The notes beneath the pieces were generated by a model that searched no databases, had not been told where the DNA came from, and worked only from the letters and a program-made list of their open reading frames with translations. Source: an uncultured Methanomicrobiales archaeon (GTDB lineage: Archaea > Halobacteriota > Methanomicrobia > Methanomicrobiales > Methanospirillaceae). From it: 64,000 nt of DNA. The position numbers and the translations under genes were made by a program. The DNA is taken from the NCBI GenBank assembly GCA_963697895.1, contig OY969100.1, positions 608,001 through 672,000 of the forward strand, in the 5' to 3' direction. Positions 1 to 64,000 of this stretch are shown here, piece by piece (the first letter of the stretch is position 1; every line of letters begins with the position of its first letter).

Positions 1-1
1 G

Positions 2-637
2 ACTGAGGGGCTGGTCTATAAGGATGGTCTCTTCTATGAGAGCACCGGAAGGCTTTCGCATTCTTCCCTTCGGATCGTCGAGCCCCTGACCGGGAAGATC
101 CTGCGGGTGCAGAACCTTTCCCCGCTCTATTACGGCGAGGGGCTTTCAATCCTCGGGAACCGTATCTACCAGCTCACGTACAGGAACGGGATCTGTCTCG
201 TGTACAATCTTTCGACATTCGAGCAGATCTCAACGTTCACCTACCCGACCGAAGGCTGGGGACTCACGAACAACGGTACGGTCCTGATCATGAGCGATGG
301 ATCTGCGACCCTTTCTTTTATCGATCCGGACACCTTTCAGGTCGTGAAGCGGGTCACGGTGCGAAACGACGGGGTCCCGATCTCAAACCTGAACGAACTG
401 GAATACATCAGGGGAAAGATATACGCGAACATCTGGCTTACGGATAATATCGCGATCATCGACCCGGAGACCGGGGATATCGAGGGGATGGTGAATATGA
501 CGGGACTTCTCCCGCAGTCAGATCAGGAGGGAGTGGACGTCCTGAACGGGATCGCGTATGATCCCTCAGCTGACCGGATCTTTGTTACCGGGAAATGGTG
601 GCCGGACCTCTTCGAGGTAAAGATCGTGAGTTTATGA
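2..637 (+). CDS. Glutaminyl-peptide cyclotransferase (glutamine cyclotransferase, beta-propeller), 5'-truncated by window edge
   Basis: Frame is open from base 2 (TEGLVYKDGLFYESTG). Family motifs FGEG-like YGEGL, QLTY, EGWGLT, MSDGS, LNELEY, YANIW, VLNGIAYD, VTGKWW. Confidence 0.9.
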   Translation, partial: TEGLVYKDGLFYESTGRLSHSSLRIVEPLTGKILRVQNLSPLYYGEGLSILGNRIYQLTYRNGICLVYNLSTFEQISTFTYPTEGWGLTNNGTVLIMSDGSATLSFIDPDTFQVVKRVTVRNDGVPISNLNELEYIRGKIYANIWLTDNIAIIDPETGDIEGMVNMTGLLPQSDQEGVDVLNGIAYDPSADRIFVTGKWWPDLFEVKIVSL

Positions 638-867
638 AGGGAAATTTCTCCTGCAACCGCAGAAAACGGTGCCGTTCCTCGAGGAAAGTTTTACCGGGTT
701 CGAGAACCCCGGCACTCCCCGTAATGAATTAAAGCGGTCCCGTCCGGAATGAAAGACACTCCTGTCCGGGGAGCTCCCGGGTCCTCCCGGTTAGAAAATT
801 ATTTCGGGTGCGGGTATTCCGGGGAAACTATTTTTACGTCCCTGATCCTCCATCTATTCAGGAGATC

Positions 868-1026
868 GTGAGTAAGTACCGGCTGGTCGAGGCGGAGACC
901 GGGATCGTAATCCGGCATTATATCCGGACACTGCCCGGGGCTGAGCAGGAACGGAAATGGTATGAAGAGCAGACCGGGAGGGAGATCCGTATCGTGAAGC
1001 TCTTCCGGAGCGACGGGTATCCATAA
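868..1026 (+). CDS. Small hypothetical protein
   Basis: Part of ORF 808-1026. GTG at 868 is preceded by GGAG. Protein-like composition, and it fills the gap between two genes. Confidence 0.45.
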   Translation: MSKYRLVEAETGIVIRHYIRTLPGAEQERKWYEEQTGREIRIVKLFRSDGYP

Positions 1027-1098
1027 TGCTCTTTTATGCAGATACTTTCGGACCACTGATCAGGGGTATACTCCTCCGCTTCGGAAAAACCAAAAATT

Positions 1099-1611
1099 TT
1101 ACTCTTTTAATTTCTCCAGGGATGCGCGGATAAATGCCGGGATGTCCGGCGGGCCCCGGGAGAAGAGAAGGTTTCCATCCTCCACGACGTCCTCGTCCAC
1201 GAACTCCGCCCCCGCATTTTTGATGTCCTGGACGATGGAGACCCAGCCGGTGATCCTCCGTCCCTCCAGCACCTGTGCGGTGATGAGCAGCTGGGCTGCG
1301 TGGCAGATACCGAGCACCGGTTTTCCTGAGCGGACGAAATCCCGGACGAACGAGACCGCTTCGGAATGTGCCCGGAGCTTGTCCGGTGAATACCCGCCCG
1401 GGATGAAGAGGACATCGAAATCCTGGACTGAGACGTCTTTAATCGCCGCATCAATGTGAACCTTCGTGCCCCGGGCTTTTCCGGTCACGGTCACGCCCTT
1501 TTTAAGTCCGACCGTTATGACGGTGTGGCCCGCTGCCCTGAACGCTCCTGCAGGTTCATTGTATTCAACATCCTCAAACATGTCGGCGATGATTGCAGCG
1601 ATCTTCTTCAT
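1099..1611 (-). CDS. PfpI/DJ-1 family intracellular protease/deglycase
   Basis: FEDVEY, FIPGGYSPD, nucleophile elbow GICHAA, VVEDGNLLFSRGP. Confidence 0.92.
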   Translation of the reverse strand: MKKIAAIIADMFEDVEYNEPAGAFRAAGHTVITVGLKKGVTVTGKARGTKVHIDAAIKDVSVQDFDVLFIPGGYSPDKLRAHSEAVSFVRDFVRSGKPVLGICHAAQLLITAQVLEGRRITGWVSIVQDIKNAGAEFVDEDVVEDGNLLFSRGPPDIPAFIRASLEKLKE

Positions 1612-1728
1612 GGTAGCCCCATATCGGCAATGGGGATAAGATGCCTTAAGGATTCCTGCCGATCTATATCGCGATACGGATTCCTGATCTCTGTTCCTGC
1701 ATATAATCGAGTGGCGATATAAAAAAAA

Positions 1729-2106
1729 TTAGAAAGGAATCATTACTATCTGGATCTCCGGTAATTTTTGTGCGCCCGGCACCGTCTCCGAAATATTTAC
1801 CGCGATGCAGACCAGCCGGGTTTTCATCGGATCGAGTCCTACCTCCCTTAATTCCTCAGATATCCGGGGGAACTGGAAATCTTCTGAAAGATCCGTTTTG
1901 ATGAGGATATACTCACCCGTTGCGACAAAGGTCCCGCGAATGAGAATATAAGTAATATTGCCATCCGTTATCGTAAAAAGACAGTATTCATACAGTTCAG
2001 TCCCGTCGAGTATATCTCGTGACTGGAAAGAGGCTGACTTACCCAACTTTAGTTCCCGGCGAAGGATATCCTGGATCTTTTTGCTGCGAAACTCGAGCGA
2101 TATCAT
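1729..2106 (-). CDS. Hypothetical protein
   Basis: 125-aa ORF with normal composition and no better overlapping ORF. Confidence 0.65.
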   Translation of the reverse strand: MISLEFRSKKIQDILRRELKLGKSASFQSRDILDGTELYEYCLFTITDGNITYILIRGTFVATGEYILIKTDLSEDFQFPRISEELREVGLDPMKTRLVCIAVNISETVPGAQKLPEIQIVMIPF

Positions 2107-2352
2107 ATATGTTCCAGAATACCGCTGCGGGCAGATAAATTTTCGGATGAGAGAACTAATCTGTTAACTTGTCCCAGAGTATAAGGCTTAATCGATTCTG
2201 GCAAAAACGAATAAGATATTAGGTCCCATCCCTGCTGATAGGGTAGTTGTCAATCGGGAGCAGGTACCTGATCCCATTGCCGCATGGCACTTCCTCCGGT
2301 AGCTGAAAGTAAACGGGGGAATATGAACCGGTCTTGGAAACGATATCCCATT

Positions 2353-2652
2353 GAAGATCCCTGTCCATAATGGGTCAGGAATCCCCGAAATATCCGAGAT
2401 GTTCCGCCGGAAAAGACGTCCCGCCCCTGCGGTTTATGGGTCGGATCTTTTATCGGATGGGTTTAGGATATCCCTGATTTTGCCCAACTACTGGAGGGGC
2501 GCTATTAAGCACCTTTTTAACCGGCAGTTATCAATCCTATTCGTTAAAAAGCGGATTATATCGATATTTTTGAAGGCAGTGTTCAGGGTTTTCCCGACAT
2601 GATATGTTAATCTCTGCATTTTTGGAAAAATACAGTTAAAGAGGGGTTATTT
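2353..2652. repeat. Dispersed ~300-bp intergenic element, copy 1 of 5
   Basis: Blocks GAAGATCC / GGATCTTTTATCGGATGG / GATATCC / GGAGGGGCGCTATTAAGCACC / GGATTATATCGAT / GTGTTCAGG / GGAAAAATAC / GGGTTATTT are shared with four other loci. Confidence 0.9.
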
Positions 2653-2720
2653 CATGCGAATGGATCGACAAAAGAGGCGCATTGAAGTGAGAAAATAGGA
2701 AAGAGTAAAGAGGGATTGAT

Positions 2721-2927
2721 TTAAACGGATTTTGCCGCGAGCTCAACATCCTCTTTTTTAATCGTCTTTCGTCCTGCATGCATTGCATATTTATTGGCCT
2801 CTTTGGCCAGGGATGCAATGTAGTCTTCAGCCTTTGCCACGAGCGAGGCAGCTGCATCGTTACCGACGCGGTCTGCACCACTTTTCTTCGCAATTCGAAC
2901 AATTGCTGCAATAGGTAAATCTGCCAC
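2721..2927 (-). CDS. Archaeal histone (HMf-like), copy 1
   Basis: 68 aa; LPIA..RI.K.SGA.RV, HAGRKTIK.ED. GTG start with GAGGT RBS. Confidence 0.95.
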   Translation of the reverse strand: MADLPIAAIVRIAKKSGADRVGNDAAASLVAKAEDYIASLAKEANKYAMHAGRKTIKKEDVELAAKSV

Positions 2928-2960
2928 CTTGATTACCTCAACAGATAGTTATTTATATTC

Positions 2961-2979
2961 TATTTATATCTTCCTGTCA
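2961..2979 (-). promoter_or_regulatory. BRE/TATA promoter of histone copy 1
   Basis: Minus strand TGACAGGAAGATATAAATA, conserved upstream of both histone copies at the same distance from the start codon. Confidence 0.65.
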
Positions 2980-3345
2980 AATTCACGATGGATCCTGCCG
3001 AAACCGAATTTTGAGTTTCCGAAATGCCACCGGGGTCGATCGGATTTTATATTTTTAAGGAAATTCACCGGGTAGGAAGGACGAAGGAATTTCTGCAATT
3101 CTTTGGAATCAAGGACATCCAGGCTCATCCAGATAGATCCCGAATCGAAGAGGAATACGAGAACTCTTCCGAACCTCGATCATTTAAGTCCATTTGTCGA
3201 AGAAAAGACAGAGGGGCCGGATTTGAGATTACCCGACCGAATAAATCATATCGGTTTTTCAGACAGCAAGAAGGGGCCACAGGCAGGAAGTCAAAAAGTT
3301 CGCCCCTCCCCAGCCGCCTTAAATTTCAGGTATCTTGTCAGCATA

Positions 3346-4751
3346 TCAGAAGCCGGTATAATCCCGTCCATCCCATTTTGCCCGGCCCTTCAGGTACAGC
3401 CACCAGGCAGGCAGGAGGAGAAGAGGGGCACCCATGAGAAAGATAATGCCTGATGCGGCAATGCCGGCGAGAAACAGAGTCGGTATTCCCAGGAGAATCA
3501 TATAAAGGAGGAATACCTTCGCATTGTACAACATAACCCCGGGAGAGAGTCCCATGAGGTAAACGGTAACCGCGAGGGCATAGAAGGAGACAGATCCCCA
3601 GACCACGAGGACAAACAGGAGGTAGCTGCCGTATCCCGTTATCAGGGAAACTGTGATGAGCAGAATGGCAGGGATCACCTGGAGAACGGAGTAGGTTGCA
3701 GCCTTGCTGGTGATCAGGCGGGCAACCCCGAGCGGGAGGCAGCTGTAGACGCCGGGCGTGTCAAACTCGGTTATCCACGTGAACATGGTGGATGAGATGA
3801 TCCCGGTGATCAGGGCAAAAAAAACGATCAATCCTCCCTCGAACAGCATGCCTGAAAGGAGCGAGAGGAAGAACCAGATGATTCCGAGGGGAAGGAGAAA
3901 GGAAAAGAGTGTATGGCCTATTCCATTCCCGCTCCGGTACAGATCAAGGAAGTCCTTTGTGGTCAGGGGGGCTCGGGGAAGATCCGGAGGTCGCGGGAAA
4001 CCGGCGTGAAGAGATCCGGGTAACATTTTTCCGTATCATGATACTCGGTGGTGAAGAGGCCGAAGGCGAGGAGAAAGGGAATAAAAATCAGCAACAGGGA
4101 AAGAACCAGTACGAGGGGGGAGAATGCAGCATACACAAGGAGCGGGGGGAAGAAGAGCAGCGGATTGATCCCGGTCGCGGCCCAGGCGATAACCCAGACG
4201 ACAATTCCTATGACAACGAGAACTGCCAGGACCAGCCGGGAACGGGTGTAAATGACCGAAAGAAGAAAGATTACGGAAAGACCACAGAGAAACGAAAGAG
4301 TGATCGAGAATAGGAAGAGCAGGGAGCCTGAAACTGGGATCCCGAGGAATGGTGAGGCTACCATGAAGCCGGCACCGAAGGGAAGGATCCAGAGGATGAA
4401 ATAATAGATGATATCCTTGATCACGAAGTTGAGAAAGATGAACCTCTCCGTGAACGGAAGCGTGCGGCCCGAATAGGAGAGGAGACTCGCATGCCCGAAC
4501 CTCCGGTTCATGACTTCTTTTCCCAGTAATCCGAATCCCCCGACCATCATGCCCATGACGACAAACAGCGCGACGGTGACAGAAAGGACACTCCCCCCCG
4601 GGATTGCCGCTCTTATGAGCGGGAGGAGGAGAGCGCTCATGACGGAGGCGGCAAATATCAGGATCGGGAACAGGGCGAAACTGACACTCCCAAAAAGGGT
4701 GGAGTGCAGCCGCCATTCCTCCTTCAGCATTGCGAAGAAGAGATCAAGCAC
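3346..4751 (-). CDS. ABC-type exporter membrane subunit, split by one frameshift near 3975 (probable assembly error)
   Basis: Hydrophobic ORFs 3963-4889 and 3346-4026 join at ...RIFP / APLTTKDFLDLYRSG. GTG start at 4751 overlaps the ATPase stop. Confidence 0.75.
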
Positions 4752-5469
4752 CTGAACCGCCTGTGATAAGGGAGACAAAAAAGTCCTGAAGGTGCGTTCC
4801 GTTCTTACGCACCTCATCGATCGTTCCGCTGTACAGCAGATTTCCCCGGTGAAGGATGGCAATCTCAGAGCAGAGATCTTCCGCCACATCGAGGATGTGC
4901 GTTGAGAAGAATATGGTGTTGCCTGCGTGCACGTAATCCACGAGATATCTCTTCACCTTCTCCTGTACCAGGGGATCGAAATTGATCAACGGCTCATCGA
5001 TGACGGCAAGGACCGGGCGGTGGAGGAAGGCCTGGGCAAACATCAGTTTCTGCCGGGTCCCCCGGGAGAGGTCCTTGCAGAGCACATCCCTTTTTTCGGA
5101 GAAATCAAGGAAATCAAACCACCATGCGATCTGTTCGGCCGAATCGCCCAGGTTACGGACACTGCTCACAAAATGCAGATATTCTTTCGCGGTGAGAAAG
5201 CTCGGGGGTGATTCCTGTTCGGGGATAATGCCCACCCGCTCCCGCACCCGAATCGGATCCGTGGCAGGGTTGAAACCGAGAACCCGGGCCGAACCTCCCG
5301 TGGGCCGGATCTGACCGGTCAGCATTTTTATCATCGTGGTCTTGCCCGAACCATTGGGCCCCAGCAGGCCGAATAACGATCCTCTGGCGACTCCAATGCT
5401 GACCCCGTTCACCGCCCGGGTCTCTCCGTACTGCTTAGAAATTGTATCCGTGGCTATGACCTGTTCCAT
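4744..5469 (-). CDS. ABC transporter ATP-binding protein (ABC-2/multidrug type)
   Basis: GPNGSGKTT, LSRGTRQK, VIDEP, STH. Confidence 0.93.
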   Translation of the reverse strand: MEQVIATDTISKQYGETRAVNGVSIGVARGSLFGLLGPNGSGKTTMIKMLTGQIRPTGGSARVLGFNPATDPIRVRERVGIIPEQESPPSFLTAKEYLHFVSSVRNLGDSAEQIAWWFDFLDFSEKRDVLCKDLSRGTRQKLMFAQAFLHRPVLAVIDEPLINFDPLVQEKVKRYLVDYVHAGNTIFFSTHILDVAEDLCSEIAILHRGNLLYSGTIDEVRKNGTHLQDFFVSLITGGSGA

Positions 5470-5778
5470 GCTGCTCCTTCCTGTTGTTTATGCCAAAGGT
5501 CAGATGAACATTATTTTCACGTTCATGTACATTTTCGTAACGTATGAATTGGTGAGAACATGGAGAAAAATAATGTCATGCGTAAAATAAAATAAACAAT
5601 GGGGAGGATCAATACGCTCGAGAAAATTAGTGCGGGTGATCACGGCCCTTCTAAAATTACAATGGGCCGGTATTTTTCAAAATTTTAACGGGCCAAGTAG
5701 ACCCTGAACCCGCCTCTACAGAACTCTCCAGAGCCGCGTCGCATACCCTTTTCGTTGCCGGTGTCGAACAAGTCAGGA

Positions 5779-6588
5779 ATGATCCGTGAACGCTTCCCGG
5801 TAATCCTCGTACACGGGTGGAACAGCCACCCCGGGGTCTGGAAGAGACTGGTTCTCCGGCTCGAGGCACTTAAAATTCCCTGCCGGAACTTTGATCATAC
5901 GGGATTGTGCGATATGGCATTGCCGGAGATCTCCGGGGCACTCGGTGAATACCTGCGAGGAGTGCGGAACGAGAACGGCTGGTACGGGCCGGTCGATATC
6001 GTCTGCCATTCGATGGGGACATGCATCGTCCGGTACCTTCTTGAAGTGACAGACGGAACCGTACGAAGCCAGGCTGTCCGTCAGCTGATCGGCCTTGGAC
6101 CACCAAACAACGGCTCGGCACTTGCAGAACTCTTCAATGACCCGGTACGGGGTGAAGAGATCATCAACCGGCTCACCGGCGTCTTTGTCCCGCAGGGATT
6201 CGATCCGGTCTCCGACCGCATCGTTCAGGATGTACGACCGGGAAGCCCGGTCATGCGAACCCTTCGCACTGCCGGCTTACGACCAGACATCACCTACCGG
6301 ATAATCGTGACCACAAATCCCGAAGACATCCCCGGATTTTTCCCCTGGTTCGAGGGAAAGACCTGGGAGATTGACGGGGACGGAAGATACCGGGAGACCT
6401 TGGACGGGGACGGGGTGGTGCCGCACCGGGAGTCGGTTCTTCCGGGTATTTCTCTCGATATCCTGTCGGCATCCCATGAAAAGGAGGAGCATCTGCCGTC
6501 TCCTGAACGGTACTGCCATATCAACCTGCCGAAAAATCCCCTGGTCATCGACCGGATCATCCAGTATCTGACGAGTCAGGCGGGGTGA
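5779..6588 (+). CDS. Alpha/beta hydrolase (lipase/esterase-like)
   Basis: PVILVHGW oxyanion motif, VCHSMG nucleophile elbow, GPPNNGS, DGVVP, C-terminal His. Confidence 0.85.
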   Translation: MIRERFPVILVHGWNSHPGVWKRLVLRLEALKIPCRNFDHTGLCDMALPEISGALGEYLRGVRNENGWYGPVDIVCHSMGTCIVRYLLEVTDGTVRSQAVRQLIGLGPPNNGSALAELFNDPVRGEEIINRLTGVFVPQGFDPVSDRIVQDVRPGSPVMRTLRTAGLRPDITYRIIVTTNPEDIPGFFPWFEGKTWEIDGDGRYRETLDGDGVVPHRESVLPGISLDILSASHEKEEHLPSPERYCHINLPKNPLVIDRIIQYLTSQAG

Positions 6589-6819
6589 GGGATAAACACA
6601 CAAACGGATAAAAATTTTCTACAACTCCGTAACCCGCCGGATAAATTGCCAAAACGGTATGAAATCTCATAACCCGATACCCGAGGGCGAAACTGTTCGT
6701 TCAGCTTTTAAGCCAGTAAGCCTGCCCGCTGGTCGCTGCCTGTTGGATTACCCTTATCTGATGGGATGTTCTACCTTATCCTGATAATCAGGAGTATCTA
6801 CAATCCGGAAGGAAATAAC

Positions 6820-7188
6820 ATGAGAATACACGCGATCGTTTTAATCCTGTTCATTCTCGCACTATCCATCGGTTGCGCCACGGCCAGCGGCGTCCAGATG
6901 GGCAGCTACATGGACGTTACTTATGTCAACGTCGTGACCGACACCAGCCTCCGGAGCTTCCCGGCATCCGCGGACGTCCCGGCCGAGGCATCGTACTCGA
7001 TCCAGGCGAAAGGTGTCCTTGTGCAGACCCCGACGGGATTCGTCCTGCAGCCGGCAACCGGCTCGATCACCGCATTCATGAATGTTCACACGCCGGACCT
7101 TGTATACTCGGAGACAACCACGGCCAGCGGGTACATCGACAACTTCGTCAAGAACATGTATTACCAGGACGGGGCATTCCGTATCTGA
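6820..7188 (+). CDS. Secreted beta-rich hypothetical protein (possible sheath/cell-surface protein family)
   Basis: ATG at 6820, signal peptide MRIHAIVLILFILALSIGCATA, S/T/Y-rich beta-like mature part, biased codon usage. Confidence 0.75.
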   Translation: MRIHAIVLILFILALSIGCATASGVQMGSYMDVTYVNVVTDTSLRSFPASADVPAEASYSIQAKGVLVQTPTGFVLQPATGSITAFMNVHTPDLVYSETTTASGYIDNFVKNMYYQDGAFRI

Positions 7189-7298
7189 ATGGTATATGAA
7201 CAGAGAGAGGAACGGTATCGATCTTTCCTTTTTCTCCTCTTTTATCAGCTCATTACCGGCAATGGCGGGAAGTTCAGATCATTCGCATGGCATAACCC

Positions 7299-8141
7299 AT
7301 GAATAGAATCACAAAAATCATAACGGTCTCTCCAGTCTGGATAGGGACATCGGTTGCGGTCTCCGTGCTGGTAACAGCATCCAGTCTCTCTGGGATCCTG
7401 CGGGAAAATACCTATACCCAAGAGACCTATCGCCGGGCGCTTCAGTCGACCGTTCAGGATTATGTTACCTTCACCGTAGTGATACTGCTCCTGGTCAGCA
7501 CCTGTTTTGTTGCGAACCATTCAATCAGGGGATATCTCGTCTGGCTGGGGGCCTGCCTGTACCTTCTCTATTCGTTTATGATCTCCTCCTTTGCTCTCCC
7601 CTTCTCGTTCCTGTTCCTCATGTACGTCCTGATCATAGGTCTGTCATTTTACACGCTGGTCGGCGGGATGATGGCGGCTGACTGGGATACGATCGCACCC
7701 GTCCTGCGGGGAAATCCGGTGGCAAAAGCGGCCGGCGCCCTGCTTCTGGTTATCGGCGTCGTCTTCTCCCTTTTTTGGCTGTCAGAGATCATTCTGAATC
7801 TTCCTGCTGCCATGAATTCAATGGTACCTTCAGATATGCAGATCCCGGTCAGCCCGGTGCATTTCCTGTTCCTGTGCATCCTGCTTCCGGGGATCATCAT
7901 CACCGCAGTCTTACTCTGGAAAGAGAATCTCCTTGGCTATTTCATGGCGGTGCCGTTGCTCGTTTTTGCCGCAGCTGTGGCGCTGGGGATAATTGGTCTG
8001 GTTATCTCTTCCGCCATCCACCACCTGCCGTACTCGGTGCCGGTACTCGTAATATCCGGAATAATTCTGGTATTTAGTACGTGCTTCTCCTGCCTGTTCT
8101 TAAAAGAGGTGAAACAGGATGGGAAAACCATCCGGCCATAA
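7299..8141 (+). CDS. Multi-pass membrane protein of unknown function
   Basis: About 8 hydrophobic segments in 280 aa. Confidence 0.8.
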   Translation: MNRITKIITVSPVWIGTSVAVSVLVTASSLSGILRENTYTQETYRRALQSTVQDYVTFTVVILLLVSTCFVANHSIRGYLVWLGACLYLLYSFMISSFALPFSFLFLMYVLIIGLSFYTLVGGMMAADWDTIAPVLRGNPVAKAAGALLLVIGVVFSLFWLSEIILNLPAAMNSMVPSDMQIPVSPVHFLFLCILLPGIIITAVLLWKENLLGYFMAVPLLVFAAAVALGIIGLVISSAIHHLPYSVPVLVISGIILVFSTCFSCLFLKEVKQDGKTIRP

Positions 8142-8262
8142 GCAGGTAAACACCCTGGGATGCGTACAGAACCCTCATGAATCTCCCTACCTGCACGTTC
8201 CCGGGTTCGGGATTCAGCAACGAGCGGGAATTTGCCAGATATTAATCGATTGAAGGGTCAAA

Positions 8263-8595
8263 TCAGGTCCGATCGCCTGATGAAAACGACCTCATGCGAT
8301 CATCTTTGTGCTGGTGGTATTCCACCATTCTCCTCGCCTCTTCGACCGCATGCGGTATTTCCGGGATTCCGGTGAAGAGAATGCGTATCCCGTCGATATC
8401 ATCCTTGAGATAGGCAGCTTCAGGATAGAGCAGGAGGGTGATCTCCCCTTCCGGCCCGAAATGATGCTCCTCAACCTCTCCCCGCATATACCGTTCCCGC
8501 TGCTGCGTTGTCGGTGCAGCATATTTATTCTCGAATCTGAAGATACCCACGATACTTCCTGGCCTGTCTGGCCCGATATACGTGAGGGTCTCCAT
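8263..8595 (-). CDS. Hypothetical protein
   Basis: 110-aa ORF with globular composition; TTAAATA-like box upstream. Confidence 0.7.
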   Translation of the reverse strand: METLTYIGPDRPGSIVGIFRFENKYAAPTTQQRERYMRGEVEEHHFGPEGEITLLLYPEAAYLKDDIDGIRILFTGIPEIPHAVEEARRMVEYHQHKDDRMRSFSSGDRT

Positions 8596-8687
8596 CAGGC
8601 GTTATTTAAGGTATGGCGGGCGGGCTGAAAATGAATCATTAAGCCCGGGTCATGCGTCAGTATATAGCGTGCCGGGAGAGATCGAAC

Positions 8688-8855
8688 TTATCTCCTTTTT
8701 TTATTCCTCTGGTTAGCAGCGATTTTTTCTTTGGACGTCATCGGGGCAGGGGTGTCCCTGGCCCCGGGACTCTTCCCTTCTGATCCTGCGGGTGCTTTTA
8801 CATCAGTGCTCTCCGGCCTGCGGCTTGAACCTTTCCTGTTGCCCTGATCTTTCAT
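8688..8855 (-). CDS. Small basic disordered protein (55 aa; not in the ORF track)
   Basis: Manual translation: MKDQGNRKGSSRRPESTDVKAPAGSEGKSPGARDTPAPMTSKEKIAANQRNKKRR*. Resembles its neighbour at 9104-9256. Confidence 0.55.
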   Translation of the reverse strand: MKDQGNRKGSSRRPESTDVKAPAGSEGKSPGARDTPAPMTSKEKIAANQRNKKRR

Positions 8856-9103
8856 GATTACTCTTACGGTGCGTAATCACATAAACATGCTCTGAAAAAT
8901 AGCGAATTTAAACGGATGGAAAGCATATAATTCTCAATTTCACACTTGTTCCCCATAATTTATTCTGCTGGAGTATTATCCGGCCGCGGGTGTTTCAGAA
9001 AGACGAACGTGACCTAGATCCTCTGAAGAGGGCAGATCCCTGGAGCCGGGTAGATCTCGGGGACTTTCCGCGATTGGTGCCTTCGTGGGATCTTGTCCTC
9101 GGT

Positions 9104-9256
9104 TTATTTCTTTCTCTTCATCTTCGCCGCATTCTTATCCTTCAGGGAGTTGATCTTCTCCTTTGACAGGGTTTCTGCGGCCATGGATGGTGGAGGAGCT
9201 TTGGGATTATCCTTTGCCTTGTGGCCTTTTGCCTTTTGTTCGACCGGTTTTTTCAT
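9104..9256 (-). CDS. Small Lys-rich protein (50 aa)
   Basis: MKKPVEQKAKGHKAKDNPKAPPPSMAAETLSKEKINSLKDKNAAKMKRKK. TTTATAT TATA-like box about 25 nt upstream on the minus strand. Confidence 0.6.
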   Translation of the reverse strand: MKKPVEQKAKGHKAKDNPKAPPPSMAAETLSKEKINSLKDKNAAKMKRKK

Positions 9257-9380
9257 GAGAATACGTGAATAGCTGGAAATATAAACATGTGCTTTGGAAA
9301 TCGTGATATCAACCTGCATTTGATATTAATCACCGCTGACTGGAGACCTTTAAAAATTCACCTTCCATCATTGAGAGCAT

Positions 9381-9728
9381 TCAATCAGGATATATACTAT
9401 CATGTCCGGGGCGATGAGCAGTCTTTGGGGCTTTTTTTGGAGGGATGGGGGTCAGGTCAAAGATGTACGTGCAGGAAAGGCATCTAAGTTTTTCTTCTGA
9501 TTCATCTATCAGAATAATATTCATACTATGACATTCCGGGCAGGTTATTCCCTCCGTGCCATCTTGTTTTCTGTATCCCCGGTCTAAGACGATCATATCT
9601 TCGGCGCATATAGGGCAGATATACCCAATCGCTACATATTGAGTGGTTATTCCCCCATTTTTACGCTGAAAGATGCGTTCAAGAATTGAATCACAAACCG
9701 GGCATTTTTTTGTCGGATGGTTTTCCAT
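9381..9728 (-). CDS. Double zinc-ribbon protein
   Basis: Four CxxC pairs: CPVC, CPIC, CPEC, CLSC. Confidence 0.7.
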   Translation of the reverse strand: MENHPTKKCPVCDSILERIFQRKNGGITTQYVAIGYICPICAEDMIVLDRGYRKQDGTEGITCPECHSMNIILIDESEEKLRCLSCTYIFDLTPIPPKKAPKTAHRPGHDSIYPD

Positions 9729-9871
9729 AGCAGATATTATGCATTCATACTTTTTTTTCCTACGCCTTTATTGCATATGTTCATGGGCCGCGGAATATCA
9801 TCACCCCGGTTTATGAATAATTTTCTCTATTTTCTTATCATCAAGGACAAAAATGAATTATACAAAAAAAA

Positions 9872-10762
9872 TTATCTCCTTACCATCATATTTCTGAGCC
9901 TGATCCCGTTAACGAGCAGCATAAGCCCCACTAAAAAGGCGATAACGCCAACAACTACCGTGAGCGCTTTCAATATACCGATCGGATTGAAGATTATGAG
10001 GACCCCGAGCACCAGCGAAATGATCGCAATGATGAGCCTGCTGGGAAAGCCCTCAGGAATTGCCCCACGACCTTTTTTTGCCCGGCCAAGCAGAACGATG
10101 GCACTTGCAAACATCCATACCGCGAGTATCGCGAGGATTACCGCCATCCACAGGACCAGGGGCAGGTAAAATGCGATAATTCCGACAACAATGATCCCGA
10201 TTCCCCGGTAAAAGGTATTACCGGGAAGCACCCTGAAGGGATGAAACGCTATCCCGTTCCATGTGATGATGATCCCGAGGCCGAGAATTGCCAGGGGAAT
10301 CAGGAGCTGTACGATGCCTTTAAACGTAAGCAAGGGGTTTAAGACAATAAATATCCCGAAAAGCAGAAGCAGAACCCCGACGAGGACCTGTTCTTTCCAG
10401 GACTTTTTCTGACCATCCAGGATCTCCTCTTCTTCACCCGTTTTTTTCCGGGTACCTGCTATCAGGGTAACCACGGTATCCCCGATCATGAGGAGGAGGG
10501 GGGCATCGTTGACGAGATGAAGGTAGGGGTGGACCTTCGGGTCATGGTTATCGCGGTGGACATGCCATTCTGTCTTCTGTTCGTGGGCATGGTACTGTCC
10601 CTTTCGGTAACTGGCGATGGTTCCCGGTGTGGGAACGTTGATCGGGGATTTCACCCAACCGGTGTCCAGGGGCTCAGTAACCGATTCTTTCGGCACGATC
10701 ACCTCCCATACCCCCTCATGAAGCGGGCCGAGGAATTCGTCCAATGTAGTTACGATCTGCAC
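9872..10762 (-). CDS. Membrane protein with His-rich soluble N-domain and HdeD/DUF308-like 6-TM C-domain
   Basis: C-terminal repeated helices ending in F/LNP; N-terminal YHAHE..WHVHRD.HDP..HP.LH. Confidence 0.8.
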   Translation of the reverse strand: MQIVTTLDEFLGPLHEGVWEVIVPKESVTEPLDTGWVKSPINVPTPGTIASYRKGQYHAHEQKTEWHVHRDNHDPKVHPYLHLVNDAPLLLMIGDTVVTLIAGTRKKTGEEEEILDGQKKSWKEQVLVGVLLLLFGIFIVLNPLLTFKGIVQLLIPLAILGLGIIITWNGIAFHPFRVLPGNTFYRGIGIIVVGIIAFYLPLVLWMAVILAILAVWMFASAIVLLGRAKKGRGAIPEGFPSRLIIAIISLVLGVLIIFNPIGILKALTVVVGVIAFLVGLMLLVNGIRLRNMMVRR

Positions 10763-11012
10763 CTTCCTGTCGTTATTCAGTAAGAGATTGTCCCTGGATT
10801 AATACCTCATCCATGATCGGATCCTGGGGAGATTTCAGTAAACTCTATTTTCTTTATAATGTGGCGTTGTGAGATAATTTATCCCTGATGAGTTCAATCG
10901 GGAGTGAATGAAAGGATTAAGTGAAGAGATGAATGCGAAGAATGTGGTTTTGGTGCATGGGGCGAGGGCAGCATATATCGACCGAAAGCGTGGTGGGGGT
11001 TTAATGATCTTA

Positions 11013-11311
11013 GTAAGGTGCAGTCCCATGCCGTTTCAGGAAGTTACGGATCTCCGCGTCAATCTGCCCAAAAAGTCGCCCTGCCCATGCGATTCAGGGG
11101 CCGGATCTTTTATTGGATGGTTTCCGATATCCCAGATTTTGCCCAGGAGCTGGAGGGGCGCTGTTAAGCACCTTTTTTCCCGATAATTCTCGTTTTTTTC
11201 TGATAAAGAGTGGGTTATATCGATAATTTTGGACGCGGTGTTCAGGATTTATTTTGTAGCAGGATGACGATCCCGGTTTTATGGGGAAATACGCATAAAA
11301 TGGGGTTATTT
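11013..11311. repeat. Dispersed ~300-bp intergenic element, copy 2 of 5
   Basis: GGATCTTTTATTGGATGG / GATATCC / TGGAGGGGCGCTGTTAAGCACC / GGTTATATCGAT / GCGGTGTTCAGG / GAAATAC / GGGGTTATTT. Left end approximate. Confidence 0.9.
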
Positions 11312-11541
11312 TTGGACAAAGGGAGGGAGATTAACTGGGATCCAAGAAGAATTGTCCTTCTCATCACGATAAATGTGAATTAAGGAGATACATTATTCCC
11401 CATAAAATCTCCCCACGTGATGAATCCTACCAAAAATCCAATACCATGATCTGCCCGCCAGGGAGCAAGAAAATGAGTCGGGGACTATCGGATATATATG
11501 GCGGGCCTTAAAAAAATACACGGAAAATGATCGTTTGGCAC

Positions 11542-11934
11542 TCATCCCTCCTTTTTCATCGGTCCCCCATGGATCCGTACCAGATACATGCCGATTCCCA
11601 CCGGTATCAAGAATGTCAGGGCATAGTACACGAACACATCGGGGCCGTAATAGGTAGTCTGGAACAGGCGGACAATGAACAGGTAGTCGAGCACAACCGC
11701 GATCACAGTCCATGCCAGCCCGACTATTGCGTAATAGGTGAGGGGAAGGTTCCGTGCCCGAAACCACCACCAGGTAATCGCAATCGTGAATGGAGTGAAG
11801 ACGGCAGTGATGATCCAGCCCATGTTGCTCGCAAAAGGCGATAAGAACAGAAGAATCGATGCAAGGTACCCGAACGCCCAGAACAAAATGCCAAGCCCCA
11901 CTGTGTCTTTGATCCACTCCTTCATGCGAAACAT
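11542..11934 (-). CDS. Small 4-TM membrane protein
   Basis: 130 aa, four hydrophobic helices. Confidence 0.8.
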   Translation of the reverse strand: MFRMKEWIKDTVGLGILFWAFGYLASILLFLSPFASNMGWIITAVFTPFTIAITWWWFRARNLPLTYYAIVGLAWTVIAVVLDYLFIVRLFQTTYYGPDVFVYYALTFLIPVGIGMYLVRIHGGPMKKEG

Positions 11935-12226
11935 CTTCGCCGTTTACCCTGTTATGATTTATGGAGAGGGATCAGAGGATGTCCTCATGACCTGTTTTCA
12001 AAATAAAGAACACTTGCATTATTCCCGCGATCTTTGTAAATCTCACCCATGAATCGGGCTTTGATTATTTTTTTCGATCTATCCTGATGGCGTCTGAACA
12101 TTATAAAAAAAAAGATTGCATCCTTTTTCTCAGGAGTCACCTGTTCGCATCGCGATCCTTGCTTCCGGATCAGGAGACTGACCGCCGGGTCTGTCCCCAC
12201 GCTGAACGGATTTCTCCGGCATGGGT

Positions 12227-13435
12227 TTACTCGTGCCGTAAGGCATCGATGGGGTTTAAGTTTGCCGCCTGCCATGCCGGGTATATCCCGCAGGCGAGAC
12301 AGATGAGGATCCCGAAGACAATCCCTTCCACAACCGGGAGCATACTTGAAACGGTGAACAGGAACCTGGTCGTGTCGAGCAGCAGGGCACTGATGGCATA
12401 TCCTGCAAGGATGCTTAAGCCTCCCCCGATTATGCCCCCGACGACCCCGATGATTGCGGCTTCGTAGATGAACATGCTCATCACTCCCTTCTTCCGGGTG
12501 CCGATGCTCCGCATGATGCCGATCTCCTTGATCCGTTCATTTACCGACATCATCATGACATTGAAGATTGATACCCCGGCGACAAGCATCGAGATTCCCC
12601 CGATAGCGGTCACAAATGTCGTGATGGTGCCGAACGTTTCATAGATGGTTGCGAGTGTCGCCTTGCTGTCGGTGACGGTCACCGTTTTTTCCCGGGGATT
12701 TCGGTTGAGCTGTTCCTCGATGGCCGTTTTTACATCGGCCGTATCGCCGGTTTTAACTTTCACCACTACTTCGTCAAACGCGTTGTTCCGGTCGTAGGTG
12801 GTCTCGAACCAGTTCTCGGTCACGACAACGGCATTATCGGTACTGACATCGAAACTCATCCCCCGCTCCTCGATGATACCGGTAACCCGGAGGGTACCTT
12901 TTTCGCCATTGATGCCGATCGAAATCCGCGATCCAACCTTGATATTATGATCGCTGGCAAAGGTGGATCCCACCAGGCAGCCGGATTCCCCGTTGTTGTA
13001 GTCCCCGGCCGAAAGTTTCAGCAGGTCGGGAACATTCTCCGGAGGAAGACCATAGATCACCGCCACGATGTCGTCGCCGTTGACCCCCACTTTCATATGT
13101 TCCGCAGTCTGGAGCACGGGGATGGCGACATTGGGGGAAACAATCCGTTGGATCTCCTGGTAGTCCTGATCGGAGAGTTTCATGGATGTGACGCCCCCGG
13201 AGCCTCCGCCGGGCGGTCCCATGCCGCCGGACCCGCTCCCGCTGTAGGGCGTGACGATCACGCTGTCCCCGACTGAAGAGAGGCTGTCTGAAACCGTCAA
13301 TACCACGCTGTTTCCAAGGATTCCCATCGACGCGATCGCGACGACACCGATCACGATACCGAGCATCGCAAGCGACGAGCGTAACATATGAAGGCGGATA
13401 TTCCGTTTCGAGATCTCCCAGAATATCGTGCTCAT
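12227..13435 (-). CDS. ABC transporter permease (MacB/FtsX family)
   Basis: RSSLAMLGIVIGV, NVMMMSVNERIKEIGIMRSIG, YPAWQAANLNPIDALRHE. Confidence 0.93.
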   Translation of the reverse strand: MSTIFWEISKRNIRLHMLRSSLAMLGIVIGVVAIASMGILGNSVVLTVSDSLSSVGDSVIVTPYSGSGSGGMGPPGGGSGGVTSMKLSDQDYQEIQRIVSPNVAIPVLQTAEHMKVGVNGDDIVAVIYGLPPENVPDLLKLSAGDYNNGESGCLVGSTFASDHNIKVGSRISIGINGEKGTLRVTGIIEERGMSFDVSTDNAVVVTENWFETTYDRNNAFDEVVVKVKTGDTADVKTAIEEQLNRNPREKTVTVTDSKATLATIYETFGTITTFVTAIGGISMLVAGVSIFNVMMMSVNERIKEIGIMRSIGTRKKGVMSMFIYEAAIIGVVGGIIGGGLSILAGYAISALLLDTTRFLFTVSSMLPVVEGIVFGILICLACGIYPAWQAANLNPIDALRHE

Positions 13436-14103
13436 GACGCAATTCTCCCATCCACGATCCGGATGATCCGGTCGGTATATTCGGCGACCTCCGGATCGTG
13501 CGTGACGATGATGATCGTCGAGCCTTTTTTATTCAGGTCGGTCATGAGCTGCATGATACTCTTCCCGGTTTTGGAATCGAGGTTTCCTGTCGGTTCGTCA
13601 CAGAGCAGGATGTCGGGACTGTTGATGAGTGCCCGTGCAATCGCGACGCGCTGCTGCTGCCCGCCGGAAAGCTCGAGGGACGTATGGGTATAGAGCTGTT
13701 CTTCCAGCTGGACCGCCCTTAGCACTTCCTTCGCCTTTTTGGGATCTACGACCGTTCCGGATTTCAGCATCAGGGGAAAATTTACATTTTCAATCACGTT
13801 CAAGAGCGGAAACAGGTTGAAATACTGGAATACAAACCCGATCCGGTCTCTCCGGAGATCGGCGAGCTGGTCGTCGGACAGGTCGCGGATCCTGCTCCCG
13901 CTGATGAAAATCTCACCGGAGGTCGGGATGTCAAGGCACCCCATAAGGTTTAACAGGGTGGACTTCCCGGAACCGGATGGGCCCATGATTGCGATGAACT
14001 CGCCCCGCTCAACCTCAAACGAGATCTGATCCAGTGCGATCACATCTCCTGACCGGAGCGGGTAGATCTTCGCGACATCGGAGAACTGGATGACCGGTTG
14101 CAT
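13432..14103 (-). CDS. ABC transporter ATP-binding protein (LolD/SalX type)
   Basis: GPSGSGKST, LSGGQQQRVAIARAL, DEPTGNLD, VTHD. Confidence 0.95.
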   Translation of the reverse strand: MQPVIQFSDVAKIYPLRSGDVIALDQISFEVERGEFIAIMGPSGSGKSTLLNLMGCLDIPTSGEIFISGSRIRDLSDDQLADLRRDRIGFVFQYFNLFPLLNVIENVNFPLMLKSGTVVDPKKAKEVLRAVQLEEQLYTHTSLELSGGQQQRVAIARALINSPDILLCDEPTGNLDSKTGKSIMQLMTDLNKKGSTIIIVTHDPEVAEYTDRIIRIVDGRIAS

Positions 14104-14114
14104 ACTACCCTCCC

Positions 14115-15371
14115 TTACCGGTTCTTCCGTTTCTTCACGTACAGGTACCCGCCGCCTGCAAGGGCAGTGATGATGACAATGCCGCCGATCACCGGCAGAA
14201 TGCCCAGCTGTGCAGTATCCTGCGTTGCAGTGCTCGCTCCGGCGAGGCTTACCGGTTGCTGGGATGTGATCACGTTCCCATCTTTGTCCTTGTAGGAGAG
14301 CTGGAGGGGTACACTTGTGGTACCGTTATCTGTGGAAAATGTTACCTCGAAGCTGCCAAAGTCATCCGGTTTGAGCGCACCGATGATGTAACTCCGGAAC
14401 GGGTCCAGTGGAACCGCCGGAGAAAGGGAGGTGACCGAGACACCATTTGCGGTTACCAGGCCGGCATTCGTGATATCACCGGTAACGTGGTATATCCCGT
14501 TCTCTGTGGTGACTTTGATATTGGTGATCACCAGGTTCGCTTCCTTTTTATCGACCACGAACGTGACCGGCAGGGAGGTGCTCACGGTATGGACATTGTC
14601 TCCGTTATTGTAATTCACCTTCAGCGTCAGAGTCGTCGGTTGATCCGGAATAACCGTAAAGTTCACCGTAGTACTTTCGCCGGGTGCAAGTTTGCCGATA
14701 AAGTTCTTTACCGGCATGATGGTTGCATCGGTGCCGGAGACCTCAAGAATCACATTGTTCACCTCGTTCGTGCGGGGATTGGCAATCTGGACAGAGATGG
14801 TATCTTTGCTTCCCGGTGAAAATGTGTCCGGCTGGCCGGTTACGGTCAGCATAAGGGGAGTGTTGTCCACGTGAACATCCGCCTGCTGCCAGAGACTCAA
14901 TGTCCCGAAATTGGACAGGGAAAATGTCGGGTAGTATACCCCGTCTATGCCGTTCGCAATCACCGAAAAGGTATACGAACGTGTCTGCAGCGGCCCGATA
15001 ACAGAGGAAGCATCATATGTACCGCTGGTACGCTGGATGTTGTTGTCGCCGAATGATGCATGGTTGACCGATACCGTCTGATTATTATTCCCGTTCGTGA
15101 CGCAGGCGGTAACGGTACCCTTGTCACCGGTGAAAAAGACTGCAGGATTATAGGTAATACTGGAGACGTAGACATTCATCCCGGCAGGAGTAGCGGTCAC
15201 TGTTTCCGCGTACACTGACGTGACACAGAGGCTGATACCGAGGAGGAGAGCGAGGACCAGGATTAACCTTTGGACGTTCTTTCTGGTTCCCGGGGTAATC
15301 GGATCTCCTCGTTTTGTTTTCCGATTGACCGGTTTATTCTCTGTACCGGTCACGATTTCTCGTAGTTGCAT
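14115..15371 (-). CDS. COG1361-type S-layer/Ig-like domain protein with C-terminal membrane anchor
   Basis: Signal/TM segment, Thr/Val-rich Ig-like repeats (IGKLAPGES, IGALKPDDFGSFEVTF), C-terminal TM plus basic tail. Start set to the ATG at 15371. Confidence 0.85.
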   Translation of the reverse strand: MQLREIVTGTENKPVNRKTKRGDPITPGTRKNVQRLILVLALLLGISLCVTSVYAETVTATPAGMNVYVSSITYNPAVFFTGDKGTVTACVTNGNNNQTVSVNHASFGDNNIQRTSGTYDASSVIGPLQTRSYTFSVIANGIDGVYYPTFSLSNFGTLSLWQQADVHVDNTPLMLTVTGQPDTFSPGSKDTISVQIANPRTNEVNNVILEVSGTDATIMPVKNFIGKLAPGESTTVNFTVIPDQPTTLTLKVNYNNGDNVHTVSTSLPVTFVVDKKEANLVITNIKVTTENGIYHVTGDITNAGLVTANGVSVTSLSPAVPLDPFRSYIIGALKPDDFGSFEVTFSTDNGTTSVPLQLSYKDKDGNVITSQQPVSLAGASTATQDTAQLGILPVIGGIVIITALAGGGYLYVKKRKNR

Positions 15372-15392
15372 CCTGTTCTTTCTCCGGATTTT

Positions 15393-15414
15393 TGTTGTAA
15401 AAATATTTACAACA
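15393..15414. promoter_or_regulatory. Palindromic operator (probable TrmB-family site) A
   Basis: Perfect inverted repeat TGTTGTAAA-AATA-TTTACAACA in the divergent promoter region. Confidence 0.65.
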
Positions 15415-15462
15415 GATATCCCAAACCTATTCGATACGTGAACAATTAAATATATTTGTTGA

Positions 15463-15484
15463 GGTAGTAAATATTTTAACAACT
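15463..15484. promoter_or_regulatory. Palindromic operator B upstream of trmB-like gene
   Basis: GGTAGTAAA-TATT-TTAACAACT matches site A. Confidence 0.55.
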
Positions 15485-15501
15485 GAAATAGATAATTAAT
15501 T

Positions 15502-16326
15502 ATGCAACATATTCCCGGAGCACTCATCGTCTCTCTTACCGATCTGGGATTATCGAATTACGAGGCACGCACGTACGCCGCCCTCGTCCTTTTCGACGCA
15601 ACAGAGGTAAAAGAACTGGTTGATTTTCTCGGGATCTCCAAACCCAGCGTCTATGAAAGTCTTGACAGGCTTACGGAAATGGGCCTTGCGGTAAAGAGAA
15701 ATTCAAAACCCGCAATGTACAGCCCGATACAGCCGGAAATAGCGATTAAAATCCTGATGGAACGCCACACGAACTCCGCGGAGATCGCCCGAAGCGAACT
15801 CAGCAAACTGGAGCAGGAAAAGATTCACACGGATCGTTCCGATGCAGTCTGGACCGTATACGGGGATTCAAATATCAATCATAAAATACAGTCCATGATC
15901 CGCAATGCCCGGCATAGTATTGAATGCACCATGGCTGAGCGATACCTGCCGTTGCTGGAAGGGGTCAGGCTCAAAAAGATCGACCTGAAGCTGACTGTCC
16001 TTTCGGAAGACCCTGATCTGATCGATACGCTGAAACAACAGTTCCCTGGCAAGAACCGGGTTATTACCGTTCGTTCTATAAAAACAATCCTGGAACACCT
16101 CCCCCGCTATCCCGGGATCGGCGATATCGGGAATTTCATCAAACTGGAAAATATCCTGGAACTGATCGTCGACGATGAAGAACTTCTCTCCATACCCCCG
16201 ATTCCTTCCATCCATATGATGGGCATGAACACCTCGAATAAAGCGCTGATCCTGCATTCACAAGCGATGAGCAGAGGGTTCTGGGCGATGACATTACAGT
16301 CGGGGGACCCTGACAAACAGAAATAA
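15502..16326 (+). CDS. TrmB family transcriptional regulator
   Basis: LGLSNYEARTYAAL, wHTH ISKPSVYESLDRLTEMGL, VWTVYG, C-terminal effector domain LIVDDEE. Confidence 0.92.
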   Translation: MQHIPGALIVSLTDLGLSNYEARTYAALVLFDATEVKELVDFLGISKPSVYESLDRLTEMGLAVKRNSKPAMYSPIQPEIAIKILMERHTNSAEIARSELSKLEQEKIHTDRSDAVWTVYGDSNINHKIQSMIRNARHSIECTMAERYLPLLEGVRLKKIDLKLTVLSEDPDLIDTLKQQFPGKNRVITVRSIKTILEHLPRYPGIGDIGNFIKLENILELIVDDEELLSIPPIPSIHMMGMNTSNKALILHSQAMSRGFWAMTLQSGDPDKQK

Positions 16327-16505
16327 GATCCGCACCGGACCAGGCCGCTGCGATGCAGCTGAGGGATCATTGCCGGTTTCCATTTTTTTCTGGCAATTGT
16401 TGCAGTCCATCCGCATCTGCTCCGATGAATATATCCGACTGGCACAGTATCCCCGATGCCAATTATGATCGGGATATCACCGCATTTTTGGGAGAGAACC
16501 CCAAA

Positions 16506-16802
16506 GAAGATCCTTCTCCATCCTGTGTCAGGAAACCTCGTATATTACCGAATTCGGCCCAAAAAGAAGCCCCGGCCCTGATGTTTGGGGGGCGGATCTT
16601 TTCCGGGATGGTTGCTGATATCCATCATTTTACCCGTGTGCCGGAGAGGCGCTGTTAAGCACCCTTTTAATGCGTAATTCTCACTCTTATTTTCGAAAGA
16701 GCAGATTATATCGATAATTTCAGAGGCGGTGTTCAGGATTTAGTTCGGAGGGGAATGGCGATGCCTGTTTCATGGAGAAATATGCTCAAACAGGGATTAT
16801 CT
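16506..16802. repeat. Dispersed ~300-bp intergenic element, copy 3 of 5
   Basis: GAAGATCC / GGATCTTTT / GATATCC / GGAGAGGCGCTGTTAAGCACC / GATTATATCGAT / GCGGTGTTCAGG / GAAATAT / GGGATTAT. Confidence 0.9.
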
Positions 16803-16843
16803 GGGGATGTTTAAAAGTACAGAAAGGAAAAAAAGAGATCGAT

Positions 16844-17050
16844 TCAGGCGGACTTTGCCGCGAGCTCGACATCCTCTTCCTTGATCGTCTTTCGTCCTGC
16901 ATGCATTGCAAGTTTATTGGCCCCTTTGGCCAGGTTTGCAATGTAGTCTTCTGCTTTCGATACCAGTGCAACAGCCGCTTCGCTTCCGACGCGTTCTGCA
17001 CCACTTTTCTTTGCAATTCGTACAACTGCAGCAATAGGTAATTCTGCCAC
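16844..17050 (-). CDS. Archaeal histone (HMf-like), copy 2
   Basis: 68 aa, 55/68 identical to copy 1 by manual comparison. Confidence 0.95.
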   Translation of the reverse strand: MAELPIAAVVRIAKKSGAERVGSEAAVALVSKAEDYIANLAKGANKLAMHAGRKTIKEEDVELAAKSA

Positions 17051-17083
17051 CTTGATTACCTCAACAAATAGTTATTTAAAGAG

Positions 17084-17102
17084 TATTTATAACTTCCTGT
17101 CA
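17084..17102 (-). promoter_or_regulatory. BRE/TATA promoter of histone copy 2
   Basis: Minus strand TGACAGGAAGTTATAAATA, homologous to 2961-2979. Confidence 0.65.
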
Positions 17103-17612
17103 AAAACGCGTTGGATCCGGCCGAAACACGAGTGATTTGCACCTATACCGGAATGCTGCCTGTTCGATTGAATTATTTTATTTTCATACACTCAGCAACG
17201 AGGGAGGATAGAAAGCCTGTATTATGCGGTTTTTCGCATTGTATCGGTTGACTTCCCGGACCGGGCAGAGAGACGAGACCCGGGAACATCCTGAACTGAT
17301 ACATGCACAACAGGCAGATTCGTTCATTGTCACCCACTCGCTGCAGCCTTCCGGGATTGGGAATACTCGCTGCCTGAACCAGTAAATAGTCCGCCTCCCG
17401 CGACAGAGTCGTTACCCCCTATAAATACGTGATGAAACGAATTCCCGGAAGGTCGGAATCGGTATTAAACCAGGATTTTATCCGGCCGAAGAAGAACCAC
17501 CATGACATCACATACCATCCTGTTCCACTCTCGAAGAACAATCAAGGGTTAAACGAGAACAGTATTAAGATCATCACGTGTATGGTTTCACAACAGAGAG
17601 CGAACGGGTGAC

Positions 17613-19148
17613 ATGATGCGGGCGGATTTCTGGTTCATTTTATGCATTTTCGTAACGATTTTTACCCTCGCATGCGGGTGTCTTTCGACCAACCAGGAAA
17701 TAATAGCAGAACAGGTCGGGGTTACACCGGCACCGTTAACAGACGCAGGGCTGCAGATCATTACCGAAGAGTTCCCCCCATTCAGCTATGCAGATGCGAA
17801 CGGGCAGGCAGCCGGGCAGGCGACCGACGTTGTCAACGGGATCCTTACCCGTCTGAACCAGTCGGCTGAAATCGGGATCCTCCCCTGGAGCGAGGGGTAC
17901 AGCCGTGCGCTTGCCGGGCCGGACGTGGTACTCTATTCGACCGCCCGAACGGATGAGCGGGAGCACCTCTTCAAATGGGTCGGATCCATCGCATCCTTTG
18001 ATTACATGCTCTACGCAAAAAACGGGTCCGCTCCGCAGATCAACAGCCTGGAGGCAGCGAAAAAGGTCGGGAAGATCGGGGTCGTGAAAGATGACGCCCG
18101 TTATCAGTTCCTCCTGCAAAACCGGTTCGATAATATCGTTACCTGCGAAACGGATACGGAATGCCTCCGTGATCTCCTCGCGGGTAACACCGATCTCTGG
18201 CTGGGCAGTACGGCAAATGCGGCAACCATTGCAGAAAAAGCGGGGATCGATCCATCCTCGTTTACGGAAGTCTACCCGGTCAGAACCGTTCAGATGTATA
18301 TTGCATTCAGCAATGACACCCCCGATACTATCGTACAGAACTGGCAGGATGCCCTTGATGCAATGAAACGGGACGGGACATTTGATGCAATACGGCAGAA
18401 TTATGGCTTGAGTGCCAGTGCAGGAACGGAAGTACCTGCATCGGCGGGATCTGAAGCCGACCTCGCCCTGTCTGCCATGATTGCAGAAACCGACGGTCGG
18501 TTACAGTCGGTTCTCCGTACGTTCGAAGTGCTGGCCGGAACATCCGAGGTAAAATCCCGGGACTGGCAGAATATCAGACCGCTCCTTGCCATCTATGAAC
18601 AACATGAGCCGGATTCCCGGGTATGGTACGCGATGCCGAACGGTTCATATTACACGGTTGTCGACGGGTTGACAACGGGCAACCTCATGAGCAGATCCTA
18701 TTTCCCTGCCGTGCTTGCCGGCAATGAATCGGTCGGGACGGTCGTCGTGAGCCTCTCAACGGGCAGGAATGCCGCCGTTGTTGCCGTCCCGGTGAAGGAC
18801 CACCAGGATACGGTCACCGGGGTACTGGGAGCATCGGTTTACCTCGATACGCTGACGCAGACCCTCCGGGACGAAGTGCCGGACCCCTTTATCTTTTATG
18901 CGATCGATAAAGAAGGTAAATTCGCCATTCATTCAGATATGGGCCAGATATCCAGGGACATCGCAACGATCGATACCGGCTCATCCTATGGGCAGGCTCT
19001 CCAACAGATCCGTACGGAAGACCGTGGCGAAGTGACGTATGAGGATGCGGGGGTCCAATATCAAGCACGTTTCCGCACATCACCGCTGACCGGGTGGCGG
19101 TTTGTTGTTGCATGGCCGCAGGTCGGCAACGAAACGGGAGCGGGCTAG
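17613..19148 (+). CDS. Lipoprotein: family-3 solute-binding domain fused to Cache domain
   Basis: Signal plus ACGC lipobox. SBP motifs TEEFPPFS, LPWSEG, RTDEREHLFKWVG, YIAFS. Cache motifs SRSYF, VVSLSTG, VVAVPV, GVLGASV, TGWRFVV. Confidence 0.85.
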   Translation: MMRADFWFILCIFVTIFTLACGCLSTNQEIIAEQVGVTPAPLTDAGLQIITEEFPPFSYADANGQAAGQATDVVNGILTRLNQSAEIGILPWSEGYSRALAGPDVVLYSTARTDEREHLFKWVGSIASFDYMLYAKNGSAPQINSLEAAKKVGKIGVVKDDARYQFLLQNRFDNIVTCETDTECLRDLLAGNTDLWLGSTANAATIAEKAGIDPSSFTEVYPVRTVQMYIAFSNDTPDTIVQNWQDALDAMKRDGTFDAIRQNYGLSASAGTEVPASAGSEADLALSAMIAETDGRLQSVLRTFEVLAGTSEVKSRDWQNIRPLLAIYEQHEPDSRVWYAMPNGSYYTVVDGLTTGNLMSRSYFPAVLAGNESVGTVVVSLSTGRNAAVVAVPVKDHQDTVTGVLGASVYLDTLTQTLRDEVPDPFIFYAIDKEGKFAIHSDMGQISRDIATIDTGSSYGQALQQIRTEDRGEVTYEDAGVQYQARFRTSPLTGWRFVVAWPQVGNETGAG

Positions 19149-19372
19149 CAGGGAAATTGATGGGAATAAGATCAAGCGGATGATCCAGGTGGGCGCGGGT
19201 TCCGTGCAAATGACGTAACGGGATAATCTGTTAACCCGTACACTATTCGGAAGTACATGCCCTCAGGGAGTGGAAGTAGCGACTCTTCCCATGAGTACAT
19301 TCTTTTTCAAGATTTTTTTCTCCGTGAGCGTTGGAAATTTTTTTCCCCATTGTGTTCAAGCTATAGTATCCG

Positions 19373-20611
19373 ATGGAAGAAGGAACATACAGGCAGTCTC
19401 TCGGGCAGGTCGAGCTGGTAAGCCTCGGTATCGGGGGCACCATAGGATCCGGGATCTTCGTTGTGCCAGGCATTGCAGCCGGCATCATGGGACCGGCATC
19501 GCTTATCGCCTGGATTATCGTGGCCATATCTGCCACTCTGGTCATGATCTCCCTTTCCTGGGCCTCGGCAAAGTTCGGCAGGAAAGGAACCTTCTTTGCC
19601 ATATTCAATTCGGTGTTCGGAAGGAATACATCGACCGCCCTCATTCTACTCTACATTGTTTCGGCCATTTTCGGGGTGGCCACTATCGCCGCCGGTATCG
19701 GGCAGTACATTTCATTCTTCGGCATCGGGAACCTCCTGATCATCGAAATCCTGATCATCGCTGCTTTATGCATCATAAACCTCATCGGCATATCCATGTC
19801 CAGCCTTACAGAAAATACCCTGACTCTCCTGAAGATCCTTCCCCTGATTGTCATCACGCTGATCCTCCTCCCGTTCATAAAACCGGAAAATCTTGCCCCC
19901 ACCGTCCCTTTCACCTTTCTTGGCCTGTTTTCGACGATCATTATCGTCTACTGGCCATTTACTGGATTCGAGATCAGTGCGTTACCGGTCGAGGAGATGC
20001 GGGATCCGCGGATGATCGCTAAATCTCTGGGGATCGTCATGATCACCGTTGCCGCGATCTATCTCCTCCTCAACCTTGCCCTTATCGGCAGCGTGGGGAG
20101 TGAGGCTCTCGGAGCCTCACCGGCTCCCATTGCCACGGCGACCGCACTCCTGTTACCGACTTCAGGCTACCTGGTTGCGATCATTGGGATCTTTGCTATG
20201 CTTTCGGCCATGAACGCATACATTATTGCCTCTTCCCGGGTCATGCACAACCTTGCCTCCGAATATCATCTCGGGAGGCTCAGCCGACTGAACATGAAAG
20301 GAACTCCGGGACTGCCGCTCGTGATCTGTGGTATCCTGACCATCGGGATGCTGTTCTTCTCAAACGAATTCAGCACCCTCGCGATCTTATCGGTCATCAC
20401 CATACTGCTGCCCTATATTTTCTTTTGCATCGTTGCCTTCGTCTTATTCCACGAAATGGGGCGGAGACTTGTTTCAGGTATGGGTGCGATTATGACAGAC
20501 TGTGATTCTTATTCTGTTCTTCATATACCACTAAAATTTGCTCCGATGAAAGATATCCAGAATCAGAATTTAAAAATGGGAAATAAATTGATAAGACTGC
20601 ATTTAGTTTGA
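19373..20611 (+). CDS. APC family amino-acid permease (C-terminus probably frameshifted near 20500)
   Basis: GGTIGSGIF, FTGFE, EEMRDP, SSRV. The last TM helix continues in another frame (VILILFFIYH*). Confidence 0.9.
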   Translation: MEEGTYRQSLGQVELVSLGIGGTIGSGIFVVPGIAAGIMGPASLIAWIIVAISATLVMISLSWASAKFGRKGTFFAIFNSVFGRNTSTALILLYIVSAIFGVATIAAGIGQYISFFGIGNLLIIEILIIAALCIINLIGISMSSLTENTLTLLKILPLIVITLILLPFIKPENLAPTVPFTFLGLFSTIIIVYWPFTGFEISALPVEEMRDPRMIAKSLGIVMITVAAIYLLLNLALIGSVGSEALGASPAPIATATALLLPTSGYLVAIIGIFAMLSAMNAYIIASSRVMHNLASEYHLGRLSRLNMKGTPGLPLVICGILTIGMLFFSNEFSTLAILSVITILLPYIFFCIVAFVLFHEMGRRLVSGMGAIMTDCDSYSVLHIPLKFAPMKDIQNQNLKMGNKLIRLHLV

Positions 20612-20834
20612 AAAGAAAACCAGGTGATTTAAAGACTCATTTAATAAAATTGGGTTAACGAAGGAGGATACATAACTTGTGCCTATGACAGGAGGCACCA
20701 AGGACACGACAGAGCGAGTGCATACAATAGGACGCAACAGGTGCAGGATATTCAAACGTGACAATATCCGTGCAAATTATGTATTGGGATAATATCCGTT
20801 AACTTGCACGATTAATCGGTATCCTCGCCCTGTG

Positions 20835-23177
20835 TCACACCGGTTCACTCTCCTCTTTGGGAATAACGGATGCAGTGCTATCAGCATCATGTTTAGGCTT
20901 TTCAAATCTCCCGATCACTGACAGGACTGCCGGCATTACGAATATGGCGCCGATGAGAGAGAAACCGACCGCAATCAGGGTTGTAATCCCGAAGTTGCTG
21001 ATGATGGGGAATGTGGCAAGGAGGAGTGCCGAGAACCCGAAAAAAGTCGCAAGACCGGAGACGGTGATTGCAGTGCCAATTTTCTGGACACTCTCATGGA
21101 TAGCGGAAAGGTTGTCCTGCAGGCGCTCCTTCTCTTCAGAGTAACGCTCCATCACGAGGATGGTATACTCGGCCGCGACACCAATCGTCATGGACCCCAG
21201 TGTTGCCGTAAGAGGGGTGTAAGGAATTTTTAAAAGGAACATGATCACGGCATTCCATCCCACGACAAAAATAATGGGAATCATGGGAGAGACTGCGTGG
21301 AGATGCCGGTATACCAGGATCAGGAAGATAAAGACAAGGAAAAATCCCAGGTAGGTCATCATTTCTTTCGATTTTGTCAGTGATGAGAGCATCCCGGTGA
21401 ACAGATCGAAACTGCCGGTTGGCGTTACCGTCATCCCGGCCGGGGGTTCGAGGAAGGCGATATCCCGGATCATCTGTTGCTTTAAGGAATCCATCCCCGT
21501 CATTTCGAGGTCGATGGTGCTGAATTTAATGACTGCAGTCATCGAACCGGTCATGTACTGTTTCCTGATATTCTCGGGGATCTTTTCCAGAGCCGCATCG
21601 AGTGATGCCTGATTTTCCGGCATCGTGCCGCCGTTATACGCACGGATATATGTGATAATACTGGTGGCCCCGGTCAGTTCATCATGATGTGAGAGTTCGT
21701 AATCCTGGAACTCATCAATCCACCTCACCGTATCGAGATCCGATACCGGGCCCTGGACATAGAAGTCTGCTGTACTGGTCGCTCCCAGGATACGGGTCAC
21801 CTTGTCGATATTGATCTTGGCCGGCATATCGGAGGGCACAAATGCGTTCTCGTTGGTCTGGACCGGGATGAGGGGATCGATCTGGAAACCGACGAATGCG
21901 ATGCATCCCGCAATAACGAGCAGAGGTATCGGATTTTTTGCAATCTTTACCGACATATCCGTGAGAAACTGCCCGTAGGAAAAGGATTTATTTTTCCTTT
22001 TTTTGCTATTCCGGCTCTTTTTCGGAGGATCCACGATTGAATCGCAGGCTTCCGTCCCTACTGCGTAACACTGGCCGGTTGCAGGTTCCTTGGGCTTATA
22101 TTTCAGGAGGAGGCCGAGCGTGGGCATGCCGATGCAGGAGACCCAGTAGGTGGTAAATATGCCGATAATGGCCACCAGGCCGAACGATCGGATCATGGGG
22201 ACGTCCGAGATGAACATTGCTAAAAATCCCATGCACGTGGCAAGCATCGCGTACAGGACGGCGGGGCCGGTCCGGGTAACGGTCTTGAACACCGCATCCT
22301 CAAGCGTTCCCTTCCGTGCCTCTTCGTCAAACCGGGCATGGAACTGGATCGCATAATCGATGCCGAGCCCGATCAGGACCGGAAAAGCGCCGATCACCGC
22401 CATATTCAACCCTACCCCGAAAAGGCCCATCAGTCCGAGGGACGTCGTGAGCCCGATTCCCACGAGCAGGACCGGCATGAACCGGTACCGGACATAGGCA
22501 AAGAGAATCCCCATCACGATGATCATCAGGATCATCGCCCCACCGATGAGCAGTCCCATATTCGCCACCAGGCCTTCCTGCATCTGCTGGGAAAACGCAG
22601 GCGAGCCGGATATTTCCACCTTTACTCCGGGAGGCCCTGGCGAGTAATCCACGATCGAATTCACATTGTCCAGTGCGGACTGCTTTGCCCCGGTCGACAG
22701 GCCTTCATCGAGCTGGATCTGGACGAGGGTCATAATATTCGACGGCACTACCATGGCGCGGATATCGGGGGGGAGCGAGGCGACGATCCGATCGACTTCT
22801 GCCGATGATGCAGGAAGCGTTCCTCCATTGGCGCTTTTTAAGACATCGACAATGCTGTTGGTCCCTTTGATATTTTGCTGCTGCCTGAAATCCGTTTCGA
22901 GATTGTCGATATATGCGAGGGTATCCGGGTTGAGCGGATCGGATGTTTCGATGATGAGGATGATCGAATCGGCCTGGAACTGATCCGAGTATTCGGAATA
23001 GATGATCCCTTTTTGTGAATTTTTATCAAGGTAGGTCTCCGATCCGGTCTGCATGGAGAGCTGAGTCATGCCAAAGACGGCGACACAGAAGATGACACAA
23101 ACCAGCGCTGCAACCAGCAGCGGCCTCCGGTTGATCGTTCGCGCGATGCCTTCAAAGATGGTTGCTATGATTCCCAT
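20835..23177 (-). CDS. RND superfamily (HAE3/MMPL) transporter
   Basis: GLGIDYAIQFHARFDEE, GVAAEYTILVMERY; two-fold 1+5 TM repeat. Confidence 0.93.
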   Translation of the reverse strand: MGIIATIFEGIARTINRRPLLVAALVCVIFCVAVFGMTQLSMQTGSETYLDKNSQKGIIYSEYSDQFQADSIILIIETSDPLNPDTLAYIDNLETDFRQQQNIKGTNSIVDVLKSANGGTLPASSAEVDRIVASLPPDIRAMVVPSNIMTLVQIQLDEGLSTGAKQSALDNVNSIVDYSPGPPGVKVEISGSPAFSQQMQEGLVANMGLLIGGAMILMIIVMGILFAYVRYRFMPVLLVGIGLTTSLGLMGLFGVGLNMAVIGAFPVLIGLGIDYAIQFHARFDEEARKGTLEDAVFKTVTRTGPAVLYAMLATCMGFLAMFISDVPMIRSFGLVAIIGIFTTYWVSCIGMPTLGLLLKYKPKEPATGQCYAVGTEACDSIVDPPKKSRNSKKRKNKSFSYGQFLTDMSVKIAKNPIPLLVIAGCIAFVGFQIDPLIPVQTNENAFVPSDMPAKINIDKVTRILGATSTADFYVQGPVSDLDTVRWIDEFQDYELSHHDELTGATSIITYIRAYNGGTMPENQASLDAALEKIPENIRKQYMTGSMTAVIKFSTIDLEMTGMDSLKQQMIRDIAFLEPPAGMTVTPTGSFDLFTGMLSSLTKSKEMMTYLGFFLVFIFLILVYRHLHAVSPMIPIIFVVGWNAVIMFLLKIPYTPLTATLGSMTIGVAAEYTILVMERYSEEKERLQDNLSAIHESVQKIGTAITVSGLATFFGFSALLLATFPIISNFGITTLIAVGFSLIGAIFVMPAVLSVIGRFEKPKHDADSTASVIPKEESEPV

Positions 23178-23273
23178 TCATGAGTCCCCTGCTGTATGTA
23201 TCGCTCGCGTTTTATCTTATTTGAGCACCATAGTATTCAGATTTAAATTTCCGCCCGGATGGGCGGCATTTAT

Positions 23274-24650
23274 CTAGGAGCGATCCCGACGCCGCCGCCA
23301 GAGCCAGTACCCGCTTCCCAGGATACCTACTGCTATAATGCCCAGGACAAGAGGATTTACCAGTATCGTCGCAATACCGGAATCTTTGACCACGGTTATC
23401 CGGAGTTTGAAGGGGTCGGATACCACGCTGTTGTCCAGGGCGTCCCTGAACCGTACCTCCGAATCAAGCCCGTATTCCTTTGGGGTCGCCGCTCCATCGA
23501 CAGAGATATCAAAGGACGCCTCCTTCGTCTCCCCCGGTGCGAGGGTGCCCAGATATGCGGTGTCATCACTGCTGGTGAACGGGTCGACGGCACTGATGCG
23601 GGCCTGGGCGCTGTAGACGGTGGCACCGCCGGTGTTCTGGTATTGAACGGTAATTATCTTTTTCTGGCCCGGCGAGACTTCAATAGGACCGGAAAGGACG
23701 GTAAATGCCACCTTTTCACCGACCGGAATTCCGATGGTCGTTGGGTCGGTATCGACCACATCTCCTTCCCCATTCTCGTAGTTGATGTATACATCAAGCG
23801 GATAGGTTTTGCTCTCGGCATCCTTGTTCACGGAGATCTTAAATTGAGTCGTTACCTCCGCCCCTTGCGGGAAATCACCGATATACGTGCTGCTGTCCGT
23901 CGGGATGACAGGGCTGTTGTCATTGCGGGCGATCTTCAGGATTGCTTTTTTCCCGTCTTCCTGCCCGGTGTTTTGTATCACGAGGTTCAGGTACCCTTCC
24001 GTTCCTGCATTCATATATTCTGTATCGGATGATATAATGGAGAACTGAAGTTCCTGCCTGATTTTGACCGGGAGCAGGAGCGTCTCATTCACTGTCCGGT
24101 ACATATACTGGATGCTGTCCGTCCCGTACTGATCTGCCTCCCACAGGTAGGTGTACCGGATGTTAAGGGGAAGATCATAGGTGCCGAATGTCGCATTCCG
24201 GGGGATTTTTACATCAAACTTCACCAGGGTGCTGCTTCCACCCGTGATGTCTCCTATCATCTGGGGATCGCTTTTTATGACGAGTGGGGAGTCTCCTGAA
24301 CCCAACGCCAGGGTTACCAGCTTGGCAGTATTCGGCAGGTCATCCCGGTCGATTATACCTGACTGGACGAATTTAAATTCGTTGAGTCCGTTATTCTGGA
24401 GCCGCACCGAGATGACCGCATCGTCGCCCGGCACGAATTCATTCGTTCCCGAGACGGCTGCAGTAGACTCGGGTGAGCCGGCCATGTATTTTACACCGGC
24501 ACTTGCGGGGGAGATCACGATGAATGCAAGTACGATCGAGATGAGGATTCCGAACCCCAAAAGTCTGTACCGTGAACCTGGTCTGGTGTTGCCGGGAAAT
24601 AAAGTCTGATTGAGGGCATTTGATCCCGTTGTTTTCTCTTTTCTGAACAT
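23274..24650 (-). CDS. COG1361-type S-layer domain protein
   Basis: Signal peptide, Ig-like repeats (IGDI, YIGDF, AYLGTLAPGE), C-terminal TM plus RRRR; co-oriented with the RND gene. Confidence 0.88.
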   Translation of the reverse strand: MFRKEKTTGSNALNQTLFPGNTRPGSRYRLLGFGILISIVLAFIVISPASAGVKYMAGSPESTAAVSGTNEFVPGDDAVISVRLQNNGLNEFKFVQSGIIDRDDLPNTAKLVTLALGSGDSPLVIKSDPQMIGDITGGSSTLVKFDVKIPRNATFGTYDLPLNIRYTYLWEADQYGTDSIQYMYRTVNETLLLPVKIRQELQFSIISSDTEYMNAGTEGYLNLVIQNTGQEDGKKAILKIARNDNSPVIPTDSSTYIGDFPQGAEVTTQFKISVNKDAESKTYPLDVYINYENGEGDVVDTDPTTIGIPVGEKVAFTVLSGPIEVSPGQKKIITVQYQNTGGATVYSAQARISAVDPFTSSDDTAYLGTLAPGETKEASFDISVDGAATPKEYGLDSEVRFRDALDNSVVSDPFKLRITVVKDSGIATILVNPLVLGIIAVGILGSGYWLWRRRRDRS

Positions 24651-24666
24651 CTTTGCATCCTCTTGG

Positions 24667-24688
24667 AGTAATAAAAATTTTTACTACT
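24667..24688. promoter_or_regulatory. Palindromic operator C upstream of S-layer/RND operon
   Basis: AGTAATAAA-AATT-TTTACTACT, same consensus as 15393 and 15463. Confidence 0.55.
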
Positions 24689-24785
24689 AATGTATCTACC
24701 CATGTTTGCTGGGAACTTTAAAAAAAGTATCTGTGGTTAAAGTAAAAGTTATCAATCTGATCAGGATGGAGATGAGGATCTTACT

Positions 24786-25080
24786 GAAGATCCTTTTCGT
24801 GCTGCGCCAGGAACCCTGTATCTCCCCGAAAACGGCCCCAAAAGACGCCTCGCCCCTGTGGTATCGGGGGTATATCTTTTATCGGATGGTCTGCGATATC
24901 CCCGATTTTATCCTCGTGCTGAAGGGGCGCTATTTAGCACGTTTTTGGGCGGCGATTATCGTTTATTTTCGTTAAAGGGCGGATTGTATCGATGATTTTG
25001 AGGGCGGTGTTCAGGGGTTTTCTGAGAGGGGGATAGAGACTCCATATTTTCGGGAAAATACGCCCGAATCTGGGTTATTT
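24786..25080. repeat. Dispersed ~300-bp intergenic element, copy 4 of 5
   Basis: GAAGATCC / ATCTTTTATCGGATGG / GATATCC / GGGGCGCTATTTAGCACG / GGATTGTATCGAT / GCGGTGTTCAGG / GGAAAATAC / GGGTTATTT. Its right end coincides with the start of AT-rich DNA. Confidence 0.9.
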
Positions 25081-25211
25081 GGATATAATAAGAGCAATAT
25101 CTATTAAGAAGTGAGGGTTCCTATTAAAGCTGTTTAGAAGTTTTTTGTTGAAGAAGAAGAGGAAAATCGTACAAAATAAAATAATAAATGCGATGATATT
25201 ACATTCTTATG

Positions 25212-25712
25212 TCATTTACTCTTTCCGTTTGTTGATTTTAATAAGTTATTCAGTTCTTTTTCTATTATTTCATCAGTTACTCCATATTGCCTTTCCAAAT
25301 TACGACATATTTCTGTGAGTTGAGTGTCAACACTTTCAAGTGATAAATTTATTTCTTCAAGTTCTTCTACCATAAATTCTCGTCCATCTTCAGTATTCAT
25401 CTGGATTGCTCGATCCCAAAAATAATGATGTGTAAGCCAATTTCTTTTGTCCAAAGCTTCTCGTATTGTTACTTCAAATTTATCGGAAATCTCTATTTTT
25501 TGGGTTAAATGTTTAATTAAATGACCTAATGTTTTATGGAAATAAGAATTTAGTAAAATATCATATGAGAGGTGAATCTCTTTGTCGCGTTCTTGAAAAT
25601 CTAATATTATTAAAAGAATCCCCAGCTGACGTTCAATACATTGGTTAAAATAGATTGCACTACCGAATAGAGCATAAATTTCTTTTATTTCCTCTTCAAC
25701 ATGGGAATTCAT
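25212..25712 (-). CDS. Helical HEPN-like protein
   Basis: TLGHLI followed by LDKRNWLTHHYF (RxxxxH RNase motif). Confidence 0.7.
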   Translation of the reverse strand: MNSHVEEEIKEIYALFGSAIYFNQCIERQLGILLIILDFQERDKEIHLSYDILLNSYFHKTLGHLIKHLTQKIEISDKFEVTIREALDKRNWLTHHYFWDRAIQMNTEDGREFMVEELEEINLSLESVDTQLTEICRNLERQYGVTDEIIEKELNNLLKSTNGKSK

Positions 25713-25910
25713 GAATATTAGAGTATTATGGCAGACTAATATTTTTTTGGGTGATGCTTACTTATGGGATTCATATCTTAATCGAAACGAACCCGTCTGT
25801 ATTATTTCACCAATCGAAAGTAAGTTTAGGGTATTATTGATTGGCAAGATCTGATCCATTTTTTTCTCAACCTGAATTCTTTTGTAAATACGAGATTACA
25901 TTTTGTTTAT

Positions 25911-27575
25911 TCATCTCGATCGTAGTTTGTCAATTGTTTTTTTGATTTCTTTCGGGATACAGTTTGTTTTAATCATTTCCTTTGCAACATACTTTCCTAT
26001 TCGGGGTTTACTATTACCAACTACTTTTTGAGCATCTTGCCGGAGGGTTTCTGGAAGGATTGCCTCAAAGTCTTGTTTTAAAATATAAGTTTTTTCTCTC
26101 CGATATTTGATTGGAATTTTTCTTAATTCTTCTTCTGCATCGCCATCTGCAAGCATTAAATATGGAATTTGAAAACTCTCACACAATTGTGCAAAAATGG
26201 AAAAGTTCGATTTTCCATTTACGTTTATAATACTGATTCCATTTTCATCAAATGGATACCACAATTTTTTTGCAAAAATAGGGATTGCTCCATACTCAGT
26301 TGGTCCCTCAACAAGCAAAACTTTTCGAGCAAAAAACAATTCTCTACTATCAACATCTAATAAATGTTCAAATTTTAAATAATCAATATCATTGAAAAAT
26401 TTATCCGGCAATGTAAAGATTTTTGTTTGAGCATTTTCCTGAACGAATCTAAATATTTTATGGGTCTTATCAATCTTTATAAAATAGGGTGAGTGAGTTA
26501 TGAGTATTATTTGCATATCTTTAGATTCATCGATAACTGCTGCCAAACTTCGCGCCGCATGAGGATGCAAATGGAGCTCCGGATGATCTACAATGATTAT
26601 CTTTCCCTTATGTGCGATTATATGCGTTATCAGGAGTAAGGATTCCAATATCCCTGCACCAATAAAATACGTTGTCGATTCCACACCGGATTTTTGTGTA
26701 TGGATTTTAATTTCATCATTTTCTTTTATGACATCTAATTCGAGATTTGAGAATATTTTGTGAAATTTTTCTCGTATCTTTTCAAATTTTTGTTTGTCTT
26801 TGGGGCGTCCGTTTTTTAAATTAAATAAGATGCTTGCTAGACTTCCGCCTGTTGGCGACACCAATGACGGATTCAATTCTTGATCGGGTTTTTCACGATA
26901 CTCATCGATAGAAATAATATTTTCCTTTAGAAAATTAAGAAACAATTTAGGAATGGGTTTTTCAAATAAGATTTGGACAGATGATATATCAATTTTTGAT
27001 GCGATTCGATCCTCCTCCAATTTTTTAGATTCTTCCCACTTCAAAAAAAATAGATCTCTAATTGATTTTTCGAATGATTCAATTCTTCCAAGATTAACTA
27101 ATTCTCTCCAAATAACACCATACTGAGCTTTGACGACTTCCGCATCACCTACAGTACCAGAGTTATTTATTATACGCATTTTTCCGAGAATAAAATGCGA
27201 GTCTGGTCGATCCGTTGGAGTCTTAATCAATATCTTATAAAATAATTGATTAGAGAATAATTTTTTAAATTCTTCATTTGATACGTTTATCGGCTCAAAA
27301 AAGGTTTTAATCTTAGATATTTCGTCATCGTTAAAAAGAATATTTAAGGAAAATTCAATGGTCTTGTTTTGATCGCTTTTATACCAATTTTCAGCATCCC
27401 ATGGAATTGACGAATCGACATCCAAATTTATCATCATTTTAATTGCTTCAAAAATGGATGATTTTCCTACATTGTTTTCCCCAATAAAAATTGTAGAGCC
27501 TAAGGGTAATGAAAATTCCAGTCCTTTCTCCCCAATCGATCGAAAATTTTTAATGAATATCTTTTGTATTTGCAT
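25911..27575 (-). CDS. OLD-family ATP-dependent endonuclease (ABC-ATPase + TOPRIM)
   Basis: IKNFRSI, GENNVGKS, IIVDHPELHLHP, ITHSP, LFFARKVLLVEGPTE, LADGD, SKPRIG. Confidence 0.9.
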   Translation of the reverse strand: MQIQKIFIKNFRSIGEKGLEFSLPLGSTIFIGENNVGKSSIFEAIKMMINLDVDSSIPWDAENWYKSDQNKTIEFSLNILFNDDEISKIKTFFEPINVSNEEFKKLFSNQLFYKILIKTPTDRPDSHFILGKMRIINNSGTVGDAEVVKAQYGVIWRELVNLGRIESFEKSIRDLFFLKWEESKKLEEDRIASKIDISSVQILFEKPIPKLFLNFLKENIISIDEYREKPDQELNPSLVSPTGGSLASILFNLKNGRPKDKQKFEKIREKFHKIFSNLELDVIKENDEIKIHTQKSGVESTTYFIGAGILESLLLITHIIAHKGKIIIVDHPELHLHPHAARSLAAVIDESKDMQIILITHSPYFIKIDKTHKIFRFVQENAQTKIFTLPDKFFNDIDYLKFEHLLDVDSRELFFARKVLLVEGPTEYGAIPIFAKKLWYPFDENGISIINVNGKSNFSIFAQLCESFQIPYLMLADGDAEEELRKIPIKYRREKTYILKQDFEAILPETLRQDAQKVVGNSKPRIGKYVAKEMIKTNCIPKEIKKTIDKLRSR

Positions 27576-27749
27576 TAAACGTCGTTTCCCTGTTCAGTTA
27601 TTGCTTCGTCATTCCTTATTTTTATTTGCCTGCCTGGACTGTCGCCATCCGATAGCAATTGTATTTGTAGAACACCATTTTACAAAAGAATCAGAAATAC
27701 ATTAAATAATAAAAAAATGGATAGAAATGATAAATAATGAAAGTTATCG

Positions 27750-29024
27750 GTGATTTTGATGGGGGTTAAACGTGATGATTTAGTAAAGGAACTATTATCT
27801 ACCTTGGAATTTAGTGCGAAAGGTGTAATAATCAAAGGAGCTGAAAATGTAGCATCATATCAAATACTGTCGAATTCTCTAATGTCTGAATTAATTAGGG
27901 ATGGTTATGATGGAAAATTAAATAGAATTCGTTACAAACTACCAGTACCTCGGGGATCTAATATTTCTTTTCCCTTTATATCTTCTTTGAGAAAGTTGCA
28001 TGAAAGTGGCAATCAATCTTATTCTCATCTTAAGGGTTTAATTGATGAGGAAATCTCACAAATCGAAGTTAATGTTCCTATTGAAAAATTCTCTATTTAT
28101 TTTCAAATTGGAGTTACTTTCGATACAAAATTAAAACCGGTAATAATTCAGGACACTTCATTCAATATTTTACAGTTCCAAGATCTTGAACAATTAATGA
28201 AAGATCCAGAATTAATAAGCAAAACAGCAGAAATTATGAAGTCAGAAGGATTCGATATCATCTTTAAGGACTTTTCATATCTGTTTACGGAAATCTATGC
28301 AAGAAATGAAGATTATGCAATTGCACATACTCTTGAAAATGCAAATTCATTAGTATCAATTTTAACATATCAGAAATATTGGAATCAAGAATCAATCACT
28401 GCTTTAGGAATTCCTTCTTCGTATACAAATTTAGATATAAATGCGATTTTCGTTTTTAAAGATTCGAAGTTCATTAATATTCATTATACACCCTCTACTT
28501 CAAAAATGACCAACATATCATTTAACAACAGTGAAATTAAAAAAATAGAGGAATTTAATAATAGATTACAAAATGCTCATGACAAAAATAAAGATATTAT
28601 CCTTCAAGCTTTGAATGTTTATCATATAGGTCTAACCGAAGAACGCATGGGGATCGCTCTTTTTAATTTCTGGGTTGCCATTGAGAAGATATGCCTTAAA
28701 AATGAAAGCATAACGGAAAATGAAGTTAAAAAACGTGTCTCCACCTTTTTAAATCCTGATGATGAATACCCATTAGACCGACTTTATGAACTTCGGAATC
28801 AAATTGCGCATCACTCTGCTTATGAATTGGTAAATCAATATGATCGAAATTTAATAAAGCTAATATCTGGTATCTCAATTCATTTCTTTTTAATATATTT
28901 GGCACAATTTCATCCACAGGAAATACAAAAAATATTTGTTTTTTTAAAGGATGATAATTCTCAACTTATTAGAGATAAAGAATATATTGATTATATTTTA
29001 AAAATTAGAAAAAACCATCGATAA
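27750..29024 (+). CDS. ApeA-like HEPN domain protein
   Basis: C-terminal LFNFWVAIEKI ... LYELRNQIAHH pattern. Start may be the ATG at 27759. Confidence 0.72.
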   Translation: MILMGVKRDDLVKELLSTLEFSAKGVIIKGAENVASYQILSNSLMSELIRDGYDGKLNRIRYKLPVPRGSNISFPFISSLRKLHESGNQSYSHLKGLIDEEISQIEVNVPIEKFSIYFQIGVTFDTKLKPVIIQDTSFNILQFQDLEQLMKDPELISKTAEIMKSEGFDIIFKDFSYLFTEIYARNEDYAIAHTLENANSLVSILTYQKYWNQESITALGIPSSYTNLDINAIFVFKDSKFINIHYTPSTSKMTNISFNNSEIKKIEEFNNRLQNAHDKNKDIILQALNVYHIGLTEERMGIALFNFWVAIEKICLKNESITENEVKKRVSTFLNPDDEYPLDRLYELRNQIAHHSAYELVNQYDRNLIKLISGISIHFFLIYLAQFHPQEIQKIFVFLKDDNSQLIRDKEYIDYILKIRKNHR

Positions 29025-29190
29025 AAAGTTTTCTTTTGCGATTAATATTATTCAAAATTGAGTATGTTGTTAGAAAGATGTCTCGAAGTAATAAAGGGCA
29101 GGCATGTCATTTTTTATTCATATTTAATGGAGCATAAAAATATTGGATTATACATAAATAATACGTATAAACGGGATCATTCGGATTATC

Positions 29191-29440
29191 CCGAATCGGC
29201 CTAAACAATCCTTCTTTGCGGTTTTGGAGGCCGTAATTTTTATCGGATGTTCTATGATATTCCTGATTTCACCCTCGTGCTGGAGGAGCGCTAGTAAGCA
29301 CCTTTTTAGGCAGCGATTGTCATTCTTTTTGGTTAAAGGAAGGATTATATCGTTGATTTTGAGAGCGTGTTCAGGGGTTTCCGGGTAGAGGCAAGGTAAT
29401 ACCCATTTTTTGGAAAAATACGGTGAAAAAAGCATTTCGG
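29191..29440. repeat. Dispersed intergenic element, copy 5 of 5 (ends eroded)
   Basis: TTTTATCGGATG / GATATTCC / TGGAGGAGCGCTAGTAAGCACC / GGATTATATCG / GTGTTCAGG / GGAAAAATAC. A GC-richer patch embedded in AT-rich DNA. Confidence 0.85.
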
Positions 29441-29471
29441 ATTTGATGAGGGGGTTAGCCCGTCACTAAAT

Positions 29472-29969
29472 TTAATTAATAATATATACTATTATTGATA
29501 TTAATAAAATACCCATCCAAAATATTGGGAGGATCGATGAAAAAATCAGAATCGAATCTCTAACAGAAACATACCCCTCTTTTTTCCATTTCATTTTTAT
29601 ATTTGGATCCGTCGAAGAATGCTCGCGGAAAATATTTATATCCCCAATTGCGGATTCTTCTATTATTGCCAAGTCCTTTTCCCAATGAGATACCCACCAA
29701 CTGCCTCCTTTAGCGATAATATAGAGTATAATTGAAGAGAAAATGCCAAAAAAAATGATCATTAAATAAAGAATGAAATATTGCATAAGCAGTTCTCTAA
29801 ATGCACCAGCCACTACTGCTAACAATACACTTTGAAAAACCAAAAGCAAGTTTATTCGTGTCCACATCAACGTATTGTCCAAGTCTCGAAGTTGGAGCAA
29901 TTTATCATAAGCGAATCGGGCGTCTTTATGGTTATTTTCATTTAAATTATCAGAATTTTCTGTACTCAT
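29472..29969 (-). CDS. Small 3-TM membrane protein, RipA/Rip1-like architecture
   Basis: YDKLLQLRDLDNTLMWTRINLLLVFQSVLLA, TM2, W..DLAIIE, C-terminal TM. Confidence 0.6.
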   Translation of the reverse strand: MSTENSDNLNENNHKDARFAYDKLLQLRDLDNTLMWTRINLLLVFQSVLLAVVAGAFRELLMQYFILYLMIIFFGIFSSIILYIIAKGGSWWVSHWEKDLAIIEESAIGDINIFREHSSTDPNIKMKWKKEGYVSVRDSILIFSSILPIFWMGILLISIIVYIIN

Positions 29970-30164
29970 ATTTTTTAATCATTCATTATCCCATTAATTT
30001 TATCGTATTATTCTCAATAAGGAACGGAGTTCGTAATCCCGAAGCTCGGGGAAAGGAAAGGAACGCGCCTGATTTAGATTTCTTTCCCCAAGAGAAACAA
30101 CATTTTCTTTCGAACTTCAGAATCGTCATTACTGCTTTTAATAAATTAAAAGCCCTTTGAATAA

Positions 30165-30523
30165 TCATTTAAGCATTTTTTCATGTTTGAATATATCCGT
30201 TAAACTTTTTGCTGAAAATTCATCTTTCTTATTAATAATCGTTATTTGACTTATATTATAAGAATTGAAATTTGAGATATAAGTATTATTTCCGCAGGTG
30301 CAATTGACATTTTCATTTATTGTTGGGGCGTTATATAGCACTTCAAAATTATATAGACTATACCCAACCAAAACCAGAAGTACTAATAGATGATTTGATT
30401 TGGTGGTATTCTGGTGAAACTGAATTTGAACATAAATCTATGCCAGAACGCGAAAGATATGGTATTTGGGAGAAGCACTTCATACCTGCATGGATGCCTT
30501 TAAGGGAAAATCTTTTGAATTAA
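30165..30523. pseudogene. Gene fragments on both strands
   Basis: Short overlapping ORFs 30165-30371(-) and 30320-30523(+) lacking convincing starts. Confidence 0.3.
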
Positions 30524-30538
30524 AGCAATAAAATATTA

Positions 30539-30766
30539 TTAAAAAAATTCGTCTTTTTGTAAAACAAAAATTGAATAAATTATTGTTACGCTTGGTATTG
30601 TGGCAATAAGGGTCAAGGCCAAAAGAATTCTCGCAAATTCAGGATCGAAGTCACTAAAATAATAAGAAAACAATCCGAAAAATACGCCTAATATTGGAAT
30701 TGCAGCTAAAATATAAAAAGAATTGTTAAATTGATGCTCTCTTGGGGTCATCCTGATTATCGTCAT
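30539..30766 (-). CDS. Small 2-TM hypothetical protein or detached C-terminus of the upstream gene
   Basis: Two hydrophobic helices; overlaps the end of 30726-31616. Confidence 0.45.
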   Translation of the reverse strand: MTIIRMTPREHQFNNSFYILAAIPILGVFFGLFSYYFSDFDPEFARILLALTLIATIPSVTIIYSIFVLQKDEFF

Positions 30767-31616
30767 AGCAGACTACAATTACTGTTAGACTAATTGAACA
30801 AACAATTATACAAATATTTGATAAATTTCTACAAATATCTGCGATATTGTCATTAATTGAATTATTGTATATTATTGAAAGGCCAACTACAATGCCAACG
30901 ATTACAAAAAAAGAATTAAATAAATATGGTAACCATCGACTCATAGTTGCTCTCTTACAATATTTGTTAATATAATATCCTGAAAACAATGGTTTATAGG
31001 TTTCTAATTTTTGTGAAAAGATATTATAATGGTGGGCGATTTTTTCACCATGATATTCATACTCTTCCCATATTTTAGCAATATTGTCGCTTAAATCAGT
31101 TCTATGTTCATCCAAACTGTGATTAATTTCGGGTTCGTGCCTTCTGCTAAGTCGAAGATTATGATTCATGAAAATGGCTCTTTCAAGATTCTGAGAACTA
31201 TGGCTAAAACTCTCACAATAGTAATAAAATTCAAGTATGCTATCGAGGATTTTGTCTAATTTTACAAAGTAGCCATTATTTATAAAATTTTTAATTTCAT
31301 TGGTCGATAAATATTGATAATCATCTTTATATTCATTCGAATTGTCATGGATAACCCAAATATCAATTAATTTTCCGAAACCTATCCATTTTCTTTCTTG
31401 AATGGGTCGTTGTAGGTTATTTTCAAAAGTATTATTCATTTGTTCAATTTCATTTTGAATATTTTCTCTTTTAATTTTATCCCAATTATCATGAATTTCA
31501 CAATATAATCGTGCAAAATGTTTACAATATTTCAAGTATTCATAAAAAAAAATTGTGAAAATTGATGTCAATAACCCGATAAATAGTGAAGCAATAATCG
31601 CATATGGATCGATCAT
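30726..31616 (-). CDS. Hypothetical membrane-anchored protein
   Basis: 296-aa ORF in AT-rich DNA; N-terminal TM and two C-terminal TMs. Confidence 0.7.
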   Translation of the reverse strand: MIDPYAIIASLFIGLLTSIFTIFFYEYLKYCKHFARLYCEIHDNWDKIKRENIQNEIEQMNNTFENNLQRPIQERKWIGFGKLIDIWVIHDNSNEYKDDYQYLSTNEIKNFINNGYFVKLDKILDSILEFYYYCESFSHSSQNLERAIFMNHNLRLSRRHEPEINHSLDEHRTDLSDNIAKIWEEYEYHGEKIAHHYNIFSQKLETYKPLFSGYYINKYCKRATMSRWLPYLFNSFFVIVGIVVGLSIIYNNSINDNIADICRNLSNICIIVCSISLTVIVVCYDDNQDDPKRASI

Positions 31617-31700
31617 TAAAAACTACTGTCTTTTACCAATGATATAATAAAAGTGTGCCGTGTCAATATAGAATAAGGAATCGCACCATCACCGAAGAAG

Positions 31701-31775
<75 letters not shown>

Positions 31776-31855
31776 AAACGTGCTCTCTTTCATTTATTTT
31801 ACTGATAAAAATAGGTTGGGGTTCCGTCCCCCGGGAGATGTTTTATCCGGTTTCT

Positions 31856-32758
31856 TCAGTATATCGGGGTCCCTTCGCGCTCGGTGACCGTCTTGAAGGC
31901 CCCCATCAGCTGGCGGGTGATGGGGCCGGGTTTACCGGACCCGATGCTCCGGCCGTCGATGAGGACGATCGGGGCGACCTCTGCGGCGGTTCCGGTGACG
32001 AAGACCTCGTCGGCCGAGTACATGTCGTAGTACCCGAGGTTCTGCTCGAGGAGGGTGATGCCGAGCGACTTCGCGAGCTCGAGGACGACCGCACGGGTGA
32101 TCCCGCGGAGGTTGTTCAGGGTCGGCGGGGTGAAGATGACCCCGTTCTTGACGATGAAGATGTTGTCGCCGGATCCTTCCGACATGTACCCGTTGGTGTC
32201 GAAGAAGATCGCCTCGTCTCCGCCCTTGTAGTTCGCCTCGATCTTCCCGAGGATGTTGTTCAGGTAGTTTAGGCTCTTCACGTTCGGGGGGAGGGCGTCT
32301 GCCGGGTTTCTCCGGACCGAGACCGAGATCGCCTTCAGTCCCTTGTCGTACAGGTCGCCGTACATGGCGCCCCATTCGATGGCGATGATGATGACACTCG
32401 GCTTCGGGCACTTCCGCGGGTCGAGCCCGAGGTCGCCGACCCCGCGGGTGACGAGCGGACGGATGTACCCGTCCTTTAAGTTGTTCTTCCGGAGCGTCTC
32501 CTTGATCGCTTCGGTCATCTCCTCCTTGGAGATCGGCACGGCCAGGTCGATCGTCTTCGCTGAGTCGTAGAGCCGGTCCAGGTGCTCCTGGAGCCGGAAG
32601 ACCCTGCCGTTATACGCCCGGATGCCTTCAAAGACACCGTCCCCGTAGAGAAGACCGTGGTCGAAGACCGAGACCTTCGCCTGGTCTTTGTCGTAGAACC
32701 TCCCGTCGATGTAAATCTGCATGCCCAAGAGATTTGCGCTCATAGTATTTTTTTCCAA
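31856..32758 (-). CDS. ilvE: Branched-chain amino acid aminotransferase
   Basis: [47 protein letters not shown]. True start may be slightly downstream. Confidence 0.96.
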
Positions 32759-32854
32759 CGGGTTTTCATGCGGCCGAATGACCGGACGGGCCGTTCATCA
32801 TGCGCACAAAGGGTCACCGGGAAAAAGCCGGAGGTCCTGCCGGTTACCGTCTTT

Positions 32855-34235
32855 TCACGCCATCTTTTCCCGGCACCGGTCTACGAAATGCGCGAACATC
32901 GCCCGGCTGCTGACCGGGTGCAGGTGGGTGTAACTCCCGATCGTCCGGTCCCGCATGGCGCCGTCGAACCGGTCGCAGATCCCATACCCCCGGGAGAGGC
33001 AATAGGCATACTCCGTGTCTTTTGCAAGACGCACGTCGGAGTAGTGGAATTCATGCCCCCGGAACCAGGATGCCCCGACCGGGGAGTCCGCACGGCTGTT
33101 CCCCTCGACATAGGTGACCACCCGCCGGGCAGGCATGCGGGTCTCCCCGGAAAATACCCCGCACATATCGTACCGTTTCGCCGTCTCCCTGCCCTGCCAT
33201 CCGGGCTCGAGGATGATCGCATCCGTCAGGTACATCAGCCCCCCGCATTCCGCGTAAACAGGGGTGCCATTCCGCGAGATCTCCCGGACCGCCTCCCGCA
33301 TCCGACCGTTCTTCTCCAGCTCGTCCAGGAAGAGTTCCGGGTATCCCCCGCCGATTATGATACCCGTCGGCGTCGGGCAGCCGGTCATGGACGGGGCTGA
33401 ACGTGATGAACTCAGCGCCGAGTCCCCGGATGGTGTCGAAGAGGTCGGCATAATAAAAGTTGAACGCCTCGTCGAGCGCGATCGCGATCCGGGGAGTCCG
33501 GGAGTGAACGGCGCTCTCCGGGAGAACAGGTAGTTCCGGGGGGACATAATCTCCCGCACAGGAGAGGAGTTTTTCGATGGAGAGGTGCTGGCCGATGAAC
33601 CCGACCACGTCCTCAATCCGGCGGTCGAACTCCCCTCTCCCCGTCCCCTCGAGGTACGGGACCAGCCCGAGGTGGCGCATCGTCAGCTCCATCTCCGGGT
33701 GGCGCGGGATCGCACCGATGACCGGGATTTTGCAATAGTGTTCGACCGCGGTGACCGCCTTGTCGATATGCTGCTTCCCGCTCACGTTATTGAGGATCAC
33801 CCCCCGGATCTTCACCCCGGGATCGAACGCAGAGAATCCCTTGACGATCGCCGCCGCACTCCGGGTGATGCTCCGGGCGCTGACCACCAGGACCACGGGA
33901 AGATCGAGTGCCTTGGCGATCGAAGCCGTGCTCCCGGAATCCGTCAGGGCCTCGGCGCCTTCGAAGAGGCCCCGTACCCCTTCGACGAGCGCGATATCCG
34001 CACCCCGGCAGCCGTGATCGAAGATGGACCGGATATCCTGCGGGGCCATCACGAAACTGTCGAGGTTCCTGCAGGGCCGGCCGGTCACCCCCGTCAGGTA
34101 CGACGGGTCGATATAGTCCATCCCGACCTTGAACGTCTGGACGCTCCGGTCCCGGGAGAGGAGCGCGGCGATCGCGAGGGTGATGCTCGTCTTTCCGCTG
34201 CCGGACCGGTCGCCGGCGATCAGGAGGGTCTTCAT
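32855..34235 (-). CDS. cfbB: Ni-sirohydrochlorin a,c-diamide synthase, one frameshift near 33360
   Basis: GDRSGSGKT, FKVGMDYIDP, VEGVRGLFEG, MRHLGL; then GGGYPE, YAECGGLMYL, GHEFHYS, YTHLHP in the next frame. Lies in the cfb cluster. Confidence 0.9.
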
Positions 34236-35311
34236 CGCATCGCCCTCAACACGGCGCCGAACTCGCTCTCCTGGATCGACCGGACCCCGAGGGTCTTCGG
34301 GTGGAGGTCGACTTCCACGACCACGTGCCGGTGCCCGAGTTCCCGGAGCGGTTCCACCTGGCGGGGGCCGTTCGTTATGGAGAAACACTCCACCCCGTCG
34401 GTATACCTGGGAGGAATCGCGTGCGGGACCCCGACCAGGAGGGCAAACGCAGGCGCCCGGTCTCTGATCCGCTGGCCGAGGGTATCGCCGAGAGCACCGT
34501 ATTCATCGAGGGCGCCGCAGAGCTCCGGGCAGACTCCCCGCCGGTTCATCTCCTCCGCGATCCGTGCGGCATCCGCCCTCACCTTGGGCAGGCCGCGGGC
34601 TTCACAGTTCGCGATGTACGTGATATCTGCTCCGGGGCAGACATCATGGAGCGCGATCAGTTCGTCGGCGAACATGTAGGCCGTCTCCTTCTTCGCGTTC
34701 AGGATGGCGATCCCCCGTTCCCCGCAACCCGCGACCTCGAGGAGGCGCCGGGCGACGAGATGCTTGAGGTCTCCCCGGGAGGGTTCGATGTACGGCCGGG
34801 ATGCGGCCCCCCGTTCCCGTTCCACCTCGTTTGCCTTTGCAAGGCAGAACTTCTGCCGGTCGAGCTCCTCCTCGCTGATCCACCCGGCATCGGCCGCCGC
34901 CACGAGCGTTGCAATCACCCCTTCGATATTTTCGGGATACCCGGCATGGATATCGACCGCGATCGTGGGCGTGGAGATACCCGCCATCTCGATCGCCGAT
35001 GCCAGGTCCTCCCCGATGATCATCGAGACGCAGGTCCCGACGACCGCCATCCTCCGGGGTGAGAACTCGCGTTCGGCGTAATTGAGGACATCCTCGAGTG
35101 ATCGCTGACCCCCGAAGATAAACTCGTTGTCCGCCAGGGAGGTGGTCAGGACATGCATCCCGTCCTCTTCCAGGAGGCGGGCATGCTTGAACGAGCACCC
35201 GGACGGCCCGTGCAGGATCGCCACATCGACCTCGAGGTCGCGAGCCGTGTACAGAGCGGCAACGATGGAACTCGGGCGGGGCTGCATGTATTTCATGGGT
35301 TTCACCGCCAT
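34232..35311 (-). CDS. cfbD: Ni-sirohydrochlorin a,c-diamide reductive cyclase catalytic subunit (NflD)
   Basis: PRPSSIVAALY, HGPSGC, GTCVSMIIGED, TNGPRQV, EVDLHPKTLG. Confidence 0.95.
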   Translation of the reverse strand: MAVKPMKYMQPRPSSIVAALYTARDLEVDVAILHGPSGCSFKHARLLEEDGMHVLTTSLADNEFIFGGQRSLEDVLNYAEREFSPRRMAVVGTCVSMIIGEDLASAIEMAGISTPTIAVDIHAGYPENIEGVIATLVAAADAGWISEEELDRQKFCLAKANEVERERGAASRPYIEPSRGDLKHLVARRLLEVAGCGERGIAILNAKKETAYMFADELIALHDVCPGADITYIANCEARGLPKVRADAARIAEEMNRRGVCPELCGALDEYGALGDTLGQRIRDRAPAFALLVGVPHAIPPRYTDGVECFSITNGPRQVEPLRELGHRHVVVEVDLHPKTLGVRSIQESEFGAVLRAMR

Positions 35312-36471
35312 GTCTTCACCGCGAGGAGGATGGAACCGGATCGGGTGACCGACCGGGCGATCTCATACCCTTCCCGGAGGTTTGGGACCGGGTGAACTCC
35401 GGGCAGTTCAGGGAGTTCCTCTCCGACAAGGATCACACGGGCGGGCCGGATATTCCGGATCGCAAGATCGATCTCGTCGGCGGGAAATCCTTCGCAGACC
35501 GCGTGCGCTTCCATGCCGATGACCAGGGTCAGTTCTTCTTTACCCGAAAGTTTCCGGGCATATGCCGCGGCATCTTCGGTCGTCCTCCGGTTGGTCCCCG
35601 AGTTCGCATTATCCAGAACCAGGACATCTCCGACGCGGGATGTGGACCACCTCCCCTCCAGCGGGGGGAAGGTCTCCAGCCCGGATGGGTCGATACCGAG
35701 GATACTGGCTGCAGCGGCGGCGAGCAGGAGCGGATCACGGTAAGCCTCGAGGACGAGGAGCGGTGATGAGAACGTCCCCGTCTTCCCGTTCATCCGGTAC
35801 GTGCAGACCCCGTCGGCAGAACGGACAATATCCCCGGGTGCATGAGTGTGCTGACCCCGGGCTTCAACACCCGGGGCGACGAGAAGTTCCTTACATACCT
35901 CTGCCGAACGGATCTTCTCTGCGAGCGCCTGTTTCATACCACCCGCAAAGGAGTAGTCTTCGGCTGAAGTGATGATCCCGAGGGTGCAGGCACCCGTAAG
36001 ACCGAGGGAGACTTCTGCGATACACCATCCGCCCATCTCCCGTGCATACCGGGCCGCCGGAATCAGTGAGGCGGGGGTGATGCTCTTCCGCCAGAGAAGC
36101 CGTTTATCCGGGTAGAGGAACGTTCCTTTAGACGTATGCAGTACTCCCGGACCGTTCATCAGGTGTGCGAGGGCATGGGCGGTGGTGGTCTTTCCCCGGG
36201 CCCCCGTGATCTCGATCAACGTCTCAGGGAGATCTTCCCCGAGGATCCACCGAACCGCCTGGTGGTGGGTGATCCGGGGACCCTCGACCGAGCGAAGGAC
36301 AGGATTTCCGGGATCGAGATGGACGGGGGAGATGACGAGGTCGTACTGCCGTGCGATGGCGGGCTCACCGCCCCGATATACCTCCACGAGGTCCACCCGG
36401 TGGCCCGTCCCGCGGAGGATCCCGGCAAGCTCCTGCCCACCGTGGATCGCGTCAAGCACCAGGATATCCAT
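35302..36471 (-). CDS. cfbE: Coenzyme F430 synthase (Mur-ligase-like)
   Basis: VLDAIHGG, SPVHLDP, EITGARGKTTT, EVSLG, DNANSG, VCEG, LAVKTWR. Confidence 0.93.
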   Translation of the reverse strand: MDILVLDAIHGGQELAGILRGTGHRVDLVEVYRGGEPAIARQYDLVISPVHLDPGNPVLRSVEGPRITHHQAVRWILGEDLPETLIEITGARGKTTTAHALAHLMNGPGVLHTSKGTFLYPDKRLLWRKSITPASLIPAARYAREMGGWCIAEVSLGLTGACTLGIITSAEDYSFAGGMKQALAEKIRSAEVCKELLVAPGVEARGQHTHAPGDIVRSADGVCTYRMNGKTGTFSSPLLVLEAYRDPLLLAAAAASILGIDPSGLETFPPLEGRWSTSRVGDVLVLDNANSGTNRRTTEDAAAYARKLSGKEELTLVIGMEAHAVCEGFPADEIDLAIRNIRPARVILVGEELPELPGVHPVPNLREGYEIARSVTRSGSILLAVKTWR

Positions 36472-36479
36472 GGGAGGGT

Positions 36480-36881
36480 TCAGGTGGATGAGAGCGCCTT
36501 CTGTGCATTCTTCACCATCAGTTCCGCCAGGAGCGGGTCGCTCCCGATCGGATCGGCGTAGAGGAGGGGGATAGTACTTCCATTTTTTCCAAACGTCCCT
36601 TTATTATGGCCTTCGGGAAGCCCGATGAGTGCCGGGATGTCTTTTAAGATATGCACCCCCTTTGCAAGAAAGAGCGGCACGACCACGAGGGTATCGATCG
36701 GCTCTTTCCGGAACTCTGCAAGGCTTTCTTCGATAGATGGTGAATTCATATTCATAAAAGCGCATTTCACGATGAAATCCGGGTGTTGCTTTGCGATCAG
36801 CCGGCCGGTTGATTCGACAAGCTCCTTGTTATACGGGAGTTTGCTGCCATGGCCCACCAGTAACATTCCCTTCGTACTCAT
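36480..36881 (-). CDS. cfbA: Sirohydrochlorin nickelochelatase
   Basis: LVGHGSKLPYN, VPLFLAKGVHILKDIP, PIGSDP; head of the cfb operon. Confidence 0.93.
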   Translation of the reverse strand: MSTKGMLLVGHGSKLPYNKELVESTGRLIAKQHPDFIVKCAFMNMNSPSIEESLAEFRKEPIDTLVVVPLFLAKGVHILKDIPALIGLPEGHNKGTFGKNGSTIPLLYADPIGSDPLLAELMVKNAQKALSST

Positions 36882-36989
36882 ATGCTACTATGTATTACGG
36901 GAGATTTTAAAACTCTTACCAATTCTCCTGAAAAGACAGATATTACACCCGTACCGCGTTCATAACCCCGGCCTTACCCCATTTTTGTT

Positions 36990-37112
36990 ATCCCGGAGAT
37001 CCTTCATACCTCTTCCATCCCGGAGATCCTTCATACCTCTTCCATCCCGGAGATCCTTCATACCTCTTCCATCCCGGAGATCCTTCATACCTCTTCCATC
37101 CCGGAGATCCTT
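36990..37112. repeat. Perfect 27-bp tandem repeat, about 4.5 copies
   Basis: Unit ATCCCGGAGATCCTTCATACCTCTTCC at 36990, 37017, 37044 and 37071, partial at 37098. Confidence 0.95.
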
Positions 37113-37332
37113 TATTACCCCTGCATCACTCCTGTTCGATCATCCCTGCTTTCCCTCATAACCTCCGCGTCCTCTCCTTCGTCGGCTCTCCCCCTCATCG
37201 ATGGTTTAGCTGCTCCTATTAACCGGCAGGAATCCGGTTGCATCTTTTTATATCCATGAAAAGTCAAAATTATAGGAATATCATTCTCAGGACGACCGGA
37301 TAGACTATCGGGTGTGGCCAGGGTTTTGAGGC

Positions 37333-38475
37333 ATGGATCACATGGAACAGAATGACCGATTCGGATTGATTATAAATGGCCGCATCATAAGAACGCCGGT
37401 CGCAATCGCATCCATGGCGGGTGTGGTGGATGCCGGGTATGTTCTCGCGCGGGCAAATCATATCGGAGCCGCGTTCATCGGCGGATACTCGATCGACAGG
37501 GAGACGCTTGATGCATCGAAGCTGGTCGCATCGCAGGGCAGGGCAGAATTTCTCTGCGAAGACCCGATAGAGGAACTGGATCGGCAGATCGGAAAGATGA
37601 GCGAAAGCGATCTGGTGACCGGGATCAATCTCCGCGGGAGTTCGCCCGCATCCTACGCACGGGTCGCGGAATCATTCGGCGATGCAGTCGTATACGAGAT
37701 CGATGCCCATTGCCGGCAGCAACCCTTTATCGATGCAGGATCCGGGGAACACCTCCTGAAGCACCCCGGAGCGCTCGTGGAGATCATCAGGGCCTTGAAA
37801 AAGGAGGATGTGACCGTCTCGGTGAAGATGAGGGCAGGGGTCTCCGAGGATGACCGGCTCCTCTCCCGGAAATGCTGGCGTGCCGGGGCCGATATCCTCC
37901 ATATCGACCTTATGGACTTCGGTTCGGCCAGGCTCCGCCAGATACGGAACAGCTCTCCGGTCATCCTTATCGCCAATAACGGAATATACACCTTTGATCG
38001 CATGAAAGAGATGTTCTCCCACGGGGCAGATCTCGTCTCCATCGCCCGGAGGTCCGACGAACGGACGCTGGCCGGTCTCGATGCGGCAATAACCCGGTTT
38101 GCGGACGAGCACGGCTGGTATAATTCACCCAAACAGCTCTGCAGGGGAGGGGACATCCGGGCACTCGCATTCTGCTGCATGCCGGTGAAGAGCTGCCCGC
38201 TGATCCCGACCCTGGAACGGCTGGGTATTTCAAAGGAGGAGTACATGCAGCTGAAATGCGAAGCGGTCCGCGGATCCCCCCTGGAGGAGGGAAAACAGAC
38301 CTGTTTTGGCAGTCTTGCATGGTGCTGCAAAGACTCCTCGCCCTGTATGTTCCGGGATATGACCATCCGGCAGGCGGGGATGACCTCCCGCGAGTACATG
38401 CAGCTCAAGCACCGGTTATCCGACCAGATCATCCACCATATCTTCTATGATCACCCCTCTGACGACGCGTGCTGA
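37333..38475 (+). CDS. Methanogenesis marker protein 9 (MJ0144-like TIM barrel + Cys-rich domain)
   Basis: ASMAG, EIDAHCRQ, IANNG, SPKQLCRGGDIRALAFCCMPVKSC, TCFGSLAWCCK. Confidence 0.9.
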   Translation: MDHMEQNDRFGLIINGRIIRTPVAIASMAGVVDAGYVLARANHIGAAFIGGYSIDRETLDASKLVASQGRAEFLCEDPIEELDRQIGKMSESDLVTGINLRGSSPASYARVAESFGDAVVYEIDAHCRQQPFIDAGSGEHLLKHPGALVEIIRALKKEDVTVSVKMRAGVSEDDRLLSRKCWRAGADILHIDLMDFGSARLRQIRNSSPVILIANNGIYTFDRMKEMFSHGADLVSIARRSDERTLAGLDAAITRFADEHGWYNSPKQLCRGGDIRALAFCCMPVKSCPLIPTLERLGISKEEYMQLKCEAVRGSPLEEGKQTCFGSLAWCCKDSSPCMFRDMTIRQAGMTSREYMQLKHRLSDQIIHHIFYDHPSDDAC

Positions 38476-39268
38476 GCGGGCGCAGCTCGCCATGATGCTG
38501 GAAGTCACCGCATTCCCCAAACCCGGCAATGTCGATCGTTGCCACGACTACGAGACCACCTATCTCGAACATTTTCTTGCCTCGACCATCCTGGTCCGGC
38601 CTGCGTTCGAGCGGGCGGAGCGCGAGAAAGGCCATATCGGGGAAAGAATCCGCGAAGCGGTCGCGCTGACCAGTGTTCATGCGGGAGGAAACACCCATTT
38701 CGGGGCGTTCATCCTCCTCGTCCCCCTGGTGATGGGAGAAGATGTTCCCGGCGCCCTCGGGTTAATTGAACGCACCACGGTCGAGGATGCGATCGCATTC
38801 TACCAGGCGTTCGCGGAGACGGAGGTGCGGATACTCGATGAAGACGAGCTCGATGTGCATGATCCCCGTGCGATTGAAACGATAAAACGGCAGAATGTCA
38901 CGCTCCTCGATGTGATGCGCCATTCTGCAGCCAATGATATGGTCGCCCGGGAATGGATCAACGGGTTCGCCCTTACCCGTGCGGGGGTGGACCACCTCAA
39001 GCGTCACGGAAGCGGGCGGGATGCGATCGTCGGAGCGTTCCTCGACCTTCTCGCGACCGAACCGGACACGTTCATCATAAAAAAGCATGGCCGGGATGTC
39101 GCCATGAAAACGATGATGCATGCCCGTGAGGTGATCGAAGGGACCCGCGATCTCGCACTCTTCGACGAGCAGTGCATCCTTGCGGGGGTCAACCCCGGAT
39201 CCATGGCAGATATTATCATCGCCGCTGTCTATATCGCACTGGGTGAGGGCTGGCGATGGGAATCCTGA
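38447..39268 (+). CDS. CitG-family triphosphoribosyl-dephospho-CoA synthase-like protein
   Basis: LEVTAFPKPGNVDR, GNTHFG, DTFIIKKHG, NPGSMAD. Confidence 0.88.
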   Translation: MITPLTTRAERAQLAMMLEVTAFPKPGNVDRCHDYETTYLEHFLASTILVRPAFERAEREKGHIGERIREAVALTSVHAGGNTHFGAFILLVPLVMGEDVPGALGLIERTTVEDAIAFYQAFAETEVRILDEDELDVHDPRAIETIKRQNVTLLDVMRHSAANDMVAREWINGFALTRAGVDHLKRHGSGRDAIVGAFLDLLATEPDTFIIKKHGRDVAMKTMMHAREVIEGTRDLALFDEQCILAGVNPGSMADIIIAAVYIALGEGWRWES

Positions 39269-39831
39269 AAGAAGGAATCACCGAGGTCATCGCCACGACA
39301 CGGGGAAACGCCGCACCCATGGGTATCATTCTCCGGGACGCCGAGGCACGGATGATAGTGTACCGGGAGAGCCACACGGCCGCACGAATCGCCGCGGAGG
39401 GGTGGCTCGTGGCAAATGTTATCTTCGACCCTTTTTTGTACGTGAAAACGGCATTCGGGGATCTCCCCCCGGACTTTTTCACCCGGGAAGAGGCGGGCGG
39501 TTTTGTTTTCGAACGACTGACCGATGCCGAGGCCTGGATTGGATTCCGGGCAGACGTTGAGCGTATCTCTTCCGAGGCGCTCTTCGTACGGCTGCACCCC
39601 GTACACGAGGAGATCTGTCTCCCTGGTATTCACCCCGTAAACCGTGGATTTAACAGCATCATCGAGGCCACTATTCACGCGACCCGCTGGAGGAGGAACC
39701 GTAACCCGGAACTTGCCCGCCTGATCGCGCATCATGCGACAATCGTCCGGAAATGCGGAGGCAAACGGGAATCAGAGGCACTTGCGCTCCTCCTATCGTA
39801 TGTACCCGATCTCCCGGAGAATAAAAAATAA
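39256..39831 (+). CDS. DUF447 family protein
   Basis: EVIATT, NAAPMGI, SHT, NRGFNSIIEATIHATR, KCGG. Confidence 0.85.
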   Translation: MGILKEGITEVIATTRGNAAPMGIILRDAEARMIVYRESHTAARIAAEGWLVANVIFDPFLYVKTAFGDLPPDFFTREEAGGFVFERLTDAEAWIGFRADVERISSEALFVRLHPVHEEICLPGIHPVNRGFNSIIEATIHATRWRRNRNPELARLIAHHATIVRKCGGKRESEALALLLSYVPDLPENKK

Positions 39832-39840
39832 TCTGTCCAC

Positions 39841-40836
39841 TCAACAGACACGGGGGACGGGGTCCCCGATCGGGGGTTCGATAAACCGTTCACCGCCGGC
39901 GATCGTTTCCATGATTACGTGGGCCCCCCCCGATACGATGCCGATATCCGCCGCGTCACGGCCATACGGATGGGAACGGAGCGCCATGAGAACCGCGGCA
40001 ACATCCCGTTCCGGTACCCCCATGATGACCTTCCCTTCATTGGCGACTTCCAGGGGGTCGATCCCGAGCATTCTCGATGCACTGAGCACGCTCTTCCGGA
40101 TCGGGACTGATTCCTCCGATATCCTGACCGAAACGCAACTTTTTCTCGCCATTTCGTTTATTGCACTCGCGAATCCGCCCCGGGTCGGGTCTTTCATCGC
40201 ATGAACTTCTCCCGCGTTCATTGCCCGTTCCACCAGACCCCAGAGCGGGGAGACATCCGATCGGATCTGTTCGCCGAGGTCGAACCCTTCCCGGTGTGCC
40301 ATAATTGCAATCCCGTGATCGCCGAGTGTACCGTTCACCAGGATATGGTCTCCGGGACAGAGCCCCGCATCCCGGACAACGGTCTCCGCGATACCGATCC
40401 CTGCAGTATTTATCACTATCCCGTCGAGACCTTCCCGTTCGACCACTTTGGTATCCCCGGTGACCAGGTTCGCCCCGCATTCACCGAGGGCAAGGTCCAT
40501 CGAACGGACAATTCTCTCGAGGTCCTCGACGAGAAACCCTTCTTCGATGATCATTCCGCACGAAAGGGCGATCGGACGCCCCCCCATCATCGCAAGATCG
40601 TTTACCGTACCGCAGATCGATATCCTCCCGATATCCCCGCCCGGGAAGAAAATGGGGCGGACCACGTGGGAATCGGTCGTGAACACGATATTCTGTCCGT
40701 TGATCGGAATCACGGCGCCGTCATCCAGGGCCTCGAGGCCGATCCCCCCCGCATTGTTGTGTTCGAGATTGGTCAGGACCCGGAGGAGCTCCCCCATCAC
40801 CTCTCCTCCCGCCCCATGCATCAGGGTCACTTTCAT
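39841..40836 (-). CDS. hypE: Hydrogenase maturation protein HypE
   Basis: MHGAGG, FTTDSHVV.PIFFPGGDIG, GTVNDLAM, KDPTRGG, ANEG, C-terminal PRVC. Confidence 0.96.
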   Translation of the reverse strand: MKVTLMHGAGGEVMGELLRVLTNLEHNNAGGIGLEALDDGAVIPINGQNIVFTTDSHVVRPIFFPGGDIGRISICGTVNDLAMMGGRPIALSCGMIIEEGFLVEDLERIVRSMDLALGECGANLVTGDTKVVEREGLDGIVINTAGIGIAETVVRDAGLCPGDHILVNGTLGDHGIAIMAHREGFDLGEQIRSDVSPLWGLVERAMNAGEVHAMKDPTRGGFASAINEMARKSCVSVRISEESVPIRKSVLSASRMLGIDPLEVANEGKVIMGVPERDVAAVLMALRSHPYGRDAADIGIVSGGAHVIMETIAGGERFIEPPIGDPVPRVC

Positions 40837-41174
40837 GACTCGTCCACCTCTATCACCATGTGGGAGACGACGATCTCCCTCCCCTTCACGAGTTCGGGGA
40901 GGGCACCGCATCGCGGGCAGACATGGCATTCATTGCCCTCGTATCCGCAGCCACACCGGGTATGCGGTTCCACCTCCTCGCATTCGAGGCTTGTGTCCCG
41001 GAAGAGGGGATCGGACTCCTTCAGGGTGTCAAAGAGAAACGTGACCTGCTCTGGATTTACCATGGCCATGGCTCCGACTTCCACGCAGATGCGTGTTATC
41101 CGTTGTGCATGGTGTTCGAGGGCCGTCCGGCGTGCCGTCGCGTATATATCGTACGCAATACTGTATTCATGCAT
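40833..41174 (-). CDS. hypA: Hydrogenase nickel metallochaperone HypA
   Basis: MHEYSIA, CGC / CPRC Zn site, GREIVV. Confidence 0.93.
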   Translation of the reverse strand: MHEYSIAYDIYATARRTALEHHAQRITRICVEVGAMAMVNPEQVTFLFDTLKESDPLFRDTSLECEEVEPHTRCGCGYEGNECHVCPRCGALPELVKGREIVVSHMVIEVDES

Positions 41175-41526
41175 AAACTGGCGTCTTAACCCCCACAATG
41201 AAGATCGGGACCCGGCTGCAGGAAACGCTCATGTTCCGGGACCTCCGTCGGATGTGCCACATTGCTACAGTACATGGGAAACCCGGATACATTAAAGCAT
41301 TCCAAACGAACAATACGGGGGAAATGTTGGTTGGAATACGTACTGGACATCCTGTCGGAATAGGGAGAATGGTGCCGGGCTTTCCCTGGTTCCGGTATTA
41401 TCACGCGGGTGCCAATCCTTCCTTTCTGGACGCTCATTTCCTGTAATTTTCCCGGTTTTCCCCGGGAAGGGCACATGCATCCTCCATTTGCTTAAAATAT
41501 ATTGTTCTCATACCATTCTATCACGA

Positions 41527-42183
41527 ATGTACCCCGGAGTTCTCGAGTTCATCCTCAACATCGATCAGCATCTCGGTCTGATCGTTTCACAATACGGGTT
41601 CTGGACGTACCTGATCCTCTTCATCATTATCATGCTGGAGACGGGACTGGTCATCACCCCCTTCCTCCCCGGGGACTCGCTCCTCTTTGTCGCCGGTGCC
41701 ATGGCGGCTGCGGGAGTTCTCGAACTCCCGTGGCTCATCCTCGTGTTCATTTTGGCAGCGATCATCGGCGACACCCTCAACTACTGGATCGGTAATTTCG
41801 TCGGTCTCCAGGTCGTGCTGAAACGGTACCCGACGCTGATAAAAAAAGAGTATATCACCCGGACGTACGGCTATTTTGAAAAATACGGCGGCAAGACGAT
41901 TTTTTTTGCCCGTTTCATCCCGGTCGTGCGGACGATTGCCCCGTTCCTCGCCGGAGTGGGCTCCATGAATTACCGCCGTTTCCTCATGTACAATGTGATC
42001 GGAGCAGTGGCATGGACATTAACCGTGGTCCTCGCCGGATACCTCCTCGGGCAGTATTCGGTTATACAGGAGAACATCAATCTGCTCATCTACCTGGTGG
42101 TCATCGTCACCATCGGTACGGTCCTGGTCATCATTTACGGCCTCATCCAGGCATACCGGCATCCGGCACCGGAAGAGGAATGA
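41527..42183 (+). CDS. DedA family membrane protein
   Basis: ETGLVITPFLPGDSLLF, GDTLNYWIG, ARFIPVVRT. Confidence 0.93.
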   Translation: MYPGVLEFILNIDQHLGLIVSQYGFWTYLILFIIIMLETGLVITPFLPGDSLLFVAGAMAAAGVLELPWLILVFILAAIIGDTLNYWIGNFVGLQVVLKRYPTLIKKEYITRTYGYFEKYGGKTIFFARFIPVVRTIAPFLAGVGSMNYRRFLMYNVIGAVAWTLTVVLAGYLLGQYSVIQENINLLIYLVVIVTIGTVLVIIYGLIQAYRHPAPEEE

Positions 42184-42230
42184 AAAGACCAACGCCGGAT
42201 CGGGGTTTACCGATCCGGAGAAACATGTTT

Positions 42231-42887
42231 TCAGGTATTCTGAAGATGGGGCCGGTTATATCCTAAAATAATGAGATAGACCATCGCCGCGAGGGTTATG
42301 CCGGTACTCACGAGGACGAGCACCTCGAGTATGTCTATATTATCCTGTATCAGGGGTACCAGTCCCGTGAGGTACCCGGCGAGTACGACCGTCAGCGAAA
42401 AGATGATTGCACTACCGATATTGAAGAGGATGAACCGGTTATACCGCATCTTTCCTGCACCGGCAAGAAACGGGGAAAACGTCCGTATAACCGGAATAAA
42501 CCGTGCAAAAAAGATGGTCCTCCCCCCGTACCGTTCAAAAAAGGTATAGGTCTTATTCACGTACTCCTCCCGGATCAGGTGGGGAAATTTTTTCTGGAAG
42601 ACCGGGAGACCCGTACGGCTCCCCAGCCAGTAATTCAGCGTGCTTCCGATAACTGCACCACTGATAAAGATGACCAGCAGATAGGCAAGGTTCAGTTGTC
42701 CCGCAGCTGCAGCTGCCCCGGCGACGAATATCAGGGAGGCCCCCGGGAGAAAAACTGCGAGAATCAGTCCTTCTTCAAACACAATGATGACGAACATGAT
42801 GAGATAGACCCAGAACCCGTACATCCGGATAATTTCCGGAAGAATGGTATCGCATTGGATGATTAACTGAAGGAATTCCGGGATCAT
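42231..42887 (-). CDS. DedA family membrane protein (second paralog)
   Basis: EEGLILAVFLPGASLIF, LNYWLG, ARFIPVIRT. Confidence 0.92.
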   Translation of the reverse strand: MIPEFLQLIIQCDTILPEIIRMYGFWVYLIMFVIIVFEEGLILAVFLPGASLIFVAGAAAAAGQLNLAYLLVIFISGAVIGSTLNYWLGSRTGLPVFQKKFPHLIREEYVNKTYTFFERYGGRTIFFARFIPVIRTFSPFLAGAGKMRYNRFILFNIGSAIIFSLTVVLAGYLTGLVPLIQDNIDILEVLVLVSTGITLAAMVYLIILGYNRPHLQNT

Positions 42888-43038
42888 ATGCCTAAACCCA
42901 TAGGTGTATCCACCTCATTGTTCTTTAGGTCTTCTTGGAAAAACCCATCGAGAAGTAAAATATGTTTCCGGGAGATCAAGGGGAGGAGAATTCCCGGGCA
43001 TTAATCGTGTTTTCACCCGGGCAATATTTCGCAGGAAT

Positions 43039-44106
43039 TCAGCCGGATTGTTCGATTTTCAACCCTTCATTGTCGACCGCCGTGCATATTGCAATCGAAA
43101 GCCCGAGGGATTCGACGATCGGTCTCACTTCTTCGGGGTTTTTCCGGGTAATAACCGCAATTGAGGGGCCGACGGAACTCATGCCTACAAATTCAAGACC
43201 GGCCTCCCGGAGCCGGCTCATGTAATGGTAGATCTCAAAGCTGTGATGCTCCACCTCTGCCCGCTTGGATCCCCGGAAATCGATCTCCCAGATCACTTCC
43301 CCGGCCTTTTCCAGGTTATCTTCTTCGAGGGCCGGAATGAGGTCCATCATCACGAGATATGCCTTGAGTGCCCGGTCCCGGTAATCGAGCATCCGTGCCT
43401 TGTTCATGAGGAGGTCAAATTCCTTATCTCCTGCAGAAGAGATATCCGACGGCGGAATGATGATATATACCCGCTTTCCCTCCGCAAACGGATGATGGTA
43501 GATCAGTGTCAGCTGGTCCCCCATGACTGCCATGCCCCCGTACAGGCTGACCGCCGGGCCTACCCCCGTCTCGAAACCGAATGCAATCTTTCCGTCCACC
43601 GTCTCCTCGACATAGTTATTGCCGATCATCTTTCTGAGCTGGTCTGCGTCGAGCGGGGATCCTACCGCACGGTTCAATGCAGTGGCGAGCGCGATCAGGA
43701 CGGTGCTGGTAGACCCGAGCCCTACATGAGCGTACTGGTGGTCCCGCGCCTTTATCCGGAATCCGCCGGTGTATCCGACGGTCTGCCGGAACACTTCACA
43801 GAAATGGCGGATGATGGAAGACCGGCCATAATCGATCTCCAGGCCCGACGGGATACATTCCGCTTCCACCGTGCAATAGAGCTGGATGGCAAAACCGACA
43901 CCCCCTCCTCCCGGACTTTCCGGTGCGAACCGGTTCATATCCATGACCGTCAGGTGGATTCGTGCCGGTGCAGTAACCGTTATTTTCTTACCAGGCGGCG
44001 CAATGACCGGTTTCTCCGGCAACCGGATCTTTCTGATCCGCTCCCCCGGAGCGAAGGAATTAAACTCGTATTCGACCAGGTCGAGGTCTCCGCCGCGTAT
44101 TTTCAT
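43039..44106 (-). CDS. GHMP-kinase fold protein related to beta-RFAP synthase
   Basis: APARIHLTVMD, GGGVGFAI, HVGLGST, GMSSVGP. Confidence 0.8.
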   Translation of the reverse strand: MKIRGGDLDLVEYEFNSFAPGERIRKIRLPEKPVIAPPGKKITVTAPARIHLTVMDMNRFAPESPGGGGVGFAIQLYCTVEAECIPSGLEIDYGRSSIIRHFCEVFRQTVGYTGGFRIKARDHQYAHVGLGSTSTVLIALATALNRAVGSPLDADQLRKMIGNNYVEETVDGKIAFGFETGVGPAVSLYGGMAVMGDQLTLIYHHPFAEGKRVYIIIPPSDISSAGDKEFDLLMNKARMLDYRDRALKAYLVMMDLIPALEEDNLEKAGEVIWEIDFRGSKRAEVEHHSFEIYHYMSRLREAGLEFVGMSSVGPSIAVITRKNPEEVRPIVESLGLSIAICTAVDNEGLKIEQSG

Positions 44107-44125
44107 CACCGGCACAAGGCATCTC

Positions 44126-44680
44126 CTATGATGATCTCCGGTCAAAGAAGATATTTTTTCCCGACGCCTTGAGCGGTATTCCATAGGCAACGGTGCAGTC
44201 AGGTACCCATCCGAGTGATATCGCCCCGATTCCTGCCGAATACATCACCCGGTTATCGACGTTGTGAAGGGCGGCTGTCTTCACCGCCGAACCGACGGCA
44301 ATACCGAGATCAGCCATCCGGAGCACGCAGTTCGGGCCTTTGAACGGAGGGGCAGGATGGTCCCCGGCCCTGAAGGCCGCTTCCATTTCCTGGCAGGATG
44401 CAAACCCGCAACCCCTGCAGTTTACCCCGGCGGTTTCCTGCCCGCGGACGCCGATGATCAGGCACGCATCACTCTCTGCCACGTTTCCTGCATCGCGGGA
44501 AAAAAAGCCCATCCCCTGGGATTCTCCAAAGGACCGCATCGCTGCCGCGAGCCGGGTACACTCATTAACGGTCGCGATCCGCGTTAAAATACAATCGATG
44601 CCTTTCGCTTTCGGTGCGGTCCTCGCTGCCAGTTCCATAAAAGCAGCGACCATCTCAACGGCTGACTCCCTCTTATCCAT
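44126..44680 (-). CDS. DUF2148 ferredoxin-domain / nitroreductase-like protein
   Basis: AARTAPKAKG, NCRGCGFASC, GPNC, DLGIAVGSA, DNRVMYSAG, KNIFFDR. Confidence 0.85.
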   Translation of the reverse strand: MDKRESAVEMVAAFMELAARTAPKAKGIDCILTRIATVNECTRLAAAMRSFGESQGMGFFSRDAGNVAESDACLIIGVRGQETAGVNCRGCGFASCQEMEAAFRAGDHPAPPFKGPNCVLRMADLGIAVGSAVKTAALHNVDNRVMYSAGIGAISLGWVPDCTVAYGIPLKASGKNIFFDRRSS

Positions 44681-44975
44681 AGGGAAGCTGTGGAGATCCC
44701 ACGATTTATAGATTTAGTCTCCGTACGGAACGCTCCCCCGCAGGAATGCAGGAAAGAGACCCCGCATTATCAGAACTGGAGGAAGAGAGACTCCCGCCTC
44801 GTCTCCGGTTGCTGTCCGGATTTCCCGAAAGGGTTGGTCCATTCGTTTTATGACAATATAAACAATCGCGACTGGACCGTTATTTATTATTTATCCGGTA
44901 ATATATCTCAGAATATCCGCGTTGAACAGCGCCGTTGACCCAAAATAAATACGATGAAGTCTCAAATTGATTCAC

Positions 44976-46160
44976 ATGACAGTCAGAGAGATAAAACCGG
45001 GTGTCTATAGCGTCGGCGCCCTTGATTTCGACCGGCGGCTCTTCGAAGCACTGATACCCACACCCCACGGGACCAGCTATAATGCATACCTGATCAGAGG
45101 TTCGGAGAAGACGGCCCTGATCGACACGGTCGATCCGTCCAGGGAATTCGAGCTGGTGTGCAACATTATCCGGTCGAATACCGAAAAAATCGATTATATC
45201 GTCTCAAACCATGCAGAACAGGATCATTCCGGTACGCTTCCGATGATGCTCGAACTCTTCCCGGATGCCCGTGTCCTCGCCAATGAAAAATGCCGGGACA
45301 CGCTGATCGAACTCCTCGAACTTCCGGAAAACCGTTTCTCCGTTATAAAAGATCGCGAAATTGTATCGCTCGGAGATAAGACGCTCGAATTTATCAGTGC
45401 CCCCTGGGTCCACTGGCCCGAAACGATGCTCACCTATCTCAGGGAAGACCGCATACTCTTTACCTGCGATCTCTTTGGATCCCATTCTGCGACGACCGAT
45501 CTCTATGCGGACGATGAAAAATCCCTATATAATGCTGCAAAGAGATATTATGCAGAGATCATGATGCCGTTCCGGGTCAGCATCAAGGGGCATATCGAAA
45601 AGATACAGCCGCTTCCCCTCGATATGATCGCGCCCAGTCACGGTCCCGTATACCGCAGACCGGAGTTCATCCTCGGAGCATACCGCGACTGGATCTCGGA
45701 CGAGGTAAAGAACGAAGTGGTCATTCCCTACATATCCATGCACGGAAGCACGAAAAAAATGGTGGATTACCTGACCGGCGCCCTGATCGAGCGGGGAATC
45801 CGGGTTCACCCGTTCGACATACCCGTGACGGACCTGGGGGAACTTACCATGGCACTGGTCGATGCGGCAACGCTGGTGATCGGTACACCGACCATGCTCT
45901 TCGGTCCGCACCCCGGGATCGTCTCACCGGTGTATCTGGCTAACGTCCTGAAACCAAAGACAAAATTTGCATCCATCATCGGGTCGTACGGGTGGGGAGG
46001 AAAGACGGTAGACACCCTGTCCGGAATGCTCGACCATATCAAACCCGAAATGCTACCCCCGGTATATGTAAAAGGTGCTCCAACCGCGGAGACACTCCGG
46101 CTGCTCGACCACCTCGCCGATGAGATCCGGGATCGCCACAAATCACTGAGTATTCTTTAA
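44976..46160 (+). CDS. fprA: Flavodiiron protein (FprA family)
   Basis: GTSYNAYLI, NHAEQDHSG, HWPETM, TCDLFG, PSHG, flavodoxin SMHGST and GSYGWGG. Confidence 0.92.
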   Translation: MTVREIKPGVYSVGALDFDRRLFEALIPTPHGTSYNAYLIRGSEKTALIDTVDPSREFELVCNIIRSNTEKIDYIVSNHAEQDHSGTLPMMLELFPDARVLANEKCRDTLIELLELPENRFSVIKDREIVSLGDKTLEFISAPWVHWPETMLTYLREDRILFTCDLFGSHSATTDLYADDEKSLYNAAKRYYAEIMMPFRVSIKGHIEKIQPLPLDMIAPSHGPVYRRPEFILGAYRDWISDEVKNEVVIPYISMHGSTKKMVDYLTGALIERGIRVHPFDIPVTDLGELTMALVDAATLVIGTPTMLFGPHPGIVSPVYLANVLKPKTKFASIIGSYGWGGKTVDTLSGMLDHIKPEMLPPVYVKGAPTAETLRLLDHLADEIRDRHKSLSIL

Positions 46161-46533
46161 AATCACGCGATTCCAGAAGGCTTGTCACGGAAACAGATCG
46201 ACCCCGTGAAACGAGAACCCTCCCTTCTTTTATGGAAAGCAAATTTGATTCTATTTGCGGGTATTTGCAGGGAATCACGGATATCGCCGTATAAATGTCA
46301 CAACAATTATAAGTATGCATGTACTACCTGTACATGAAACTGGCATGGCCGGTATACAGGAAACAAATTCAAATGCTGATACTCTATGGAAACATACACT
46401 GATACTCTCTCAGCATCTACTGTTATCCCTGGCCGTGCCATGTCAGTTAATGTTCCTTCCTGACCCGGGTAATTAGCATGCCCTGGAGATCCCGGTTAAC
46501 GGGGGATATTCTTCTGATATTCAGTACCCTATC

Positions 46534-46696
46534 CTAACCTGACAGGGTGCATCCGAAATCCGGAGATTACGGACACCCGGCACATTCTTCATAACATTCC
46601 GGATCTTATTCTAACCTGCCAGGTGCATCCGAATATCCGGGGGATTACGGATAACGGGCACATTCTTCATTACATACCGGATCTTATTCTAACCTG
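46534..46696. repeat. Imperfect 77/78-bp tandem duplication directly upstream of prk
   Basis: Units start CTAACCTG at 46534 and 46611, with a partial third at 46689 ending just before the ATG. Confidence 0.9.
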
Positions 46697-46698
46697 AG

Positions 46699-47649
46699 AT
46701 GAAGTGCCCAAATTTCAAGGACATTATCGTATCTTCGCCGCGGATATTTACGATCGGGGTTGCTGGCGACAGTGGGTCGGGAAAGACAACATTCACCGGC
46801 GCGATCCGGACAATTTTTGGCGCTGACCTGGTATCCACCATCACGCTGGACGACTATCACATCTATGACCGGGAAGAGCGGCAGAAACGCCATATAACAC
46901 CCCTCGCCCCGGAAGCAAATGATCTTCTGCGCCTTGAGAGGGATCTCGCCGCACTGAAACGAGGAGAGGAGATCCAAAAACCGGTTTACAACCACCATAA
47001 CGGGCGGCTCGATGAGCCGGTATCTTTCTCCCCGACAAAGATCGTCATCCTGGAAGGGTTGCTCACCCTGTTTACTCCCCGCCTCCGTGCACTCATGGAT
47101 TTTACCCTGTTTGTCGATCCGGCACCGGATGTAAGACATGAATGGAAGATCCGGCGAGATGTCCATTCACGGGGATATCCGGCCTCCGATGTGCTCAGGG
47201 AGATCGCGGAGCGCGATCCGGATTATCATGCATATATCGAACCCCAGCAGCAGTTTGCCGATGCCATCATCAGGATAGCCCATTCCCGATACGAGGGAGG
47301 CCCGGTGGAGAACATTTACCAGGTCACGCTCTACCAGAAAAAGCTCGACCGTATCTGTGAGGATATCGATCTCTCCATCAATCTCTTCGACCTCCTCTCG
47401 CTCGGTGACCGTAATTTCCTTCTGGAGTATCACCCCGAGGAACTCTTCGGGAGGGAGATGAGCGCACTTACCTTCGACGGAGAACTCAATTCCGATATCG
47501 TTCGTACCCTGGAACGAAGCATCGAAGCACAGACCCGGCTTCATCCGATCGCCCTCTTCGGGAACCGGCCTGCCGTAACCGCGGGGGAGATCGTTCAGCT
47601 GATCCTCAGCTGGAGGATCATCAACCGGCGAATCTTTCTGGAGATGTGA
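46699..47649 (+). CDS. prk: Phosphoribulokinase (archaeal RHP-pathway type)
   Basis: [47 protein letters not shown]. Confidence 0.88.
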
Positions 47650-47834
47650 CCGAGAAGAAAGCGGCAGATTCTTTGCCGGGATATCAACTGCTATGTCACT
47701 ACCCGCCGGTCTCCGGCAGCATTTTTTTCAGGTACAGAGTACCCACCTCACGCTTTACTAAATACCCGGAGCACAAGCCTGGTGGTGTTAACACCAGTAT
47801 ACCTAATATAAAATGCAGACCAACGTATTACGGA

Positions 47835-48653
47835 ATGAAACAGATTGCCCTCTACGGCAAGGGTGGGATTGGGAAATCGACAACCTCTGCAAACCTTTCC
47901 GCTGCCCTGTCGGATCTGGGCCTCGATATCCTTCAGATTGGATGTGATCCCAAAAGGGACAGCACCCGCATGCTCATGCAGGGCCGGCTCATACCGACGG
48001 TGATGGACCTGGTCCGGAGCCAGGGCGACGCGTCGATCACCCTCGGGGATATTGTGTTCGAGGGCTATCACCACGTACGGTGCGTCGAGGCCGGCGGCCC
48101 CGAACCGGGTGTCGGGTGTGCCGGGCGGGGAATTATCGCGACATTTCAGATCCTGGAACGGCTCGGTGCGCTCCATGGGGATGTCATCGTCTATGATGTG
48201 CTCGGGGATGTAGTCTGTGGCGGGTTCGCCATGCCCATGAGGGAAGGATATGCGGAAGAAGTCTACCTGGTGACGTCGGGAGAGCTGATGTCGCTCTATG
48301 CAGCAAATAATATCTGTAAGGCGATCCACCGGCTTTCACAGCGGGTTAAAAGCAGGTGCCGGCTCGCCGGCGTGATCTGCAACGCAAAGAACATCAATCG
48401 TGAGGAAGAGCTGGTCGCGGAGTTTGCGGAACGGATCCACAGCACCCTCATTCAATACATCCCCCGGGACAGGATCGTTCAGATCGCGGAACTGAATAAA
48501 AGAACCGTCATCGAATACGCACCGGACTCCCCCCAGGCGAGTGCATACCGTGCGCTTGCCTCATCCGTCCTTGAAAACAGGAGGCTCGATATTCCGAGAC
48601 CGATGGAGATCGATGAACTTGAATCCCTCGCCCTTGAATATATCGAGAGCTGA
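47835..48653 (+). CDS. cfbC: NifH-like Fe protein (probable CfbC/NflH)
   Basis: [42 protein letters not shown]. The cfb cluster lacks cfbC. The symbol is tentative. Confidence 0.7.
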
Positions 48654-49656
48654 AGGGTGCACCCTCACGGGCGCTTTGTCGGTGACCACCTCGGTCATGG
48701 ACGCAGTCAGCATCGTGCACGGGCCGGCCGGATGTGCTCACCATAATTTTTCTCTTCTCCATGCGACCGGTCTCGATAACGACGTGATCCTCATCCCCCG
48801 GATCGTCTCCACCGCGATGAGTGAGAAGGATGTCATCTTCGGAGGGGAGGATTCGCTCTCGGCTGTCCTGAAGCGGGTGACCGCTACACATCCCGCATGT
48901 ATATTTGTCCTGACCTCGTGCATAGCGGATACCATCGGTGACGATGCCGGCGCGGTTTGCCGGAACAACGGGTCGGTTCCGGTCCATGTAATCCCATCCG
49001 GCGGATTTCTCGGGGGAGGTTTTCAGACCGGATATGAACGCGCCCTCTGTTCCCTCTCGGTCCTGGCTGATGAGCCCGGATGCGTCGGGGGGGTGACCCT
49101 TATAGGGGAGAAGAACCTCGAGTTTGAGGCCGAGCAGAACTTCCAGGAGGTTAAACGCCTCCTTATGCTGCTGGATCTCGACGTGACCCTGCGTTTCGTG
49201 AGAAAAATACCGTATGCAGATATCAGACGTCTTTCATGCGGTTCTCTGAATATCCTCCGGGATCCCGGTATTGAGATCATCGGCCGGAGTCTTCGGAGCC
49301 GCTTCGGGACACCGTTCATCGGATCGTTCCCGGTCGGCCTCTCCGGCACTCTTTCCTTTCTGGCGCAGGTCGCGGATGTTTTGGGTATCGACGCCTCTAT
49401 CGCAGTTAAATCGGAACGATCGATTCAGGAAGGGATCATACGCTCGTTCGACAATATCCGGGGATATAACATATGCCTGGATGGAGATTCACGAAGAGAT
49501 CCGGAAGTTCATGGACCGCTCGAAGAGTTGATCGATCTCCTGGATCTCACCCTCTCCCCCGGCGGAACAGGTTTGCCCGTCCCGGTTCCGTTCCCCGTCG
49601 GAAGCAACGGGATCCGGAGGATGCTCCACCGGTGGAGGAGAGTGCTCCGTGCCTGA
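48613..49656 (+). CDS. Nitrogenase component-1-like subunit A (short)
   Basis: [32 protein letters not shown]. Confidence 0.88.
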
Positions 49657-50782
49657 ATGTTCCAATCCGGTCTGGCCCTGTGCGATGACCGGGGCATGTG
49701 CCTGTGTTGCGGGATTTGAAGGGGCAGCGGTCATAATCCACGGCCCGAGCGGATGTTATTTCTACCCGGCGACCGTCCTCCACCGAAAGCTCTACTGCAC
49801 CTTCCTTATCGAGGAGGATATCATACATGGGACAGAGGAGCGGCTGATCGGGCTGATCAGGAGCTTTCCCCGGAATACCAGAAGATTGCAGTCATTACCA
49901 CCTGCGTACCATCGCTGATCGGGGAGGATCTGAAGGGTCTCGTCGATTCCCGCGACGTTATCTTCATCGACATTCCCGGATTTCTCGGGGAGTTCGAGCT
50001 CGGATATCTTCATGCCCTGGAGAAACTCCCGGTGAAGGAAGACCCGCAGGCACCGGGGGTCAATCTTGACGGACTGAACCTGATGGACCCGTTTTGCCGG
50101 GGTAACATCGTCGAAGGAAAACGAATTCTTGACAGGATGAATGTACCGACGGGCACGGTGCTCTGCAATGATCGGGTGGAGAACCTCGGGCGCCTCTCCC
50201 CGTATACGATCGGAACGAACCCGGATCTGAGTAGCGGCCGGGGAAGACGACTCGGATCGATGCTTGGTCTCGAAGGAGTACGATCGGTCTGCTGCGAGAT
50301 AGCGAATCACTTTCCCTCTGCAGAACCCGGACCGGTATTCGACGAAACCGATGCCGCAGAGGATCTTATTACCCGGGCATGCGACCGGTATTTAAAACGA
50401 TATGACCCCCCGTCCGTCCTTATTTTCGGGGTTTTCTCCTATGCACTGTGCGTCGCGGAACTCCTGAAACGGTTTTTGGATGCGGATATCCTTCTGATAG
50501 GGTCGCGGAACGGGATCGCTTCGTCCCCGTTCAGGACCGAACAGGTGACCGATCTCGATCGTATCGCCGGACTCATCCGCGAACTTGAACCGGACCTGGT
50601 CTTTGGATCCTCTTTCGAACATTCCCTCCGGGGGAATGCCGGTTTCGTCGCATTAACCCCGCCCCTCCGGGGTACTGGTACGGCTCCGGTCCCAACCCCT
50701 CACCGGGATCGAGGGGTCACTCTCCTGCATGGAAGAAACGCTCAACGCGTGTATGGATCAGAAACGAAGAACGAATTGTTGA
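49649..50782 (+). CDS. Nitrogenase component-1-like subunit B, two frameshifts (near 49860 and 50673)
   Basis: WPCAMTGA, IHGPSGC, IIHGTEERL; then TTCVPSLIGED, FGSSFE; then PLTGIEG..MEETLNAC*. Confidence 0.82.
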
Positions 50783-50888
50783 AGGCGGGAAACACCCCTG
50801 CGGACACGATCCGGGCGTTTCACTTTCACACCGCGCAGAATGAACGGTTATATACCGCGGTTTGAGAGATATAGTCAGAGACAGGAAA

Positions 50889-51341
50889 ATGATGAAGAAA
50901 GCGGGATACATCGAACGGTGCGGTTGGGCTGCCCTGGATGAACACGGTGTACCCTGCGAGATCATCGCCCTTCACATTCAGGGCGCAACGTTCGGTGTCC
51001 GGTCCGATGCATTGATCGGTGCGGTAACGGGGGGTATTGCGGCCCGGATAGAGCGGATACAGCGCAACTGGAAAGATTACATGGAAGGGTATGCCGGAAG
51101 GGTGATGGTTTCAAAGTCCGGAAGAGCGCTGAATATCGAGCTCTTCAGCGGGGATAAATTCACCGTTTCCCTTGATGCGGTCCGGGATGTTATTGTTAAA
51201 AGAGCACGTTTTGCCACGATCGTCCAGATTCCGGACCGATCGTTGTTTGCTCCTCAAAAGGACCACAGGATAACTGAATTTGGGGAGATCTCCCCTCGTT
51301 CCTGCCAGGCGTTTGAGATCTCCGGGAAGCTGACCGCCTGA
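50889..51341 (+). CDS. Hypothetical protein
   Basis: About 150-aa ORF with a SKSGRALNI motif. Confidence 0.7.
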   Translation: MMKKAGYIERCGWAALDEHGVPCEIIALHIQGATFGVRSDALIGAVTGGIAARIERIQRNWKDYMEGYAGRVMVSKSGRALNIELFSGDKFTVSLDAVRDVIVKRARFATIVQIPDRSLFAPQKDHRITEFGEISPRSCQAFEISGKLTA

Positions 51342-51403
51342 CTAGGGAACAACCGACTTCCCGTCCGTAAGAACCAAGTTGAGATTTTGTTGCCGGAGAA
51401 AGA

Positions 51404-52522
51404 TCATCCTTTTCTGATAAGATTGGCAACGTAATCCCCCACTGCCCTCGTTCCCGCACTCCCGCCCATATCCTTCGTCACCACGCCGTCGAGGATCGCC
51501 CGGCTGATGGACTTGAGGATCCGTTCTGCTGCTGCATGTTCACCGACATGGTCAAGCAGCATCGATCCTGCCCATATCGTGGCAAATGGATTCGCCACGT
51601 TCAACCCTTTATATTTTGGCGCTGAACCATGGATAGGTTCGAACATCGATATGCCCCCGGGGCTGATATTTCCTCCCGGGGCAAGGCCGAGGCCTCCCTG
51701 TATCATCGCGCCGAGATCGGTGATGATATCCCCGAACATGTTCGGAGTGACCACGACATCGAACCATTCGGGATTCTTCACGAACCACATCGTGATGGCA
51801 TCCACAAAGGCAAATTCCGTGACCACACCGGGATGCCGTCCCGCACATTCCGAGAACACATCCCGCCAGAGCCCGTAGATATCGCTGAGTACATTCGCCT
51901 TATCGACCGATGTAAGTTTCTTTCGCCGTCTTTCTGCCTGTTCGAAGGCATAGGTGATCACCCGCTCCGCCCCTTCCCGGGTGATCACCCCGATCTGGTA
52001 CGCGATCTCATCGGCATCGCTCTCGACGTCGAGCCCAAACCGTATCGTGTACAGGGTGCGGATTATCTCGAGGGTTTTCTGTTCCCGTGAAGAGCGGAAC
52101 CGGGACCCGATCCCGACATAGAAGTCCTCCGTATTTTCCCGGACCACCAGGAAATCGATTTCTGCGGGGGTTTTTCCGGCGAGCGGCGTGCTTACCCCGG
52201 GAAGGAGTTTTATCGGCCGTAAGTTGATGTACTGGTCGAAGTAAAACCGCAGTGCGAGTAGTATCCCTTTCTCCAGAATCCCGGTCCGGACTCGTTCGTC
52301 GCCGATCGCCCCGAAGTAAATGGCATGGAAACGACCGAGCTCCTGCAGTTCCTCCTCGGTGATGAGTTCCCCGCTCGCAAGATACCGATCGGCACCGATC
52401 GGAAAATCCTGCCACTCGATCGTGAAACCGAAGCGGTCAGCCGCAGCATCCAGTACTTTTTTGCCTTCATGGAGAATCTCAGGACCGATCCCATCCCCGC
52501 CTATCGCTGCGATCCGGTACAC
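51404..52522 (-). CDS. leuB: 3-isopropylmalate (beta-hydroxyacid) dehydrogenase
   Basis: [42 protein letters not shown]. Confidence 0.8.
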
Positions 52523-53001
52523 AGGGGCACCTCCTTCATCCCCTTCGCATATGCGACGAGCCCTCCGGCGTCGATGATCTCCTGAAGAAACGACGGTATC
52601 GGATCGACCCGGTACATGCCGCCATCCGTCTCAACCGTCCCCTTTTCGAGATCGACTGATATCCGGTCCCCATCCCTGATCCCGTCCGCATCTGCGCAGA
52701 CCAGCGGCAGGAGAGCGACGCTGATCGCATTCCGGTAAAATATCCGTGCAAATGACTCTGCGATCACGATATGAACCCCGCACCCGAGGAGAGCGAGCGG
52801 TGCATGCTCCCTCGAGGAACCGCATCCGAAATTACGCCCCCCCACGACAACATCTCCCTCCCTGACATCCCGGGCGAATTCGTCGCGGGTGCCTTCAAAC
52901 GCATGGATGGCAAGATCTTTTGGATCATTGAGTATGAGGAACCGCCCGGGAATGATCGCGTCGGTATCGATATTATCTCCGAATTTCCAGGCCCTCATCA
53001 T
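52501..53001 (-). CDS. leuD: 3-isopropylmalate dehydratase small subunit
   Basis: [32 protein letters not shown]. The loop RFLIL is hydrophobic (IPMI-like, not homoaconitase YLRT). Confidence 0.8.
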
Positions 53002-54254
53002 GCCACCTCGCGTGGATCCGTGATTCTGCCATATATCGCGCTCGCTACGGCCGTTGCAGGGGAACACAGATATACGGACGCCTCCGTACTCCCCTGCCTT
53101 CCCTTGAAGTTCCGGTTGGAGGTGGACAGGGATACTTCGCCCGGTGCGAGGAGGCCAAAAGCCCCCCCCATGCACGGACCGCAGCAGGGTGACTCGACGA
53201 GCGCTCCTGCCTTAACAAACCGCTCGATGAGACCTGCCCGGATTATCTTCAGGTATTCATCCCTGGAAGCGGGGATCATGATCACCCGTACGTCCCCGCT
53301 GAACTGGTGATTCCCCAGCACCTCCGCAGCCTCCCTGAAATCCTCGAACCGGCCGTTCGTGCATGAGCCGATGAAGACCTGATCGATATGCGTTCCCGCG
53401 ACCTCGGTGACGTCCACCCCCTGATCGACATTGTGCGGAATGGCAACCTGCGGGGCGAGATTACTCACGTCATATGACCGCTTACCGATGAATACCGCAT
53501 CCTCGTCGCTCTCCAGTTGAAACGGCGTTACTTCATCCCGCCGCCCTTTCAGATAGTTCCAGGTGGTTTTATCGGGCGCAACGATGCCTGCCTTGCCCCC
53601 CATTTCGATGGCCATGTTGGTGCAGGTCATCCGGCCGGCCATATCCAGGTGAGAAATGGTCTCCCCGGTAAACTCGATCGCCTGGTACGTCGCTCCATCG
53701 GCCCCGATATCGGAGGTAATTGCAAGGATCAGGTCCTTCGCCCCTACCCGGTGCTGAAATTTTCCCCGTACTTCAGCTCGGATCGTCTCCGGCACCCGGA
53801 AATATTGGGCCCCGAATTTGAGGACAAAACCCATATCTGTTGACCCTATACCGGTCGCAAAAGCTCCTGCAGCGCCATACATGCAGGTATGCGAGTCGGC
53901 TCCGACCACGATCTCCCCCGGGGCGACCCACCCTTTCTCCATAACCACCTGGTGGCAGACTCCTTCCCGGATGTCGTAATTATGGATGGACTGTTCCCGG
54001 GCAAATTTTCGCATAAACAACTGATTTTCTGCTGCCGGAATGGAATCGGCCGGTATCTGATGGTCAAAGAGCATGATGATCCTCTTCGGATCAAAGACCT
54101 TATCGCCATCCATCTCCCGAAATTTCTGGATCGCAAGGGGCCCGGTGATATCATGGATCATTGCTGCGTCGACCGGTGCCATCACTACTTCACCGGCATG
54201 AACTTCCTTCCCGCACCTGGATGAAAAGATCTTCTCCGAAATTGTCGCTCCCAT
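52998..54254 (-). CDS. leuC: 3-isopropylmalate dehydratase large subunit
   Basis: HDITGP, GVCHQ, GADSHTC, IGSCTNGR, CGPCMG, STSNRNFKGRQG. Confidence 0.82.
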   Translation of the reverse strand: MGATISEKIFSSRCGKEVHAGEVVMAPVDAAMIHDITGPLAIQKFREMDGDKVFDPKRIIMLFDHQIPADSIPAAENQLFMRKFAREQSIHNYDIREGVCHQVVMEKGWVAPGEIVVGADSHTCMYGAAGAFATGIGSTDMGFVLKFGAQYFRVPETIRAEVRGKFQHRVGAKDLILAITSDIGADGATYQAIEFTGETISHLDMAGRMTCTNMAIEMGGKAGIVAPDKTTWNYLKGRRDEVTPFQLESDEDAVFIGKRSYDVSNLAPQVAIPHNVDQGVDVTEVAGTHIDQVFIGSCTNGRFEDFREAAEVLGNHQFSGDVRVIMIPASRDEYLKIIRAGLIERFVKAGALVESPCCGPCMGGAFGLLAPGEVSLSTSNRNFKGRQGSTEASVYLCSPATAVASAIYGRITDPREVA

Positions 54255-54461
54255 GCACAATCGCATATATAGTCGGTGTCGGAGGTTTTCTAGGTTTGGG
54301 GGGCAGGTTGGATGCACCGTGGCCGGGAAGCCTCACTCAGTTTTGCAGGAAACGTTGGAATTCTTCTTCTTATATGCATCCCATCGAGGCATAATTACCA
54401 ATATTCCCGCAATTAAAGGAAAATATTTAAATTTCGATACCTAACAGGAGGATGATCTATT

Positions 54462-55187
54462 ATGCCAAAGAAGATTCAATTCATCGCTTTTGCCATAGTC
54501 CTTCTCATGGCCATTGTCATATCTCCGGTCATGGCGCAGAACGATACCAAGGACAGGGTGATTACGACATCGGCCACGGGTGAGGTGCTGGTTGCCCCTG
54601 ACATGGCACAGATCTCTGTCGGCGTTCAGACCCAGAGTCCGGATGTCAGGGTGGCTCAGGCGGAAAATGCCATAATAATGGACAATCTGGTGAACGCACT
54701 CCTCGGAGCGGGAATAGCGAAGGATGACATCCAGACGTCCGGATATTCGATCTATCCGGTTTATGAAAGTAACCCGATGGGACTCACCCCGAAGATTCAG
54801 TATTATCAGGTGACGAACACCGTCCAGATCACAGTCCGCGACGTGAACCGTGTCGGTGAAATTATAGATATTGCGGTCTCTAACGGGGCCAATCAGGCAA
54901 ATGGGATCTCTTTTACCTTAAGCGATGAAAAGGCGAGGGCGGTCCGGAATGTTGCGTTGCAGGAGGCGGTTGTACAGGCGAAAGCGGATGCGGATACCGT
55001 CGCCGCTGCAACCGGAGTCCAGATCCTCGGAGTCAGGGATATATCTGTCGGTGCCAGTTACCCGCCGATCAGATACGACAGCTACTCGGCGGCTGGCTCC
55101 GGAATCTCGCAGAAGGTTCCGACACCGATAGAACCGGGCCAGATCACCGAAAGCGCACAGGTCACGATCACCTACCTGATCCAGTAG
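54462..55187 (+). CDS. SIMPL (DUF541) domain secreted protein
   Basis: Signal peptide, GEV..PD.A.ISVGV, YSIYP, GANQ, PIEPG. Confidence 0.88.
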   Translation: MPKKIQFIAFAIVLLMAIVISPVMAQNDTKDRVITTSATGEVLVAPDMAQISVGVQTQSPDVRVAQAENAIIMDNLVNALLGAGIAKDDIQTSGYSIYPVYESNPMGLTPKIQYYQVTNTVQITVRDVNRVGEIIDIAVSNGANQANGISFTLSDEKARAVRNVALQEAVVQAKADADTVAAATGVQILGVRDISVGASYPPIRYDSYSAAGSGISQKVPTPIEPGQITESAQVTITYLIQ

Positions 55188-55309
55188 ACGCCGTGAATCC
55201 TCCTCATTTTTTTTATAAAAAATCCAAAGAAATGTTTTTTCCGGTAATCGGATGGACATATACCAATTTATTTAATGATCGGTGGGGATATGCTATAACG
55301 GACTTATAA

Positions 55310-55762
55310 ATGGAACGAAACATCGGATTTAAAGAACGAAGATATATCGAGGAATTACGCATACTCACGAAATCCATTGCATTGGATTGTGTCATCGACG
55401 AACGGTTTGAAAGAGTGGTATACGTGATTAAAAAAGGGGATATGGGACTGGCGATCGGAAAAAAAGGAGATAATATAAAGCGCATGCAGAATGTCCTCGG
55501 GAAACGCATCGAAATGGTTGAATATTCTGAAGATTTGACCGAATTTATTGAAAATATATTCAAACCTGCCGAGATAACCCGCGTGGAAAAGGACCCGGGA
55601 ACCGGAGAGATCAACGTATACGTGAAGAAAAAAGGGGATCTCGGCATCGCAATCGGCAAGGGCGGTTGTACTATTGAAAAAGCACGGATCCTGGCCAGAC
55701 GATTCGCCGGGGAGGAGATAGGGGAGGTCCTTGTTGCCGGGGAGGATGAGTCAGATGCCTGA
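55310..55762 (+). CDS. nusA: Archaeal NusA (KH domains)
   Basis: DCVID, MGLAIGKKG, GKRIEMVEYS, GIAIGKGG. Confidence 0.9.
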   Translation: MERNIGFKERRYIEELRILTKSIALDCVIDERFERVVYVIKKGDMGLAIGKKGDNIKRMQNVLGKRIEMVEYSEDLTEFIENIFKPAEITRVEKDPGTGEINVYVKKKGDLGIAIGKGGCTIEKARILARRFAGEEIGEVLVAGEDESDA

Positions 55763-56066
55763 CAGGGATATTCTCAATGAAATCTGGGCGGTGATCAATG
55801 ATCGATTCGAACATCCCCAAGAAGGATCCTATATAACTCAGCTTATCGCGGATGAGAAAGGGATTGACCGGATGCTGGAGAAGGTAGGGGAGGAATCGAC
55901 AGAATTTGTCATCGCCGTGAAGAACGGGAGACCTGACCGGATCCGATCAGAAGCGGCGGACCTGCTCTTTCATCTCCTGGTCGCACTCCGTGCATCCGGT
56001 GTAGATATGAAAGATCTTATGGAAGAGCTGGAAAAAAGACGCGGGATGCGTCACCCGAAAAAGTAG
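55755..56066 (+). CDS. hisE: Phosphoribosyl-ATP diphosphatase
   Basis: GSY, EKVGEESTE, EAADLLFHLLV. Confidence 0.93.
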   Translation: MPDRDILNEIWAVINDRFEHPQEGSYITQLIADEKGIDRMLEKVGEESTEFVIAVKNGRPDRIRSEAADLLFHLLVALRASGVDMKDLMEELEKRRGMRHPKK

Positions 56067-56522
56067 CTGTTCAGGTCAACGAGCTCGGGTAGATCGCTTT
56101 TTTTCACGGAAGAACCCTCCACGACCCGCGGATCGATGACGATATCGGCACCATAACGAAGAGCCAGCGCAATACCGTCACTGGGTCTGCAATCGAGCGT
56201 TTCCTCCTGATCTTCACGCATGAGCGAAAGAGTGGCATAATAAATGCCCTCTTCCAAGGTATCGATATACAGACTCCTGAGCTCTGATTCCGAAGGTACC
56301 GAGAAGCTCCACAAACAAGTCATGCGTGAGCGGGCGTGGGGACAACTCACGGTTCAGGGCATTATTGATCGAGATTGCTTCCCAGAGGCCGATGTAAATA
56401 GGAAGACATGCATCGCCATCCAATCCGAGAATCACCGCCGGAGACGCACCGGTATCGTTTAATGCAACAAATACTCCCTGTATCGTACATCGGATCGGGT
56501 CATTGTCCGCGATAAAGGTCAA
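56051..56522 (-). CDS. Bifunctional nuclease (DUF151), frameshift near 56285
   Basis: LPIYIGLWEA, RPLTHDL; then YYATL, DCRPSDGIALA. Confidence 0.85.
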
Positions 56523-56608
56523 CTCCCTTCATCTGGTATATCTCGTTTGTGTTCATATAATGGGTCGCATAATTGCAGATATTCAGGACAACGTGCAGAT
56601 ACCGCTGA

Positions 56609-57180
56609 TCAGAGAGTGAAAATATCACGGGTACCCGTCACCCGGAAGAGTCCCGCCTGAATGCCCGTATCCAGCCAGGCATACCCGTAACTGAAACAGA
56701 ATAATGCGGGGTGAAATCCATCAATCGCCATAAACAGCCTCCCGTACCGGTGAAAAAACTCCGCAGTGGAAAGGAATCTGTCTGCACCCGCATGGAGAGG
56801 AGTCCCGGATTCCGGAGCGATCTCCAGCGAACGGAGAGCGAGATCAAGGAGCCGATCGTACCGCTCCACCTTCTCGGACAGGAATCCGGACTGTTCAGAA
56901 GGTATATGGATTGCGGCGAAGAGGTCGATGGCCCGTTTCCCTGTACACGAAATTAGCCCCAGGCAGTATCCGGCATCCAGCCATCCGAGCCCATATGCCG
57001 CACTTCCAAGGCCGTTTACCCGGTCACCTTTCTCGATAAACAGCCTCCCGTCACTCTCGTATGCCACGGCCATTTCACGGATCCGGCAGGCCGCGTCATA
57101 GAGAAGTGTTCGTTCCTGCACCCGGATTCCGACCGTATCGACCCGGGCCCGGAGTTCCCCGATACAGACATCAGCTGAAC
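56609..57180 (-). CDS. Tandem DUF357 domain protein (start uncertain)
   Basis: [18 protein letters not shown] and [10 protein letters not shown] repeats. Confidence 0.8.
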
Positions 57181-57929
57181 ATAATCCTGCGAACATTTCG
57201 AGATATGCCCGTTCCATGTGATGCAGCCTCCCCGGGATGACCAGGATATGCAGGGGTGGACCGAAATCGATCTGTACTCAGATGGTCTGCAGTTCCTGCA
57301 GCGATGAGTGGCAGAGGGGAGCCCGCCCGCGCGATACCGACGTACAGGGGAATTTCGCATCCCGTTTTCGTTATGTTCTCTTGGATCAATGCAAGCGCCT
57401 CCGGGATCGTCATGTACCGTTCGTCCTGGATATCCAGATAAACGAGCGTATGGAGGTCGATGGAGAGATTCTGTGCGATGACTTCCACGGGAGTCAACGG
57501 GAACCATTTCCCGTGGGGGAACGGGAGGGAACACGATCTGCCGAACCGGTAATTCTGGAGACCCGTAAGACCGCATACCGCCGTCTGTATGGAAGCTCCA
57601 TGGATAATCGTCGTATCTATGCCCTTTTCATGCGCACGCATCCGAAGATCGATATGTGTCGTCGATACCATGGGATCCCCCCCGGTGAGAAATGCGACCA
57701 GGGAATCTTGTGCACAGACTAGCATTTCATCGGGGTTTTGCTCGACATTCTCGCGGGAAAGAACATGGACGGATTTTCCATAAAAGCGTATCATCTCCGG
57801 GAGATCAGTTCCCATAAGACGTGAGGTGTAAGATTCGAGATAGACGCGATCTGCCTGACGAATGCAGAGAAGCCCTTTTTCAGAGATGTCCGTAAGGTCG
57901 TACAGACCAAGACCGATGAAGACGAGCAT
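57171..57929 (-). CDS. dph5: Diphthine synthase, frameshift near 57270
   Basis: [41 protein letters not shown]. The canonical tail [17 protein letters not shown] is in another frame. Confidence 0.9.
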
Positions 57930-58046
57930 ACCAAATCCCGGGTGTGTTGACGATGTATCCCCGTTAAACGGACCTCACTCCTTCCTCCCGTATGCTTAGG
58001 GAGTAAAAGCAAAGGAATCAGGTAAATCGCCAGGTATATGGTACGA

Positions 58047-59898
58047 TCATGACATCAGGAAGTTTATAAGAGCTCCGATGCCGATGCCCAATGCAACGGT
58101 GTAGAAGGAAACCAGCAACGCAATCCGTAATCCCATTTCCCGTGAAAGGACTGCGACGGTCGATATGCAGGGTATGAACAGGTACAGAAACGATCGCAAA
58201 GATATAGAGCTGAAGCGAGGTCATCACCGTGCTGAGGTCCGCAGTTCCGGAGAGGATTACCAGCGTCTCGAGTGCCATCTCTTTTCGGAAAATACCGAAG
58301 ATAAGTGCTGTTGTTGCATATGGCGGCAGGCCGAGGAGCCATCCTGAAACCGGAGCAAGCATGGCCTGGACCCCGGTGACAACCCCGAAATACTGGAGTG
58401 TCCCGAGCAGGATACTCGTAATAAGGAGGAGCGGCATGGCGATTATAAGGAATTCCCGTATCCGCATCCATGATTTCCGGAGAACATTCCCCGGTTTCGG
58501 GCGCCGGAGCGGAGCCAGCTCGAGGATCATTCCGACCTGTTCGCCGGGGGCGATGCGCCCGAGAACCAACGCGGTCAGTACGATGAGGATAAACACGATG
58601 ATATACACACTGAGAGCCGCGAACAGACCGACAAATGTTGCCAGGATCCCTGCGATGATCACCGCCCTTCCGGAGCAGGGAATGAGTGTCACGAGAAATG
58701 AAGCGATTATTCGTTCACGCCGGGTCGAGAGAAGGCGGATGTTCATGATCGCCGGCACGGTGCATCCGAAACCCAGCACCATGGGGATAATTGCCTGGCC
58801 GTGCAACCCCATCCGGTGCATCGACCGGTCGGCAAGGAATGCCGCACGAGTCAGGTATCCGGAGTCCTCGAGAACGGCGATGAAGATATAGAACGTGAAG
58901 ATGAACGGAAGCGCGATACCGAGCCCTGCCTGGAGTGCGAGAATGACAGAGGTTCCCAGCTGGTCGGCGAACGGGGGCAGGCCCAGAGCGAGAAACGGCT
59001 CAAGGACGAAGACATTGAGTGCCCACACAATGACCTGTTCGAAGTATGAACCGATCAGGAAAACGGCAAGAAGCATCGAGATCAGGATTATGACGAGGAT
59101 AGGAATCCCCGGGAAACTTGACGTCAGAATCGGCTCCAGATCAAACCGGCGGGGGTGCTCGTGTCGATGGAGGGTCTCATCGGTGATAGAACGTGCATAG
59201 TTGTGCCGGTTGATGGCAATGATCTGATCAACCGACATATGATGCCGCTCTTCTATCTTGCGGGAAAGGAGGGAGGCTGCTTCCACCAGTTCCGTATCCG
59301 CGCCGACACCCTGAAGGGCCTGCAAGGCCGCCAGCCTTCCCATCCCATAAGTGGCACCCAGACTCTTCACTGCGGCCTCTATATGGTGATCATAATCAAT
59401 GACGATCGCCGGTCTTTTTGCCCGTTCCCGGGCAGCTGCAATGATCTGGTCGATATTCTGTCCCTGTATCGCAGCAGTCGGGATCACTTCAACTCCCAGC
59501 CGATCGGAAAGCCTTCCATAATCGATCGACAGACCCTGTTTCTCTGCCTCATCGATCATGTTCACCACGACGATCATGGGAAGATCGTATTCTGCGACCT
59601 CCACGAGGAGATACAGGTTCCGCTCCAGGTGCGTGGCATCGATGACTGAGATAATTACATCAGCTTGTTTTTCTTCGAGAAAATGACGCACCAGTTGTTC
59701 TTCCGGGGAAAGACCCTCCAGTGAATAGATGCCCGGGAGGTCTACGAGTTCGAACCGTTCCCGTTTGAAACAGGTACTCCCTGTCGCGAGGCCGACCGTC
59801 GTTCCCGCATAATTGCTCACCTCGACTCCCAGGCCGGTCAGCTGGTTAAAAATAAGTGATTTACCGACATTCGGGTTGCCGACGAGACCGAATTTCAT
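58047..59898 (-). CDS. feoB: Ferrous iron transport protein B, C-terminal frameshift near 58185
   Basis: GNPNVGKS, DLPGIYSL, NMID, LEDSGY, GFGCTVPA, PCS, RKE. The FIPCIST tail is in another frame ending at 58047. Confidence 0.93.
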
Positions 59899-60539
59899 TT
59901 TTGGATCTCCACGAGGATCGATGCGGCAACCGTTGCACCCAGCGCAATATCACACCCCTTGACGAGGACAACAACTGCATTGCTTCCCAGCTTGCGTAAG
60001 AGGCGGATCTTCTCACCTGGGATAATGCCGAGGTCCATCAGGCGTTTCACTTTCCCTCTTCCCCCGGCGATATCCACAACGCAAAGTTCATCCCCCTCGT
60101 TGAAGTCGGTAATACGTCTTACTCCACGGGTTATTGTGTCAACCGGACCCGATCGGATGCACCTGGCTGTAACCGGCCCTTCCAGGTAAGAGCCGAGCCG
60201 GTCTATCGTCTCGTCGGAGATCGAATGCTCGAGGACGCATGCCTCATCAGACGCCTTCTCAGGTTCGACACCGAGTATCTCAGTAAGGAAACACTGGAGA
60301 AGACAATGTTTCCGAATCACCCGTTCTGCAGTCTCAGCACCCGCAGAAGTCAGATCTACCGTTCCTGGGGGAAGGGAGATGAGGTCACCGGTATCCATGA
60401 GTTCGTTAATTTCTTCTGCGACTTTTCCAGAGTCTTCCTTCAGGCATATTGCGATCTCATCGATGGACGGAGCCCTCTGCAGGGAGCGACGGAGTGAGAG
60501 GATCTTCTCCAGATAATCTTCCCGCTCAGAGGGTAGCAT
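59895..60539 (-). CDS. DtxR/MntR-family metal-dependent regulator with FeoA domain
   Basis: EDYLE, RKH.LL..FL, EAC.LEH, RLMDLGIIPG. Confidence 0.9.
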   Translation of the reverse strand: MLPSEREDYLEKILSLRRSLQRAPSIDEIAICLKEDSGKVAEEINELMDTGDLISLPPGTVDLTSAGAETAERVIRKHCLLQCFLTEILGVEPEKASDEACVLEHSISDETIDRLGSYLEGPVTARCIRSGPVDTITRGVRRITDFNEGDELCVVDIAGGRGKVKRLMDLGIIPGEKIRLLRKLGSNAVVVLVKGCDIALGATVAASILVEIQK

Positions 60540-60652
60540 GCATATATATCTGCGATTTCCCTATCTTATGAATTTTGATAGATCCCCTTCTTTTTTCTCT
60601 CAAATCGACGGACGTACCAACCATTATTATCGCCCCGACGCGAATCAGTACC

Positions 60653-62341
60653 ATGGATGTCACCAACAAGCAGGTGGCAGATCTTCTCACCCTTGCAGGC
60701 CAGCTCCTCGAGATAGAGGGGGAGAATGTCTTCAAAATAAGAGCATTTTACCGTGCTGCCGATGTGGTCGATCGGCTGGCATTACCGGTCATCTCGCTCC
60801 AGGAAGAGGAACTTGTCAGGATTCCCGGTATAGGAAAGAATATTTCCCAAAAAATTGGCGAAATACGTGATACGGGAACATTCGCCGAGCTGGAGACATT
60901 GAAGCAGGGAATTCCCGGACCGATCCTTGAACTGCTCAAACTGGAGGGTATTGGCCCGAAAACCGTAAACAAACTGTGGAAAAAACTGAACATACAGAGC
61001 ATCGACGACCTTGAACGGGCTGCAAAAGGACATCGTATCCGGGCGATCAAAGGATTCGGAGAGAAAAAAGAGGCAGGATTCCTCGCTGCAATAGAACGGT
61101 ACCGTGAGCAGGCCGGCCGGATGAACAGATTTGAGGCGGATGAAGTCGTCTCACGCGTGGAGCCGGTAATGCAACCCGGCACATTCGAAGTGGCCGGCAG
61201 TTACCGCCGGGGCAAGAGTACCATCGGCGATATTGATATCGTTTCCAAAGAAACCCCCGGAATTCTGAATCCACGGCTGAGGCAGATCGCGGATGAGATG
61301 ATCGATGAGGGAGACCGGAAGACTTCTTTTCGCTGCCTGGGAAAGCGGGTGGATGTCCGGTTCGCCAGGGCGAAACAATTCGGTTCCATGCTCGTGTATC
61401 TGACGGGGTCGAAGGCGTTTAACATCCGGCTCAGGCAGTTGGCAATCGGGAAAGGGTATAAACTGAACGAGTATGGGATCGAAGAGCAGGCAACCAATAT
61501 CCTCCATGAATTTCCGGAAGAGAAGGATCTTTTTTCTTTTCTGGGACTTGATTATATTCCACCCGAGATCCGGGAAGATTGGGGGGAGGTCGAACGGGCG
61601 ATCCATCACCGGCTCCCGGCACTCATCGAGACAGCCGACATCCGGGGGGACCTGCACGTGCACAGCAACTGGAGTGACGGACAACTCAGCCTGGAAGAGC
61701 TTGCACATACGGGCGCCCTGCTCGGGTACGAATATCTCATCTGTTCGGACCATTCCGCAAGCCTTGGCATCACTCACGGTCTCGATGAAGACGGGGTCAG
61801 GAAACAAATCCAGGAGATAGAACTCATTAACCGGGACTCGGCCTGCAGGCTTCTTTCAGGAACCGAGGTCGATATTCTCAGCGATGGTTCATTGGGACTC
61901 CCTAATGAGATATTAAAGGATCTCGATCTTGTCATCGCATCCGTCCATTCCGGGTTGAAACAGGATCGGGATCAGATGACAAGGAGAGTGATCTCAGCGA
62001 TAGAGAATGAGCATGTGGATATCATTGGTCATCCCACCGGAAGGCTGCTCGGGAAACGGGCGGCTTATGATATCGACCTGCCCCGGGTCATAGAACAGGC
62101 AGCAGACACCGGAACCGCGATCGAGTGCAATGCATCACCGTACCGGTTGGATCTGGATGATGTCTATATCAAACAGGCGATCGAGATGGGCGTGAAGATA
62201 GCGATCGGGACCGATGCCCATAATGCGGCAGAGTTTGCCCAGATCCGGTATGGAATTATAACGGCACGGCGGGGATGGTGCACGAGGGATGATGTGCTCA
62301 ATACGATGACGGAACAGGAGCTCCTTACATGGGCTCATTGA
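60653..62341 (+). CDS. polX: DNA polymerase X with PHP domain
   Basis: HhH IPGIG/EGIGPK, GSYRRGK..GDID, TGSKAFN, LNEYG, PPEIRE, DLHVHS, DHS, HPTGR, TDAH. Confidence 0.94.
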   Translation: MDVTNKQVADLLTLAGQLLEIEGENVFKIRAFYRAADVVDRLALPVISLQEEELVRIPGIGKNISQKIGEIRDTGTFAELETLKQGIPGPILELLKLEGIGPKTVNKLWKKLNIQSIDDLERAAKGHRIRAIKGFGEKKEAGFLAAIERYREQAGRMNRFEADEVVSRVEPVMQPGTFEVAGSYRRGKSTIGDIDIVSKETPGILNPRLRQIADEMIDEGDRKTSFRCLGKRVDVRFARAKQFGSMLVYLTGSKAFNIRLRQLAIGKGYKLNEYGIEEQATNILHEFPEEKDLFSFLGLDYIPPEIREDWGEVERAIHHRLPALIETADIRGDLHVHSNWSDGQLSLEELAHTGALLGYEYLICSDHSASLGITHGLDEDGVRKQIQEIELINRDSACRLLSGTEVDILSDGSLGLPNEILKDLDLVIASVHSGLKQDRDQMTRRVISAIENEHVDIIGHPTGRLLGKRAAYDIDLPRVIEQAADTGTAIECNASPYRLDLDDVYIKQAIEMGVKIAIGTDAHNAAEFAQIRYGIITARRGWCTRDDVLNTMTEQELLTWAH

Positions 62342-62970
62342 TCTACTGGATGTACGAACGGCGGTTGATCGGGCAGCTGACCACCCTTCCCCGGCAGATC
62401 TGTTTCTTCATCACCGCCGGTGATATGAGAGATGCCCCGGGAAAATTACTGGAATGCACCAACTGGTGCCGTGAAATATCCGAAGTGGTTAAAAAAAGGG
62501 CTATAGAAGGGGCTTCATCCGAGATCCTCGGGATCACGTATCATATCAGCACAACTGAACCGGCAGGCCTCGAGCCCTGCCTTCCTCAGATCAGGAAGAT
62601 AGCCTCTGTTGCGCGACTAATTTTGCACATTGGCGACACAGAAGAGATCCGGGGAGACGGGATCCCGGTAACGGTGGCGATCGGGAAGAGTGGGCGGGAC
62701 GAGATCATCGGGTGCATCCGACGGATGGCAGCTGATGGGATCACCCCGGAACAGGTCGATGAAAATCGGATCGAACCTTATCTGACCTTCCCGTACACAC
62801 CGGATCTCGTGATAAAGACCGGGGGGAATCACCTCACTGACTTTCTGATCTGGCAGTCGGTCTATTCCGAACTCTTCTTCCTGGATGTGAACTGGAAGAC
62901 CCTCCGGAAGGTAGATTTCCTTCGTGCCCTCCGGGACTATCAGTCGCGGGTGCGGCGATTCGGTAAATGA
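62329..62970 (+). CDS. cis-prenyltransferase non-catalytic (Nus1-like) subunit
   Basis: PDLVIKTGG.HLTDFLIWQSVYSELFF; no DGN motif; C-terminal RRFG. Confidence 0.85.
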   Translation: MGSLIYWMYERRLIGQLTTLPRQICFFITAGDMRDAPGKLLECTNWCREISEVVKKRAIEGASSEILGITYHISTTEPAGLEPCLPQIRKIASVARLILHIGDTEEIRGDGIPVTVAIGKSGRDEIIGCIRRMAADGITPEQVDENRIEPYLTFPYTPDLVIKTGGNHLTDFLIWQSVYSELFFLDVNWKTLRKVDFLRALRDYQSRVRRFGK

Positions 62971-63007
62971 TCACCCGATGCGTGGATACCCTGAAAGGCC
63001 CGGATCC

Positions 63008-63792
63008 TCATGAAAGATGTGGCATGGGTTTGGGGGACGATTCCACCCGTTGAGAGTAGACCCTGACCGCCCTGAGCAGGTCGATCCGTCGGAACATCGG
63101 CCAGTATGGCGCACAGAAATATACCGCTGATTCATGTCCGTTCGCAAGCCACGGAAGAAAATTAGAGGTCCTGAATTCGTTCCCCGTCCGGATGATCAGA
63201 TCGACCGGAGGAAGTTGCATTCCGCCATTCAGGTGCCGCTCCACCAGCCCTTCATCGATATCCGCGGGAGTATACACTCCTGATCGTATCTCATCGAGAA
63301 TCTCCCGGATCGCAGACACGATCTCGTTCCGTCCTCCATACGCCAGGGCGATGTTCAGATAATAGTCATGATATCCGGCTGTCGCCGATTCTGCCGCATC
63401 GATCGCCGCAAGCAAATCCGGGGGAAGCCGTGATCGATCCCCGACCATCTGGACCCGGATATGGTAGCGGTGCACCCGCTCATCTTTGAGCACCCGTTCG
63501 AATTTCTCTTTGAAGAGGGCAAAGAGGTCCGATATTTCGGTTGTATCCCGGTTAAAGTTCTCCGTTGAAAATGAGTAGAGGGTGATATATCTGATCCCGA
63601 CTCTCTGGCCCAGTCGAGCAGCTCTTCGGTTTTATCGGCCCCCGCACGATGCCCTTCCACTTTGTTGATCCCGGCAAGGCGGGCAAACCGCCGGTTTCCG
63701 TCCTGAATAATCGCAATATGTTGTGGTATAAAACGGCATTGTTTCAGGAGCGTTCGTACGTAAATCGGCTCGATAAAGCGTCTTGATATCAA
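63008..63792 (-). CDS. uppS: Polyprenyl (undecaprenyl-type) diphosphate synthase, frameshift near 63600
   Basis: HIAIIQDGNRR; then YSFSTEN, AYGGRNEI, DLIIRTG..RTSNFL. Confidence 0.9.
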
Positions 63793-64000
63793 AGCGGGGT
63801 CACCTCGACGATCATCCCGTGGTCCGGATACCGTTCCAGAACGTATTTCTTCCCGGGTAATTCATCCGCATATTCGGTAAGGAGCCACCACGCCATATCA
63901 ATATGGTCCCCGCAGTCTTCATACATCCCTTCATCAAGCATTAAAATTTTCTGATCCGGGTTCTCCTTCTCGAGGACTCCATATACAATGGTGCCGTCAT
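63789..64000 (-). CDS. C-terminal end of a protein (probably archaeal radical SAM family), truncated by window
   Basis: Manual translation DGTIVYG...MAWWLL...ERYPDHGMIVEVTPL*, overlapping the uppS start. Confidence 0.6.
   Translation of the reverse strand, partial: DGTIVYGVLEKENPDQKILMLDEGMYEDCGDHIDMAWWLLTEYADELPGKKYVLERYPDHGMIVEVTPL

Follow-up and report, generated by a model that had tools for sequence, protein, structure and literature searches.

The 64-kb window, by which we mean the whole stretch of 64,000 nucleotides that was analysed, contains two small archaeal histone genes, each lying next to a copy of the same element of about 320 nucleotides. Does the element belong to the histone gene, as a site at which the encoded protein is loaded or positioned, or does it have an identity and a role of its own? 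A sequence-only reading of this DNA had favored the first answer, describing element, histone gene and promoter as a duplicated module and possibly as a positioned hypernucleosome site inherited with its histone.

Two histone genes and their adjoining element copies

Histone gene 1 (2721..2927, reverse strand) and histone gene 2 (16844..17050, reverse strand) each encode a protein of 68 residues from a GTG start codon and match PF00808 with E-values of 3.4e-15 and 1.7e-14, respectively. Both open reading frames have the HMf-type archaeal histone fold at its length of ~65-70 residues, and they are two of five histone genes in the 2.09-Mb genome. The proteins are identical at 56 of 68 positions; the similarity described earlier therefore stands, with the exact count corrected from 55. 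The segments holding promoter and leader (2928..3005 for histone 1 and 17051..17128 for histone 2, both reverse strand) are homologous to each other. Over the 100 nt upstream of the start codon the two genes share 72% identity, compared to 37-46% for the other nine pairs among the five genes, which confirms that two 68-residue histone genes with homologous promoters are present.

Each gene ends close to the right end of an element copy, as had been noticed from the sequence. The distance is 57 nt for copy c1 (2342..2664, forward strand; nhmmer E=1.9e-88), which adjoins histone gene 1, and 31 nt for copy c3 (16498..16813, forward strand; E=1.3e-90), which adjoins histone gene 2. The homology between the two loci (~2342-3005 and 16498-17128, at an offset of 14123 nt) is unbroken; it begins with the element's left end, takes in the spacer and the coding sequence, and covers ~80 nt of promoter, so that the unit of element, histone gene and promoter does occur twice, 14 kb apart. 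With continuous homology across coding and non-coding DNA and a promoter identity specific to the histone 1/histone 2 pair, the two modules are best read as the probable outcome of one local duplication of a ~650-bp block comprising unit, spacer, coding sequence and promoter. Identity at synonymous third positions is highest for this pair, at 42/55 codons, with 41/59 and 34/55 for the other close pairs. It should be mentioned that two observations run counter to the duplication. Copies c1 and c3 are 66% identical, whereas c2 and c3 reach up to 72%, with differences within sampling error, and histone 2 shares more of its protein sequence with the histone encoded at 773 kb (86.8% identity) than with histone 1 (82%).

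The pairing was not seen beyond these two loci. Only 2/16 units of this genome lie beside a histone gene and only 2/5 histone genes have a unit. A tblastn search of 29 element loci in other genomes of the family found no histone gene, and 29 histone loci of other genomes contained no full unit, the best match being a 64-nt partial one of 14.8 bits (E 0.0016) in a search whose positive control scored 103 bits. Linkage to histone genes is not a general property of the unit. The synteny check that had been suggested for element and histone thus gave no pairing in either set of loci, and co-inheritance of the two is contradicted. The proposal of a positioned hypernucleosome site fares unevenly; its premise of a helical A/T lattice holds, as described below, and its premise of linkage to the histone fails because of these same counts. 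Two copies adjoin histone genes, in our reading, because one ~650-bp block was probably duplicated locally.

An old, multi-copy, non-coding intergenic repeat family

Five copies of the unit are present in the window, clustered within 27 kb. Besides c1, whose alignments with other units divide it into a left module (~2342-2492, forward strand) and a right module (2493-2656), and c3, these are c2 (11004..11323, forward strand; nhmmer E=8.7e-91), with no histone gene nearby, c4 (24774..25092, forward strand; E=5.3e-91) and c5 (29170..29442, forward strand; E=1.6e-71), which is shorter at its left end. The 174-residue open reading frame adjoining c2 (11393-11917) and one of 96 residues at 11985-12275 look like translations of non-coding DNA. 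Copy c4 lies 3' of a 166-residue open reading frame without a Pfam match, with a gene for an OLD-family nuclease near, and a gap of 30 nt separates c5 from the stop codon of an 8xMP membrane-protein gene. Comparison of the proteins adjoining units with one another found no paralogy among them.

The genome as a whole carries 16 copies of the ~320-nt unit, three head-to-tail pairs among them. With a profile built from sequence only (R1), the unit is detected as a multi-copy repeat in 45/100 further genomes of the family, spread over 12/18 other genera, with at most 12 matches per genome. At E<=1e-4 the profile finds 7/15 genomes of its own family as against 2/75 in five sister families. The architecture of the unit is kept in 13/19 genera of the family, and a complete unit with left and right modules is recognisable in several of the other genera. 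In contigs assembled from four metagenomic DNA runs, related strains cover c1 with histone 1 and c3 with histone 2; one related strain replaces or lacks 9757-11561, c2 included. Narrower searches were empty. BLASTN with one unit copy against 40 relatives gave no match, and neither did an exact pattern joining two invariant motifs in genome, metagenome and viral collections; the pattern probably demanded too much, since relatives were found with the profile. A blastn search of 72,556 plasmid and 50,697 phage records gave no unit match, and we found no earlier description of the element in the literature searched, in Rfam or in the plasmid and phage collections. The element belongs to an intergenic repeat family that is old, multi-copy and non-coding and is spread through this methanogen family.

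Several other identities were considered and rejected. A protein-coding gene or pseudogene is rejected since every copy has stop codons in at least five of the six frames and no reading frame is free of stops in more than one copy. A structured non-coding RNA is rejected as well, there being no covariation, no conserved structure and no Rfam family. No Rfam match reached the gathering score, and the best at E<=10 was a chance match of 13.7 bits. Folding six copies to a consensus yielded weak helices only, on either strand; RNAalifold returned -1.1 kcal/mol and three invariant pairs for the right module of the 16 copies, and no consensus structure for the left module. A 3' hairpin proposed from other genera was paired in 54.7% of cells, a value equalled or bettered by 409 of 500 shuffles, and was also matched or beaten by slid controls. 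The unit is not a MITE by the measure of terminal inverted repeats, of which the six copies examined show no consistent end-to-end pair. Neither target-site duplications nor a related autonomous element stood out in the alignments. An origin of replication or cluster of origin recognition boxes (ORBs) is rejected too. A TTCCnnTGGA dyad stands just after the TATA-like box in 18/29 units of other genera and is the core shared with the ORBs of this genome's oriC beside orc1 (1710.5-1711.3 kb); it is absent from all 16 units of this genome, none of which adjoins either of its two orc1/cdc6 genes.

A helical A/T lattice, invariant motifs and a promoter-like core

The copies are 55-72% identical overall yet keep their length and motif spacing. 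The right module measures 164 nt in 13/16 copies and 161-163 nt in the other three, at ~55-70% identity, and invariant motifs of 9-13 nt stand at a fixed spacing in the unit, almost without insertions or deletions. The retention of length and spacing at this level of identity speaks for purifying selection and against decay. Of the differences between copies, 34% are class-preserving substitutions (A<->T, G<->C), where composition predicts 33%, and there is therefore no extra signal of selection on A/T content beyond the conserved columns.

Invariant alignment columns place a BRE/TATA-like core, GGATTATATCGATA, together with the block GTGTTCAGG, at 2553..2587 of c1 (forward strand). The block starts ~13 nt after the TATA-like box, is invariant in six close copies, and has GTGGACACC as its counterpart in other genera. 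The core, cGAAA..GATTA(T/A)ATC, resembles the CGAAA..GATATA pattern upstream of this genome's tRNA genes, from which promoter activity may be inferred. A scan for sigma-70 promoters and terminators gave nothing useful, its model not being applicable to archaea. Runs of four or more T number 70 on the forward strand and 38 on the reverse strand of the 16 units, and a run of five or more T is found on the forward strand in 13/16 units and on the reverse strand in 9/16.

The recurrence of short A/T tracts at roughly helical spacing, seen by eye in the sequence-only reading, is borne out by the Fourier analysis of WW dinucleotides that it had suggested; the signal is statistically real and kept across genera. 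In the band of 9.8-10.8 bp, each of the seven close copies ranks within the top 0.6-3.7% when set against 481 intergenic-like windows of this genome, and c1 was placed in the top 4-5% of intergenic-like windows. All 16 units of the genome are in the top 5% of 459 such windows, five of the nine distant copies exceeding every one of these, although the homology of the copies means that the ranks are not 16 independent tests. Units of other genera reach the top 5% in 16 of 20 cases, measured against a background of windows from the present genome. The mean A/T profile has ~22 peaks at spacings of 8-13 nt or multiples thereof, amounting to a lattice of ~10-11 bp over ~30 helical turns, and the best A/T period in the right module is 10.2. 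SS band power is high less often; among the seven close copies, two reach the top 5% of the genome's windows. The units contain 19-41 A/T-only pentamers per 320 bp (intergenic median 14, genome median 7), and their GC content is 41-52% as against 53.8% for the genome.

The units also tend to lie in the same setting. Of 13 loci, 9-10 have a gene that runs toward the unit, its stop codon and the right (3') end of the unit lying 30-170 nt apart, with the neighbors taken from a crude longest-ORF call; 16/27 unit loci of other genomes are convergent, again by crude ORF calls. The genome showed no clear GC skew by which the direction of the units could be related to replication. Candidates for wrapping DNA are encoded in the genome, namely the histones (five genes) and gyrase (gyrase A is present). 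Alba is encoded too, and MC1 was not found in the genome.

Considering these properties, we propose, with a probability of roughly 55%, that the element is a multi-copy non-coding repeat, duplicated as a block beside the histone genes, that, with a putative protein bound to it, serves an architectural or boundary role at the ends of genes. The unit would act as DNA rather than as protein or folded RNA, through the combination of three features: the A/T lattice, the invariant motifs at fixed spacing and the BRE/TATA-like core. A/T peaks once per helical turn would be the signature of curved DNA or of DNA wrapped on a protein surface, and the putative protein bound there would form an architectural or boundary structure at the gene end. 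The oligo-T runs on both strands, judged by their sequence, would stop read-through, and no more than a short transcript may arise from the promoter-like core inside the unit.

The alternative that survives best, possible but unlikely in our estimate, is a generic site of histone nucleation or positioning, in which the phased A/T lattice would be a high-affinity seat for histone oligomers. A unit of 320 bp would then hold ~10 dimers and mark chromatin boundaries at gene ends genome-wide rather than at histone genes specifically. The ~10.2-bp periodicity, present in all units and kept across genera, is consistent with such a seat, as are the five histones encoded by the genome. Archaeal nucleosomal DNA is described as having 10-bp WW repeats offset from SS repeats (PMC3691661), and HMfA/B histones are reported to favor alternating A/T and G/C motifs (PMC10151503). 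The composition of the unit argues in the opposite direction. A/T-only pentamers are disfavored in archaeal nucleosomes mapped by MNase-seq (PMC3691661), but occur in the units at 3-6 times the genome median; SS periodicity is weak, and GC content lies below that of the genome. Invariant motifs at fixed spacing, in addition, are not needed for wrapping.

It is doubtful that the unit is instead a small transcription unit, a reading drawn from motif arrangement in which the core would drive an RNA of ~40-90 nt, unstructured or antisense to the 3' end of the convergent neighbor, and the copies would together be a family of sRNA genes whose middle part varies. The resemblance of the core to host tRNA promoters suggests as much. 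The usual archaeal TATA-to-start distance would place the start site at or just beyond the GTGTTCAGG block, because the block (or GTGGACACC) begins ~13 nt after the TATA-like box; T runs follow ~35 and ~75 nt further on, and a convergent gene lies ahead of the right end in the 9-10 of 13 loci mentioned above. Against this, the promoter-like part and the next ~25 nt are better conserved across genera than the putative RNA body, which itself has no conserved secondary structure, covariation or Rfam family, and this reading accounts neither for the helical lattice nor for the left 150 nt.

A functionless, decayed mobile element, MITE-like or the relic of an integrated replicon, whose position at gene ends would reflect tolerated insertion sites, appears decidedly improbable. 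The multi-copy intergenic distribution, with five copies in 27 kb and tandem pairs, the related strain that replaces or lacks the segment with c2, and the ORB-like dyad in units of other genera, which hints at a replicon origin, all fit this history. However, the missing dyad in this genome's own units, the lack of consistent terminal inverted repeats in the six copies examined, the constrained length and spacing, the architecture conserved across 13/19 genera, and the absence of matches in plasmid and phage records or of the pattern in viral, metagenome and genome collections all speak against it. Finally, the idea of a functional cassette, whose element would load or position the product of the adjoining histone gene and be passed on together with it, is hardly credible given the pairing counts above and a single duplication event that explains the pairing, though the arrangement is present twice and is kept by close relatives in metagenomes.

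Comparison with known systems

The closest parallels in bacteria are repeats such as REP/BIME, ERIC and Correia elements, which are multi-copy, non-coding, and located beyond gene 3' ends or between convergent genes. Some bacterial intergenic repeats are binding sites for gyrase or for architectural proteins, and others contain a promoter or a terminator. The unit is like REP/BIME, ERIC and Correia in being multi-copy, non-coding and placed beyond gene 3' ends. Those elements, however, are shorter and owe their definition to palindromic hairpins or terminal inverted repeats, whereas the unit is archaeal and ~320 bp long and showed neither a conserved hairpin nor terminal inverted repeats. MITEs resemble it in size range, intergenic multi-copy distribution and local clusters; unlike them, it is without terminal inverted repeats, its copies are old (55-72% identity) yet length-constrained, and no transposase came to light as its partner. 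With ORB and mini-ORB sites the likeness lies in the units of other genera, which carry the TTCCnnTGGA core with A/T-rich palindromes adjacent, and the difference lies in the 16 units of this genome, which have no dyad, do not stand beside orc1/cdc6 and are many per genome. Small-RNA families share with the unit a BRE/TATA-like core, conserved flanks, a variable middle and downstream T runs, but the unit has no structure, covariation or Rfam family, and its promoter side is conserved best, not an RNA body.

Once the unit is separated from the histone genes, the attractive idea of histone genes moving together with a loading site of their own proves wrong. A more ambitious possibility, which we put forward tentatively, is that the unit, with ~30 A/T tracts phased to the helix over 320 bp and maintained in many copies throughout the family, is a natural DNA-wrapping platform seating histone oligomers, or gyrase or a further wrapping protein, at gene ends, and so setting chromatin or supercoiling boundaries. 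If true, it would be the first genomic positioning-sequence family known in archaea, and the ORB-like dyad in other genera could tie the unit to Orc1/Cdc6 proteins. Archaeal chromatin work depends on an artificial positioning sequence; the unit offers a natural test substrate. With it, the sequence positioning of archaeal histones, gyrase or another protein could be tested in vivo, as could boundary action at gene ends and the behavior of a promoter-like core inside such DNA.

Sequences resembling Clone20 or 601 are stated in PMC10151503 not to have been identified in genomes. Archaeal positioning sequences (SELEX Clone20; the Methanothermobacter/Thermococcus in vivo code) share with the unit the ~10-bp alternation of A/T and G/C. 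The unit differs from nucleosomal DNA in being rich in the A/T-only pentamers that such DNA avoids (PMC3691661), and, unlike Clone20-type sequences, it occurs naturally, as a family of many 320-bp copies that have invariant motifs and a TATA-like core.

Two histone genes and the adjoining repeat

The two histone genes in the window, histone 1 (2721–2927, minus strand; PF00808 E=3.4e-15) and histone 2 (16844–17050, minus strand; PF00808 E=1.7e-14), both start with GTG, and each has on its 3' side a copy of a ~320-nt non-coding unit, c1 (2342–2664) and c3 (16498–16813), respectively. Pairwise alignment of ~2342–3005 to ~16498–17128 shows homology without a break: it begins at the left end of the repeat, takes in spacer and coding sequence, and ends ~80 nt upstream of the start codon, with an offset of 14123 nt between the two blocks. 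The sequence-only reading had described a repeat, a histone gene and a shared promoter occurring twice, and this description of both modules is correct because the alignment is unbroken across all of these parts. The closeness of the repeat to the histone stop codon also stands, but the distances from the right end of the unit are 57 nt for c1 and 31 nt for c3 instead of ~40–70 bp. The high identity of the two proteins is likewise confirmed, at 56 of 68 residues in our count rather than 55.

The genome is a single 2.09-Mb contig of 53.8% GC, of which the window spans 608001–672000. Of its five histone genes, histones 1 and 2 alone are adjacent to the repeat. Their upstream 100-nt regions are 72% identical, compared to 37–46%, the level of unrelated sequence, for the nine remaining pairs of histone genes. 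Of the 55 codons that specify the same residue in both genes, 42 also share the third base (41/59 and 34/55 in the two other close histone pairs). Despite the order of protein identity, in which histone 2 is slightly nearer to the gene at 773 kb (86.8%) than to histone 1 (82%), the two window genes are sisters at neutral sites and in the promoter. The units c1 and c3 are 66% identical; pairwise identity within the set of six close copies is 61–72%, and no special closeness of c1 to c3 is therefore detectable. In four metagenome runs, contigs of related strains (~91–95% identical) span both c1 with histone 1 and c3 with histone 2, so both modules are stably kept in close relatives.

Searches by tblastn with both histones gave zero matches in 29 element loci of other genomes, each including flanks of at most 1.5 kb on both sides, as far as the contig reaches. 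In the reverse direction, 29 histone loci were collected from as many other genomes of the family and scanned, filters off, with R1, a profile model of the right 164 nt of the unit that uses sequence but no structure. The full unit is absent from all 29, the best match being a 64-nt A/T-rich partial of 14.8 bits (E 0.0016), against 103 bits for the positive control from this genome. Linkage of element and histone in other genomes, on which the sequence-only reading had itself staked its proposal, thus fails in both directions. The pairing is apparently a single block duplication and no general rule; since one such duplication would account for it, the proposed co-inherited histone-loading cassette is unsupported.

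A dispersed repeat family

All five unit copies in the window, which include c2 (11004–11323), c4 (24774–25092) and c5 (29170–29442), have the same orientation. Genome-wide, BLAST and profile searches found 16 units, of which seven are close ("c" type), namely the five in the window and those at 735017–735340 and 1609598–1609920. The nine more distant units ("u" type) include three head-to-tail pairs at 72361–72982, 1485184–1485806 and 1839635–1840350, spaced by 304, 307 and 396 nt. It is noted that the pair near 1839 kb adjoins a HicA-like small ORF. Among 100 other genomes of the same family, 45 have R1 matches, at most 12 each, and they come from 12 of 18 other genera; at E≤1e-4, R1 matches 7/15 genomes of the same family versus only 2/75 genomes of five sister families. 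The left half of the unit is also recognizable in several other genera. The unit family is real, spread through its archaeal family and physically unusual, and no earlier description of it was found in the literature searched, Rfam, or plasmid or phage collections.

Several other features of the window should be mentioned. The contig of one related metagenome strain skips 9757–11561, which holds a DUF308 gene and c2. The ~900 nt following c2 (11320–12227) have no credible gene; two ORFs there (11393–11917 and 11985–12275) were rejected as their translations are Cys/His/Arg-rich nonsense. A 27-nt repeat, ATCCCGGAGATCCTTCATACCTCTTCC, occurs five times head to tail at 36963–37124, with three identical copies, and three copies of a ~57-nt repeat lie at 46485–46696 with a spacing of 77–78 nt.

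Probable constraint on the DNA and candidate binding proteins

The right module is 164 nt long in 13 of the 16 copies and 161–163 nt in the other three, despite unit identities of only ~55–70%. Several short motifs keep their positions in the unit and are invariant or nearly so. They are GCTATTAAGCACC with T runs behind it, a TTTTC block, a core rich in A/T (AAAnAGcgGATTATATCGATAATTTT), the motif GTGTTCAGG, whose start lies ~13 nt past the TATA-like part, GAAAATACGC and GGGTTATTTGG. The core is similar to the CGAAA...GATATA / CTTTATAA pattern upstream of the tRNA genes of this genome, and it resembles a BRE/TATA element, a putative promoter.

The A/T tracts at helical spacing noted in the sequence-only reading are borne out by the Fourier power of WW (A/T-only) dinucleotides in the 9.8–10.8 bp band, ranked against windows of this genome. 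The seven close copies rank within the top 0.7–4.7% when compared to 2000 random genome windows and within the top 0.6–3.7% when compared to 481 intergenic-like windows. Against 459 intergenic-like windows, all 16 units rank in the top 5%, and 5 of the 9 distant copies exceed every background window, with the caveat that these tests are not independent because the copies share ancestry. In other genera 16 of 20 units are in the top 5% when ranked on the background of this genome, a rough yardstick. Averaged over the 16-copy alignment, the A/T profile has 22 peaks, spaced by 8–13 nt or two to three times that. Its best period is 10.2 for the right module, which is free of indels, and 11.3 for the left module, in which alignment gaps stretch the scale. 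The lattice persists through 30–45% sequence divergence and is seen in other genera. Together, these features of the unit point to a constraint that would act on the DNA itself.

Generic seating of histones on the unit is a live rival, but an unlikely one. A 1992 paper, by its title, reportedly describes a preference for phased adenine tracts, which would favor it. Further points in its favor come from two sources, one describing 10-bp WW repeats in archaeal nucleosomal DNA (PMC3691661) and the other a preference of HMf histones for alternating A/T and G/C motifs (PMC10151503). However, the former, an MNase study, reports A/T-only pentamers to be excluded from archaeal nucleosomes (PMC3691661). 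The units contain 19–41 such pentamers per 320 bp, compared to medians of 7 for the genome and 14 for intergenic DNA; their periodicity in SS (G/C-only) dinucleotides is weak, and invariant motifs at fixed spacing are not needed for histone wrapping. Phased A/T tracts would also curve the DNA intrinsically, and DNA is wrapped by proteins other than histones. The genome encodes a gyrase A with a six-bladed C-terminal domain as well as Alba, another chromatin protein; MC1 was not found in it. In view of the mixed histone evidence, the curvature and the other wrapping proteins, histone seating is kept as a rival and not as the best reading.

Binding of some protein to the DNA of the unit is also favored by comparison across genera. 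Conservation between genera is highest in the promoter-like core and the next ~25 nt, reading GTGGACACCgcTTCCAcTGGA. By our own count on the alignment, 18 of 29 units of other genera (loci L025–L053) have a TTCCnnTGGA dyad ~10–25 nt after the TATA-like box; the dyad is absent from all 16 units of this genome, which carry GTGTTCAGG at its position. Its center of one or two bases rules out an RNA hairpin, which argues again for a protein binding to the DNA. The dyad core is the same as in the origin recognition boxes (ORBs) of this genome's own oriC. This probable replication origin of the chromosome is an A/T-rich spacer of 810 nt next to an orc1/cdc6 gene, at genome positions 1710514–1711325 (L054:2700–3279), outside the window. 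At least five ORB-like boxes are present there (TTCCACTGGAAAT, TTCCTGTGGAAAT, TTGCAGTGGAAAC, TCTACTGGAAAT and TTCCAGTGGAAGC), and GGGGT/ACCCC strings flank several of these. The genome has one more orc1/cdc6 gene, a weaker one, at ~2074 kb, and no unit is near either of the two. Because the units of this genome are without the dyad and none lies near orc1/cdc6, the likeness to ORBs is a lead and no explanation.

Other identities can be dismissed briefly. Every copy has stops in at least five of six frames, with no frame open across copies. RNAalifold gives the 16 right modules a consensus of -1.1 kcal/mol, in which three pairs are invariant, and the left modules none. A terminator-like hairpin suspected in other genera is paired in 54.7% of cells, and 409 of 500 shuffles as well as slid controls are equal or better. 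No terminal inverted repeats are consistent in the six copies examined, the unit has zero matches in plasmid and phage collections, and the strict two-motif pattern has none in viral, metagenome and genome collections. Rfam gave no unit match at gathering score, the best at E≤10 being a 13.7-bit chance match; the sole Rfam match in the window is a tRNA gene (31701–31775, minus strand, 62.6 bits).

Placement at gene ends

Runs of four or more T over the 16 units number 70 on the forward strand versus 38 on the reverse (~2x), and a run of at least five T is found on the forward strand in 13 units and on the reverse strand in nine. Oligo-T is a termination signal for archaeal transcription. With T runs on both strands, the unit should halt transcription entering from both sides.

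In 9–10 of 13 loci the right end of the unit faces the 3' end of a gene 30–170 nt away. These neighbors are both histone genes, an ORF of 166 aa, genes for 8xMP and tRNA-Glu, four more, and one ORF that is doubtful. In the other three loci the gene that follows is co-directional, at a distance of 367–559 nt. Downstream neighbors in other genomes are convergent in 16 of 27 cases, by crude ORF calls. Such placement would fit a boundary or terminator role better than an ordinary gene promoter. It is noted that c4 and c5 flank an OLD-family ATPase/TOPRIM nuclease gene (25911–27575, minus strand; AAA_15, AAA_21, OLD-like TOPRIM) together with ORFs without Pfam match (25212–25712 and 27750–29024); this locus may be a defense island.

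We propose that the unit is most likely a DNA element at the ends of genes, curved or wrapped and bound by a protein, that carries a promoter-like core and has T runs on both strands. Bacterial extragenic repeats also sit at gene ends, and the placement of the archaeal unit is similar to theirs.

Follow-up and report, generated by a model that had tools for sequence, protein, structure and literature searches.

What are the co-oriented, non-coding repeats that recur in this archaeal window (the whole stretch of 64,000 nucleotides that was analysed), and what would keep their internal spacing so constant? Five copies, all on the plus strand, lie at 2353..2652, 11013..11311, 16506..16802, 24786..25080 and 29172..29440, the first four with aligned cores at 2373-2652, 11034-11311, 16526-16802 and 24805-25080, and the fifth being the shortest and most gapped, with a diverged left part. 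They align over ~300 bp at a mean column identity of 70%, and a repeat finder independently recovers them as D1 (4 copies, 254 nt) and D2 (5 copies, 130 nt). In a genome search, a profile built from the five re-finds its own members at E = 3e-93 to 4e-75, which excludes chance, and it detects no copy in the window to the right of the tRNA-Glu gene (31700-31775), in agreement with an earlier sequence-only reading of this DNA. What that reading missed is the wider family: the 2.09-Mb genome holds 16 copies, 11 beyond those of the window; across the same taxonomic family the element occurs in 46 of 101 genomes, covering 14 of 19 genera, and it is rare elsewhere; and in other genera it is linked to a nuclease-fold gene. 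Rfam returned no match even at E ≤ 1, in keeping with the earlier impression that nothing of the kind had been described. The element, of ~280 bp, is confirmed as real, undescribed and non-coding.

Checked letter by letter, the five copies and their internal offsets fall exactly where they had been placed. Counted from the start of a central dyad, GATAT lies at -31 and TATCG at +61 in 5/5 copies, whilst copies 1-4 have TGTTCAGG at +82 and AAATA at +130, offsets that are each one base shorter in copy 5, in which a single base is absent between blocks B and C. These blocks are best followed in copy 1: block A (GCTATTAAGCACC, 2501-2513) is followed by a T-run, and to its right lie the TATA-like block B (2554-2563), block C (GTGTTCAGG, 2579-2587), block D (an A-run plus TACG, about 2623-2634) and block E (GGGGTTATTT, 2643-2652). 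Blocks A, B and C recur at 11160-11172, 11213-11222 and 11238-11246 in copy 2, at 16651-16663, 16704-16713 and 16729-16737 in copy 3, at 24929-24941, 24982-24991 and 25007-25015 in copy 4, and at 29290-29302, 29343-29352 and 29367-29375 in copy 5; in copy 4, block D reads GAAAATACG (25054-25062) and block E ends at 25080.

This register extends to the whole genome. The 16 copies measure 267-280 bp and share a mean pairwise identity of 49% (range 33-72%), with most alignment gaps in the first 43 columns and only three single-base gap columns between columns 107 and 278. The proposal that the element tolerates substitutions and not indels can thus be sharpened to its 3' 170 bp, which is almost indel-free at ~49% pairwise identity, its spacing being far better kept than its sequence. 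Many copies are syntenic between species, and at syntenic sites in three species an AT-rich, palindrome-rich core of ~110 bp is nearly invariant: its 108 columns contain no gap column and are 68% invariant, against 33% and 18% invariant columns, and 9 and 45 gap columns, in the flanks. Dispersed copies could suggest a dead transposon in neutral decay, just as conserved blocks that alternate with variable stretches of constant length might hint at an RNA scaffold; we regard this pair of explanations as highly improbable. Neutral decay sits poorly with a 3' part nearly without indels, and with a gapless core between gapped flanks. Because copies with a near-invariant core stand at syntenic sites in several species, the element is not a freshly decayed transposon, as had been argued. 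The structured RNA that the sequence-only reading offered as an alternative is not supported: RNAalifold predicts only 3 and 4 pairs on the two strands with no compensatory change, and a mutual-information scan of 56 copies finds no stacked covarying helix. Nor is there a shared open frame, the longest run of codon columns with <10% stops being 31 across 56 aligned copies, as had been anticipated. The idea of a recombination platform is weakened; the genome contains only one tyrosine recombinase match.

If neither RNA nor protein is conserved, is the constraint on the DNA itself? WW dinucleotides are periodic at 10-10.5 bp, ~3x more strongly than in GC-matched controls (mean peak power of 15.2 in own and 10.6 in foreign copies, against 4.9 with a 95th percentile of 9.6 in 3000 GC-matched windows; spectrum peaks of 6.6 and 6.9 against 2.1-2.2), although the copies are homologous, so that these statistics overstate independence. 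Such phasing above controls fits a DNA-level nucleoprotein site. The helical phasing that had been proposed is thus found, whilst the wrapping by protein is what we infer. One could imagine a site of chromosome architecture, namely a positioned, wrapped platform for histones, a TrmBL2-like or another nucleoid protein, perhaps acting as an SMC roadblock or a domain boundary. Phasing across ~280 bp and ~16 dispersed sites per genome would suit this role, as would a precedent in Thermococcus kodakarensis, in which intergenic sites that are rich in A-tracts and bound by TrmBL2 determine where Smc-ScpAB is localised, at tens of loci (PMC11840125). Both cases concern dispersed AT/A-tract-rich intergenic sites where DNA shape matters; however, the TrmBL2 sites are not described there as a homologous repeat family of fixed length.

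The neighbours of two window copies also point towards architecture. Convergent histone genes of 68 aa on the minus strand abut copy 1 (2721..2927, stop codon 68 bp to its right) and copy 3 (a second paralogue, 16844..17050, stop codon 41 bp to its right), and a TrmB-family gene of TrmBL2-like length, whose best solved relative is TrmBL2 (E = 1.2e-6), ends 200 bp left of copy 3. However, the histone adjacency traces to one duplication (D3, 300 bp, 2699-2998 / 16822-17121, 83% identical, including the 2721-2927 gene) and is absent from 29 foreign loci, whilst the TrmB neighbour is non-recurrent. Invariant blocks demand a sequence-specific reader and not bendability alone, and the tight link to the nuclease-fold gene, described below, is left unexplained. 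We therefore consider an architectural role decidedly unlikely.

A more general feature of the neighbourhood is the gene end. Every copy had been said to lie just downstream of a minus-strand gene, which is true of copies 1, 3, 4 and 5 and not of copy 2, where the ORF to the right (11393-11917) looks spurious. To the right of copy 4, at 132 bp, is the 3' end of an all-helical, 166-aa ORF (25212..25712, minus strand) that matches no Pfam or PADLOC family, with an OLD/GajA-like ATPase-TOPRIM gene (25911-27575) next upstream of it; to the right of copy 5, at 34 bp, is that of an 8xMP-family membrane protein gene of 165 aa (29472..29969, minus strand). With gene calls based on ORFs and made without a gene finder, 8-9 of the 13 loci of this genome have a convergent gene whose 3' end adjoins the right end of the element, 34-132 bp away, and the right neighbour is co-oriented at 4 of the 13, both 303-bp tandem pairs among them. 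Block B varies solely among A/T-rich TATA-like strings, stands ~24 bp upstream of an invariant GTGTTCA, and scores about as high as the median tRNA promoter with a PWM trained on the upstream regions of this genome's tRNAs. This PWM is non-discriminating: its best scores are 8.8 (plus strand) and 8.5 (minus strand), where GC-matched windows have a median of 7.9, and the box, being palindromic, scores alike in either direction.

Considering these features together, we tentatively favour, as possible rather than probable, a DNA-level, protein-wrapped "gene-end" cassette whose promoter-like core faces the 3' end of the neighbouring gene. Here, ~280 bp of helix-phased A/T tracts surround the ~110-bp AT-rich core of short palindromes, one of which resembles an archaeal TATA box, and proteins would bend or wrap the module, with general transcription factors binding the box and sequence-specific proteins the invariant blocks. 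With the right end of the cassette turned to the tail of a convergent gene, incoming transcripts may be stopped by the T-runs of either strand, whilst the TATA-like box could start a short transcript back toward that tail; the cassette may also control neighbouring genes. Counting against it are the indifferent promoter PWM, the co-oriented neighbours, and a near-invariant core that exceeds the needs of a simple promoter or terminator.

What, then, of the nuclease-fold gene? X, as we call this unnamed and unstudied gene, encodes a soluble, Hjc/Mrr-like protein of ~150 aa with a PD-(D/E)xK fold. At 22 of 25 loci with a strong X match, X is directly followed on its 3' side, after 5-155 bp, by the element, which occupies the opposite strand; in other genera the element is thus almost obligatorily joined tail to tail to X, which is a new link. 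Among the 11 loci with a match extending at least to model position 272, 8 have the X stop codon 5-37 bp past block E, no conserved protein partner was seen upstream of X, and 8 X matches among those listed carry in-frame stops. X does not conserve the acidic residue of its (D/E)xK motif and has an invariant K-K instead, so nuclease activity is uncertain. For the gene-end cassette, the related genera would show a fixed tail-to-tail partner of X, which may restrain X or serve as its target. This genome is a difficulty for it: X persists only as a weak remnant (42.6 bits) with no element beside it, and with 16 copies present, an X-tied role cannot explain those of the window, which would be solo, X-less members, locally amplified.

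The same arrangement could instead mark a gene for a cis-antisense small RNA that resembles a type I antitoxin; its ~75-nt transcript, starting at block C and ending at the T-run of block E, would pair with the 3' end of the convergent mRNA. X, as a potentially toxic nuclease, and the element would then form a toxin/antisense pair, and solo copies would be orphan antitoxins or regulators of other genes. Known pairs with a convergent antisense RNA include txpA/RatA and bsrG/SR4 of Bacillus subtilis, and several features are shared: a protein gene faces, tail to tail and across little or no intervening DNA, a non-coding unit with a promoter (putative in our case), the non-coding partner can occur as an orphan, and other toxin-antitoxin genes are nearby, our elements sitting among HicAB, PIN and DUF5615 genes. 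The fixed, convergent arrangement with the X stop so close to block E, the want of an upstream protein partner, the spacing from box to GTGTTCA and the in-frame stops in many X copies would all suit such a pair. However, conservation at syntenic sites peaks in the 110 bp that precede the putative start of the RNA, the predicted transcript itself being the least conserved part, and its folding energies look ordinary, with no conserved structure. Known type I toxins are small hydrophobic peptides of the membrane and not soluble, 150-aa nuclease-fold proteins, and 16 copies are kept here without an intact X. On balance, we find this reading unlikely.

Or could the element be selfish? On the model of REP/RAYT or MITE/IS pairs, X might act as a nuclease of homing or transposase-like type, with the element as its recognition site, X plus element being autonomous and solo copies its targets or non-autonomous relics; this we think unlikely. 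X is nearly always flanked by the element on one side and in one orientation, elements far outnumber X (at least 12 against 4 in genome G004; 16 against one remnant here), and the genera with X are a subset of those with the element. REP/BIME (REPIN)-RAYT systems (REPtrons) of Proteobacteria likewise combine dispersed, non-coding intergenic repeats, at gene ends and in convergent intergenic regions, with a far rarer single-domain nuclease/transposase-fold gene that is always flanked by the repeat. REPs are hairpin-forming palindromes of 20-40 bp, and RAYT, an HUH/Y1 enzyme, has them on either side; by contrast, our element is ~280 bp long, helically phased and without a conserved hairpin, and sits on one side (3', convergent) of a PD-(D/E)xK-fold gene.

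Fold matches of X include the PD-(D/E)xK homing endonuclease I-Ssp6803I (PDB 2ost). Free-standing and intron-borne enzymes of this type are similarly small restriction-fold proteins, often with pseudogenes, that take a fixed place and orientation next to a conserved sequence present in many copies, and the in-frame stops in X would recall the decay cycle of homing genes; unlike them, X has no intron or intein context and lacks the conserved catalytic acid. Mobility is also hinted at by location, with elements in variable islands, beside a synteny break and, in one genus, on short contigs as part of repeats that are 1.8 kb or longer. Like MITEs or solo IS ends, the element is short, non-coding, multi-copy, sometimes tandem and enriched in accessory regions. 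However, its copies within the genome are old, with no near-identical pairs here, and often syntenic; conservation is central and not terminal; neither terminal inverted repeats nor target duplications were seen as a general feature, one candidate terminal motif not being general; and viral, phage and plasmid collections gave no match.

A last resemblance is to replication origins, where an Orc1/Cdc6 module would have ORB-like dyads flanking an AT-rich region that unwinds. Like archaeal oriC with ORB/mini-ORB boxes (PMC1904270), copies of other genera have TTCC-N3-GGAA dyads around an AT-/A-tract-rich stretch at fixed spacing. They carry TTTCC-N3-GGA(A/G), some exactly TTCCACTGGAA, the reverse complement of the Pyrococcus mini-ORB TTCCAGTGGAA (PMC1904270), with a second box, TTCCAG..GG, ~170 bp further left; true oriC ORBs of the same taxonomic family read TTCCAGTGGAA..GGGGT. 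We nevertheless hold an origin function to be very doubtful: none of the 16 copies of this genome has the dyad, GTGTTCAGG standing in its place, the G-string of full ORBs is absent from the element, and its blocks were not found in the oriC region. Unlike Orc1/Cdc6-bound origins, the element has up to a dozen or more copies per genome and no adjacent cdc6, the two cdc6 genes here lying at 1.709 and 2.074 Mb, near no copy. TTCC-N3-GGAA itself is a simple palindrome, with 99 matches genome-wide.

The five window copies of the element (2353-2652, 11013-11311, 16506-16802, 24786-25080 and 29172-29440, all on the forward strand) share 70% mean column identity over ~300 bp when aligned, and a repeat finder recovers them independently, as a family of four copies and 254 nt and another of five copies and 130 nt. 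Counted from the starts of the central dyad (2498, 11157, 16648, 24926 and 29287), the landmarks described in the sequence-only reading of this DNA proved exact in a letter check: GATAT stands at -31 and TATCG at +61 in all five copies, and TGTTCAGG at +82 and AAATA at +130 in copies 1-4, each one base less in copy 5. That reading had also proposed modelling the five copies and scanning the genome; against the organism's single-contig genome (G000, 2,091,725 bp), the resulting profile returns the window copies at E = 3e-93 to 4e-75 and 11 extra copies outside the window, and finds none to the right of tRNA-Glu (31700-31775) within it, just as had been observed. A second profile, from 56 copies in many genomes, picks out the identical 16 sites in G000. 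Outside the window, the element stands singly at 735026-735302, 1609606-1609880, 1356439-1356716, 243629-243906 and 467424-467700 (all minus strand), and as tandem pairs at 72395/72698 (plus) and 1485193/1485496 (minus), with a period of 303 bp, and at 1839669/1840069 (plus), with a period of 400 bp. The 16 copies are 267-280 bp long, filling 282 alignment columns, and are 33-72% identical to one another (mean 49%, 120 pairs), a range that led us to reject a MITE or IS end represented by recent near-identical copies. The window copies are mutually 64-72% identical and so represent a local, co-oriented amplification.

What these copies preserve is spacing. The indel-poor register seen in the window extends to the whole genome: columns 107-278 of the 16-copy alignment have just three single-base gap columns, the gaps being gathered in the first 43 columns. 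Read on the plus strand, the left part of the G000 copies holds a GATC-containing box, and the conserved words are block A (GCTATTAAGCACC, with a T-run after it), a T-rich box, block B (GATTATATCG, where the copies differ only among A/T-rich, TATA-like strings), the invariant block C (GTGTTCA(GG), ~24 bp beyond block B), block D (GGAAAATACGCCC), which a variable stretch of ~38 bp separates from block C, and block E (GGGGTTATTT). A guide RNA was considered and rejected, as the 38-nt variable stretch of the 16 copies gives only 14-15-nt chance second-site matches in the genome. Copies from other genera align across the same 277 columns at unchanged spacing, with words that partly differ; their core reads as a series of short palindromes rich in A/T (GTTTTA..TAAAAC, TATTTTT..AAAAATA and CGATTTAATCG) ending in GTGGACA.C.TTTCC-N3-GGA(A/G).

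This last dyad raises the question of whether the element might be an origin-like site, for in the foreign copies TTCC-N3-GGA(A) is built like a mini-ORB, quoted in PMC1904270 as TTCCAGTGGAACT with TTCC and GAA as its conserved motifs. However, the foreign copies have the dyad without the G-string, the G000 copies have no dyad at all, and the cdc6 genes, at 1.709 and 2.074 Mb, are remote from every G000 copy, so that we regard an origin-like role as very improbable. The true oriC ORBs of the taxonomic family, which lie beside cdc6, read TTCCAGTGGAA..GGGGT. In G000 a classical oriC stands beside cdc6 at 1710.6-1711.4 kb (locus L094, 280-1110), around an AT-rich stretch, and its inverted ORBs are TTCCAGTGGAAGCCATGGGGT, whose perfect arms of 21 bp lie 580 bp apart, and GACCCCTTTATTTCCTGTGGAAA.

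The helical phasing suspected from the window holds up well: WW dinucleotides of the element recur at 10-10.5 bp, with a mean peak power of 15.2 in the organism's own copies and 10.6 in foreign copies, against 4.9 (95th percentile 9.6) in 3000 GC-matched G000 windows. The averaged spectra have their maxima, 6.6 and 6.9, at 10.5 and 10.0 bp respectively, where controls reach 2.1-2.2; the attached P-values overstate independence, the copies being homologous, but the effect is large nonetheless. A BRE/TATA matrix derived from the sequences upstream of 46 G000 tRNAs places its best matches on blocks B and A, but the best scores of 8.8 and 8.5 are hardly above a GC-matched median of 7.9, and both orientations score equally. 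The matrix is uninformative, and promoter activity is plausible at most.

Orthologous sites show where constraint is concentrated. A number of copies are syntenic between species of one genus, at loci L030/L032/L042 and L099, L019/L036, L022/L037, L017/L018 and L025/L027. An alignment of syntenic copies from three species contains 108 columns, from block A to TTTCCACTGGA, with 0 gap columns and 68% invariant positions, whereas invariance in its flanks falls to 33% and 18%, and they contain 9 and 45 gap columns; the strongest constraint thus falls on the AT-rich core and the first ~20 bases past the putative start, and the putative transcript is not the most constrained part. In two further species of this genus, synteny ends ~80-120 bp left of the element, which was not found there; empty-site comparisons between species yielded no exact element ends. 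The candidate terminal motif TTTTGSCAAAA is confined to one syntenic group and is not general, and a 10-bp end match, AAATAACCCC / GGGGTTATTT, belongs to one subfamily, being perfect and inverted in L017 and weaker in L018 and L051. In the genus of these three loci (g18, also L107-L112), the element sits on short contigs within repeats that are at least 1.8 kb long and 80-85% identical, with co-oriented UDP-glucose/GDP-mannose dehydrogenase genes 120-140 bp downstream of it.

The element is non-coding, as the sequence-only reading had held: in an alignment of 56 copies, codon columns with <10% stops form no run longer than 31. The structured RNA which that reading offered as an alternative found no support: RNAalifold gives three pairs on the plus strand, four on the minus strand and 0 compensatory changes. 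Single-sequence folds have no shape in common, no conserved hairpin exists beyond GCT/AGC pairing in block A, and a mutual-information scan with average-product correction (56 copies) returns subfamily signals only, with no stacked Watson-Crick covariation. Against Rfam, the window at gathering threshold yields tRNA-Glu only, and six loci (18,441 bases) give 0 matches at E <= 1. The core is near-invariant, palindromic and AT-rich, no RNA fold is seen, and we give very little credence to a structured RNA or to neutral decay.

Other familiar classes were set aside as well. A CRISPR leader was rejected because a crude k-mer scan found no array in the genome and none adjoining any copy, and a tRNA-derived att repeat because only 9-10-nt chance matches link the element to tRNA-Glu. 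As for a tyrosine-recombinase att/res-like site or an integron attC, G000 has 1 PF00589 match (genome 31974-32432) for 16 elements, and the two counts are uncorrelated across 101 genomes. REP/BIME units, which are short imperfect palindromes, do not describe an element without a conserved hairpin.

At the nucleotide level the element is quickly lost from view: blastn with copy 2 against 40 relatives finds nothing outside G000, and profile searches are needed. Within the taxonomic family of G000, a sequence-only covariance model built from the 16 G000 copies has matches in 46 of 101 genomes, spread over 14 of 19 genera (G000 itself being counted), with a dozen or more matches in some genomes. 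In an order-wide sample it occurs in 13 of 22 genomes of this family, and in 1/20, 0/12, 2/22, 0/22 and 2/22 genomes of five others. The exact gapped G000-consensus pattern has 4 single matches in bacterial genome contigs and 1 in viral contigs, which we take as chance; the foreign-consensus pattern has 0 viral matches, and distant blastn found nothing similar among either plasmids or phages. Together these observations describe an old non-coding module, present family-wide in multiple copies, whose spacing is rigid and whose A/T content is helically phased. The sequence-only reading had not recognised it as a described element, and our searches of Rfam, Pfam, NCBIfam, PADLOC and the full-text literature (subscription journals and supplementary files aside) agree.

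The genes around the element have no function in common: ABC/MacB transporters, CARDB and PKD surface proteins, MMPL, a TrmB-family regulator, an OLD/GajA-like ATPase, histones, Ku, TMEM175, glycan-synthesis genes, and HicAB, PIN and DUF5615 toxin-antitoxin genes. What recurs is their orientation. At 8-9 of 13 G000 loci, judged from ORF-based calls without a gene finder, the right end of the element looks across 34-132 bp onto the tail of a gene convergent with it. Four loci depart from this, among them both 303-bp tandem pairs, where the next genes, for a PKD protein and a UDP-GlcNAc 2-epimerase, are co-oriented with the element and lie 376-435 bp downstream. Between copies 4 and 5, the OLD/GajA-like ATPase-TOPRIM gene (25911-27575, minus strand; PADLOC GajA, E = 1.6e-41) precedes a 166-aa helical ORF of no named family (25212-25712, minus strand) with the R-x4-H string RNWLTH, and the two may form a defence pair.

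Could the element be a chromatin or SMC boundary site? The nearest precedent is that of the TrmBL2/A-tract sites of T. kodakarensis (PMC11840125), and the window offers some candidates for such a setting. A 274-aa TrmB-family regulator (15502-16323, plus strand) ends 200 bp left of copy 3; among solved structures it comes closest to the nucleoid protein TrmBL2 (E = 1.2e-6), with TrmB scoring only a little worse (1.8e-5); as a recurrent neighbour of the element elsewhere, a TrmB-family gene was not found. Genes for 68-aa archaeal histones, both on the minus strand, lie 68 bp right of copy 1 (2721-2927) and 41 bp right of copy 3 (16844-17050). These paralogues, 82% identical and two of five histone genes in G000, are inside a duplicated 300-bp segment (2699-2998 / 16822-17121, 83%), and histone adjacency was rejected as a general rule, for it concerns 2 of 16 copies, stems from one duplication and is seen at none of the foreign loci. 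We consider a boundary site quite unlikely.

In other genera the element has a recurrent neighbour, which we call X, an unnamed family of 147-170 aa. It has no Pfam family and no match in PADLOC or NCBIfam at E <= 0.1; its homologues are 'hypothetical' in every source giving a name, under the source names Methanoregula and Methanomicrobiales, in keeping with the order assumed in the sequence-only reading, and it is undescribed in the full-text literature searched, subscription journals and supplementary files aside. The top Foldseek matches of its AlphaFold (AF2) model (pLDDT 77) are the SPARDA DREN nuclease domain (E = 5.9e-5), the archaeal Hjc/Hje Holliday-junction resolvases (1ob8, 1gef, 2wiw) and I-Ssp6803I, a homing endonuclease; the query-normalised TM is modest, ~0.4, and in a protein atlas its nearest named clusters are Hjc/Mrr_cat (score 0.93). 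The predicted fold is thus that of the restriction-endonuclease-like PD-(D/E)xK proteins. In the alignment of X, a D (of FD) and a K-K never vary, with no conserved acidic residue two positions before the lysine, which makes catalysis uncertain.

X is found in 22 of 101 genomes and 5 of 19 genera, all five of which also bear the element. Among the 25 matches of at least 100 bits with loci returned, 22 have the element on the other strand immediately past the 3' end of X, with 5-155 bp between X and the point where the profile match stops; the remaining three are an X truncated by a contig end, one whose element is 1327 bp off and an X fragment. Considered separately, five weaker matches include 1 of the same arrangement, 2 with the element >1.1 kb away on the 5' side and 2 without it, among them the sole X-like remnant of G000 (69721-70029). 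Upstream of X there is no conserved partner gene, only syntenic host genes (a PAS histidine kinase, a DUF6790 protein, etc.). The element prefers gene tails, and in some genera enters a near-obligate tail-to-tail union with a nuclease-fold gene. An in-frame stop interrupts 8 among the X matches listed: a TAA in G100:C1:717743, and one TGA each in G089:C18, G061:C31, G075:C18, G086:C1, G086:C4, G107:C6 and G093:C1 (genome:contig). The seven TGA-bearing genes, from two genera, have open frames of ~90-180 aa, most of 128-134, and may be a shared pseudogene lineage or mark a recoding site.

How are the two parts related? Type I toxin-antitoxin loci are likewise convergent, and the element could be a cis-antisense RNA gene of that sort; yet a type I toxin is a small toxic peptide, whereas X is a 147-170-aa protein of nuclease fold, and we find this rather unlikely. 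Known pairs of dispersed repeat and nuclease gene resemble element and X in logic, and a selfish pair with solo relics, REP/RAYT-like or homing-like, would accommodate the unequal numbers (at least 12 elements to 4 X in genome G004, 16 to 1 remnant in G000). We hold such a selfish pair, too, to be unlikely. The form is unlike that of any known pair, being ~280 bp, phased, hairpin-less, one-sided and convergent, with a PD-(D/E)xK partner. In G004 an array at C1:1853967-1857953 (L091, L121, L135) runs element-X, element-X, third X, interleaved with DUF5615 and PIN toxin-antitoxin genes and adjoining a glycan-synthesis island and archaeal pilin genes.

Since G000 has sixteen conserved copies and no intact X, the element must possess a role, or some way of persisting, that is independent of X. 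The most economical reading, which we favour tentatively, is a DNA-level nucleoprotein 'gene-end' cassette. Its DNA would be bent or wrapped and would stop transcripts through T-runs on both strands, its TATA-like box would launch a short transcript toward the 3' end of the neighbour, and X would be either held in check by the cassette or use it as its site. A bolder and more doubtful proposal is a two-part system of a kind not seen before in archaea, in which X, with its Hjc/Mrr fold, would be paired with a ~280-bp, helically phased DNA platform that it reads or that restrains it, the X-less platforms having been domesticated by the host as sequence-specific gene-end boundary elements for chromatin or transcription; if true, this would be the first homologous, fixed-length 'insulator' family in Archaea. 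It is with similar reserve that we suggest a new kind of archaeal cis-element.

Dispersed non-coding repeats of defined architecture, such as REP/BIME, ERIC and REPINs, are well known in bacteria; to our knowledge, such families have barely been described in methanogens. The present one is old, spans a taxonomic family and is tied to an uncharacterised nuclease-fold family without a Pfam, NCBIfam or PADLOC name. It offers testable targets in the 110-bp core, the predicted transcript start and end, and X against a known DNA partner. Should the solo copies be boundary or gene-end elements, they would give a handle on chromosome punctuation in histone-bearing archaea; should the pair be selfish, it would add a new class to the mobile or addiction modules of archaea. 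The window also holds repeats of other kinds: a tandem 27-bp unit (ATCCCGGAGATCCTTCATACCTCTTCC) present five times, three of them identical (36963-37124), and a 57-nt direct repeat present three times at a spacing of 77-78 bp, 61-89% identical (46485-46696).
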